The notes under the pieces were generated by a model. It made no database searches. It saw only the letters and a program-made list of their open reading frames with translations, and was not told the DNA's origin. Below are positions 1 through 64,000 of a DNA stretch of 64,000 nucleotides, piece by piece (the first letter of the stretch is position 1; the number at the start of each line of letters is the position of its first letter). The DNA comes from Phoronis australis (Eukaryota; Animalia; Phoronida), in NCBI GenBank assembly GCA_002633005.1, contig NMRA01000168.1, positions 713,188-777,187 of the forward strand, written 5' to 3'. Both the position numbers and the translations under genes were made by a program.

Positions 1-51
1 TTGGGAATCGACGAGTGTTGGTTACATATGTTGGGAACCCTCTCACTGCAG
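1..51 (+). CDS. Partial internal exon of sushi-TM protein gene (GNRRVLVTYVGNPLTA-G)
   Basis: Open frame ending at GCAG|GTAC; its phase 1 matches the acceptor of the sushi exon at 170. Confidence 0.5.
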
Positions 52-169
52 GTACTTTTACATACCATTGATGTCGCATGCGACTAAATGCTCAGTGGCA
101 ACTATGTTCCAAGCCTGTCCCTTCAGCTGCATGTAGTAAAGTCTTTGGTTATTTCCTGTCCTTTTCCAG

Positions 170-349
170 GAATCAATTGCTTTAAACCACATGGCGAAGA
201 TGTTAATGCCGTCAGAACTGGGTCTGTTTTTGCATACGGTTATGCTGTGACCTACGGTTGCAAGTCTGGCTATGAACAAAAGTCTGGAGAAGCTATGATG
301 AGATGCTTATCTAATGCGACCTGGAGTGGTTTGCCTTTGCAATGTCAGA
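170..349 (+). CDS. Sushi/CCP domain exon
   Basis: ttttccAG acceptor and GTAAGT donor, phase 1-1, 180 nt; INCFKP...VTYGCKSGY...MRCLSNATWSGLPLQC has the 4-Cys plus Trp CCP pattern. Confidence 0.9.
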
Positions 350-512
350 GTAAGTTAATTATTTTCGTCGTGTGTATGCATCCTCGGTATTCCTGTTTAA
401 GTATATACATCATTTCAACAACGTCTCCAGGTAATAATGTGCGACCATAATCATTGTTACCTTTCTGGTTTTGTATTATTCACCCATCTAGTTCTTACTG
501 TGATTAAATTAA

Positions 513-2119
513 GGGAGAATGCCACCCGATTTAAGTAGTCTTTTTAACGTCTTAATCGGTCTATATCCACATCGCCTATTATACGGTCGACCTCACCTTG
601 CCGAGAGGTATAGCGTTAACGTGTGAGGAAGGTGAAAAACGACGCAGCGACGCCAGTGGTTCTTCTGAGGAGTGAATGCCGCTAGATGTATGTTACATTG
701 CATCGGTCCAGCTTGTTCGAACTATGGAGCTGCGAAGAAAACGGGTATATCGTTTTACGACTTCCTCCAGAGCCCGAAATGCTTAGGTAGTGTCGCTGTA
801 GAGAAGAATTAAAGGTACGCTGTTAATAGCAAGTATGAGGATTTAAAACATCTCCGTGTATGTGGCCGGCTTTTCGTCGACAATGATTTCTCTGACGAAT
901 TCCAGCTTACCAAACAACTATCCATACGTTCCGTTGCCGGTGCATGTTCAAGGCGCCTCTCTAGTATTTCTTGATCAGTGTATTCCGGCTCGAACTGACA
1001 GCCTGTGAAACCTAACGATACGATCCAAAAAGTCTTCAACGGATGAGCTCTTGACTAAATCGGGATTGGCGCCGAGCGAGTTGCCATGTAGACGTTCATT
1101 ATTCTGCAATCTGTTTCAAAATGAATTATTCTCATCCAAACCAATGCTTATATAAAACTGAAACAAAATATTTCTTATTAGACACAATTTGTAACGCCTT
1201 TGCAGTATTCGTGAGTGCAAATATTGAGAAGCCAGCAACGGCCACTGCGTTACCGGAAATTGATGACGGCAATAAAGGAAATTGACCGGGGACTGAGGTT
1301 GTGTGAGCGCATGCTGATTCCGTGTTTGCTGACAGAAAACCGTTGTGAAACAAGTACTCAATTATTTATGCTATGGTCGCACTGTATTAGTGGAAACTTT
1401 TTTAGAAATACAAATACATTATTCAAATCATTGTTACTGTACAACCTTTGCCCTGACGGTCTTTGGAAGGGGAACCCGACAAGTAAGTAGATTTTCATTT
1501 TCTTGGCTAATAACTTCGTGCATATTAGTTCTTTGGCTCACTGTTGTAGTCTTTTTGTGACAGGAGTTTAGTTTCCAACTGAAGCAGGTTTATGTTCGAG
1601 CCAGTCCCGGCGGCCAAGACGGGCCTGATCGGTTTACGAACCACTGGTCGGGTTAGGCGTTCTGTGTGTTTACAACTCAAAATCACAGGTCTAAACAACA
1701 CAGAGTAAGGTTCTCATGTCTATATTTCACGGAAGAATACGTCGCATTTATCTCCGAACATACCCCATGCTCTTGCTACGGACCTGGGTAAATTGGCCTG
1801 CCGAACTTTGCAGTCTAAGGTGCGTCCGAATACCAATAAATCCTAACAGCAAAATAAAACAACACGTTTTTATAAGAACTCGGTGTGTGTTTAAGGTTTT
1901 TTGGTGGTTTATTGGTGAATTCAAGCGATAAGCTGACACCAGTAACCCGTGTTGTGAACTGCTGAACAGACTGGGCGTGAAACCAATGACGTCATTGAAA
2001 AAGTCAACACCGCCGTCTGCGTCAGGTGTCAGATAACACAACCGAACGTTCCGTTATCGAATTGAACTACTCGATCTAAATTGATACAAAATAGGTTAAT
2101 TTTTGGGTGGCATTCTCCT
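513..2119. mobile_element. Kolobok-like DNA transposon, decayed, in an intron
   Basis: TTAA on both flanks (509-512, 2120-2123); inverted termini RGGAGAATGCCACCC...GGGTGGCATTCTCCT; internal - strand QFEPEYTDQEILERR resembles the start of KolX/P2X7-C-terminal-like proteins. Confidence 0.75.
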
Positions 2120-3599
2120 TTAAAACATGTTTGGAATACGGTGTAGTCACACCAGAGACCGCAAGAATGTTCTAATATGTCCCGTTGACTTTGAGATACT
2201 TGAATCAGAAGGGCCGCGATTTAGACTGTATTTAGATCTGTATATGGGATTAGTTCTACGTGTATCCAGGTAAAGCAGACAAAACCTGAACGAACTCATC
2301 ACACTATAATCTGGTAACGGGGATCAGTTATAAGAAATGTTGCTTACCACCGACAAAGAAGAAATGAAAGGCAGATCATCAGTATGCATCCAAAATCTCT
2401 CTTACCATAGCCACCATCTTCCATTTACCACACACGTATATCCGACAGTTAAAAATGCAGATGATGTAATATTGTGTTCGACAAGAACCTTTTAAAGTGT
2501 AACGCTAGTCTAAAGAAGTTGAAATTGTTGTTACTGCGTGTTATTTATACCTTTTCAAACCCAAACTTTCAAACAGGGCTCCATCACGGTATGCAAAAAC
2601 GGAGTGCATTCACTGCGTAGTATACCGGGCGCGAACTATTGAGTCGTGCCTGAAAGCCATGGGTAAAAGTATGAACTACATGGACTTGGGGGTGGGGCAG
2701 CTGCATTGTCCCTTGATTACTGCGTAGTATGCGCATTTCAATTGTGCACTTCAAGTACATGTACGTGCGCGCTTAGATTGCAAAAGTCACGCCTCGGTAT
2801 TTCACCTCTGTTATTTTTGAAATAACTTCTAACATCAGAGACATATTGTATTTGACAGTTTCAAGAGTTTGAAGACAAGCTTCCTTCACAAATTGCTGTC
2901 GGGTCTCTCCTTTGCCCCATCCCAGAGAGATTCCAGTCAACAAATTAATTTTCTAAGAACATTCACTATTTTTCGAATGGGTTACATACACTTACATTGT
3001 ATTTTTGAATAGGATGCTGAATTTAGGTCACGTCTGATATTTTTGAATTACAGCACAAGCAGATTAAGATACCCCCTTTCAGACACAGTATGTAACACAC
3101 CAAAAGCCGTTATTTGAACCATCAAATTGTTTACATAGTTTCCACTGCAACTGGTTTGTCAAGCATTTCATTTACCCCGTTATTATCACAATTTACGACT
3201 GCCCCCCCACTGTGCTGTATGTGGGGACCCTGATTGGTGCTATTCGTGCACATGACACCGTGGTTACATGGGGAAAACTAGCATTCTGCCCAGGTATACA
3301 AGATCTACTGAAAAAAGAGTGAAAATGGGCACCTCATTGTGAATAAAATATTTTCTATGTGCCACGATAAGGCAATTAGATCTTCGGTGTCCATATCTTT
3401 CGTATTGGTTGTGAGTGCACCGTGTATTTACCACGTTTGGGAAGTTGCCTCTACCAGGCTACTAGGTTATATACCGGAAATGCAAACTAGGCTTATATAT
3501 GAGGTTTGTTTTCCATTGCCAAAGTGAGCATAAGCCAGACTCTGTCTTACCTGTCGTAATCATTTCACAAAGTATCGCACGTGCCCTAGCCGCACTATT

Positions 3600-3950
3600 G
3601 AAATAAACTTTCTTTTACTTGTCCTAAAATGCAGCGATTTTAAATTTCGAAGACTGCTAAAATCTGCTTTTCAGTTTAGAGAACTGTAGTGTTATTGGTT
3701 TGCCTTACTCCATTTTCGTTGTTTGGCTTTGAATCTTGTACTAAACAGTCGGGTCTGTTTATAAATGCATTTATCTCATCCACTAGACATTCGGCCAAGC
3801 CCATGATTAGCGACAAACTCACTCCGCTGAAAAACACCTGGATGAAGAGTGCACGCGTTCTGGCCCACTTGCCTGGAAATCCTGATAACGTAAAAAATGC
3901 CTAGTGGCTATATCCAACTCTGAAATATAAAAACGCGTCTAAGTCTGGTC
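3600..3950 (-). mobile_element. Possible highly decayed LINE reverse-transcriptase fragment
   Basis: LFIQVFFSGVSLSLIMGLAECLVDEINAF loosely resembles the RT segment LFADD..L....GLQ.CLD.L; no intact catalytic motif. Confidence 0.3.
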
Positions 3951-4190
3951 AGCACGCCACAAGTGGTTACAATTTTACCTGTATTGGTCCACCGTCAAAA
4001 CACATTTCATGAACGTTTAAGATAAAAACGGAAATGGAATCTTTAAGCTACTTTCTTCTGTTTCTGTTTTGACCAAAGATTATCGTAGACATGCCCAAAT
4101 GCAACTGAGTTACATTGCGCAAATACATTATTACCTGGCAAACTAGCAGTACCCATTAATGAAACTCATACCATTGTTGACACTTTTCAG

Positions 4191-4323
4191 AACAACAGTC
4201 CATTAAAACCCACTTTGCTTATATCATGGGTGGAATCGCCGCGGCCTTGGGTCTCTCTATCGTCTTGATCACAACCATTGGGATTTGTCTTTGTCGGAAA
4301 AGAAAATCGCCACCCAAGGACAG
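4191..4323 (+). CDS. Transmembrane exon of sushi-domain type I membrane protein
   Basis: cttttcAG acceptor, phase 1; FAYIMGGIAAALGLSIVLITTIGICLC hydrophobic helix followed by RKRK stop-transfer; AG|GTCGGT donor, phase 2. Confidence 0.85.
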
Positions 4324-4686
4324 GTCGGTATCACAGTTATTGTAAGCACTACGTTCATTTTTCTAATCTCAAAACTGCATGCCCTCCAATTAACCATTAA
4401 TCGCTGTATTTGCCATTTAGTCGGTTCCCCCACACACTTGGAATGTCTGGAGGTTGAATCAGAAATATATGCTCTTCTAAGTTTGGGTTATGTAAAGCGA
4501 ACTAGAGTGTCAGGATAATGCCTCTCTTTACGTGAGAATTCTTTTTTTCGGAGGTTAGTGCTGTAGCGTGAGCTTTTCGGTGACATAAATCCTCCATGTA
4601 TTTAGTTATTGACGTATGTAAGCGAGGTGGTAGCGCCAACAGTAGCAAATACACCGGTGTACAGTAACATTTCATTTTGTCTACAG

Positions 4687-4951
4687 GAAAACTTCTCTCT
4701 CCAATTCTATGGTATTACAAAACTGTAAGAGCAATCTGCCTTCGAAAGATGAATTCCTTGAAAATTCATACTACCAAAGATACATTCTCCCCATGACCAT
4801 CCCACGTGACCCAGAGGCTACTCAGAAACGTCAACACGTACCTGCTCCCAAGTACAGAAAGGCCCCGATGTCAGGCTTACCGGTCACGGCACAGAACAAA
4901 CTGTGGCGTATTTCCGATTTTCCGTCGGGTTTCGTGGTGACACGTCATTAA
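4687..4951 (+). CDS. Terminal exon: cytoplasmic tail of sushi-TM protein
   Basis: tttgtctacAG acceptor, phase 2, continuous with the 4709-4951 ORF frame; ends in TAA; candidate ATTAAA polyA signal near 5873. Confidence 0.75.
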
Positions 4952-7882
4952 GTGCCTATGTTTTTCTTATTCCAACGTCAGATGAACTTCTTAATTCAAT
5001 CTTTTGTGAACATTGTTCACATGTATAAGGTATATGGATCTGCTTCAAAGATTTTAAAATCGGGCTTAATATCCTAGACAGAAGTGCAACGTCTTCTCTG
5101 CATCTTATTGCACTTCAAAAAGTTATCAAGTATACACTACTGTAGGAGTTAAATATGTCCTCTAATTTCTCTTGTCTAAACTCGATTTAACAGACTCAGC
5201 AAAATGATTGGTGTCCTAAAATCGATGTATATTACATGTATTCTTTTGACTTTATGTATATGTTCACAATCATGGCTAGTTTCTAAGTCCACCTCATTGT
5301 TAGCCTCTTGAAGTATGTTAAACAAGTCTTTATTGGAACCAGCATTCTATGTTTGCTTCCCATTTCTGCATTTGATAAGGGCTTGACTTTCCTCCAACAG
5401 CTTCGACGTATCTGTCGATCTGCTCTTGACGCGGGTGGACGTGGCACACCTCATTAGAGTATCCTTCTGATCCTGTGGTGTATGTCATGGAAAGCGTGTA
5501 CACGTGTCTTAAGAGTTCCTTAATACCACGACATATCACCCTGAATTAGGGTATGCTTGGGACCTTCCTGTGAAACACCACAATAAGCCTTAAGTGAGTA
5601 AGGGCCCTTACCAGGGAAATGCAGTGTTTGCAGCTTTGCAAATGCTAAGATTTCTTGCCGCAAGAGTTCAGTGTGATTGAACGGCGTTACTGTGACTTTA
5701 GTCCTTCTAAGTTTACTTCGTGGTTTTGCTCGCGAAAGCCCATCATTCCCCTTCTCAAAATGTAACTCTGTGTAATCAGGATCAAGTACTGTGAGGTTTT
5801 GTGTTGATTGTTTTGTGACTTAATGTAATCAAGATACATGCCTTCTGTTTCATAATATTTGTCTACTCAAGATTAAACTGTACATGTTTTATGTCGTTAT
5901 CGTTTTTCACTTAGACCTTGCTCGACATACACCAGCAAAGTTACGAACATATTTTTGGAAACGTGTAACGACAGCTCCAGGACGTGGAATTAGTCGTTAC
6001 CGCTAGAACAAAAAGCAGTTTCCCAAACATGTCATGGGCTGCTCAGGGCTGAATAAAGCTGGGGCTATAGCCACCCCTTCAGTCTCTTGTGGTGCGCCGC
6101 CCATGCATATACGGAATGATGGAGATAGTCCAACAAAACGCCTTATAACGTAATCACAAATCGTACTCCTCTTTCAACCTTTCATGAATCGTTATCTTTC
6201 CAAGCCACCTTCTCCATTGAGTGGTGACGTAATATGTGAACGCTCATTAAGCGCAACCAGTTTCATTGCACGATTGTGATTAAATGTATACAGTAATACA
6301 TCAACGTAAATTATAAAGCATGTCTGCCGATTTTGTGTCAGTAAAGACATGTTTGTTTGGGGAAAGGTTTGTTAATACGGGATATGTTGCAACGTGAATT
6401 GTACATGTAACGTACAGTACATACCAGCACTAATCTGTGAGTTTGCAGCCGGTCAAAGTTACAGTAGTTGACGGAATCACTAGTGAAACTAAATATTAGC
6501 AGGTGGTAGTATATCTGAAACACATGACACGGAAAAAGTTGCTATTAGCAGGGAACGTAACGACTGTTCGAGTGTTGCATTCGGTTATTAAGGAACCACG
6601 TTTATTGAGTGAACGCGCAGCTGATTTAAGGGCCGCAAGTCCAAGGCAGAACAAGAGTAGGAATCAGCGATATAATCAATGGACACTTTAAACAAATTTA
6701 AAAGTGGACAATATGGATATTTGCTGTGCGATCAAGTCATAAGTAAGATCATCCATGGCAGACGAAAAAATGAATAAAGAACATAAAAGTAGAAGGCTTG
6801 TCTGCTCTACAACTGCGGTTTCGTGTCAGTTTTGTCTGAACGGAATAGCCGGCTTAAAGGAAGACGCTACGGGCGCCAATACTTGCAGGTCGAGGAACAA
6901 TGGAGATGGCAATTTACCGGATTCGTCAATAGGCGTGAATTTTTTGCTGCTGGGACATGAAATATAATAAAACTTCGAGTGTCGACGATCTCGATTCATC
7001 AATTAACTTCAATGAAAACATATGCTAAGGGAAAATAGCAAAGATTATCTTTTCTGAGATTCATTGTAAACTTCAGATGACGCAGGGGCCGATGCTGTGT
7101 TAATATGTATCAGGTCTGGAGAAGGTGAAACGATTTCACGAGCAGATTCACCAACATCGTATCCGAAAACTCAATCTATCAGAGGAGCTAGCATAACTTT
7201 CTCGGACAGAGTGGATGGTACAGTGTTGAAGGTCGAAAAATTAGAGGACGTCTTCATGTACTTAGGAAAGAAAATAGATAGCTTCAGTGAAACGCAAGTG
7301 AAATCCAACCCCATCTTGGTGGACGACAATGGGGAGGTTGCAAGGTCTCTGGATATTGGCTAGACAGACATTCAAGGAAACTCATCCGAGACGGTAGCAG
7401 AGAGCCTAAATACTGCACAAGGTAAATTTTCACATATCATATTTTTAATGACGGTCCGGACACAGTGGAGTAGCAGCAGGTGATTAGTGTGTCAATTATC
7501 TACAGTACTAAGGTTCAAAGATTTGCTAATTACGTATTATAGATTTCCTAAAGGTAATTGAATTTCTGAAGCAGAAAAATTCACTTAGAAATCAAAAGTT
7601 TTAATCCACATTATATCCAAATAATGCAGCCCGTTTGATATTGCAGTGAAGCATTAACTAATGTGGTATACATGTATTATATGGTATACAAAAGAACCTT
7701 AGCCCAGCGTTTTTGATCAACAAATTCTTTGCGACGCAGTTTCTGAACAAATCTGTTAAAGAAGTCCAAGGTGCCATGAACCTGGCACTTTTTCAAATGC
7801 AAATGCCCTAATCGCATGAAATCATTTACTCTGAGCTGATATTAAGAATAAATATACAAGATACTTATATTGATTTGGTTAA

Positions 7883-8134
7883 TTAATTATCGATACGTTT
7901 AGTGCTACGAGAACCAGAATTGAAACTATGAATGTTCCCTTGACCGCACATGCGGAGGTGATTAGCTGACTAATACGGCTTACGTCCACCCGGTGCACCG
8001 CTGCATCTATTAAGATGGCTGATGCTATTTTCCCAGCTCACAGCATTGGTGACATAAGCCTTGAATTCGAAGCAGGTGTCTTCGGTGCTGGAGCAGTCCA
8101 TGTCCACTTAATAATCCAATAGTGATTGCCGTAC
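7883..8134 (-). pseudogene. Amy: Last amylase exon: C-terminal extension domain
   Basis: YGNHYWII/VDMDCSSTEDTCFEFKAYVTNAVSWENSISHLNRCSGAPGGRKPY*SANHLRMCGQGNIHSF; one frameshift, TAG at 7970-7972, final TAA at 7883-7885. Confidence 0.8.
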
Positions 8135-8900
8135 CTTCAATAAACCGTTGTCGTTTAAGTGCAAGGAATTCTCTCCTGAAAATTTCAGTGAAAATAAAAA
8201 AAATATTGGAAAAATTTTAAAGTTACATTAGTGAGTTGTCATCATCATTCACTGAATCAGGTGTTGACCGTGAACAACTGTGGGGGTCGTACGGAAATTG
8301 AAATGAGGGGACAGAAACAATCGTTAACGCATGGAGTCGTAGGCATTTCATGGTTAACACCTTAAAATCTACAATCCGCCAAAAGAAATACAGTTTTAAT
8401 TTACATCCCACATTATGTTAAAACTGGCAGGTGAGTTTTTTGATTTCTAGGCTTGGACATACCTGGAATGCAGTTTTGCTGGAGACCGTGTTCAGCCGAG
8501 AAAATGACCCGCAGTGTCAAATCATCTTTTTTCATCTTGCAATTAATAATGAACTTCCAGTTACAGCTTCAAAACCCCAATATAACCCCTGATTAAAGAC
8601 AGTGAAAGTTCATACCAATTCCATAGCTGTAAGAGAGATATGAATAGAATACTAATCGGCAGAAGTTACGATTACAATACCTTAGAAAGAAAATTGAACT
8701 TCACTAGTTCTGTATCACAACTGTGTAAACAAAAAAGTCAGCAACGGGTTGCACCTAATAAATGACGCAGCTGAAACATTTTATCGTTGTTTTGTTCTAA
8801 AATCTTCCGGCGTGTGAAGCTCCTACAGGGGCAACGCCGTCTGTAGTTCACCTATAGACGTTGGTCGCTATCTGCTACTCGAACATATAAAATCCTTTAC

Positions 8901-9016
8901 CGTCGTCATTAATTGCATTAAATTGCTTGTCACTGCCGGAGAACACGAACTTGTTGGCTACCATCGTCCCATCGGTGATTCATTTCAGTCCTTGACACGG
9001 CGTTGCGGAATTCTAC
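8901..9016 (-). pseudogene. Amy: Amylase exon, start of domain C
   Basis: VEFRNAVSRTEMNHRWDDGSQQ/FVFSGSDKQFNAINDD resembles FRN.V.G.....WWDNG..QIAFSRG.KGFIAIN; frameshifted; acceptor appears mutated. Confidence 0.75.
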
Positions 9017-9968
9017 ATAACATGACTTAAGAACACAGAGACAGAATCAGAATAAGTCACAAATTGATAGCTAAGAATGCTAGTTTTGAGATGGGAGTGT
9101 CGGGGTGCGTAATTGCATACAATTGGAGAGTCAGAATGGGGGACTCTACCTACCACAACTTGAGAAATTAAAGTGACAATTTGTTTTGTAGTCCATATAT
9201 AGCGTAGTGCTTAGAACCGTAGAAAATAACAACACAGCAGCCGAATGACAAATGTCTTAAACAATAAAAGTTGTATTAGAAGAACTGGAACAAAGGTTGG
9301 TACGAGACCATCGTACTTTCACAACAGTGACCACAGGAGGGCTTACACAGTGTTTCCTAAATTGATGTACCCCACACTCTTTTTACCTGCACGTCTTTGG
9401 AAAGAATAACGAATCTTGTTTACGTACAACAATAATAACAAACGCAAAACCAAATTTTCATTAAAGCCTATACGCTGTAATTCCGTAAAGGCTCGTTCCG
9501 AAAATACCCGCAATGCAAGTACTTGAAAGCGGAGAACACACATGTGCAGAAGCATTGATTACAGGAGTTTTAGAAATTCGGAAATTTAACGATGAAATAT
9601 ATTTATCCAATTACATACAGACGTTTAAATCTCACGTCATCAAAACTTGTATTAATGCGCAACTTTATTAAACTCGACCAATTCACACGGGCATTGTTAG
9701 CACAGTTTGCTGCACTTATTCAACAGCAAGTAAGTTATGTTCATGACAAAATATCTACTTATTAATATACTTATGCAAGTAAATGTCTGGAAACGTGGCT
9801 CTATTTTTTTTCTGACGTGTGACGGAATACGATTCGACAAATCAAATGCAATACCAGAGACAAGTTAGTAACAAACCGTAACAAGGTGATCCAGTTTACA
9901 CCAGGACACAACGTAGAGAGAAAAGGCGCCGTTGTTTTCTTTTTATTAGCACTGACAATGATATTTAC

Positions 9969-10095
9969 CATATTATTGATCTGTCTCCACCGGTGTTCTC
10001 AAACCCAGCCTTTTCCACACGTTCCGTCACGGTAAATCGTAACATCTTTGATAGTACGGTCACCAAAACTTGGTCTCATCCACTCCTTAGACTCT
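9969..10095 (-). pseudogene. Amy: Amylase exon, CGxGWVCEHRW region
   Basis: TIKDVTIYRDGTCGKGWV*EHRWRQINNM; Cys codon changed to TGA at 9999-10001; 5' boundary approximate. Confidence 0.88.
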
Positions 10096-10776
10096 TTCAA
10101 GAGATAAGTTTGACATACTGTATAACGGATTTTGCGAAATTTTTATTGTTAACCTGTTCAGGAAAAAAACCCAGCAAGTCTGAGCAAAAGCTCACTGAGA
10201 CCGTTTTTTCTTGAAGCGAATCTACGTGAGTCAAAACACACCCACCCTAGGGCAGTGCCACTATTCCAAAGATGGCGCTGTCAAAGAGTGTTTGGGAATG
10301 ATGTTGCAACTCGTCACTTTCGCAAACCTGACGTTTAAAAAAGTACATCACTCCTAAATGCGTATCACCAGTCCTCGGTTATACAAACTTGGGTAACTAA
10401 AATCGGAGAAAAATTCATAGTGCCTATTCACTGAGTGTAACTATGGTAACGTATTTTCTGTATTTGTGGTGCTCTGCTGACGATCTAAGTTACTAAAGCG
10501 AATTCAATGAATTCCCTTTTGGTAACTTTTATTCTTTTCAAAATGCGGGCATATATTTGATTTAACTAGCACCACATTCCCGCAGGGATTCGTATAGATC
10601 AGTGGAAGATATTCTCTTTGAAAACACATTTGCCACATGGCGCTCACTCTGGAGATGTGGTAGGCTACTAATTCAATTCTTGATGACGACTAGAATTTGC
10701 TAGCGTATTAACCCATTTGTATATTAGCACAACTTAAGACTGTAGCCTGTCCTAAGTAAATCTACAAAATGCTTAC

Positions 10777-10922
10777 TCGGGCGTTGACCCAAATCCTGTA
10801 CCATCTGTAGCTGGTGATCACGCCCGGTACGCCGTAGGGATAGGCCAAAATGAAGGCATTACCAATCTTGTACAGCCTGGGATCGTAGAAAGTCAGGATC
10901 GAACCACTAACAGCACCGTGGC
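10777..10922 (-). pseudogene. Amy: Amylase exon, beta8 region
   Basis: GHGAVSGSILTFYDPRLYKIGNAFILAYPYGVPGVITSYRW; ctcAG acceptor and GTAAGC donor. Confidence 0.9.
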
Positions 10923-11582
10923 CTGAGCAAAGGTGCAGACAGTTGAAAAGAATGTTGCACAATGTTTCTGAAGTTCATGATTTCCTAAATTGTCTAGGAA
11001 ATTACAGGCCATAAATGTACCAATGTGTCTCGTGGTTTCCGATATGATGAACAGTTGTAAATCGTATCTAATTTTTCTAAGGACAAGACAAGACAACAGA
11101 GCTGGTGGACACAATGACATACTGTACCTCCCTCAAAGGGACACTGTCTGCATCCAATTACACAGGGGAGCTGGTCATTTACCATAATTAAATCAAAACG
11201 ACCTCATTGTATCATAAAGTAGATTCATGGCGGTGCTTCAAATGTCAGTGAAGTAAACAAGGTTTAGTAACGCTTGAAGATTTTGAACTTGATGTTTTCA
11301 AATTTGTTTCAAACGTTTGGATATTGGAGATGGTTGCAGAATATTAGCGTGATCTCAACGATTTAGGCGATGAAGTAGCGAATGATATTTGTTAATTGTC
11401 TGTATTGATGCTTGGCATGCTTCACACTTTGAGGGCACTGAACATAGGGAGGATAAGAAAAGAAAAACGATGGCGCTAAATGGAGTATACCAACTAGGAG
11501 GACTGAAATATATACACTGTACATGCTAATGTTCTTTGCCTAATAACTGCATGTATCAAATCTGTCACAAAGAACACCTTAC

Positions 11583-11712
11583 CTCTTTGATAATCGTAGT
11601 TGTCAACGAACTCCAAGGCGTTCGCGGTTGGCAGCATCCCCCCAGGCTTCCCCAAAGTTACTGAACCATTTCAGTTGGTTCTGTCCTCGAACACGTTCAC
11701 TCAACCAAGCAC
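11583..11712 (-). pseudogene. Amy: Amylase exon, beta7 region
   Basis: GAWLSERVRGQNQLKWFSNFGEAWG/MLPTANALEFVDNYDYQR; +1 frameshift in a G run; NHD motif changed to NYD. Confidence 0.9.
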
Positions 11713-12071
11713 CTTAAAAAATGACGTTACTTGCAATTCGGTTTATACGGATGTGTCTTGATTTATACGTATATCGATTTTCAACGAATTATTCATTTTA
11801 CGGAGAGACGGAATACAAAAAGGGTTGTGGGGAATCGCCTTCTTTCATAAGACTTTTGCAGTCACCAGTCAGCGGAAAAGAGGTATTTCACAACATCTCA
11901 TTTAAAGTAAGTTCAAGAAGAACCCCAAAAACATCGACATGTAGTCATCATCTGTGTCGTCTGTAAGCCTCATTGTCATCTTTACAATTTCGTAGCAGGC
12001 TGGTGAGCTTGTATATAACATCTGTAGGCAGCACGTTACTCATTACTTTTTAAAACTATAGGTATGCATAT

Positions 12072-12265
12072 CGTGGTTGAATTCAGTGACCACTCTTAGG
12101 TCTGTATATTCAGTGCCTTTGATTGGTTGTCCTCCAAAGTCCATAACTTCTGAATAAATGAATGCTTTCGCGCCGGCTGGGAAATATTTCGCATATAATT
12201 GATGTAAGCGGCCAGCTACGCCGCACATCTTATCGCCAGGCAACATGTGTTTAACAGCATCAAAC
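12072..12265 (-). pseudogene. Amy: Amylase exon with catalytic Asp and Glu motifs
   Basis: RFDAVKHMLPGD...FIYSEVMDFGGQPIKGTEY...VTEFNH; the donor position reads ATATGC instead of GT. Confidence 0.9.
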
Positions 12266-12619
12266 CTGGAAGGTGCGTAAACTTCCAAAAGCTGTCAAAA
12301 ACCTGGGCTGAGTTTAAAAGAAAACTTTGGATTTACATGAAAACTGCTTGACTTGTACAAAAGAGTTAATGTGTTCTTTACACAATGATAAATGTGAAGG
12401 GATTTCTGGGCTCCTCAAAATAGGTGGCGCGTACAAATTTGTGGTCGGGGCCACATAGGATACCGACCAAGCTTATTAGTTGGTACTTTGAGTATTTAGT
12501 TAGCTTATAGGTCTAATAACAATGTAAATTACTTGAAATGAGATTTTCATACAAGAAAATGAGGCACGCTGCAAATTTCACAGATCTGAAGCAATCACAA
12601 ATGTGATTCTAAATTGTAC

Positions 12620-12735
12620 CGGAAGCCGGCGACAAAAATGTCAATCAATCGGTTTAGATAGTCGGCGACTTTCCCTTTGACGTAATCGTTACCAAGGTCA
12701 AGATCAGGCATACCAAGTAGACGTCAATTTCTAAC
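12620..12735 (-). pseudogene. Amy: Amylase exon, domain B to beta4
   Basis: VRN*RLLGMPDLDLGNDYVKGKVADYLNRLIDIFVAGFR; conserved Cys codon changed to TGA at 12724-12726. Confidence 0.9.
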
Positions 12736-13261
12736 CTGGTGGGTAAGAAATGTTTCCATTTCTGGAAATGACAAGTGCAGCATAAAATAAACTGTGACCT
12801 TTTCAATATGGAACATTGAGCCTGGGTAACATGAAGGAACATAAAACAAATAACCAAGATCTCAGACAAGCTTGAAACTAACTACAATACGAATTAACTG
12901 GCTAGTGTTTTCTTCAGTCTAGTAACCGGACTTATACACAATACTCTTGTTGGAGCAACCTCAGTTGGAGTAACACTGACCGATCTTCTTTAGTGCGTCC
13001 ACACACAGATTTAAACTAGAACACGTAAATTCTGGAACGTGTTGCTGCTACAGTAGATTCAATGGTTGTCTAAAAGCCATTGAAACTAAGGCAACGTCAC
13101 TTGCCTCATTTTGAAAGCTTACTCCACTTTATCCAGGTAGGGGAACTTTTCTTTGGGTAATTATTAGCCACGGTTACATATCAACGTGTCTTCTTTTACG
13201 CCCTATACCAGTTGTCCATTGTAACCTACAGGGCGTCAACGTCCAGCATACACTAATTATC

Positions 13262-13295
13262 TAATGTGTGTGTATGTGCTTGTGTGTGTGTGTGG
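13262..13295. repeat. (TG)n microsatellite, imperfect
   Basis: tgtgtgtgtatgtgcttgtgtgtgtgtgtg. Confidence 0.85.
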
Positions 13296-13559
13296 ACCTG
13301 ATTACATTTGATAATTTACTACTGAAAAAATCATAAAATTATTGATCCCAATAAAGCGTTTTTTAAACAATAATCAACTGACAAGATAAACCATCGAACG
13401 TCCATTTTTACAGGAAGAGAATGTTTAACTAAAATTTGTGTTTAATTGCCAAGTAAAAAACTCTTACAAATCCATGAAAGATGCAACAGAATACGCTGCG
13501 ACCTAGAAAATCTTTGACATTTTCATATTCTGTCCATGACGTCATACTTTTAGTTGTTG

Positions 13560-14520
13560 ACAATGAAATTTCCTGCTTTTGCGCCACCTAAAACATTAAG
13601 TTTGAATAGACTTTCAGATAAAAAGTGAACACAAGCTGACAACCTTTTACATTGTGGCAATTTGAAATGCTCTTGCTTTCCTTTCTTTTGGCAAAATACT
13701 CATTCTACGTGTCCGGTAGGAAATCAATGAACAATGTTTTCGTAGACTTGAGATTTATACACAAACGAGGATCAGAATATTTGATTTTTAATAAACGCGA
13801 AATTTAGTTCACGAGAAATAACATGTTGGGCACTTGAGACAAATTTAATAGTTCCTTCCGTGTATTCTGAATTCATCTGGATAGATAGATTTAATGAAGT
13901 TGTTTAGTCAACATGAAAGTAAATTGCCCTTTGAAAATACATCTGAAGTTAAACAAAAAATACAAAACCATTTCAAAATAACCTAGAATGTAACTTTGTA
14001 TAGTTAACTCGATTTACACGAGTTATTTCCGACTGGGTCTAAGAGACAGAGGCAATGAAATGTAAATGGTTATTGACAGTAACAGCAACCTGTAAGACAT
14101 TAAGAAGTGAAATTCAAAAGAACGCAACGAATGTCATTTTAAATTTCCACATAACATATTTTGTTGAAGCAATGTCATTTTTCCAAGCTATGAAAGTACT
14201 TTGATGGCTTGTGCCTTTTTCTGCCCATTTTGACCTTGATCTGATGGCATGTCCTTGCATCAGGCCAGATCGACATTTTTTAAGTTTTCTGCGTTCTCCT
14301 TCAGTTCGTCGATGTCTTATGAAATCCACTTAACAGAGGCAAGCATGATATATTTTTTTTTCTTTTCTATGGATTCTTTTTCGATTCATTAATAAAAAAT
14401 GTCTTTTAAAAATTGTAACGGTTTTGACCTGGCAATCCCCAATTAATTAATCGTTGATAACAACTTAGATCTTCTAAGATTGATAAGTAATTAAACGGAG
14501 ATTTTCTAGGTCATAAATAT
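13560..14520 (-). mobile_element. L1/Tx1-clade LINE ORF2 remnant, internally deleted
   Basis: GHAIRSRSKWAEKG matches the post-endonuclease IRSR..W.E.GE motif; KIKYSDPRLC...ENIVH*F matches the zf-RVT region; no RT core between them. Confidence 0.65.
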
Positions 14521-15262
14521 AGGCCGTATACTATGAGGCGACCTCGAGTAGTACACGTTTAATTGGAGTGGAGAGTTATGCGTATTGAAATTATGAATCG
14601 TTAAGGCGCCAGCAAACCCTGCGCCTGGTAATTTCTGACCTTCCAAATCCAGTAGACACACGTGATCACTTCTGTACCCATTTTTTATGCGGGAAAATTG
14701 TTAGAGATTGGCCAGCTCTTCAGAAATGGGGAATCATTTTAACCTGGGCTATTTAACCGGGTAAGATCGGTCAAAGGTTGGCAATATCAATACATAAAAC
14801 AAACATCTATGCATTTTGAATGTTCAAGCAAATCTAAAGCAAAGGCATCCTATTTGAGGTGGGTTAATGACAGGGCAGGTAACATGCAAAAAGTTTCCAT
14901 CTCTGAGTGGCTGAAATCATAATTAGAATAGTCTGCACAGGTAGGGCCAAAATATCAATTTTGAGGTAGAGAATAATAATAATGGAATAATTTTTGTGTA
15001 AATTTATTGATTACTTGTTTGACGAGTTTGATTTTGGGCATATGTTTTTTATCTTGCACATAGCCACAGATTTTATTGAAAGATACGAGCCAGGAAGCAA
15101 GCTCTTACAAACTAGGATTTAGCTGAGACGTGTTAATTACTTATGTTAACAAATTTCAGTCCACAGGTCAATCTACAGAAACAATATAACAAGGATATCA
15201 TTCTCGTGATGCAAGCAAGCTGGCGTACTCAGGTCGTACCTCTTACGTGGCTCCCAACTAAC

Positions 15263-15387
15263 CTGCACGGCACAGAAACCATGGCGTTCGAGAAAATGCT
15301 CACACTGGGCGGCAATGTCCGTCCATTTCCAGTTAAACAGATAGACTGATACGTGACGCCCGCCCTTGCAGTTCGAGTTGTGTTAGC
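15263..15387 (-). pseudogene. Amy: Amylase exon, N-terminal beta1-beta2 region
   Basis: *HNSNCKGGRHVSVYLFNWKWTDIAAQCEHFLERHGFCAVQ with AG/GT boundaries; in-frame TAA at 15383-15385. Confidence 0.9.
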
Positions 15388-16494
15388 CTGCGATCAGAGA
15401 TGCTGTGGATATACATGTACACGTCCAATATCAGAAATGATTTCACTGAAGATATTGGCGAACTTAACTTAGTGAAATCAAGTACAAAACTACAAGATCT
15501 CATTCATCAAAGACGTGATTCTAGAAAAATGATTTCAAGCATTTGGTAGTCATCAGTTTAACAAGCTAAAGAAGTATACATCGAAATTTATATGGTTCTC
15601 CAGTCCTCGCGGTGTTTGCTCCTTTCCACTGCTGCACTGGGATATATGGTATACTGAAACTTGTTTAAACCGTATTAAATTTGCAATTGAAACCGGTTAA
15701 AGAAACAGTCAAGTATTTATTTCCTGGTTCCCGATTACTCTATCATTGACCTGTTAACACAACTGTTATGTTGTTTCCTAAAGAAATCAAAAACTTACCC
15801 AGCAATGACTGAAATAAAAACCAAAGTACATGTTTCGCGGGCATCATTATTAAGGTTGACTGGTGCTCATTACGTGGCGTATTTTATGCAAATCAATAAC
15901 CAATCACGTTTAAGGTATAAGGAGGATAGCCCAATCAAATGTTCTGTTAGGCTTAATAATTATGGAATAAGCTAAAAATACCGACAGAATATACCTGCCA
16001 GACTAACATGGCAATCCACGATGGGAACATGACTGTCGGGACGACTCGAAAGTCGTAATAAAATTACATGTAATTAGGTCTGACGAAAGAGTCCATAAAT
16101 CCGGGAAATGCTTGGCTGCACACACCGACAGCAGATATGACGGCAACACAGAATAGTAAGTTTCATAACACTCTTGAAAATGCGATAATATTCAAACAAT
16201 GTTTTTTATGACACATGCTGCGTGTAACGCCGCTGTAGTCTTGTGACGTGGTTTGTATCCCAAAACGGCGATGTCCGGGCGGGGCTCGGATGCAGAACAA
16301 TCTACGTAAGCGTCACTTTTATAATATTGTGGGGGACACTAATTGAGTAATTTCATCAAAACGTTCAAAACACAACTCTGCACTGCGCTTGAGGGCACTC
16401 AAGTAATAGTAACGTTCGTTGGCTGTTTCATTGTCTCTTAACTGCGAACGAAGGATTAAAACTGATGCAGGCCATTAGCATAATTGAACTTTTG

Positions 16495-18640
16495 CAGCCG
16501 ATTTCATGAAGGTGGTTTAATAAAACTAGGTTGAAGAATTAAACCTTGTATTCCTAAACCTGGTCTAATTTTAGACCTAACTTGCATTTCACCAACATGG
16601 TTTAAATTTCTGAAAGACAGGTTTTGTTAGATCATGAAAAACTAGTTGAAAGTATGCAAGCTCTCCTGCTGTTTTGATTCGGATTAACCCAACAAAAAAT
16701 ATTGAAGTGCTTCAACGAAACTTTGATCACTTGGGTACACAATGACACACAGCAGTAGAATCAGTGCAGACGCTTTTCTCATGGGGAAAAATGCTCCCTG
16801 CCATAACTGATCAGAGAAAGAGCCAATGTAACAATCGAGAACAAGAATAGTGGTGCCAAATCAAGTCAACGTAAGCAGCAGGCTGGCAGAAATATTGATC
16901 CAGAATAAAGGAAAGAAAAAATGACCAGTGAAAAAACAGCAAAAAAAAACGGAGATGGACCCAGTGGCAGATCAAGGATATCACGAGGAGATATTTTTCA
17001 GTTTGTATCGTCCAGCACAAGTATTCACATTAAAGTACTTGCTCTCAATTAACCTCAAAACAGTAAATGCACACATTTATTTCCGAGTCATATTACTTTT
17101 TTGCTGCCAAAGGGTCACGGGGGCGGATCCAGGATTTTGAGGAAGGGGGCCTGGACAGACTATTAGCCAAGATTTTGCCCGTCAGACATTCGCACCCCCG
17201 AAATACCAATTGGAATCTGGGAGAATTTTAGGGGGATTATGGCCCCTTGGCCCCCTCTATATCCGCCACTGGGGCAGGATCCCTCCCTGGCAACCTTATA
17301 TCGGGGACCAATTGAGTTTGAACTCGGCCAGCTTAATCATTAGATGCCTTTTTAGTCATACGCGTAGGGCTTCCGACGATGACGCTCTGTTCGAACGGTC
17401 ATATTTTTAGAAAATACCAAGGACACCATTCTGTACATACTGTTCTAAGAATAGGCGGATTCAGGGGTTCAAGGAGTCCAGACCCCTTTTTCCCTTGATT
17501 TTAGTGATATCAAATATATCATGTCAAATTGTTCACCCAGGCCTTCCTTTTAAAAATTCCTTGATCGGGCGGACCCCTCCCCCTGAAGTATTCTTGGCCA
17601 CCCCTGTTACGTTTGTTCTTGTGTCGTCTTTAAACTGAATTATGAAACTAGTCCGTAAATGCACACCACAGCATCATTCAGTAGCAGCTGTGTAGTAGAA
17701 GTCTTCCATATTCAATAGTATTAAACCTGGGTCTGACCAAGTCTTTAAGTTAGACCTGGTTTAAGGTTTTAATATAGGTATAAGTAATTTATCCCATACG
17801 CGTTGAATCTGTCGAGGGAAATACGGCCATGTGATAAAGATTTCCGTATGGCACCTCCCGCACTACTTCAACAGAGACCTCAGAAATGGAATGTTCAAAA
17901 GGTAGGTTGACTCGACTTCTTCAGCCTGTTTGATCATCAAACTTTCCGAATATAGTTCAAAGTAATACAGTTGCAGCAGTGTAACTAACACTCGACATGC
18001 AACCAGGCCCTATACGTAAAATCTGGAAAAAAACTGTTAATTATATGACACATATTTCTCAGTTTTCAATTCGTTTGCTGAATACCATATCGTCTGCAAC
18101 TCAGGCGCCGATTCCTAGGAAACTGCAATATCAAATGTTGTTTTTAACTATTTCCAGGATATGTTGCACGTTCACTGCACAGTTGTCGTTGTTTTTTTCA
18201 TCTTTGTTACCTCTTTTCAAGACATTAATCGTTACTTTTAAAACTTGCAACCTAGCGCACAAGTACATATAGATAGGATGAGATCCGCCATGTGAACAGT
18301 CTGGGTCAAGTATTTAAAAAAACTTCCGGAAAGAATGTAAGCCCCTCGATTGGCGTACATGTACATGAAGTAATATCTCACTGGACCTTCTTCCGTGTAT
18401 CGACCGAGACCGAAGGGATAATACTTCATGTACGCCACTCTCGGTACGTTTTGTGTATATATACCTCGTTGGTGAAATAAAAACTGACCTAAACCAGGTA
18501 AGAAACTGGAGTTAAACCAGGCTTTACTAAACCACTGGTCTAAAAGTTAAACCACCTTAATGCAATGCAGATTATCTTTAAACCTGGTCTAAGTCCAGTT
18601 TAAATCAGGTTTAACTTTAAACCATCTTTATCGACTGCTG
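16495..18640. mobile_element. PIF/Harbinger transposon remnant
   Basis: Inverted ends (TTTCATGAAGGTGGTTTAA vs TTAAACCACCTTAATGCAA/TTAAACCATCTTTAT) with AAACCAGG/CCTGGT subterminal repeats; + strand Myb/SANT-like RFSHGEK..L..LIRERANVTIENKNSGAKSSQRK at about 16770-16960; - strand HARBI-like FLGIGA*VADDMVFSK near 18080-18130. Confidence 0.65.
17115..17272. mobile_element. Small MITE with GGCGGATCC...ATCCGCCACTG termini nested in the Harbinger remnant
   Basis: cacgggggcggatccagga at the left, atatccgccactg at the right. Confidence 0.5.
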
Positions 18641-19539
18641 ATGTTGTTATATCGATTAAACATTGCTAATCCACAAAACTAAGCGAGGCGGCGTATGAAC
18701 TATTGTTCTTGAAACTCAAAATGGGTATTGAAGTAAAAACGTGGATACACTTTAGACCTCGTTTACTTGAGGAGATACTGCCCTGACTGGAAGTAACATG
18801 TCGCGTGTAGACGAGTCATACTACTTTGTATCTAAGGTGCTTTGCGGGTCCTCAAATGGGAAGGAGATGATCTTTTTTCAATTTGTTATTGTTTGGGTTT
18901 CAAATGGCAAAATACTGTAACAATACATTCGCAATTAGTTCCTGCACAGATTGCAGAGGTGATGATCGTACATATTGTTCATTCGGAATAAAAATATACT
19001 CTTATGCAGAATAACTTTCGGTCTTAGTTTGCCAGATTTCGGTCTAAGCATAAAATACTTGACAACCAATGCCAACTCCTGCACGAGACCTATGTGTATG
19101 TTGGTGGACGTTTCGACTTCGATACACGGGACTCAGTAACTGCGAGAATTTGCACAGCGAATTTTCGGTTTCGAGATTTACAAAGTTATAATCAAGGATC
19201 GCTTCTTTTCCATTTCGGCCAGAATCTTGAGGTACATATAGTACGGTTCCAGGCACTCAGCGATTTTTCGGCAAAACTAGTCAACTTAGCGCAGAACTGC
19301 ACTGGTTATTTTTGATACGCACTGACCCGTGGCCCTATCCATAGACATCTTTTTACCTGCGGTTTTAGTGCCACAACAAATCAAACCACATGATAGGAGA
19401 TTTGTAGTGGTTTACAGAAGGAAGAGACATTTGGTTTCCGAATGTGTGCTCTGCACTTGAAAAAAAAACTTAGACCCTACTAACAGATCTATTAACCTCA
19501 CTTTCGAAAAACTACTTATTTGCGTACATGTAGCTACTG

Positions 19540-19607
19540 TATGTGTGCGTGTGTGTGTGTGTGTGTGNNNNNNNNNNNNNNNNNNNNNNTGTGTGTGTGT
19601 ACGTGTG

Positions 19608-19639
<32 letters not shown>

Positions 19640-19678
19640 AGCGTGAGAGTGTACTTGAGCACCTGTGCGTGTGTGCAT
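19540..19678. repeat. (GT)n microsatellite containing a short N gap
   Basis: Directly visible dinucleotide repeat. Confidence 0.95.
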
Positions 19679-20293
19679 ATCATGCTTGTTTATAGCATTG
19701 TTGTTTTCTATTGTTTCAATGATAATTCGTTTGTTCAGAGTTTACTTGTTGTCCAGACATTTGATGGTTTAATTTCTGGGCAGAATTGTTATCTGTAGTA
19801 TTCACCTTTCCCTCAAATAAAATGCATTAAATAAAGATTAACTTGTAAAATAATGCAATCTATTTGTGACTTGTCCCACTTCTAATTTTTTCCATCATCC
19901 TGTCACACCCTTAAATTACCCTGCCTTTTTGCACATGGAGAAATTGACACATTAGACCCCGAATTAGCCCCGTTTTCCCGTTCGACTAAAAATTTAACAG
20001 GACCTTCCGTGGCTTTCGAGGCACTCGCACTTTCTCTTTCGACTAAAAAACAGTCGGGTGATTTATTTTCTTACATTTCCTTTTCGACAAAATGTGCTTT
20101 CAGGACTTTTTCCGTTTTGCGGGATGTATTTCTCCCTTGCGCTTTCGATAGATCTATTCCAGGTCTCCCGCTTTGTATGCAACATTATTGTTTAAATTCA
20201 AATGTTGTCAACTATAGAACATGTATTCAAAACTACATTGCCTCTTTGTTATAAATAATGGTACTTACAGAGTGAGAACGTATAGTGAAATGT

Positions 20294-20535
20294 AAAAAAA
20301 AATAATTGCAGGCGGTCTGATACACGTCGCACCAGACGTGCGCAGGCCTCGCATGTGGGCCCATTGCACTGATCACCTGGAAATATGTTTATACTTAATT
20401 AATATGTGGTTAAAACCGAGCTGAGGAGCTAGAAACCTGGCTCAAGGGTTTAGCAGTGTGACATGGTGGGTCTCCAAACCACTACCTCGAGTAAAGAAAG
20501 CAGGCACTTATCAACCAGGCCACACTGCCTCCTCC
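20294..20535 (-). mobile_element. tRNA-derived SINE, copy 1
   Basis: Clearly homologous to 53013-53242 (shared ACCAGACGTGCGCAGGCC and GAGCTAGAAACCTGGCTCAAGG); - strand head with A-box-like TGGCCTGGTTGAT and a degenerate B box; T-rich tail. Confidence 0.75.
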
Positions 20536-23500
20536 TAGTGAAATGCAAAATAACAATGTGTTCCTGAGTGTCTCTTGTGCACGGTACCACACAATAATGT
20601 AATTAGATATTCACATTATACTTCATAGCAAGCAATAGGTGTGCCTGTACAGTAAAATTTCTAATATCACGGCAAAAAAGTTAAAGATAACAATTGCAGT
20701 TTCACCAAACTTGGTTTGGTTTTATCTAAAAAAATTCGACAGATGGCGCATTGCGTTACGATGAGGATATGCAGTACCATAATCCATCGCTAGGAGTCTA
20801 TCGTAGGAGTGACACAGCGAGAAATTTCTTCATATTGGAGGCAGTTTCTCTAATGGTAATCGCATCTTATTACGCGCTTCTCCAAGATGCTTTGTCTCAT
20901 TGAAACCGAAAATATTTAAATTGGTAGCAAGAGCACCTTTTGACTTCCTGGAGAACTTTGTGTACAAGTACAACCAGGTAAAGAAGCAATTGGGAAATAA
21001 AATGCGGTATTAAAAAAAAACATCACAACTGATATTCTCAAAAACAAATTTGAAGACAAGGAAAACCATAGTCATTCCAAATATTACACAATCGTAATTT
21101 GATAGCGAAATGAACAGATAACAAAAACTGTGCCTTGCTTTTGCTTGGGAAGTAACTGTGACGTATGTCATACTCATTTACATAAAAATAGTCTTGCAAA
21201 ACGAGACTTTCGCGAACAATAATGGTAAGTGGATCTCGTATGGTTTCCGGCAGACCGGAGACCTGGGCTTGTTTGTATTCCATTTCCATATTCACAGTTT
21301 AATGAGACATAGCATATTTAACATTAGTCTCTGTGACAGTACAAATCCATCTTCCTAGACTGACCTTGAGGAGTTCATGGTGCGCCAATAATGCGCTTTT
21401 AAGCTGCACCCTAAACCACATGAACATTTATTAACTAATTTCACTCGCCATTTTTCCTTTTACTTACGGCATTTTTGGGATCTGAAGTGAAGTCACATAC
21501 TGTACGTAAAAAGAGACAAAAATGCGCCTAAAATGAATGTTCTTTCGGATAATTCTCGAAAATGAGGCTGCGAACGCAAAGTAGAGACACGCAGGTCGGT
21601 ACAGACATTCCCGTTAAAGACAAACACTTATCAAGGCTGTCCTTTGCATGTCGTAAATGTATCGAAACAGTGGATTCAATCCCAAAATTCAACAGCCCTA
21701 TTTTTTAAATTATATATCATTTAATACATAAAACACAAGACCACTGAACAGCAAACGCAGACAGAACAGGACAGTATACATGTACATGTAGCTGGCATGA
21801 GAAATTACATAGCGTATGAACGTAAAATAAATTAAGTATATTGTATTAATCATTACCTACATCTGAAATATTATGAAGAAGGACTCGTGAAATACTGTAA
21901 TTTGATCAGTAATTTAAGACACATATCTATGTAAGTGCAAAGCAATGAATTTACACCCATCAGAATTGCTTTCAGAAGCAACAAGAATTATACGATGTAA
22001 TGTAATTGGACCTTTCTTAAATCCACCAAACAAATTAGTTGTGACAACGATTGCGATTAAGATTGTCATTTAACAATCATCGTACGTTATCCATAACAGT
22101 GGAGCATTAAGGTAGACGTGTACGTACAAACAGTTTTCTATCCAAAATAAAGGAAAAAACTTCTATTGTCACTTTCAAAAACAACTTCAAGCTGCATACC
22201 ACTACCCAAGACTTGCCACTCCCATGGACATCATTCTAACTTCCTCGCAACCATGAAACTATCCTATACAGATCAAGATGCGGACTATTCCTAAACAACG
22301 ACAAATTAAGACATAATTTTAATATTATTTCACCTCTGTGTTCCTACTCGTGTTCCCTTTTCTTGTACAGTGGACAGTACACGGGGAGCATAAAGCACAG
22401 CTATTCCAGACACTCGAACAATACCCCGATATTTACAAAAAACTATTCAGACTATTCTGAAATTGCTCAAATTTACAACAAAATGTTTTTTTTTCTAAAT
22501 CGATACAAAGAGCTCGGTCCAAGGAAAATGAGATTTTATTCAAAACAGTACCAAAATGTCTTTTTAATATGTAACTGTTATTCCACCAAAGCACCCAAAG
22601 GTCAACTCTAGGGTCACCGACTCAGTTCTGAAAGACAATAAATTCATACATTCCGGTGGGATACGTGTATGCTCAAAATGCTTATATCAAATGTGTGTTT
22701 ATTTTTATGTGAGAGCGGAATTAAATTATTTTTGGCCCAAAATAACTCAGTTTTGGTTCGCTGAAGTACTTTATTTTCATTATTTTAAAGCAGTTTAAAG
22801 AAATGGGATGGAAATTAAAACCTTTATAATGTTTACATAGACACTGGACATCTCTATCAGCAGACAGTCTTTGTGTTTTTAAAGGGTTTATATTAACATC
22901 CACTGAAGCGTCAAAATTCGACAGTATTTGTCATTGATTTTAAGCAGTTTTCGAGGTTCTCTGAGGGCCAGTTTGCGGGGTGGTCGCGATTTCAGATGAA
23001 GTTTTCCATCAGCTTGCTGTTTGACCAAGGAAAATAAAAAGAACAATTGTGTTTTTTCTTATTTCCTACATGTAGCAATAACCAAAAGAAAGAACACACC
23101 GTAGAGTATTTTATTGTCATGAACTACTGCCGTCCACAACTGGATCTCGTAATCCCCATAAATGGGTTTCCTGTCTTTTTACAGATATGCTTTTTAGGAA
23201 ATGACATCGGTTGACATCCATTTTTAGATGATTTGGCTAATGCTGGTGCCCCAAGTGTCAGTTTCCAAATCTAGCTTTGGTGAAATTTAACGTTTCTATT
23301 CAGGAAACGTTGGCAATTTCATGTTTCCGAATGTGTCTGATTATAAAATATGCTATCTCGTATACATGCACATGGGTATCAAACTTTCAGGGTAGCTCAG
23401 GGTTACATCGAGCGAGTTAAAGTTGAATTTGACAAGCATCATAATATGAAACTTTATGGATGTGGGACTTCAGTAGGCTTCACACATCATAATCCAAAAA

Positions 23501-25498
23501 TGGAGCGTATTATATGTCTGTAAATCAATAATAATTCTGCACATATTGTGGAAAGTAACAAGTTACACAACATGAACCAAAGGTAGAAATTGTAATAAGC
23601 TTAAGAACATTACGTGTTCTATTTTGAAAAAAAATATCAAATCTTAAAGAAAAATTGTATTTCAAACCATAAAACGATTTAAAATTATATATTTATACCA
23701 GCCTTACAATTGTCTCTGTGGTTACTTGGTTGCCGGCAAAAGGCAAATGCGTCAGTAAACTTTGTCTATGTAACCTCTGACCCAAAGTCAGTTGTGAACG
23801 TTCAACTGGTGAAATGGAGTTTGGTCATGTCAGACAGCATTGCGGTCTCGGAAATGTTGATTCTCATTGATAGTTTAAACCTGAAACCATTTTGAATGTA
23901 ATGTAATATTTATCCACAAAATCTCCAAAGCGTCGCAATGCGGCTTGCTGACGAACTTGAGTGACCCCCACTTTCAACACAACAAAAAGCAACCAGATTT
24001 ATCTCCCCCGTCACGTGATGGCTGCAACGAAATTATGTGTATCAATTTGTACAGTACGTATGACTTCCTCATTTCCTTATGCGTTTTTTTCACGTGGCAT
24101 ATGATCCACCTGTTTTGCATTTTATTCGTGAACCTTTGAAGACCAACACATGAAGGTAAAAAATTAAATGGTCAATACGTACAAAAGTGGACAGGTATTT
24201 TTGTATCAAAGACACGTCACTATCACATGCAAAAAGTTGAACCCGAAATATGGAGAGTTATATTTGATTTCCCTTTTTTTCTCGAATAGGTCTTCAATCC
24301 GTACTGAAGCGAATGATTCGCAATGCATGAGTTGCATTTTACAATGGGTGTTTAAATACTTCCTTGTGCGGCTGTGCAACTGCACAAGAAACTGCGTCTC
24401 AAATAAATTTGTAACAAATTCCTTAAGCACCATAAAAGTATGTTTTTGTTGTTAAAGCAAACCCAAACCACAAAGACATTTATCAATAGTCAAGATAGTA
24501 TACATACCTGTATGTCTTATTCAGGTTTCATGTAAGTCTATCAAAACAACTGAATGGCAGTTGTCAAAAAACATGCATACTCTATTGTGTCAGTGTTGAA
24601 TTTACCTTACCTTATTTCATAAAAATGGCGCCTGCTGCGTTGGCTGCCGTGGGCATTTTATAGAAATATTTTGGATACAGATGGCTTTTGCTCAAATGAT
24701 TAGTTTGTTCTGAGTGAAAGATTGCCAGTTGTTGATCCCCTGATCCACTTTTTGCACAGTCGTGCCTCCTCGTTATATACTTACTGCTTGCAAGCGGGAA
24801 TTTTAAATTTGGCTGGAGTCTCAAGTACCCTTCAGTCGCTTTGGATTTGTAAAATCGGTCTGATTGATACTTATTTTTATTCGACTTCTGTAATCTGGAG
24901 AATTTTGGCAGTCTGAATAAAGTGGGTCTCATTTCGGAATTATAGCAGGCAAATGATGACTTTGGGGTGACAACTGCTGCTTCACTGTGTTTTTGTTTTT
25001 TGTTTCTTTAAGTAGCCAGATACAATTCCAGTAATCGCAAAAATGGAAAGTTGATTTTGGAAACAGTTTCAAAAGAGTTTGTGCAAGGCTGTTCATATAT
25101 GCAGGTAAAGCTACAGTAGTTTTCAAACCTAAAACCAAAAACTGTTTAGTGCCTCCTATCGGAACAGTACTTTGTTCTGTTAATCAATGGGAAGACTTGT
25201 GGCATAACAATTTTCCAATGCTGCCTTTCGTTGAAAAAGAGTGCATCCATTGAGTTGTAAAGTTTGCAGGCACTGTGAAATTTGTGCATTCATTCACCGA
25301 TGGACCGATCGTGAGTTTCCGCATCATCCATAAACACAAAAAGTCTGAAAACGGTAACCGAATAAGGCTTTACATCTTCGTGCGATATTTCTTGAATATT
25401 ACTCAGTGGATTCCTGGTTTTTCATTTTAAAGGAAGAACACCGAAGCTACCAACTACTCAAGTAAACGCTTCAAAGTTAAATGGACTTAGCCAGTAGT

Positions 25499-26487
25499 GC
25501 ATAGGCGGATTTAGGGGGGCAGGGGGCCTACCCCCCCCCCCTTGGCTGCCGCAAAAAATAAAACAGTAAAGAGCGTAGGGAAATGTTGAGTTTATTAATT
25601 AACCCCGTTAATTAAAATTATACGGATGAAAAAAGATTTAAATGTGTGCAGCTTTAGTGTGGGGGGGGGGGCTCAAATCCAATTTCAAGTGTCAAATTCG
25701 GAACACGGCGCATTCGTAACGGAACTATGGCTAAGTATAGGCTCTCCCGCGATATCCCAGGCGACCGGCAGTAGCACTGCGCACTACGACTCCGTTTCCG
25801 TCGTCTGCTCCACTGTGCAATGAAGAAAATTTACTTCAATTTTTCAAGAAAATGGAATCTGAGTGACGATGAAAAAACAGAAGCTGCTGGTAAGATGTGA
25901 ATTTTAATCGAAGCCTTAGTGAATCACTCCGAAACTCGCAATACTCTCTTTGTCAAACCTTATCTTAAGACGATTTCCAAACCAATCCCGTCATGATTGC
26001 CAACACGAAAAATGGATTTGGTCTATTGGGCATTTGAAGACTATTTCAAATACGACAAATTTGTTAAGAATTGATGGCACAAAATATAAAACGTGTAATA
26101 AGCATTACAAAAAGAAGTAGGTTTCGCGCGCAAACGCTGTGAACCATAAACAAGTAGGTCTTTTAGTATGAGATAAGTGGTGAAGTCTTGGTGGAGTAGT
26201 GGTAACGCACGCGCGCTTTATCCGCTAGGTTGTGAGTTCGAGTCTTTGGTACTTGCGGATTTTCCGTTGTCCGTTTTTTTGCCTATTTTCTCGGATAATA
26301 CTTCAGGAATCAAGGAAAATGCTTGATTTTTAGAGGAAAAAACAGAAAAATTTCCTGGGCAAACCCCCCTCCCGAACTCCCCCCATTCGGTGCTATGTGC
26401 ATCTATAATCGTTCAATTTGCGCAAAAGCTTGCAGCCGGACAAAATGTTGGCCCCTCCCCCTTGTGATATCCTAGATCCGCCACTGG
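25499..26487. mobile_element. Non-autonomous TIR element (GGCGGAT family)
   Basis: catAGGCGGATTTAGGGGGG at the left and CCTAGATCCGCCACTG at the right, with G/C-run subtermini; same terminus family as 17115-17272. Confidence 0.5.
26185..26255 (+). mobile_element. tRNA-like SINE head or tRNA pseudogene
   Basis: A box TGGAGTAGTGG and B box GAGTTCGAGTC at tRNA-like spacing, but the stems do not close. Confidence 0.5.
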
Positions 26488-26985
26488 CTTCCACCAGCGA
26501 TGTGGATGCCCGGGGCCGTGGCCTCGTCGACCCCACATCCCCTGCACGGTACTTGTGTTAGCCAAAACTATACTTGTTAATTTGAAATTGACGCATGTAC
26601 GCGTTTTTTGATGAAATGTTTTCTCGGCTGACTTGACAACGATTCATGATCCGAAGAGTTTGCTGATATTTTCAAACGATGACAGATAAACTGCACAGCT
26701 TTAACTGGCTTTCTGTGATGCTAGTCAACACCATCTAGGTCATAAACGTTCCGGACACTCGTCATTCTCATACTAAGACTAAAACTCTAAGCGGAAATTT
26801 GCCGAAACAAAAAAACACCATTGTGCTTTGACTGACCCGACACGAATGTAGGCGACCCCTGGTGACGTCATCCCAGGCCAACAAGGAAATACATGTACAT
26901 GTACATGTACCTGCTTTCATCGATCAAACAAACAATAAGATTGTACACTTGCTGAAAAAAGACACTGAGAAGGAAGAAAATCGAC

Positions 26986-27186
26986 ATGATGGAAGGCTGG
27001 ATACCACTGTGTATAGTACTTGTTGTTAACATGAAATTTACGACTGGTATACCTGAGACAGATTTCTTCCCATTTGGAGTGGAGAATGGTGATAGCGAAT
27101 TGCCCGCAAATGACGACGGAAGTTCTCCTGAAATTCCCGTATCAACTTTACTCCCGTTCTTCAATCATCAACACGGAAGCTTGTGG
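26986..27186 (+). CDS. NIDO-domain secreted protein (SNED1/tectorin/SUSD2-like N-terminus), exon 1
   Basis: Signal peptide MMEGWIPLCIVLVVNMKFTTG then FFPFGVENGDSELPANDDGSSPEI...PFF; TGG|GTGAGA donor, phase 0. Confidence 0.9.
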
Positions 27187-28429
27187 GTGAGATTCAGTTT
27201 TCAGTCCTTCATCGTTGTTGTCTTTTAGTAGGGAAAGCTTGTTCTCTCTTTTCAAAAAGTGAAACAATACAGTATAATTTCATTATTCTTCTCCTTACGA
27301 AACTAGACTGAAAAGATCTATTTTTGTTGTTGTCCCGATACTTCAAACAATTTATCTGAGCACTGACGGAAAAAGTCAGTCAGTGGGAGTGCCACAAGTT
27401 TGGTTAGAATTATATATTTTAATATCTATCAATTCATTATTTCAGAACGCGAGGTGAGTTCTGCTTACGCCTGCCGCATGGAACTCGCAAGTTAAACAAC
27501 CCCTTGCGACTTCCACACGGTGTCGTTTGGCATCGGTTACGTACGATGACTGGTGGATGAATGTTCGTAATCCATGATTTTGATGCCATTTCAGGTGCTG
27601 GTGCACCAAAAATGACTATCAACTAAAACATATTAAATTCAGTTCGATTTAAAAGTATTCGGAGTGTTGTCAACGAGCATTTTTAGGCTTAAGTTTCGAG
27701 TAAACAAATATGTTATTGAACTCCGACCTATGAAGTTTTTAACTGAAATGAAGCCGAAATAGAGTCCTTATAATAATTTGTCCCAACGCGTTGAATAAGA
27801 TGTGTGGAATAGGACCATGTGGTATTGTTTTCCGCATTTCACTCCGGGGTCTATTTTTAAACAGTCATCTACCTACAGGTAAATACATGTAATTTGCCAT
27901 GGAAATTTACAGAAAGTAAGTCAATATCGACTCAACGTCGCTCACTCGCAACGCTCGATCATCGAACATTCCCATAAAAGTGAAAAAAATAAAGATGCAT
28001 CAGTAGAAATAACACCCAATTATCAATCACCTGACAAACATAACTTATGTAGAAGACCTGTATAGATCAAGCCACAATATTTGTTTGTGAAATGGCTCTT
28101 TGTTAACCAGTGGTAAACTCGATATTTTTATCGGTAATAATGCTTGTTAGAAGATGCACTTCTGAGCTAGACCACCAATTTTTTAATAATTCTCGCAATA
28201 TTGGTGCCCAAAGCCCATTGTCACACTCAGCGTGTTCGCACATTATTGGGTTGTGAGTCATTTTTTTATTTTTGCCATCCATAAGCTTACTATTGAGGAA
28301 ACGTCAAAATGTTAGCCTGTGCTTATTACTAAAATACATGTAGTATGGAAAATATTGGAATTAAACTCAGATATAACCAGAAAACATACATGTATCAACA
28401 TCACCTGAAGACGCCCATCCCTGTTTCAC

Positions 28430-31140
28430 ACGGCATCTACACTCTATATAAAGGGTACATTGTACGAAGTGTTCAATTTTTTAATATAACTACTGTGGGT
28501 ATCCAGAGTTCCTTCCTCGATCACGAAACCCTTCTCTCACAAAGTCACAACAAGATTGTCGTAGACAGACGCTCATTCTCCACCATTTTTTTGTTCATGG
28601 TGGACACGAGTTTCTTTTTCGCAAAATGGCCAACCCTGCTCGCACAACTTCTTGTCAAACTGGGTTATCAATAAGGCCACACCAGATTGATCAGCAACAC
28701 ACGCCTTATCTTGACATTTACCCACAAAGCCGTGAACTGTCGCCAGGCACATATGCTGCCTTGTTTTCGTTCCACCGGCGTTTCACATGTTATTTGTTGT
28801 CAGAATCTTTCCATTTTTTTTTCTCGGTTGCATAACTGTATTCGTTTTTCAATGTCAATGTAATACTGCTGTGCAGTGTTCTGCAACTCCCATGTAAAAC
28901 AGTTTGGCCAACTGGCCGTAAATGTTTGTTCTGAAATTCTTTGCCTTCCCGATATCAATGGGGGACTCAAAAATGAGTCTGATTAAGGAACGCCATTAGC
29001 GTCACCTTCTGACGGGTCTTTTCTGACACTTCGCAGTTGACGAATAAGGGACTAGTTTACAGGCACACTTGTATTAATTAAATGAATCATTATCCACCGC
29101 TGCGGGGTGTAGCACCCTGCAAAAGTACAACGGTGGCTTCTGAGCTAGAATAGCATGTGCAGTCAAAAATGTTATAAGCATAAGACTGTTAGTCAAAACA
29201 AACGAGGATTAAGCTGTGAGTGACGAGGAGTGCCCCCCGCCCCTAAAATTCTACCAGATACCAATCAGAAGTCCGGGTGGATCGGGGGTGAATAAACGAG
29301 AAACTTCGTTTATCGTTTTTCTTCTTTTTAGTTTAGTCAAAAGGTCCGCGATACCAAACATTAGAGACTCCTGCAACCCCACATTTTAGGCTGGGCGCGA
29401 GCATCTGCCGAAATTCTGATTATTCCTGTGCTCTGCCCCCACAACTCAAAATCCTGGATCCACCCCTGCTGTGACCTTGGATAAATTTTCACAATGCTGT
29501 GTTGACAGTTGTTGAGTTCTTATCGGTTCTATTTGCTTGGTTAGTGAATATGTACCAGTAGGTAATATAGTCTTGCTCAGTGGAGACAGACTATTGTGTA
29601 GGTTGCGTTTTTATACGAGGCACCTCTGGCCATTTCTTATATTTTTTCTTTGTGTCAAATGCTCAATAAAGACAGGGTATGCTACAATATGTTGTTTTTT
29701 GTGAGAAACTGTTGGGCAGCTATTGTTTGTTGTTAAAGCATTGAAAAGTAAACGGATCAGTGACCAGTCAGCGTGATAGAAACGACTCGAAAAGGTGACG
29801 CTAGTGGCGTTCCATATCTGATTTTCAAAACGAGTCACGCGCATCTTCAGCTCCGGGCCAAATGAGACTCGCCGTGTAATCTGGGATGGCCCTTTTTCAC
29901 ACGCACGGTCAAACACGTACATGTATATGGAGCTACTGAACCTTTAATTCTATTCAATGTGTTAGCATTTCACGGTTGCTGTTTCACACATTTCAAATTC
30001 GTAAAGTCAAAACAAACACTTCTAACCACTGTGCATACATCGTGCAGTTAACCAAATGTTCCTTGGATGTATTCACAATCAGTGCTTGTGACTCATTGAT
30101 CACGGCACAGTACGCGAGCACAACCGGCGTGTACGTGTATTGTGAATATATAAACATTTATTTTGATATGTCTTTATTTTTATAGCAGACGTTGTGAAAT
30201 GAACATTTTTAAAAAATGCCGGTTAACTGGGAATTGTCGAGTACATGTTAACGTGAGACACGGTGCAAGGCTGACTTCTGCACAGGTTACGTGTACGTGA
30301 ATCCGGAAGTAACCGGTATGACACACTCAGATTTCATCAGACCGTTATCTTACAATCGGGTCGCTGCTGAGTTGGCTGAGAACTTTACAGGAACGATGCG
30401 CAAACTGTAGTACATGAACTAATGAGAGCCTACCGAACTGGTAAACAGTGCAAGATAGCAACCAAATAGTGGTGATAAAATCGCGACCCACATTTATTGT
30501 TTTATATTGATATGGCAGGTTCATCGCTGTCAGTCCCACTGAAACCACACCTCATAAAAAAACAGTAATGGAACGAATTTTCATCGCCGGTTACTTAACG
30601 ATAATAGGACAGAAACAAGCTATTCCCGTGATTGACACTTTGCTCTCATGAGCACCATTGGTTATGAATGCCCGCGAGAACCCGGTAGTAGTTGATATCA
30701 ATCGTAATAATAGCACAAAGGCAAATGAATTACCCAGGGTGCAAGAGTACTGTATAAATCTCCACTGTGGGAAGGACCTCCTTGTTCAAGTGTCCATTAT
30801 AACAGTGGCAATGGGGCTATGCGGAGAATTGTCCTCGCGGTGTCGCTGCTGTACTAGTGGTGATTGAATTGCGCATGCGTGGCTGTCTGCATGTAAACAA
30901 CTGGTAAAAGATGCAATTTTTATCAAAATACGTCGTCGCGCTAAGCCTTATTACTGCTACTTTCCCTGGTGCAAGTCTTCGACAGGTGGCCACAAATTCC
31001 CAAAAGACCTAAGGTTACTATATTCGTGGACAATTGCAGTCAACAGGGTCAACTAACTGATAAAAAGTGTGTGGATGCTGAAGCCCTGTGTGTGCTCTAT
31101 GATTATGCAGTTCCATTCGGAGACTACACAACATTACTTG
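28430..31140. mobile_element. ISL2EU-like transposon remnant: THAP (+) divergent from SWIM-YqaJ exonuclease (-)
   Basis: + strand 30945-31140 YCYFPWCKSSTGGHKFPKDLRLLYSWTIAVNR...VCS is a THAP finger ending at GTAAGT; - strand weak SWIM (about 30000-30120) and YqaJ C-terminal traces CCDFV...FVIEE...KKLNTSY (about 28440-28700). Confidence 0.5.
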
Positions 31141-31751
31141 GTAAGTTTTTAGCAATCAGTTTCTATCAACATCGTTCGGTGATGTTATTGAGTGGAACTA
31201 AGTGTTTCTTTTTGGAAACTCACCCGATGCAGCACATATTCATATTGTCCTGGGTGGGAGTGCTCCCAAAATAAGAGGTGTATGGTACGTGATACACAGA
31301 AGTCAAGAGTGACTTTTTCACAGCAGTTTCTCTTCAAAACTATGCTGTTTCCAATAAAGTTCTCTAGGTGAGTGAGTGCCCTTATTTTATCGTGGACCCC
31401 ACCCCCAGGACTACCAGCTCAGTTATCGAATTAACATGAATAAGCCTTAATTCAGCCTTAATTCAGTGAATGTCGTAACATTGCATTGGAAAAAAATTGA
31501 CACCTAGAATGAATTTTACTTGTTGAGATCAGAAGCACATTTTAAGGGTCATGAAAAATACACATTGTTAAATCACTTTTAGCCTGTTTCACATAGTTTA
31601 ATTCAGATATTAAATAAGACTTGGGTACAAAGGTTATTAGTTTCTACACATAAACATGAAGATGAAATGTCAAGTATGTTCTGCCTTACAAAAGTAGTTT
31701 TGTCTTGTCTTTTCTTTTACAATTTGCTAATATTTCTATTCTGTTACAGGC

Positions 31752-32452
31752 NNNNNNNNNNNNNNNNNNNNNNNNNNNNNNNNNNNNNNNNNNNNNNNNN
31801 NNNNNNNNNNNNNNNNNNNNNNNNNNNNNNNNNNNNNNNNNNNNNNNNNNNNNNNNNNNNNNNNNNNNNNNNNNNNNNNNNNNNNNNNNNNNNNNNNNNN
31901 NNNNNNNNNNNNNNNNNNNNNNNNNNNNNNNNNNNNNNNNNNNNNNNNNNNNNNNNNNNNNNNNNNNNNNNNNNNNNNNNNNNNNNNNNNNNNNNNNNNN
32001 NNNNNNNNNNNNNNNNNNNNNNNNNNNNNNNNNNNNNNNNNNNNNNNNNNNNNNNNNNNNNNNNNNNNNNNNNNNNNNNNNNNNNNNNNNNNNNNNNNNN
32101 NNNNNNNNNNNNNNNNNNNNNNNNNNNNNNNNNNNNNNNNNNNNNNNNNNNNNNNNNNNNNNNNNNNNNNNNNNNNNNNNNNNNNNNNNNNNNNNNNNNN
32201 NNNNNNNNNNNNNNNNNNNNNNNNNNNNNNNNNNNNNNNNNNNNNNNNNNNNNNNNNNNNNNNNNNNNNNNNNNNNNNNNNNNNNNNNNNNNNNNNNNNN
32301 NNNNNNNNNNNNNNNNNNNNNNNNNNNNNNNNNNNNNNNNNNNNNNNNNNNNNNNNNNNNNNNNNNNNNNNNNNNNNNNNNNNNNNNNNNNNNNNNNNNN
32401 NNNNNNNNNNNNNNNNNNNNNNNNNNNNNNNNNNNNNNNNNNNNNNNNNNNN
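31752..32452. other. Assembly gap (N run)
   Basis: About 700 N. Confidence 1.
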
Positions 32453-35400
32453 GCATCACTTGTCTGTAAAATATACAAGTTTTTTGAGACAACTTCAAAC
32501 CTTTGTTACCCATTTTCAAGCCTTTTTAATTTTGATACTTTCAGCAATTTTAAACTCAGATTACAGGTTCATGGGTCTGTCAAGCATACGTCTAGCCTAA
32601 GGTTGAGGGAACCGCTTTTCTTCTAATAGAAGATATGAAGACTTGGGTCATTTAAAAATGATGGATAATCTTTCTGTTGTTTAAGAGTAATTACAATTCA
32701 CAAAAATGGCAGTCATTTGAATTTATAACGACTTGCAACATTTCAAGGCATGAGTTAAGACTATTCAATCAATGTGAATTCGGAAAATATAATATATTTT
32801 CGTGGTTTCACAAATGATACAAGTACCAAAACAGTTTCATGCAATCAACTTGAACGGATTTCGTGAAGGTTAAGAATTACCTCACCATGCTCTTTTCCCC
32901 AAACACGTATTACCTGTTATTTCCACACATTCAGTTGTACCAAATATTACAACCCCCCATGCCAATCCCGCCTCGGGACCTGAATAAGTAATTTAAAAAA
33001 AATGACTTTAAAAATAGCTGTTCCTTTTCAAAGGCTTTGTTCGTTGTCTCCAGTATTGAAAGTAGGCTTTGACAACAGATCTGCACTGGATGGGAAAATC
33101 TTGTTAGTTATCTGCAGTCAAATGCTAAAAAACATTTTTTTTTCCATTCAGGGACAGTGCAGAAGCGATGCATATCTCCTCTGCACGGTTCAAGCCTTCA
33201 AACCTAAAAACCAAAGGTTACGTGAAAACTGACGTGATAGATTTCCATTTCAACGTGTAATAGATTTCCAGAAGACATATGATAGGGAGTAAACAAATAG
33301 TCTAATGCAATGGATATTTATCACTCACATACCCTTTGCCATTGGGATTGGATTGTAATCTTCATTAACCTGTATCGAGTTGACAGCATAAACATGCATT
33401 CAGCATTGATTGATGCAACTGTCACTGATAAACTTTTAGAAATCATTCCAAACAATAATAATGCTTTGATGTACGAAAAGATCCCGATTGCTACGTCAAG
33501 TATCGTATCACATATCACAACGTACAAAGATTAACCACACTGCCTGCCGCGAAGTCGACATCGGCGAGTGCCTCAGTTAACAGGCATCGGTAGAATAATC
33601 ATGGAATAATCGTTAAAATAATCACAAACCTTACCTTTGTATGAGGTCGTGCTTACTTCCTCTCATAGAAGCACCTTATTTACGCAATCTCAGTTTCAGT
33701 TGTCACGGCTGGAAGCCATTTCACCATGTATTTAAAGGGCTTGCGAAATCGAGGCTGCTAATCTATCACCACTAGTACACGCACGCCCTCTAGTTATTGT
33801 AGATTTTCCGAATAGCCCCATTTGTAAGGCACTCATTTTCAAAGGAACACGTTGCAATGAAGTCCGCCATTGTTTTAAATCGTGAGCGAATTCCATGGAC
33901 GAATTTCAGATTCAGCATGTATTGTGCAGAAACTACACGCATATACATTACACACATGTGAACGAGTGCAAAACACACGTTCTCGAAATAGCGCCTGAGT
34001 TTTCCATTTACAATATATGCTCAAGTCGATGTTTCTCTTGATATCTGACAGCGCCATTGATTTATGGGTAAATGTGATATATGTTTGGTAACAGATCGTC
34101 ACCCCACATATTAGAAAGTTCAGATGGATACTTTATAACCGACTTCCTCGTGTTCATAATGATGGTGCCCATGAGGGTGAAGTATAAACTACGTGTTTTA
34201 ATTTTTTATCTCTGCAATAGCTGACTTTTGAAATACTGTTCCCACGCTATATTAAAATTCAATTACCCGCCTGGTGGCGATCACCTCACTGGTGGACCGA
34301 CATTCAGCGTCACGCACAGATCCTATATGGAAGGCAGATGGGAGGTTTCAAATTACTCGTGTAAACAGTTTTTGACACCTTTCCCCGCGATTATAATATC
34401 GACATATTTTTAGTGCTCTGCGGTGGGATGTGCCAATACATGTACCTTAGGAAAAAAGGCAAAGCATTTGAAATATCGATAGATGAACAAGGACAGCATG
34501 CTCCATGCAGACACTTCGAAGAGAGAACCACCGACAAAGCCAGTGGTTACGACTGATAAACCGAGTGAAGCTCGATCCCAGTCGTCAAAAAGTTAAATTA
34601 AATTGGTGAACTTAAGCTTATTAAACAATGAGAGGGCTGGCAGTGGAATTTATTTCTTTGCTTTGAAATCAAGTAGTAGGCCTGTCAACGAAATCCGAGT
34701 TGGGATCAACCGAAATCCACTTTCGTCCTCTTGTTATCCTAGAGAGCACCAATATGAAAAGTCTGCTATTACTACACTTATCGAAGCTTCACTTGTTTAA
34801 GACTAATCATTCATTCATTAAATGTGTAACAAATACATGTAACTAGTTCCCAGCTATAAGCACGGCAATTAAAAATGCTACAATAAATGGCATAGTTATT
34901 TTCCCATTGTTTTACATTTGTTTTGGTTACGTAAACAACGATAAACATGACACCCGCGTTCTTTGAAAGCATACCAGAACAATACAAAAAATACAATGTG
35001 TGGGGAACTTTTCTCGTTTAAAAACCGTTAAATTACAACTAACATTTGGGCGCTGGGTCGCAGGCAACTTTCTGACAGTGGTTTGTCAACACTTCTCAGT
35101 CTTATTTCCGATATCACAACAAACGGCAGTTACATGTATGTACCATGTGTAGTGAATTCATTGATCTAAGTTCGTAACTACTCAAAACCTTTGACATCAA
35201 CGGCGGACTGCGACACCGGCGTTTTCGGTTGATGAGCGGAAGCAGAAATATTAATGCATAGGTCCTATCAACATTGATTGTGTGGTAGGCCTCTTAAGGG
35301 GGCTTTTCGGCAATGTAGGGCAAGCATAACACCATTGAGAGCATGACAATTGTAAAAAAAATGCCCTAAGGCCGGTGTTTTCACTAACAGTTTAAGAAAA

Positions 35401-35564
35401 CGCCAGTAACAAAAGGTTGATACTTCCACCAAAATAACTTATGATCAGGGGCTTAATTCTGATACAAAGACTTAAAAATGATGAAAATTGTAATAAAGCA
35501 AAATTCATGTAGGCAAAAAAGTGGTGGTGTAATGACATCTACATGTATAATTATTGTATTTTAG

Positions 35565-35684
<120 letters not shown>

Positions 35685-37884
35685 TAGTTTCCGTTCAGAA
35701 AATAAAATAACATAAATAAAAACATTATACATTGAGGTGTTTGTTGAGAAGTGACTTAAGTATTAAGTCACTTCATGAAACTGATCACATCACTGCAATT
35801 ACGCAAAGGAAGACTTGCGTGCAACCACGGCACATTTGGGGGAGAGCGTTAGGCTGTCTATGAAGCTATTCCTTCCTCGGCAGACGGAATATGGTACGCC
35901 ACAAACTAGAAAATAAATAAAACAAGTTTATGTAGATGAGGTTTGGGGTTGCAGTTTCAACAAGGAAATATGGTGTACAGAATGTTTGAAAACTCGTCGC
36001 CCGCATTTAGCAGACTTGCAATTTTCTGGGGTTGTTTTGTGTCACTGTACAAAACTATGCCTTTTACTATAACGAAACGGTGAAAAGGAACCATTTTGAT
36101 TCTTTTCCGTTTTATAAAAGGTGGAATTTTATAGGGAATGGTGGTTAAAGCCAAACAAACGGTAATATTTTTTCACGTTTTCTTGGTCGTAAAAGACGAA
36201 GTTTTCTGCATTGTCTGCAATACTGAATGAGATTACTAAAACACGCTGGGAATATGGTACCTACTGTCTTTCGTGCAAACACTCATCATTATCAGAATGT
36301 CTACCGATTAGAATTGAAAGCGTTAATTCAAAACGATGAATCCGTGAAAGCACGTCTCAAAGGTCTGTCATCTCCGGAAAACTTCGACAAGGAACACCAA
36401 CGTTGGATAGAGTGTCCAGAGAGGAATTACTATCAGCAACGTTGAAGTAGTGTGGTTGAAAATTTTCCCAAACGTCTGCGTGGTGATCATGATAAGGTGT
36501 GAACTCTCAGTGCAAATCCTAACGACACGCAATCATCCAGAGAATAATGACAACCTTGTGTAAGATGGGAAAAACTGATGACCTTAGCTCTTCTGCATAT
36601 TCAGTGCGGGAATGTTGGACGTTACAAAATCCTAGCTTTATTTTACAGAAGAAACAGGGGAATGGATGACTGGACTTTGAGTTATATGAAAGTGTTCTCC
36701 CACCTAATTCCTCTAGTAGTCAGTCAAAATCAGGATCCCGATCAATACATGTAGTTCGAGACTTCTGAGAAGTATATTCTACATGTACATGTAGGCAAAT
36801 GTACATGAGAGTGATCCAACAATAAAAGAACACCATAATACAATGTCTTAAGCCGGCTGTGTGAATTTCATTTGCCTGTTCGAAACACAGCATGTTTTCT
36901 CTCCCAAGTGAGCGAAAGCATCATGTGTTTCTGACTAGGAGTTTTTTATAAAGTGTAATCGTGCCATCAACAACTCTGAACCACCTCAACAAAGGTCTCA
37001 ATTCAGCACATATGTTGAGAGAGAAGGATCGAGATTCAACACATCACATACGTACATTAACTCGGGTGTTGTTCTACCGCTAACCCGCCGTTTGATTCAA
37101 AATTGGTGCACGCCCCAAGGTGTCGAAGCAGCTTAAAATGCTTTGCATTGGCCGACGAAACGTTGCTCAAAACAGTCTGGTAATTAGCTTGGTGCTGGAT
37201 GAAAGATAGCATCCGTCGAAATAACTGCATTGTGATTGTGGAAGTTTAATTCGCCTAAGGAGAATCTTGGCAGCCAACAATTGTGAACTGGACATCAGAA
37301 AACACAAATCCAGCGGTATTACAACGTTGAAAAATATACCTTTTCACAAACAAAAAAATAAAATTGTAGAGTTCAACATAAGGTATGCTCTCACGGTTTG
37401 TTCCAATCCTTAAAATTGATTAGTGTCACATGTGTGAATGGGCGATTGTACGAGATTTTGGATATCAAACAACGGTTGTGCTTTTACGTGTACTGTACAA
37501 TATTCAGGGTAGAGTTCAGTAGGTGTGCAGTCGTGCTCTCATTGAAAATACGCGACAATGTCTCGCGTAGTCTCGCAAAATCTTGCTCTTCTAGTGATGT
37601 CCGACAGGGGTACTTGTGTCACTGAACTCTATAACAGTGGTGAAACCATAGAATAATGTACCAAAGGGACGGGTAAGTGAACTGTTAAAACAATATCGGT
37701 TTCGAATTTAACCTATACGATTTGAAAAGCGTCGTTCACCGTTCCTGGGTTAGCTCCTATTCAGAAGCTATAGCTGCCGAAAGTAATTTTTGACGCGAAA
37801 CAAACTCCTTTATAAAATAGAAAATATGTGTGCACTGTGTTGGGTGCACATTTTTGAAACGAATATTATTTGATTCACTTATAG

Positions 37885-38066
37885 GGAAAGGAGGCTCCCT
37901 ATTTTATCGAGAAAGTGTTAATCGGACACTGTTGGACAAAGCTACAGGAGAACTACGAAACTCAGGTGCAACCGCCACACTGGAAAGATTCCAAGCCCTA
38001 TGGATGTTCATAGCCACTTGGAAAGACGTGGCTTTCTATGGCGCAGACAACGACGGTAAACAAAAG
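37885..38066 (+). CDS. NIDO protein, exon 3
   Basis: RKGGSLFYRES...FQALWMFIATWKDVAFYG...KQK|GTATTG; phase 1-0. Confidence 0.93.
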
Positions 38067-39059
38067 GTATTGACTACTGTGCATCAATAAAGGGGCATTA
38101 TTTACATGCAAACCATGCATTGGTTAATATTGGACATGAGACACCGGTGCATGAAGTTGTTTCCGCGTCTATTAGTCGACCCACTACCACGAGTATAGGC
38201 GAGGTTTAAGCAAATACATGTACACGATTTTCATCTCGTTCTCAAAGTAAGAAGGGGTCCAAACATAGGAACTACTAACACAGTCCCAATTAAATGTGAC
38301 CAATGAGCTCTGACCCGAGGGTAGATGTGCATAGGAAAACTCGATGAATGTCTGTTTTAAGGGAAATGTTCTTACTTATTTCTTGAAAATGAATTAATAA
38401 ACAGACTGCGACGTGCTGTTTGATCTACTCTTCACGTAACCTTTTTGTGCAGGGGACTGTATCACATATTTGTTACTACCCTCGGGATTTTTAAACATCG
38501 TTTATGTGTGTGCAGACATTGCCTAGGATGTAAAATAAGTGATATTGAATTAATAATAAGCAAAACTCGATCTCACTACATGTTCCCGTACGTGCAGTAA
38601 AGGAAGTGGACTCGTGTTCATGTATCCCACTAGACAATTCCGCCTCCTCTATCTTTAGCTTCTTAAGTGTGTCACTAATTTGTGACGTTTGCTAAAAAAT
38701 AAATGATTTGTCTGTTTGTTTAAAACAAAAATGCACCGCTCAGAAAAACAAGAAAATATTCAGCAGTGGCGCTAATACCGAGCTGTGGTCGTTTTTCAGT
38801 AATTTAACACTAATAATCAAAAAAATGGCAAATCGAAACTAACGGGATTTGCTTGTCATCTTTACTTACTTTTCCATAATCACGTATGTTTTCTTGTACT
38901 GAGAATACACCGTTGAGTATTTTCTCGTTATGATCGAAAAGTAAGCGCAGACCTCAACTTGGGTTAATGAAAATCTTCTCTTGACAATCAATGTCAATGG
39001 TGCACAACTCTGGACAACTTCATACGAGCTATAAACTTGATGGAGAAGATTTCGAAGTT

Positions 39060-40208
39060 TCCATGTCACGATGACGAAGGTTTAATACTGCGAAGGTCCA
39101 GTAATCCGAATGCCCATTACTCTGAAGGTTCGTAATCTTCTAAAATTCACTACTTTGAATTTCCACTATTCCAAAACTAGGGCCCGGTCTCTAATCTTTG
39201 TATTCGAAAATAGCTCGAAATTATTTTTGGCAATTTCTCTGCTCCTTTTGTGCGAACTCAAGATAAGTTGTTATCAAACTATGCTCGAATAATTATAGTT
39301 CATGCATACGAGTTCCTAGTCCAAACCCAACCCTAATATTGGATTGAAAACTCGAAATTTTGAGTTTAAACTCAAATTTTAGCTTTCATACTGGATTTGT
39401 CAACTCCAAACTAGGACTAATAACGTCATCCCACGTATATGTAAGTCATTATGTACTCGAACATAGAGTAATAGACACTTATCTTGAGTTCGCACAAAAG
39501 TAAACTAAAATATGCCAAACCTTATTTCAAGTTTCATTTCGAGTAAAAAGATTCGGGACTGGGCGCGGAACTCCAACAGTTCGCTACTCTGATCGTTTGA
39601 TCACGACACATTCTCAAGCAGAGACAACATCTGGGGCACGGCTGCGACGTCCAACGGCGGTAACAAATTTAAGAAGACTAAATGGTACTACCTGATTTCG
39701 TGAGAACTGGCAAGGACATATTGGCCTACTAACTTCATTTAGTTTCGACCCGGAAGTTTGCGTCGCGCTGCAATTCGATCTTGACATGAATTTGATGAAT
39801 GGTGTCATGGTTGATAATTCATCTGCATTTCTACTTCACATCATTTTCAAATTCAAATGTGTACTCATTTAAGACATGCAAGCGATTTTGCATGCACATG
39901 AAATCTGAATAGCTGGCCAACCGATTCTAGTTGTGCTGGCCAGCTGGAAACGGTGCTCATTGTCTACATGGAATCCAAACAAAGTGTTTGAGTGCCCGGG
40001 CGTTGTTTTCGATATACACATGTACGTGCATCTAATAACCGGAATATTGTTTATTTTTGCATGTAAAAGTTTTAAAATCACGTCTGAGTTTGAAAGTTAA
40101 GATATTTTTGGAGCGTCGAATATTCGGAGTGGTGAATCGTCGAAGTAGTGAACCTTCGGAATAGTGAACCTTCCAAGTTGCAAATCATTGAAATAATGGG
40201 ATGTTCCC
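39060..40208. mobile_element. Non-autonomous element with inverted ~16-bp subterminal repeat arrays (foldback/Mutator-like)
   Basis: Left array of CACTATTCCGAAGGTT-like units (about 39080-39175); right array GAACCTTCGGAATAGT (about 40120-40200) in the opposite orientation. Confidence 0.55.
39180..39565. mobile_element. Palindromic MITE nested in the previous element
   Basis: Arms of more than 100 bp are reverse complements, including exact CTTTTGTGCGAACTCAAGATAAGT / ACTTATCTTGAGTTCGCACAAAAG; GGCCC(G/A)GT termini. Confidence 0.8.
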
Positions 40209-40564
40209 ATTTCCAGCGATGTAAGCAACTTAAGTAACACGCTAAATTACAACCAGATGAACAATTTTGTTAAGTCATTCGCCGACTAAAATTCATAACC
40301 GTCTGAGTATGCAGTGAGGTGTAATCACTCACTTAAGCATGGGTGATTTCAAACTTTTGCAGGAAATAATGCGAGAATGTTCTCTTTCTGGACCACATTA
40401 CATCCCAATTTGTGTCCAAATCTTTGCGAGCAACCGTCACAGCATCTCCGTTCCTGGTATTACATGGGCGTCTAATAAAAAAGTCGCCCCTGCATCACCA
40501 AACCTCTGCATGCTACTGCCCCAGTGCTAAAAATGTTTATAAAGTACCTTTTGTTTCATGCAGA

Positions 40565-41590
40565 ATGTTGCTCTACATTATGCAAATGGTTTCAAACGGT
40601 TATCGGGCTGATAAATCTGGCCGAACCTAAATATTTGATCGTGTGTAGCGGGGCTAATCCACAACTATACTTGTCTCACAGTGTATATTCATGATACATG
40701 GGGCTTACGTAGAATATTTTGCATCTGGTTTCACACGGTAACCTCTTGGATGGGTTTACCTCAAATTTTAGCCCTTCTTTAGTCGTCTGGTAGGAACACC
40801 GACCACTGAAATTGTCTGGCATCTTACCTTTGTGAAATGTACAGTGATACTGAGCATCGTGCAACTGGTTTTAAACGGTTACGTAGTGGCTTGTTCTATC
40901 TCGATTCAGATATTTGGACGTGTCTGGCGGGGCTAACCCACCACACATTTGTCTGGCAGTGTTTATTCGTGATACCTGCGCACACAGTGAATATTTTGGA
41001 CTCGGTTTTAAGCAGTTACCTCTCGGTTTGATCTAGCTCAATTAGCAAACCATTTTGATAATGGTCTGGCAAGGGCATCCCACCACTAAAATTGTCTGGC
41101 ATCTAACTGTTGTTCCATGTACAGTGATGCGGAACATAATGCAATTGGTTTCAAACGGTTACCTGGTAGATTGATCTAGCTCAACTCGAGTATTTGGGCG
41201 TGTCTGGCGGGGCTCACCCAACTCTAGATTTGCCTGACACTGTTCAATCGTGATACCGTGGCGCATGGTGAATATTTTGCGACTGGTTTCTTGCGGTTAC
41301 CTTCTGAGATGATCTAGCTCAAATTTTTACCTTGTTTATAACCGCCCGGCGGATACTCCCCACCAATGAAATTGTGTGGCATTGGCCAATTTTGATGCAG
41401 TGGAATACGCAGTAGGTGTCCAAGGCAGTTTGAAGTGGTTACCAGAAAAGACGATCTAGCTCAATGTTTGAGTGCCATTCTCTTGGCTCCCCTGACCACA
41501 CTCACCAAAGCGAACCTGCCAGACCGCCGTTTGCAAGCGTGAGGATACCCATCTAGCACGGAAAGAAAATCGGTTACCTTTGCATGCCCA
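40565..41590. repeat. Diverged tandem array, ~140-bp monomer, ~280-bp A/B dimer, 7-8 units
   Basis: Anchor TGGTTTCAAACGGTTAC variants start at 40587, 40726, 40866, 41003, 41146, 41284 and 41426; recurring GATCTAGCTCAA and GTCTGGC. Confidence 0.9.
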
Positions 41591-41933
41591 AAAATCTCTG
41601 GGATCCCGGTGTATTTATATGAAATTTGTTCATCATATACTACTCAGTGGAGTTTTGATATGTAGCGTCACTTTATTTTTACTACGGAGCCATTTTTTCA
41701 AATTACTTAACTTGTGATACTAAATGTAAGCCTTCTCGTCATATGCACGTGATATGAATAACATATGATAATTACATACTGATATATTCAGCTGCTTGCT
41801 TGTATCGTGCTCAATAACTCAGGTTTTGCTTGTTGGATCTGACTGAATGTTTATTGTTATTGATTACCTTTATGTAAGTTAATAAACTTATTTAATTTTC
41901 TGAAGTAGAGTGACATGTTGTCAGAAATTGTAA

Positions 41934-42104
<171 letters not shown>

Positions 42105-42559
42105 TGAAATTAACGTCAACATGTTAACTGTCTTCTAAAAACAATTGTCGCGTGGATACTTAGCAACCTCATCCCTGTTCTAGATATTTCGTCTTTTATT
42201 ATTAGTTTATTTTCAACATATAAGGCCTTGGCCCACATGTTACATAAAATTTACAGGATGACGTCGAGCAGCTTTTCCATGAGGGCTGTGGCGTGAAATA
42301 CAAATTTCATTAGATTAATCTGGGCAATACGCTCCGACATTTTCATCAGCTTTAGAAATTGATGTTTATTTGGTCCCCACCAGCACCGTTCAGGTATAAA
42401 TGCAGTTCTCAGAGAACAGTACTTTTTGCAAACATATATGAAATGGTAATCATCTTCAACAGACTGAAACTGCTCACACGGTATTTTTGATCCACCAGAG
42501 CATGTCTACATTTTTACAGCATCAATTTTCAGACCCAGTAATCCAATATAGTTTTGCAA

Positions 42560-43190
42560 CTACTGTGTTGTATAAGACCAGACACACCAGGTTGTGAGAT
42601 ACATTGTCTCACCCGGCACATGTTGGGACTTTTGGAATATTGTAACACTTGTCAGCCGGGCGACAGCATGACCCGGTGCGACAAAATATGACGTCAACGT
42701 CTGTACATTATCACCCCGGTTACGGTATGTGTGGGATGCGAAAATGTGTGCACTGAACTCTGGCACGTATAGTTGCCCCAAATTGTAATAAGAAATAGTC
42801 TGCTTAACAGCGCTTTTGGCAAAGAACACGGATCCAGAGTCATCGGCTGGCCCTAGAAATTGGGTGAAAATCCGGGCAATAAACCGATGTCGACGACATA
42901 TATTTCTTCGGTGGGTCATATTTTGTGGCACTCTCTGTACATCGAAGCCCGAGCGACAATACTTGTCCAGTGTAACAGTTCGTATGACAAAACAAACAGT
43001 CGAGTGGTTATGGCAGTTATGATCCAGGTTTGCCAGACAGAATATGATGGTGTAATAACGATAGTCGTGTATTCGGGGAAGTGTCCTCATATTCGCAACC
43101 AGCAGAACAAGTGCAGTTTTCAACTAAATGGCCATCACATGTGCAGGAAGATTTCGTTCATCAACATGTAAACTGTACATCTACAGGTAT
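42560..43190 (+). mobile_element. Possible Sola-type transposase remnant
   Basis: ILVQCNSSYDKTNSRVVMAVMIQVC...ITIVVYSGKCPHIRNQQ aligns by eye to L.LQ.DN...NKN..V.A....L......V....GHTH..DQ; upstream CNTC. Confidence 0.4.
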
Positions 43191-43494
43191 GGTAGTACAT
43201 GTAAGACCTTAATAATAGTGTACGTTATCATTCTATCCTATGAGTTGAAGGGTACTGTTATGTGCTTTTAAGTTGAAAAAACTATCGGTGTTGTGCCAAA
43301 GAGACAAAAGGATCACCTGGACAAAATCGTTTCATACCTGCTGGTGACCTTTGCACTCCGAAATCCTATTACTAATGCCCCAAAATATTTGACGTTTTGT
43401 GCGTTACCATGGCAGTAAAATTCGTGTGCGTGCAATTGCAGCATCATTGCGATTTTTTAAAATTATTTTCTTTCATAGCTATTGGTGATTGTAG

Positions 43495-43656
43495 GTTGGC
43501 TTCAATGACGGGGACGGCAGTAACTACTTTTCAGTGAATGGTTCTTTAACAGAGCGAATAATAAATCTGCCGACCATGACGAACTGTGGAATTCCGGGAA
43601 AGTTCGTTTTCCAAATAGATGGAGCAGCAATTCAGGGATCGGGNACAGGCAAATAA
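43495..43656 (+). CDS. NIDO protein, exon 5 (ends at TAA, or at a GC donor after 43648)
   Basis: tgtAG|VGFNDGDGSNYFSVNGSLTERIINLPTMTNCGIPGKFVFQIDG...GSGTGK*; completes the NIDO domain. Confidence 0.88.
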   Translation, partial: VGFNDGDGSNYFSVNGSLTERIINLPTMTNCGIPGKFVFQIDGAAIQGSXTGK

Positions 43657-44622
43657 TGTCATTTTTAAAGGACACTACTCTTACGGTAGGTTTGACACGA
43701 ACACGTGTAAGTGAGCTGTTAATACTCCTAACAATGATACAGCGACGCTTGATTTTATAGTAAACTTTCGGCTCAGGTGTGAATTTGGGAAATCTGAAAG
43801 GGGGCACTTGAAACTGCTTGAATGAAAAAGTGTAACGAATTCCTTATTTTAGTGTGATCACGGGCGCAATTAATTAACAATGTTATAATGCGACTGCACA
43901 AAAAAACCTGCCTCATAAGCAACTTGGGCTTGGTAATTAGTCGTCTATTTTAAGTATTCAATGGACATCACACACTTTCATTCTAAATTTTGGCCGACTA
44001 TTGAAGACTCCAGTTACACAGCGCTATTACCAATGGCATAACTTTAAGAATTTAAGATTATTAGCATCATCAACGTGAACGGCAAGTGAAAGACCGCTAT
44101 ATTAATCTATAGGACGTCTACCCCAAACATTTTCGTAGAAATTAACCTGCTGTGTTGAGCTCCTCATATCAAATTAACACACTGCTCACACTGTCAATTG
44201 GTAAAACATGTTGCCTTTGTCTCATATGGGAAGATTATCTGCTCTTGATGGCGCATATATGAACGTTAGACTTCCAGAAACAACACGTTTGTATCCGTGA
44301 AGGTCTCGACTTCTTGAGCAACACATTTAAACTGCCCCGTGACTTTAAATGCTGTGCATTTCCCTAAGCTGAACTGTCTATGAAACCTTAAACATACGCT
44401 GGGTATTTAGGATCAGGGCAAGATAAAATGGTTTGTTGCAAAAGAAATTACCACCAGTACTTATAGCAATAACGTAGCATTTTAAATGTATCATTTAAAG
44501 TAATTTTCGCTTCTGAGAAGCTAAGGATTTCCGTTGGGTTTTACAGAAGCGCTGATTTACCAAATAATGGACAGCTTTTTTCAGTTCAAATTGAGGTAAA
44601 AATGCAATTACGGTTCTTGCAG

Positions 44623-44792
44623 AAAACATAGCAAGATATTCGCCGAAGCTTGAAAGGATGCAGCCGGACCATTGGACGTTTAAGTACAAACGAACCAATC
44701 ATCATGAAAAGCTTAAACTTCGCTGGGACGCGCGAGAAGTGAAGGATATTTTAGGATGCGAGACTGGTCGTCTAGATTTATTTGCCATCAAC
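44623..44792 (+). CDS. Candidate exon 6 of the NIDO gene (SUSD2/mesh-like linker region)
   Basis: ttcttgcAG acceptor, perfect GTAAGT donor, open frame ENIARYSPKLERMQPDHW...LKLRWDA...RLDLFAIN; phase 1 fits a donor after 43648. Confidence 0.5.
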
Positions 44793-47700
44793 GTAAGTTG
44801 AGTTACATTGACTTATGTTGCGTATTTCACAACCTAGTACTTCTCCGGGTGCATGTTTGAGCATGACTACTTGCAGATTTGCAAGCCTCCTTTCACGGTG
44901 AAACAGTCTTTACAGATCAAATTCGCAGATAAGTGCGTGGGTTCAGTTAATAAATCGAGAAGCAAAACGGGGACGTATGTGCCAACCCAAAGTCTCGCGA
45001 GTTAAGCTAGTGCGATCACGCAATTTGGTTGCATCAGATGGTGATGTATCTCGAATTTTTGCATGGTTTTGCACCTTTGCAAGATTCTTTTGTCTGCGAA
45101 ATGCGCCCCTGGTGCTTTACTACAAATGAGGATTTTCGAAAGAATCTCTCCGAAAAAGAAAATATTGTGACATTGCCGAGAGTAGGAATGTGTACCGTCA
45201 ACATCTACACATATTTTCTGCACTGGATTGACTGTGACGCATCCAGGAAATCAACCGGCTAAGACATTTGGCGAAGACTAATGAATGCAGGCAGTGTCAT
45301 TCGGGGAACAGTATGGGTGGTAATCATATTGAGACAACATGTCTCGCATCAGAGAACCCATGAGATATTTTCCAGAAATCCAGTTGCTAAACTCCTCCAC
45401 CAAAGCTCTTTCATAATAGTTTCATATCTAGCTCAATGATTATTAAAATGTTCTTAATTTGTTCAAATATTTGAGTTGACCATCTATCTACGAAAGCGCT
45501 AGCTAAGACGTTTTACATTAGAGTACATATCCTGAACGCTCAAGGTCTTGTTCTAACTTCAGCAACGATTAGTACGCTGCGGTCGGTGATACGAATTTTT
45601 GAAAGGCAATCTCGCCATTTTCCGAAGCTTTAAAAGAGGCCGGAAATACATGTACATGTTTCAGCATTTTAATATGAATTTTGATTACTGGCATCCACAT
45701 ATTCCTAAATAGTGCATAGTATTTTTCTTTTTTACATTGAAAAGTAACATTTTTAGTTCCGTAAAGCCCCACTGCAAGCGCCGTTTTTCGTGACGTCACT
45801 GAGGCTATAAAGCACAAAAAGGTATAGTTCATTAGCCGTGCAAGTACGTAGTCCAGTCCACAGATCAACATGTGCATACTCACAACCTTTTTCGTTTTTC
45901 TTTTGTGTGACTTTGATTCATCCCAGGGCCTAACTAGCTGTATGAAGACTACAAATAGGTACCAGTAGCGCTGTGTCTTGCAATCCGCTATATTCCGAAA
46001 ATTCACATAGCCCGGGAAGTTCCCCTTGTCATCTCGTCGCGAAACGTGTATCAATATGTAGAGCTCTACACCGTCAGGGGAGCGTGCAAATATCTGGGAG
46101 TCAACCGACACTCACCTAAGTAAAAACGATCTAGTAAACGTTATTTTATTTTATTTTATAATTTTTAGCCTTTTGTATCAAAAAACAGTACGCTCAACAC
46201 ACGCTATTAGTTCCTAAAAATTTGCGACATCTGTCGGGAAATGATGACAGCTTCGCAGGAGCAAATTTTTCATCAAATTCGATTTCCTGGTATTGAAATA
46301 CTAAAAACTTGTAAGGAAATGAAATCAGTCCTAGTTATTTGTTGTGACATGTATACAACTTCGAAGAACAGTTCGCTTGAAGGAACAACTCGGTGAACGA
46401 AACTGGCCAATAAGGCAACAGGTGACTTCACCGAAAGCCGACCTTAAGGTAGGTGGATACACAAACAAATTAATTTTGACTGTTTTTTACATTTTTCATA
46501 TCATCTTAATCTTCAATTTTTCATGCACAGTATACTGAAAAAAAATAAAGCCATTTTGAGAATACAAAGTTTTTTTTAAATTATATTTGTCCAAGCTTCA
46601 GTAAGTCATATGGCTTGAGTGCTCAACAGCTCATTGGCTGACAAGTGGAGCGGAGCTTATACCAGGACACTAGCTCTAATCTAATCCTGTCAACAGACAT
46701 TGCGTAACCGGACAATCGAGAGTGCTGTACCCGCCAGCTGATATTGATGTTTTGTAGCAAGGTCAAAAATAAACTAATTCTATTTTTGACCATGTGAAAG
46801 TTGGTGGTGGAATGGTGAACTGGTTCCTGTTCCGAACCTGAGCCTGTTTGTCCATCTGCAAAAAAATAATTTGAGTACGCCAAGTTCTACTGAAGCCAAC
46901 ACTGCACTCAGCTTGAGGAGTCAGTGCAGAAACTGTGCGTGTGCAAGAGAAGTCGGAAAGGCGAGGTGGCTTGCGAGAGGACGCTGAGCGTCGACGTGGG
47001 TGGTGTTGCACGATTCTATGAGAGTGCATGCATGCACGCGCTGTGAAGACACGCCGCGTTCGAGACAACTACATGCCTTCAGAGTAGAGTTTTTGGAGAT
47101 AAACCGTGCTTCTGTGCTAGGAACCCGCCATGGAGAAACTAGGCTGCCAAACTCAGGGGATTTTTAACTTGCCGCCGGCCGTAACCCAAAGAATTAGTGA
47201 AATGACCTAGTTTCCAACATAACAAAATTGTTCTCGTGCATAGATTCAAACGTATTCCCGAACTAAAACTCATGATATTATACGATTTTAGTGGAAAGCA
47301 ATATCAGAAAATTTTGTAACTTGAGAATCTCACCCAAGCGACGCTATTTTTGCTGAAAGTGCTATTTTCATCCCAAAGTCCATTCGGTCAAAATGTTGGC
47401 GGCACAGGCACGTGAAAATCATTACGATGAAAGTAGTTCTTTATCCTCGTCGCCAATATTGTTATGTAGACAGTAACGAGGCGATTTGATATAACACATA
47501 CGTGAATGTTGGTTGATGAAGAGATGGTAACTACATACATGTATAATATTGGAATACTAACAAACAGGTCTATGCAATACAGTTAGAGAGTCTTTTATCA
47601 CTCTGAGTGGAGGATTCAGATGAGTCGCGTGTGTGGGCGGCACACCAGTACAGCAGACAATAGATCAACGCTAAGCTCCGCCCACGACAGCCATATTTGT

Positions 47701-48650
47701 TTTGGTCGTATGTCGTGCTCCACAAGATCGCTATAATGATTAAAATTACGCTATAAACAAACATGTATACACCATTTTCTAAACATGAAGTAAATATCAG
47801 CTTTATTTCTAGTACATCAACAAAAACTTGAACAGAATGACCGCGCATTCTGAACGAATTTTGACCTCAAATAGCAATCGAAGCCCGCTTAACTTCAAAG
47901 CCGTTTTTCTCGGCTCGGGCCTATTTTTCCGCAACACGTGGGTCACTTTTTTTACAAAATTTGTAAATTTGAAATCCTCTAGGACTGAAGCAAAATCGCG
48001 TGCCAGGGTTTTTTGATACATGGACCAGATTTTTAGTTATTAGACGGAAAATGACCAAATGACAGAAAGTGACGTGCTTGCCCCAACTCACACGCAAAAA
48101 AGCCACGAAATCAATATTATAATGATTGTGTACATATATCTGGTATGTATAAGTAGAATATTGCGTAAGGAAACAGTTGGTGATAATCCCTGTGCTGAGA
48201 GGCATTCAACCAATGAGCTTTATACCTAATATGCTTGATTTATCTTATTGCCTTCACCTACTGTATGGTACAGCCACAGTGACGTCAGACGCGCGTTAGC
48301 CAATAGGACATAACAATAAATTACAGCAAAAAACATGTTGTTGTACTTCAGGAACCTTTTAACAAAAGATATGTTACCGACAGGACACCGGAGAATTTTT
48401 CCGAAAATCTTGGCAAATTGAATGATTAATGAGACGGTGTGCGATAAACTGGTTCTTCCTATTACACTGACGAGAATGTCACGGTGCCAAAATAGATCAT
48501 CAGTCTAACCACCGCTTTTAGCCTGGGGGAGCGTCCACAGAGCAACAAATCTGTCCTGCGGACAATTTTTACAGCAGTGACTTCAGAGGACTACATTTCT
48601 CAAGTTACAACTTGACTTCCACCAGTGACAATATTCACCATGTGCCTACA

Positions 48651-51600
48651 TAGTCCTGTCATTCTCGGGCTCCAGAGGGCCCAACCTAGAAAAAATTGCA
48701 ACAGAAGGTTTTCCTACATAAATGGCATCTTCAAGCATCCCTTGGTGTCAGAAAAAAATCTACCGAAATCGGAGTGGCGGAAGTCGGTTTTTCAAGATGG
48801 CAGAACCAATGACTGACAAAACCGGTGTTTACTGTTTTCTGGCATATTACTTTTATGTAACAGCTAAAAATAAAACAATACATTTTGTCATAGATTATGT
48901 ACTTTTCATAACAGGCATACCAATCAAAAGATGCCAATTTTCCGTAAAATAAAACCAACATGGTCGACAAAATGGCGACCGAAACGGCAATTTGGAACAT
49001 GTTGCAAGATTTCTTTTTATATTTTGCCCTGACAATGGCAAAAGTTTTATTCTTTTGTATGTTGGACAATTTAAAATATTTGGACTTTACAATTGGTCAC
49101 TGGTTTGCGAGAAAAAAATCAAGATGGCTAACAAAATGGCCGCCAAATGGCTGCCAATTCACAAACCCCAATTTACCGTATTTACGTTCTACAAACTTTG
49201 CTTGTAACCTGATACGCATTTACACAAAACATTTTACAATCTACAGTCAGGGTTAATGATACTAAATTTTAATCACATTTTAGATTATATAACATGAAAG
49301 TTGGTGTGTTTTTCAGAAAAGGCTTTAATTAAATTTTCATAATATATTTCACAAACTCAATTATTTTTCTGAAAAATATATTCATTCGAGGTATCAAAAT
49401 AATATTTGTTAGGAAAACATGTTATTCTGGTGGAATTATTGGCTTATTCATTACACAAACCCTTAATAAAATTGGGCAGGAAGTGGCTTGTTTTGCTATT
49501 GGAGATACATTATTCATTATTCCCAAGCATCAAGTTCGTCTGCTGCTAGTATTGAGAATTTGACTGCTGACTCCACCTGAATTTGATGAAAAGCCAATAG
49601 GATTGTGTAACAAAAAGTTATAAATCGAGTTTTAATCATTAGGACTCACAATTTGTTTAATATGCATGCTTTTTATGAACATAGGTAACTGATTTTAGAG
49701 GAAATTAGTGCCAGCAAACAAAACGACAGTGATCTGCAGTCACTTGTTCTTAGCCAGGCTTGGAAGATTTCATACTCCGAGATGAGCTTTCTGGAATGTA
49801 TTGGATACGTAATGTCAAGCACAGGGCTTCAAAAAGTTCTTGAGACGGTGTATGCATCAAGCAGTGTGATCCTTGTGTTAAATGGAAAAAGTGTGGATAG
49901 AGCAGTGAGGGGGCATATGTTGGTAGACTCAGCACTGAATGTTATCATAAAAGCCAGAATATTCAACATCCTACATGTACTTCCAAATATTGACAGAACA
50001 AGTAACGCTAATCCAAAACCAATGAAGAAAGAAATTCAGGTTCTTCAGAAATTCCAGGAGTCCAGAATGTCACAACAGAACACACAGATTCCATGTCAAG
50101 AGGTTGAGCTGTTTAATGTTTGTACACACATTTTGGCTCGTCAGAATATGGAGACAGATTCTTCAGACATCCCGGACATCCCAACTGATCACATAAGTAG
50201 ATGTGTACTCTGGGGCATGCCATGCCCAGCCATTTTCGTCCGATTCTGAACCTTGGATTACAGTGGAGTTCACTTCTGGCTTCCAACCTGCTGCCATTGG
50301 TATATTCAAACACGACTGAATCAGAGTATAGGTCTTCAGAATTCGCAGTGACAGAGAATAGTTCGTCAGAAGAATCAACGGCCAATGATATACTTCATGA
50401 TGATTTGAGAGCTGGTCTGAAGCGGTATGATGATCTTATTGCTGGCATGACCTCTGTGTGCGGCGATGTATGCTCGTCGGGAGTGTTTTGTGGGTAACCA
50501 TAAAAATGGAAGCACATAGATCAGACTTGAGCTTGCAAAGTCGAATCATTAGTCTTTGGCTACAGTACATGGAGATAAGTGACATCCTTCGACTTTTTTA
50601 ATAGCAGAAATAACGTCATATTGGGAGCTTCACCTAAAAGCAGTTTCTGAAATGCTGCCTTACTTTGCAGCTGCTGGTCACAACTGCCTTATGCAAAATC
50701 TTCATACATATACATGTACTTGCAGCAGACATAGCAACTCAAAGACACCCGTCCAGATGTCTACGGCCAACACACCATAAGACAAAGTGAAAGATTCTGG
50801 GCAGGCTTGTCATAATGAGATATGATCTTGTAATTGAACAAACGCTCATGAAAAGCATTAAAACCACAGGAAGTTTGACTAGAGGTTGCGGAATGGGAGA
50901 TACACAGAGTGCACCATGGCTGCCTCCTTGCCGGCATGCTTACGTATAAATGGTGACATGCAGACTGTGACAAACTTGAGTTGTGATACAAGCCAGCACC
51001 ATAAAGAATGTACCCAGGCAAGACCGTCGGGTGACGACAAAGACATCCGCAGCCTTGTTGAATTCCTCCACAACAGTAACCCATTTTAAAGAGATACATT
51101 GCAGAACATTGCCACTGGTGTGACTGTAGGTACATGCGTCGGTGCCAAAAATGCCAGAGAAGAGGGGAAGGCTATTCATTTGCCTATGTAAAGGTCAAGT
51201 ATGAAAGACTTCACATTCAGAAAGAAAGTCAAGGTTGTGGCAATGACAATTCAATCAGTTCATGCTGCTAAATGTGGACCCACGACTGCTTTTTCAGTGA
51301 ATCCTGACAACTGCAAAACACAACCGTGAAAGTTCATCAAGCCTTTTGAAGTTTGAGCTGTGTGTTGGTTCCCCTGCTTTTTTGGATACATTTCGTCTTC
51401 CCAGAGTCGCTTATAAATCAATATGAGCTGATGCACTCCGGGTCCACTGGGGGACTACCTAAGGATTTCAATTTCCAGAAAACACGGTGTTGCATGTAAT
51501 CGACAGCGGTTCTCTCCTTCACCGTATTCCATGGCCTTGAGGTGCAAAGTTTCAGTCATTTGGTAGACCTTATGCGGATTACATCAGCACGTGCACCCAG

Positions 51601-51722
51601 CCTTAAGTGTTGTTTTGATGGTTACTGAGATGGACCATCAACTAAAGATTTTTGTCATGTTCGAAGACTGGGTGGGGTGGGTGGAACTGAAGTTCACTTC
51701 AATGGTGACATGGTGAACGGTG
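48651..51722 (+). mobile_element. Academ-like DNA transposon, 3' truncated, with decayed transposase
   Basis: TAG-starting end with AA(A/G)ATGGC subterminal repeats; FHT.MSFLECIGYVMSSTGL...YA...GKSVDRAVRGH, WELHLKAVSEMLPYFAAAGHN, FWAGLS..DLVIEQTLMKSIK, VIDSGSLLHRIPWP, VVFDGY..GPSTKD; many stops and frameshifts. Confidence 0.8.
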
Positions 51723-54125
51723 ATTTGCGGCCCATATTGCATCACCTTCCTTATCATGACATCTGGAGGTGTTCTTGCCCTTTGCTTCAATAAAACACCG
51801 GCTATCGATGCTGTGATTTTGGCTAAAAAGGAATGAGACTTGTTAGTACAGCATAAATTTTCCTGTTTTGGAAAACCTGGCCACTAAGTCATTTTAAATT
51901 TTTATAAAAATTGCAACTTGTTTTTGTCAAAAGAAAATGGACAAATTTTTGCTGCCATTTGTCACGAGTCAACGTTCTCAGTAAGTTTACAAATAGTATA
52001 TTGTGCAGATTACATCCGTTAGTACGCATCATGGTGCGTCGCTTTAAGTCGTAATCAAGTGAAAATATCTGAGAACAGCATTGACCATCATGACGCAAAA
52101 ATGGCATTGTGTGCCTAAGTCATGCTCTGAGCACAAATTGACGAGGAAATTGATTGACCCTTGCCACAGGCAATGACTAAGTACCAGTTATCTTCCAAGT
52201 ACAGAAGAACAAAGCGACAGTAGTTTCATTGCAACAATTCTTTAGAGTTAATTTACTTGCTGTCAAGGCTAGTATAAACCACCTTTAAAGATTTTCAGAT
52301 GTTTGTTATTTTACATGTAAATGTGTCGACTACCCACAATCACCACGAAACATGAACAAAATTTTTGGGGCCACAAAATTCCTAATATTTTTTAAAATTT
52401 TGTACTCCAATAATAAATTGATAGGACAAAGGTAAGTGTAAGGATTAGAGAATTCCAACCATAAGAATTAGTGAGTGTTACATACCTTTATGGTTAATCA
52501 ACCATTCCTCATCATGAGATTGTCCTCTTGTGTTTCTCTCAATGTCATCAATTTCAGCTTGTGAGAGAAGTTTGATCTGTGCCATGAACGATGTACATAT
52601 GACCCGAAACTCGTCACTTTCAATGTTCTCTGGCAGCAATGGAACCTGCAAAAATAGCATTAATCAAACTTTGAAAACCAAGTAACGGAACAAAGCAAGT
52701 GTTTTGCTTTGTGGCACTGAACATTAATGAATAGTCAAAGTACATATACTACGAGGGCATGAGCCATTCAACTACAGTACAGAAACACGCCTACAATTCA
52801 AGCATCTATCCAAGAGAAGATTGGTTTTAAACACGTTGTTCTTACTTCTGATTATGGTACGACTGCGGACTGTTGTACAACGTGGTTCATATCTCCTGTT
52901 ACAGAAGTTGGGTTGGACTGCACCTTTCTTAATTTGGCCAACTCTGTCACCTATGAGATAAAATGTGGAATTCGAATAAAATTTACAGTATACATGTATG
53001 ACACAGTAAGAGAATAAAAAAAATAAAATAATTTCAGGCGGTTTGGTACACTTTGTACCAGACGTGCGCAGGCCACCTGATCACCTGGAACCATTTTTAT
53101 AGTTTATTGATCTATATTCAAAACAGAGTGGACGAGCTAGAAACCTGGCTCAAGGTATTAGCAGTGTGACCTAGCGGGATCAGAAACCACAACATCCAGT
53201 AAAGAAAGCGGGCACTTATTAACTAGGCCATACCGCATCCTCAAAGCAAGAGAACGCAAAACACAAGGATATGCAATGTACAGGACAATAAGTGAATGAT
53301 AACCAAACAATAGCAAAGCAAAACATTTTTCAGCATAATGTAATGAGGCCTCAAACTGTTAAGTGACGCACTTACAAGGTTTACCAAGCTGGTCCACACT
53401 GGCTTATATGGTTCTAAATTTCTTCCCATTCCTGAAGTCGAGCTGTTGGTAGGGACGGTTTACTTTGAGCAAGGCAGTTGTAATCTTTTCTTCTTTTTTG
53501 AATTTGCTATTTTTTTTCTGAGTCCTTTCCATCCACATAGTTCACGAATACCAAGTCTGAGATATTTTCAGACACCTTGACACAACCCTTCCTTAGACCC
53601 CATGCTCTCTCCTGGGATGTGCACGCTATGCCCTCAGGAATAGTTGGCAACCCAGTTTACTTGCATTCAATGAATCTAAATAAGACGGCAACAACATGGT
53701 TGCAAACGCCCTTTACTCTAGCAACGTACCTGCATTTTGCATCTACACCACTTCCTTGAATTTCGCCCACCACAGAGTACTTTTTGACGAGTAACTTGCG
53801 CGGACCACTCTTTTGAACTGCACGCTATCATGGTCTTGTTTTAATAGCAACTTCTCTACTTTTAGACACCTACTCATCCTGAAGCCACTCTGCCGATATT
53901 TTTCTGTCCTGCCTCCAAGATGACCATATATCAAGCTATGAGTGAACGTAGAAGGCAGAACATCTATCACTGATGTCCATCCGGCATTATTGCTTATTCC
54001 CTCATGGAGGGTGCTTGCCTTGTTCTTTGTACTCTTCGATCGCCGGTTCTCATCGGGATTCACTATCTTTTTGCAACTTCCTTTATTATTGAAGCAATGA
54101 TAACATCTGAAAGAGCACAACGTCA
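51723..54125 (-). mobile_element. Intron-containing SWIM + YqaJ (lambda exonuclease) transposon gene remnant
   Basis: DAKCRYVARVKGVCNHVVAVLF (SWIM), ACTSQERAW, IERNTRGQSHDEEW and KITASIAGVL (YqaJ N-terminus) in order, on spliced segments. Confidence 0.7.
53013..53242 (-). mobile_element. tRNA-derived SINE, copy 2
   Basis: Homologous to 20294-20535 along its length. Confidence 0.75.
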
Positions 54126-56998
54126 TTTAATTACATTTGGTGAATTTGCAATCAAAATTAAGCAGATTCGTTAAACCAGTATAGTTACGTAGCATCTATT
54201 GTTTACCCAAACATAATTAAAAACACAACTGTACATTCTGCTGGATAGCTTCTGGCACTCCCCCATTTTCGATTGATCACCTGGGCTACAGACAATGACG
54301 CTATCCAACAAAAATTACTTTGTGTTATTAATCAAAACTGTGAAAAAGGTATATTAAGCATTACACAAGTGGAGAGCCCCATACCCACTTCCTTCAGACA
54401 CACCATAAACGCCAAAAGGAAGAGCTATTTAAGGGCTTTGCCCCAAAATGCATCAAGTTGGAAGTTACGGTGGGTACACTCATTAAAATCATCTGATCAT
54501 ACCTCCCAGAACAGAAGTATAACGACGCCATTTGCATTTCTGCCATTAGTCAGAAACAAATGTTTTGTTTGGTGACCATATAGTATTAAACCAAAAAACA
54601 GGATCATTACAGACCACGGGTGAACACAGTCAAAACCACAGCGAATTGGTAAACGATTGGAATTGTCTTAACTTCGGTTGTGGTTGGGCGATTTTGGCAA
54701 TTCAAAAACTAAACATGATCGTCGTTTGACGAGGGTTTCCGAAATGCTATTCGTTAATGTTCAAATACGTTATAACTTACATTTTATTCTCCACAACACA
54801 GCCCCGTCAGGCTAGATACGATCTTATTGGTGATTGGAGCAGTTATCGAACAAAATTGAGCTGGCTCTCCAACCATCAATGCCAGAATGGGGTTTATCAG
54901 TAGTTCAAGATATTGGCTACATGCTTCGTCTTTCCAAATTGTTGGGAGCAACGAGAAAACGCCGTAATGCGAGTCCAAATCTCACATCCTAATCAAGAGT
55001 TTGAAAAAAAACAAAAGGTTTTTTGGCGTTGGAAACTCAAAAACACTACTCGTGATAACTGAAACTTTATTCTGTCACATGATATTATCTACTCATATCA
55101 TTTACTGTTACAATCCGTTCTCAGAAATAATCTTTTGACTGCTCTGACAACAGAACAAATTATAAAAACGCCGTTGAAAAAGTAGATATTGACGTTAAAA
55201 TACATGTCAGCAAGTTTGACCCCATGATTTTTAAGTACATATGCACAAACTTTGGGCAACTTAAAATGGATGTATTCTTACTAATTACTTAATCAATACT
55301 TATTCTGAAGACGGGTTTCACGCAAAATCTGTTGTTGAGAGAGGAGAGAGAACAAGCAATGTACAACGACGGTGCACGTGGCGCTCGCAAAATGAGGTAA
55401 TCCATATTCAGTGCGCAGCATAGTCCCAATTTTGTTTCATCTATCGATCAGTGGAACTCTGCAAACACAACGTATTCAACATTTTTAGTGTCAGAACATC
55501 CGGGTGATGCACGGTGCCACAACCTAACCTATTTCAGGACGTCAGCTTTCACGTGATTTCCAATTCAGCCTCATCTTTTTCCTTCCTGTCTACTGAGATG
55601 GCCACTCCTGTTACACGGAAGACCTTGGCTTTGGACAAAGGTCTTTCTAAATAATAAAAGGGTCAAATCAAATACATAATGATTTGTGTCGTCATTGTCA
55701 TTTCCGGTTGCATACGTAATCGTGACCTTTGACCTTTCACCTTTAATCCATGACCTTTGACCGAGGTGCCGCATAAACGTGCGCTGAAAACAAAGTTTAC
55801 TATAGTTCTCACGTACACGTGAACTACACTGTCAAGCTGCATTTCCACTGACCAATGCTATGTGCACTATAATTATAACGACTTTATAGAATTCACGGTT
55901 ATAATGTTTCTAACCACATCTCTGTGGTATTTTTGTAATTTACAGCACGAAAATATCAGAAAATAATGAACAGAGCATTTTTTCGAGGTAAAGCAAGGTT
56001 TCTCCGGCGCTTGATGAAAACTGGCTCGTTTTTGTCATTTGACCTGCGTACCCGAACCTTTTACTATACTCCGTGAGCGGCTGTACTCCAAATATAACTG
56101 CTAGACACAACACAAAACACCATCGTTCAGTCTAGCCGCTATAGAAAGCAAGATTGTGAACATCCATTCAATATTACATAACCAGTGGATAGGCCTGTAC
56201 TTACATGTACATGTAATGTTTAGGCTGCAGCAGGGAGTGTTGAACCTTCTATTGTACCTCGTCTTTGTGTGAAAATTAAAGAAAAATCTCTTTTTACTGA
56301 AGCCGTGGGGGCGAAATCTGACGAGTAGTTACTGTGTACCACGGAGTACAACGTATAGATATGATGCTAAAAGATGTAATGAATACAAACCAGTAAGCTT
56401 CAAACGAGGACACAAATTATCAATGACACCATGCACTTCTGCACGATGTCACTGCACTTTAGGGTTGTGGGAATACTCTTGTTTTTAAATATTCTGTGTC
56501 ACTTCCATTCATATCAGCCAAAACGTTTGTGATTAATTTGTCGCTCAACGACATGTTAGATCACTATCACCTCTACACCATTAGATTGAATGTGATCAGC
56601 ATAGCTTATTGTGACCACAGACTACGAAGAGCATCATGCAGCACACATGCCATTTGCAGCCTGTCCTTACTTCTTTCGCCATCAACTCCCAGTCGTCAAA
56701 TACCCCCATAACTTAACCCATCCCCAGGAAATTCTTGCGTNCCCCCCCCCCGGACATTTAACCACTCAATAACCGCATCCCTTCCGAGGTTTAGGCCAGA
56801 CCATTGGTTGAGCCTAAACCAAACGGAGTTCAGAGCGCGTCCGTTTGTTGATCACCCTGGGACTGACTGAGCCTGAAGCGCTTTCTACGGGAAGCTATTT
56901 TCGATCACCCGACAAGGATATACATGTACCTGCTTTGATCGATCAAACTAAAAATTCCATTGAACAGAAGCTGCAAGGCGAAAAGGAGGGAATTCGAC

Positions 56999-57199
56999 AT
57001 GATGGAAGGCTGGACATCGTTGTGTATGTTAGTGATTTTTAAAGTGGAATTAACCACTGGTGTACTTGAGACAGATTTCTTCCCATTTGGATTGGAGAAT
57101 GGTGATACAGTATTGCCCCCAAATGACGACAAAAGTTCTCCTGAAATTGTCATTTCAACTTTGCTTCCGTTCTTTAAGAATCAACTCGGAAGCTTATGG
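56999..57199 (+). CDS. Paralogous NIDO-domain gene, exon 1
   Basis: Same 201-nt length and donor as 26986-27186; MMEGWTSLCMLVIFKVELTTG-VLETDFFPFGLENGDTVLPPNDDKSSPEI; flanking UTR and intron also similar. Confidence 0.85.
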
Positions 57200-57714
57200 G
57201 TGAGATTCAGTCTTTAGTCTTTCGTCATTTTATTCTATTAGTAGGGAAATTTTGTTCTCTCCTTTCAAAAACTAAAAAATGCGGATTGCACTGAAACACT
57301 AACGACCCATGACCCAAGACCCCTCGACCCACGACCTGTGGCAACAGAGGCATATCTCTTCTTTTTATATATTTTATTATCTTATTACATGTACTTCTTT
57401 GGGCGAATTTCCAATACGACTCGCTGGTTCCCTACGTGCCTAGCCAGCACGCGGGTATCACGCAGATTGGTTGATGTAATCGGTTAGTTTTACAACACCG
57501 TGAAAAAAATAGCGAACTGTGAACTATTTTAGCCTTGTCATGCATGTGACGTCGCAGCAACTGTCATGCATTTTTAGCAAAGACAACAGCGAGAAGCCAG
57601 CCTGGGTGCCCCCGTTCTGGCTTTAACAAAGTATATAATATTAATTATTATACCAAAATATTAGCCTCGAATGGCCAAGACAACCGTGTAATAACCCTTT
57701 CAGTTATCTAGATA

Positions 57715-57805
57715 ACATTTGGCGGGAAACCGAGGCAGGTTTCTAACCCGGGCCTCAAGAGTATCGGGTCGCCGGCTTTACTATTACACCACTGAGTGGC
57801 TGACG
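57715..57805 (-). mobile_element. tRNA-like SINE head
   Basis: - strand TGGTGTAATAGT (A-box-like) and GGGTTAGAAACC (B-box-like) at tRNA spacing. Confidence 0.45.
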
Positions 57806-58619
57806 GACATCATCGAATGTGAAAATGAAATACTTAACTGAACACGCGCAATAATCCCATATTCAACAAAGGAAATTGCAATGACATTGATAGGCTATGA
57901 AAAATAAGACGCATAATTTCCCTAAAATCTATATCTTAATTCTGTGAAATTTTCTTTCATGTTCTCTCCCTTATAAATCACAGATCACCAATTTGAATGC
58001 GGGAATCGTGTCGTCGGGATCCTTTGACTTGAGAATTATACTCAGTTACCAGTGGTAACCTACTTTAGCAGGAGATAGTTTCCCGGTCGAAGCTTAGCGT
58101 GACAAAGTGTGTTTTAAGCTATAATAGTTTGTATACCTAATTTATAAATTCACTCTATGTCTATTTTGTTTAAATTTTTAACTGTTTTTGAGTAAAAGCA
58201 TTATTTGACAAAAATAGGTCAGCTTTTCTTAAAAGGTCACTACCTCCGATCCCGGGCCTCTTACATACATGTAGAAAGTAGTTACAAAGCAAAGGCGAGA
58301 CGAGAAAGGTAAATCGATTCATTGCAATCTTTCTCGTTTAGTATGTGGTATACATAGATTATTACATGTTCTCACCCGAGGGAGATAATTCTCCAAAATC
58401 CACTCGTGCTCTAGATAACGGGGGATAACGACTTCGCCATGTAATAATCTATATATAAATATAGAAAACAATAAGATCCAGCTGAAAAGGGAAAAGGGGA
58501 GCTGTACAACTTTGATCATTTCCAGAATACTAATTAAAAGAATGCGGGCAGATCTCTCCATGGATCCACATTTGCGTCCGAGGTATCTGTAAATATTGTT
58601 TTTAAACAAGTTCGTAATT

Positions 58620-60900
58620 TCAACAAGAAATCGTTAAAAAGGAGAGACTTTCCTATCTTTCATTATTGATAAATGAAGAAAAGTGCAAATGTATGAAGGG
58701 TATTGCAAAATAATTTGTGGTTTTTGTTAGGGTTTTGAACAAAATCTAATATGTCCCACATCGTTGACATGTTTTGGGTATTTAGGACTTGATGTAAGAG
58801 TGTTTGCACTGAATTCTAGAAAGTCCTGACACGTGTACATTAATAAAACATATGATATAGACTTTGTAACTCATCACAATAGGGGCATTATCAGTACGAA
58901 CCACCCCTAGTTTGTATAAAGTGATATCTGTAAATATTCAACTATGGGTAAAGAGGTACCTGAAGTTTTTCAATTCAGGATTTATGGGGAAGCTAACGAG
59001 TAAAATATATCTTTTTCTAATTTCTTTTTCATTATAATAATTTATTAACCGCAGATAAGTGTTGGGTTTTTGTGCCAAATTATGTACACGTGATGTAGAG
59101 TTCAATTATTAAACCAGTCTTTACTACAACTGCTATAATTAATGAAATGAAAGTTGTTAGAACCAATAGATATTGCTTCCATTGTGTTCTCCAAGATTCT
59201 CCCTCAATGCACTAACAACATTGTATTGCAATATATAAAAAATCTTGAGATTGTATTTATTTTTAATAAAATCCCAAATAAGAATTTCATTTCCATTATC
59301 TAGAAAATCTTTTCAAAATAACAGTCCCGATTCAAACATTTCCCGACAGAACGCGGATTTATTGCGAAGTAAAATGTGTTGATTATTCCACAATATTCGT
59401 TTGTTAACAGGAATATTCTTAAACATTCCTATATTCAAAGGCTCTAAGCTTTTCAGCTCTTCAGTATAAAAGGCATTGTTAATTGGCATTTTCAAATTTC
59501 TTAAACGGAAGTTTGAGAAGAAAATAGTGCCACAACCCTGTTTATTTAGAAGAGACTTGGGATAAAATTTCTAACTTCCATTTCCTCCTGAATTTAAACG
59601 TTTGACCCAATTGAACATGAGGCTATTTTTAATTACTTGCACACTAGGATATTTTAATCCTCTTCGTTCATATGAAAGTACAGGGACAGATTCCTTTATT
59701 CTTTGTGGCTTTACACACCAAATGAAATTTGTAATTATTTTATCTATTTCTATAATTTTATTTGTTGTAACTTCTATATTGGCTTAAACGTGAACCAACT
59801 TAGACAAACCGAAAGTTTTTACAATATGAATCCTCCCCATGGTCGTCAAATGTCTAGTTTTCATGTTAATTTCTGAACTTTATTGACATAATTTAGCTGT
59901 TCAACTTCTGCGTCAGTTTGTCCGAAGTAAATTCCTAGACCTGTTATAGGTTTTCGTGGCCGAGAGATATTGTACATTTTTGAGGACACTGGGCATCACC
60001 TCGGGCAGAAATATATAAACCTTCGAACTTTTCAGGATTTAAATGCAAGCCAGAAATGTCTCCAATTAATTCTCAAAATTTAAACATTTTTTATCGGAGT
60101 TCTCGTCTCGAATAAACAAAATGGTATCGTTTACGTACTGGGTTATTTTGATTTCATTATTATAATTTTTTAAACAATGAATGTAATTATTTTTTGTAAT
60201 AAAATGTGACATAAGTTCTGCTCATACCACAAAAAGGGGACTTGACAGCGGATCACCCGGTTGTAAGCCTCCTTCAATGTCCAAATACCGAGTGGTGAAT
60301 CCTTTACTTAACACACAGAATGATATTTTGTATACAATTTTGTTTTATTTTACTTATTACCCCTTGTCCAAAATTGAAGGCGTTTAAAGTTTTGAATATG
60401 TAATCCAAATTTAAAGTGTCGTATGCCTTCTTGAAATCCAGGAATATAATTTGGCCATCTAGTTTAATTTGTTTGTAATATTCCATCAAATTTTTAACTA
60501 ATCGAATGTTTTGGCAAAATTCAATATACATTTTAGGTAATGACGTCAGATCAGGGTGAATCAATTTGTCTATGTACATATAAATTCTATTTGCAATGTT
60601 TTTGTGATCAATTTGTAGTCACAATTGACGAGTTAGATTGGCCTCCAGTTATCTAAAAACAAAGGTTCCTCACTGTTTTTGCTTTTGGGTATAAGAGTTA
60701 TTACAGTTTGTCTCTGTGACGTAGACAATTCGCCCGTCTGGAAGCTAACATTTAAACTTTCTATTCATATTTAATTACCCCTCAAAATGTTTTTTCACTC
60801 ACACGGAATTCTGTCATTATCCGGTGATTTGTTAGATTTTGTTCCTTGGAGAGCCTCGAAAGTTTCGTGATCAGTGAAATCTTGATCAAGTTCCAGAAAC
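58620..60900 (-). mobile_element. L1/Tx1-clade LINE, 5' truncated, decayed RT
   Basis: KSPDNDRIP, NWRPI, IIFLDFKKAYDTL, GLQPGDPLS, ITQYVNDT (decayed YADD), LWNN, and C-terminal zf-RVT traces in order. Confidence 0.88.
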
Positions 60901-63463
60901 TCTTCTGCAAAAAGTAGTTCATTTTTTGGGATTAAGCCAACTGCACGGACTCGTTATGAGCAAATTTTTAAAAACTGTACGAACTCGTCAGTGAGCCTGT
61001 TAAGATTTAGCCAAATTTTAACCACACTAGGCCGTTTATTTTTATTATTACCAAATTCATGGAATATAGTCGGATAGGTGATTAAGAAAGATTGCCTTTA
61101 ATCTATGAAATTGCAAATGGTGTATTAACGTGAGAATACATATAAGAATTGTGAGGCCATTGTCTACCAACTTCAAGAGCTGTTACTTTGCTGAAGTAAT
61201 TGTCCATGTCATTGCAGATCACGGCGATCAAGTACTTAGGATTAGGTATCTAACATTTCATGAACACAACAGTTTCAGAATATTTCAGATTTAATAATGT
61301 TGGTGCACTCCCGTAACTGTTTTATAAATGTAGGAGGGCTGCGAAACCAGCTCAAGCACTATTTGTCGATACGAGAGAAAGAGCTTGATCACAAGCGTGA
61401 AAAAGTAGAACGAGAAGGTAAAGGTGAAGAATACACCGAGCGAAAAGAGTGCAAGTGGGCTGTAGAGACATATTTATCACGAAATACAGTGCAATAAAAA
61501 TGTAACGTCATGCGTGATCGATGCTCTGAAAGGGAATTGAGTGAAGTCCAACACCTGGGTCACTGAAGTTTGATAAAATGGCCGCAGTTGGCACGTTCTC
61601 CTTATATAATATAGCGTTCTTACTGTATTTATATGTGGCAGAATTGTTACCCTCTAGAAAACCGTAACAATGAGATATTCGAACGACATTGTAAAGTTTT
61701 GGCGGATAGGATACTTGATTGAAGTTGATGTGAGCGTTCGAGCGTTCAAGCATATCGAAATGAAAACTGGCGGAGAGCCATTAGAATCGAAAAAAAACCT
61801 TGTCGTACGAATCGTTTAGAAACTGCCTACATCAAATCTGGATAAGTCTCAGTGGTGGAGACATTGACTTTTTCGGCTACGAAAGTTATCGAAATTTGAT
61901 AAACAGACACCAAAAACTTAAATAGGAAATGGAGAATGTAGAGGAACTGGGAGATTTGTTAAAACTGTAGTCGATTAGGGGCAAATACTTTCACAAATCC
62001 CTTCATCTGGGCTTGGAGTTAAAAGAATATACACAAAATATCTGCATTTTGTCACTGAGATTGAAAAATGGTAGTCCATTATGAAGGGACGTGAACAGAA
62101 ATTCAAGAAGTTGGGCGTTTCTACATGCCAAATGTAGAAACCGGTGTAATGAGTCATTCTCGCGACAAATCTTGCGGTCTGTTGTATGCGAATTTTAGAT
62201 GTTTTCTCCAGTTAAAAGTCGTTGCAACAGTCGACTAATCTTTGAAATTTAGTGTTGGGAATTCACGTACAAAGCGGTTTACGTCGGAGAAACCAACAAA
62301 TCTCAGTTATTTCTGCGAGATATAGTCTGTGCAGTAAGTCGGACAGCAAGTTTTTGGTTGGGAATAGGATTGCGGAGACATTTGACATTTTTTATCAAGA
62401 TACTGGTTTATATGCATAGGATTGAATTACTTTATGTAGGTACTAAAGCATAATTAGACGACAACAATAACTTGAAAACACTACCGGCTCAATGCGAAAC
62501 CGTACAGTTGCTCATGACAAGTCCGTACACATATTTTGAGTGTATACGTCATAAAATGCTACGTGAATTAAACTACAGATTGAAATTATCACTTACCCTT
62601 GTTATGCGCGCTGTGTATGGTTATATGGTGGTACACAAATACAAACCTTTAGTCAAATAAAACTAAATTAAAAATTGACGCCCAAAGTTTATCATCACGA
62701 TTGGTGAGATCTCTTCAGCATAGTTAGTATAGCAACCCTGTTAAAGTAATTAAGCTCACATTCAACGACTGCACTTTCACTGAGTGTATGCCAACATTTT
62801 CATTGCAAAAAGTCACGTATAACGAAGTAAACGAGGACATAAAGCACCGCAGTTCATGGCATCGGGGATTTTTAACAAGTTTTGCTCATGACGACGACGA
62901 ACCCCTCATGACCAGTCCAAACACGTAGTACAGGTCTCCACACCGTGATGGGGAAACGGCAAACCAGTGGCGGTAAGCGGCTGATGTGAGTGCGCCCAAG
63001 GATACGATATCATCCGCGCACCCAGCCTAGAAAATGGGGGGGGCTCGAATTTCTGTTGAAGCGGACCTTTTGCTGACAAAACGACATGCATTTCGATTAA
63101 CGCCTTAACTCAAATCCGTCGTATGAAGTTTTTGACTGAAATGAAGTGGATACACATGTAGGGTCTTTATGATAATTTATCCCATGCTTCATGAGTATGA
63201 TAGCTGAAATACGGCCATGTGGTATTGTTTCCCGTATTGCGCTAAAACAGCCCTCTACATGTACATGTATACTCATGCATGGGATTTTAAAAAGAAGGTC
63301 AAATCTACGCAACATCACTCGCCGGCTCGATAATCGAACATTCCCATAATACATGTAGTAAAAATTGTAAAGCTACAGCAGTATAAATAGCACTACGACT
63401 GTCCATCTGATGGTAGATCCAGCTCTGTCTGCACCTTCTCGCTGCACTTCAGCACCGCCAAAG

Positions 63464-63669
63464 CATGCGCGCACCCAGCGGAGGGGGGCTGATGTGGCAA
63501 AAAGGTCCGAGAAGATGGAACAAAAGTCCATTAAAGAAGCGCAAACGCTCAATTCACAGTGGTGCTCTCGTTTTTTTTATTTTTTTTAGTCCGCTCGCTC
63601 TTTTCTTAGCAAAAGGTCCGCAACGTCGGGAATTCGAGACCCCCATATTGAAGGCTGGGTGCGCGCATG
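63464..63669. mobile_element. MITE with perfect 16-bp TIRs CATGCGCGCACCCAGC
   Basis: Exact inverted repeats at 63464-63479 and 63654-63669; partial related copies at about 63011-63085 (inverted) and 29330-29405. Confidence 0.8.
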
Positions 63670-64000
63670 CAACCATCTATTCCAAAATCAACACGTTACG
63701 AAATGCTCGACCACATTGCAAGACGTCACTATGGTAATTAATTAACGGTTGGAATAGTTTCAAAAATGATGCCGACGCAACGAAGTGTGCCCTACCCAAA
63801 ATATTTCGCTTGGCATCTGTCAAAGCTACTGTTTTATTTGTAAATGCGATGTATTTTTGGTAACATCATCCTACCAGACATCGGAAACTTGAAAATGCAT
63901 AATACTCTACAACTGACTTCCAAATATTCCCAATAATGATTCCAACGAGAGTGAAATCTTTACTACCGGGTTTTAAGTATCAGTCCACGGATCCACCGAC

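What the first reader, a model, noticed from the sequence alone, without database searches (positions are those of the whole stretch)
2756..63357. Pervasive TA(CATGTA)n palindrome behaving as a 6-bp insertion: candidate mass transposon-footprint mutagenesis
Seen: TACATGTA occurs at about 35 loci by eye (e.g. 2756, 5233, 6402, 7669, 15412, 19525, 23067, 27884, 28335, 34437, 35131, 38215, 43196, 49972, 50711, 52312, 57386, 63350), with doubles at 21777, 36780, 56202 and 63256 and a triple at 26890. A rough estimate at ~38% GC predicts about 2. I saw none inside the intact exons. Homologous sites differ by CATGTA units: three in the 5' flank of NIDO paralogue 1 versus one in paralogue 2 (56921), and present at 63350 but absent from the homologous site near 27975. 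Known: Tc1/mariner elements duplicate TA, end in CA...TG, and can leave TA-CATG-TA on excision. Inference: repeated insertion and excision of such an element has scarred the genome at about one site per 2 kb, and each scar offers new TA targets, which would seed a hexamer microsatellite.
Basis: partly seen in the sequence, partly recalled or inferred. Interest (0 to 1): 0.85.

Follow-up and report, generated by a model that had tools for sequence, protein, structure and literature searches.

The report
Jumping-gene scars pepper animal DNA
The eight-letter word TACATGTA is about fifteen times too common in this animal DNA and at several places is a six-letter insertion at a TA, most likely the scar left when a cut-and-paste jumping gene hopped out, although that gene was not found here.

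Summary
Observation confirmed. TACATGTA occurs 41 times at 35 loci against 1.5-2.9 expected, and contigs of sequencing runs carry it. It behaves as a CATGTA insertion at TA. All 4 gaps of 6 or 12 bp among 35 gaps in within-window homologous pairs are CATGTA units (2 of the 4 lie in pairs I chose after seeing the site). Two sites in a dead transposase-like ORF add exactly two residues against homologues. Flanks favour A at -3/T at +3 (36 of 70, p=0.0007), as in published Tc1/mariner target motifs. 24 of 35 loci have no near-copy beside them, so slippage alone fails. Best reading (0.7): excision footprints of a TA-targeting element with CA...TG ends. Not shown: the element in this genome, allelic polymorphism, genome-wide scale. 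Exon avoidance is uninformative. 'Mass mutagenesis' overstates it: the units are about 0.4% of bases and about 1 in 10 small indels. The footprint is known from C. elegans Tc1; my searches found no paper on genome-scale build-up. This scan noted the same pattern before in sea-urchin and mollusc DNA.

The parts
2756..63357 (.). Field of 35 TA(CATGTA)n loci: 2756, 5233, 6402, 7669, 15412, 16065, 18356, 19525, 21777(x2), 23067, 26890(x3), 27884, 28335, 28387, 29918, 34437, 34834, 35131, 35540, 36746, 36780(x2), 38215, 43196, 45647, 47536, 49972, 50711, 52312, 52991, 56202(x2), 56921, 57386, 58266, 63256(x2), 63350
   Evidence: enrichment
63350..63357 (.). Unit inserted relative to the homologous repeat copy near 27975; no pre-existing CATG at the empty site (which reads AA rather than TA)
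   Evidence: exact 6-bp gap
63154..63161 (.). Decayed unit CACATGTA (first T changed to C), a second 6-bp gap against a plain TA in the 27719-28015 copy
50711..50718 (+). Unit inside a dead transposase-like ORF; adds two residues. Could also be a TACATA duplication plus one transition
   Evidence: K-to-P spacing 19 against 17 in 11 of 12 homologues holding the motif (26 fetched)
49972..49979 (+). Unit inside the same dead ORF; adds two residues (HV); not compatible with tandem duplication
   Evidence: LP anchor two residues later than in 12 of the 13 homologues that have it (24 of 26 matched the region, 11 lack the anchor)
26890..26909 (.). Triple unit 77 bp upstream of the ATG (26986) of NIDO paralogue 1; one unit shared with paralogue 2, two extra
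56921..56928 (.). Single unit upstream of the ATG (56999) of NIDO paralogue 2; predates the duplication (about 82% identity)
18342..18444 (.). Short inverted-repeat element whose left arm has an extra CATGTA against the right arm; the empty arm already reads TACATG, so duplication explains it equally
45647..45660 (.). TACATGTACATGTT; contigs of runs X1, X2 and X4 all end at 45682, as expected if the 31-mer from the second TA is shared with other genomic loci (inferred); unit present without gaps in sample S2
38215..38222 (.). Candidate allelic polymorphism: a haplotype about 10% divergent in X1 and X4 spans it with 8 letters put in and 6 left out (computed from lengths); the letters were not seen
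   Evidence: table 8, records 3 and 19
49641..51715 (+). Decayed multi-copy transposase-like pseudogene (no Pfam family; relatives named from Mytilus); host of two units; family not assigned
26986..43643 (+). NIDO-domain gene 1, exons about 26986-27186, 35567-35680, 37883-38056, 41949-42087, 43497-43643; 12 loci in its introns against 8.6 expected

Best explanation
The TACATGTA words are six-letter CATGTA insertions at TA sites, most likely excision footprints of a cut-and-paste transposon of Tc1/mariner type that inserts at TA, duplicates it and ends in CA...TG. Inferred steps: the element inserts at a TA with a preferred A at -3/T at +3; the transposase cuts it out leaving two terminal bases as a 3' overhang on each flank; end joining keeps and fills both overhangs, giving TA-CA-TG-TA; germ-line scars drift, fix and decay. 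TACAGTA/TACTGTA (about 2.4-fold enriched) would be the 3-base version from CAG...CTG ends. Each scar gives its own TAs a CATG half-site that matches 3 of 4 positions of the Tc1 motif CAYA, which would favour re-insertion; this and/or slippage builds doubles and triples. Shown: enrichment, insertion polarity at several sites, flank bias, excess stacking. Not shown: the element, the cut, the repair route, allelic polymorphism.
For: 41 against 1.5-2.9 expected. 4 of 4 gaps of 6 or 12 bp among 35 gaps in 1,914 aligned columns are CATGTA units; 2 of 2 in the pair taken straight from self-BLAST. Two in-frame +2-residue insertions in a dead ORF. A at -3: 36 of 70 half-sites against 22.6 (p=0.0007; local background p=0.0004); CAYA score 1.69 against 1.31 (permutation p=0.0005). 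The Tc1, Tc3, Minos, Mos and SB target motifs all have A at -3 (PMC2577343 table). TACAGTA+TACTGTA 26 against 10.8 (P=6e-5), A at -3 in 23 of 50 (p=0.04); SB's canonical footprints are cag/ctg (PMC5224488). taCATGta is named as a Tc1 footprint (PMC3520976). In 115 metagenome loci from unidentified organisms the parallel words TACCGGTA (13 against 1.7) and TAGGCCTA (14 against 2.2) are also enriched, chains such as TACATGTACCGGTA occur, and TA-flanked CAG...CTG MITEs sit in some of those contigs (L044, L063, L057).
Against: No matching element or Tc1/mariner transposase in the window: 35 scars and no full site. No allelic empty/scar pair seen; 45647 and 52312 show no length difference in the contigs listed. 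The 6-bp form is called rare in C. elegans, where 4-bp forms make 78%; here the 4-bp forms are only weakly in excess and lack the flank bias (31 of 116). The flank bias is partly confounded: 11 of 35 loci have a CATG-like neighbour (background 12.6%, p=0.003), and without them A at -3 is 19 of 48 (p=0.066); per half-site it is 24 of 56 against 16 (p=0.035). One-mismatch neighbours are in excess (64 against 36-50) but show no A at -3 bias (34 of 118). The bias is not significant in the metagenome loci after a low-complexity filter (47 of 115 against 36, p=0.19). Sites 18356, 45647 and 50711 are compatible with duplication.
Confidence: 0.7

Rival explanations
1. Replication slippage: a motif-biased hexamer microsatellite, in which TACATG-like sequence is duplicated and then decays.
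For: 11 of 35 loci have a CATG-like neighbour, 2 of them exact. 5 multi-unit loci against 0.66 expected. 18356, 45647 and 50711 can be written as duplications. Many metagenome copies lie in TA/CA/TG microsatellites.
Against: 24 of 35 loci have no near-copy beside a perfect core. 63350, 63154 and 49972 are insertions with no template next door. It does not explain why this one 8-mer stands out while its neighbours do not. It probably does contribute to doubles and triples.
Confidence: 0.1
2. A TA-specific, transposon-independent insertion process (an unknown repair or end-joining route that adds a fixed palindrome), or footprints of a different TA-targeting superfamily with CA...TG ends.
For: No element was found. 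The dominant 6-bp product is atypical of Tc1 as described. Several TA-bounded palindromes are chained in other organisms' DNA.
Against: A fixed CATG core is what terminal dinucleotides would leave. A sequence-blind hairpin or template-switch route should enrich many palindromes, and only this one is enriched here. The flank bias matches Tc1/mariner motifs.
Confidence: 0.14
3. Selected transcription-factor sites (Irx-type homeodomain, or a Myb as in Phytophthora).
For: TACATGTA is reported as the preferred Irx site (PMC3520976 passage) and is bound by PsMyb37 (PMC11134190 abstract). One unit is kept 70-80 bp upstream of both NIDO start codons.
Against: Poisson-like spread (CV 0.95). Copies lie inside a dead ORF and inside repeats, where they are derived insertions. 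Whole-unit indels and tandem stacking are not how binding sites usually arise. Survival of one 8-mer over about 18% divergence is unremarkable. Later co-option of some scars is not excluded.
Confidence: 0.05
4. Library or assembly artefact (linker or ligation junction).
For: CATG is a restriction-type palindrome and the assembly has gaps.
Against: Contigs assembled separately from reads match the window letter for letter across 34437, 38215, 45647 and 52312, and sample S2 carries 45647 without a gap (X1/X2 may be the window's own sample). Decayed and paralogue-shared copies exist.
Confidence: 0.01

Closest known systems
Tc1 excision footprints of Caenorhabditis elegans (taCATGta; TATGTA/TACATA)
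   Same: Identical 8-mer, TA target, CA...TG ends; flank motif CAYATATRTG shares A at -3 and C at -4 (passages of PMC3520976, PMC12632400, PMC2577343, PMC9635669). Eide and Anderson 1988 seen only as a citation (not held).
   Different: There the 6-bp form is called rare and 4-bp forms make 78% of somatic events at single studied loci. Here the 6-bp form dominates, at one fixed site per 1.8 kb, with no element in sight.
Sleeping Beauty canonical footprints (TA-cag-TA, TA-ctg-TA)
   Same: TACAGTA/TACTGTA are about 2.4-fold enriched here, with a weak A at -3 bias.
   Different: They are the minor class here; at least 2 of the 26 are plain coding sequence (57106, 50561).
Phytophthora promoter motif TACATGTA (motif-1; bound by PsMyb37) and the Irx homeodomain site
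   Same: Same highly abundant 8-mer, with tandem forms in the examples printed.
   Different: Read there as a conserved factor site, with a footprint origin dismissed. Here copies are derived insertions in neutral DNA.
Hexanucleotide microsatellite (CATGTA)n
   Same: Doubles and a triple occur in excess.
   Different: 30 of 35 loci are single units, most with no template beside them.

Membership tests
Tc1/mariner excision footprint | Structure TA + left terminal bases + right terminal bases + TA | tested here: met
   TA-CA-TG-TA at 35 loci; matches the Tc1 footprint as cited
Tc1/mariner excision footprint | Derived insertion at a single ancestral TA | tested here: met
   63350, 63154, 49972, 50711 and extra units at 26890; 63350's empty site reads AA; 50711 and 18356 also fit duplication
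Tc1/mariner excision footprint | Flanks match the family's target preference (A at -3/T at +3) | tested here: met
   36 of 70, p=0.0007; weaker after removing CATG-like neighbours, p=0.035-0.066
Tc1/mariner excision footprint | A resident TA-flanked element with CA...TG ends and a DDD/E transposase in the same genome | tested here: inconclusive
   None in the 64-kb window (145 longest of 251 ORFs scanned); no genome held; such MITEs seen only in other organisms' contigs
Tc1/mariner excision footprint | Empty, full and scar alleles at one orthologous site | tested here: inconclusive
   One search showed 12 of 281 indel rows, none at a locus; length arithmetic at 38215 is compatible only
Tc1/mariner excision footprint | Usual product spectrum (4-bp forms dominant for Tc1) | tested here: not met
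   TACATA/TATGTA 62 against 43-55 expected, no flank bias; the 6-bp form dominates
Tc1/mariner excision footprint | Produced by transposase excision in an assay | not testable with these tools
   needs a bench test
Slippage-born microsatellite | New unit copied from an adjacent template | tested here: not met
   24 of 35 loci have no CATG-like neighbour; met or compatible for a minority
Selected transcription-factor site | Clustered at promoters, conserved, absent from dead repeats | tested here: not met
   Poisson spacing, derived copies in a pseudogene and repeats; one shared upstream copy

The most novel reading that the evidence does not exclude
TA-targeting transposons act as a genome-wide, self-reinforcing micro-insertion mutagen in many eukaryotes. 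Both-overhang fill-in leaves TA-XY-X'Y'-TA scars (CATG, CCGG, GGCC) that make up about a tenth of small indels, become the most over-represented 8-mer, attract re-insertion, seed microsatellites, and supply ready-made Irx/Myb sites. On this reading motifs such as the Phytophthora promoter word TACATGTA began as scars.
Probability: 0.3. Interest if true: 0.75.

Novelty: new variant of a known kind. Interest (0 to 1): 0.5.

Why it matters
Footprints are usually studied one locus at a time. If they pile up to one per 2 kb, they form a countable fossil record of excision for elements that have mostly gone, a readout of germ-line end-joining (6-bp fill-in rather than 4-bp), a non-slippage origin for a microsatellite, and a confounder for motif discovery, since the same word is treated as a factor site elsewhere. 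The claim can be tested directly with two haplotype assemblies of this very polymorphic animal.

Tried and rejected
Whole-genome k-mer and element search: no genome held. A closer allele view of 36700-38400 was not obtained, so allelic polymorphism stays open. No RNA holder listed for the stretch. A motif of the window's high-copy SINE-like repeat found 0 matches in metagenome contigs, so no family-wide indel table could be made. TIR scans in the window: 9 TACA...TGTA pairs at 13 or more of 20 against 4 in an offset null, none convincing; the 18362-18432 pair continues outside the TA. No window row among the 40 best shown (lowest shown 17 of 22); one search's list was swamped by microsatellites. 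No inverted partner for the repeat edge at 45653. Pfam on the 145 longest ORFs plus 4 exon stretches gave only Sushi, NIDO and RVT_1; 106 ORFs of 60-68 aa were not scanned. The transposase-like ORF has no Pfam family. A homologue search with a NIDO exon to place the lineage found nothing; 'animal' rests on spliced NIDO/Sushi genes and Mytilus-named relatives of the ORF. Exon avoidance rejected as evidence. Generic hairpin or template-switch palindromes rejected: 13 other TA-bounded palindromes occur 0-3 times. Paper searches with no report of genome-scale footprint build-up: (open-access library only; one search listed 40 of 425 papers; no supplements read).
Full report
Observation. TACATGTA occurs 41 times at 35 loci (30 single, 4 double, 1 triple), at the coordinates given. 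Markov expectation is 1.5-2.8 for orders 1-3 and 1.6-2.9 for orders 2-5 once the units are collapsed. It is the top 8-mer; its 24 one-mismatch neighbours occur 0-7 times each. Spacing is Poisson-like (mean 1,782 bp, CV 0.95). Only the two NIDO-paralogue sites share flanks. Contigs assembled from reads match the window exactly across 34437, 38215, 45647 and 52312, and a second sample carries 45647 without a gap (X1/X2 may be the window's source), so it is not an assembly artefact. The window is animal DNA with a Sushi-domain gene end, two NIDO-type genes and a LINE fragment; the lineage was not placed. No locus falls in about 1.4 kb of exons, but only 0.54-0.77 are expected, so this says nothing.

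Is it an insertion? I aligned 10 homologous pairs within the window (1,914 columns, 72-85% identity) and found 35 internal gaps: 3 of 6 bp and 1 of 12 bp, all four CATGTA units. Two lie in the pair 27719-28015/63112-63393 taken straight from self-BLAST: 63350, and a decayed CACATGTA at 63154 facing a plain TA. The other two (extra units at 26890 against 56921; left against right arm at 18356) are in pairs I extended or added after seeing the site. A dead multi-copy transposase-like ORF (49641-51715; 26 homologues) holds two loci. At 50711 the K-to-P spacing is 19 against 17 in 11 of the 12 homologues with the motif. At 49972 the LP anchor lies two residues later than in 12 of the 13 homologues that have it (24 matched, 11 lack it). 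Caveats: 18356 and 45647 have an exact CATG beside them, and 50711 can be a TACATA duplication plus one transition. 63350, 63154 and 49972 have no template.

Alleles. The species is very polymorphic: laid contigs differ by up to about 10%. A haplotype seen in X1 and X4 spans 38215 with 14 gap letters and a net +2, that is 8 put in and 6 left out, compatible with lack of the unit. The indel table showed 12 of 281 rows, none at a locus, so this is not shown. The contigs listed over 45647 and 52312 have no gaps. Polymorphism remains untested.

Target signature. Against 4,332 background TAs, scar half-sites have A at -3 in 36 of 70 (22.6 expected; p=0.0007; position-wise chi-square p=0.003, one of 8 positions tested) and lack T at -1 (13 against 22.7). 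A local background gives p=0.0004, and the mean match to CAYA is 1.69 against 1.31 (p=0.0005). The table in PMC2577343 (passage) gives Tc1 CAYATATRTG, Tc3 AWATATWT, Minos ATATATAT, Mos AATATATATT and SB RCAYATATRTGY, all with A at -3; PMC9635669 (passages) confirms the Tc1 motif. Against this: 11 of 35 loci have a CATG-like neighbour (12.6% background, p=0.003), and without them the bias is 19 of 48, p=0.066, or 24 of 56 half-sites against 16, p=0.035. One-mismatch neighbours (64 against 36-50) show no bias (34 of 118).

Related products. TACAGTA+TACTGTA number 26 against 10.8 (P=6e-5), with A at -3 in 23 of 50 (p=0.04); these are SB's canonical cag/ctg footprints (PMC5224488 legend). The 4-bp Tc1 forms are 62 against 43-55, without bias. 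Multi-unit loci number 5 against 0.66 (P=0.0006). A scar's inner half-site CATG matches CAYA at 3 of 4 positions, so re-insertion would be favoured (inference); slippage of an existing unit explains stacking equally well.

The element. No TA-CA...TG-TA element and no Tc1/mariner transposase was found in the window, and no genome is held. With 150 bp masked around arrays (259 kb left), TACATGTA is 102 against 7.7 (38 loci), TACCGGTA 13 against 1.7 (9 loci) and TAGGCCTA 14 against 2.2 (8 loci), and chains such as TACATGTACCGGTA occur. TA-flanked CAG...CTG MITEs lie in L044 (308-495; that contig has 8 further loci), L063 and L057. These loci were selected on the motif, many copies sit in TA/CA/TG microsatellites, and the A at -3 bias is not significant there after filtering (47 of 115 against 36, p=0.19). 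They show that the pattern and suitable elements co-occur elsewhere, not that this genome has one.

Mechanism and size. Most likely (0.7): insertion at TA with target duplication, excision leaving two terminal bases on each flank, and end joining that fills both overhangs. The 2-base staggered cut and the polymerase fill-in are recalled general knowledge, not tested. PMC3520976 (passages) calls taCATGta a rare Tc1 footprint, and PMC12632400 (passages) gives 78% 4-bp forms, so the repair outcome here would differ. By hand: 41 units are about 0.4% of bases, 35 loci about 0.8% of TAs, and 4 of 35 small indels, a visible but modest force. Slippage alone fails because 24 of 35 perfect cores have no near-copy. 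Selection for Irx or Myb sites (PMC3520976 passage; PMC11134190 abstract) fails for copies in dead DNA, though later co-option is possible; one unit is shared upstream of both NIDO start codons.

Novelty. The footprint is known. Nine searches of the open-access library found no report of genome-scale accumulation; subscription papers and supplements were not seen. Earlier unchecked notes of this scan give the same reading for sea-urchin, mollusc and diatom DNA; they are not independent support. One reports crowding in first introns: here 8 loci lie in the first NIDO intron against about 4.2 expected (P about 0.07, by hand). Verdict: real feature, a new variant of a known kind, mechanism likely but the element and alleles are missing. 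Interest 0.5.

Noticed in passing
window 49641-51715 (+): Decayed multi-copy transposase-like ORF with no Pfam family; relatives up to 1,500 aa, one named Tesmin/TSO1-like CXC protein in Mytilus; summed contig depth about 100 times that of unique DNA.
   Followed up: partly
window 60307-60618 (-): LINE reverse-transcriptase fragment (RVT_1, E 1e-6); the 5 kb 58274-63255 around it has no TACATGTA, perhaps a younger insertion.
   Followed up: no
window 63011-63669: Inverted-repeat element enclosing a 280-bp fragment (63112-63393) that also occurs at 27719-28015 in the first NIDO intron; looks like captured sequence.
   Followed up: partly
window 40527-41382: About 280-bp tandem repeat, three copies about 75% alike, rich in GATCTAGCTC.
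   Followed up: no
window 20294-20534 and 53020-53242: Very high-copy SINE-like repeat, present in RNA reads; loose read ends look tRNA-like (recalled resemblance).
   Followed up: partly
window-wide: TGACGTCA occurs 7 times against about 1 expected.
   Followed up: no
window 33300-53200: Haplotype contigs differ by up to about 10% with many indels, so the species is extremely polymorphic.
   Followed up: no
L017, L038, L050: Intergenic DNA built of chained TA-bounded palindromes (CATG, CCGG, GATC cores) in gene-dense contigs of about 50% GC.
   Followed up: partly
L044 308-495; L063 5-503; L057 6490-6623: TA-flanked MITEs with CAG...CTG ends and near-perfect terminal inverted repeats.
   Followed up: partly
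window 28984-29816; 39182-39564: Other non-autonomous inverted-repeat elements whose ends are not of the TA-CA type.
   Followed up: no
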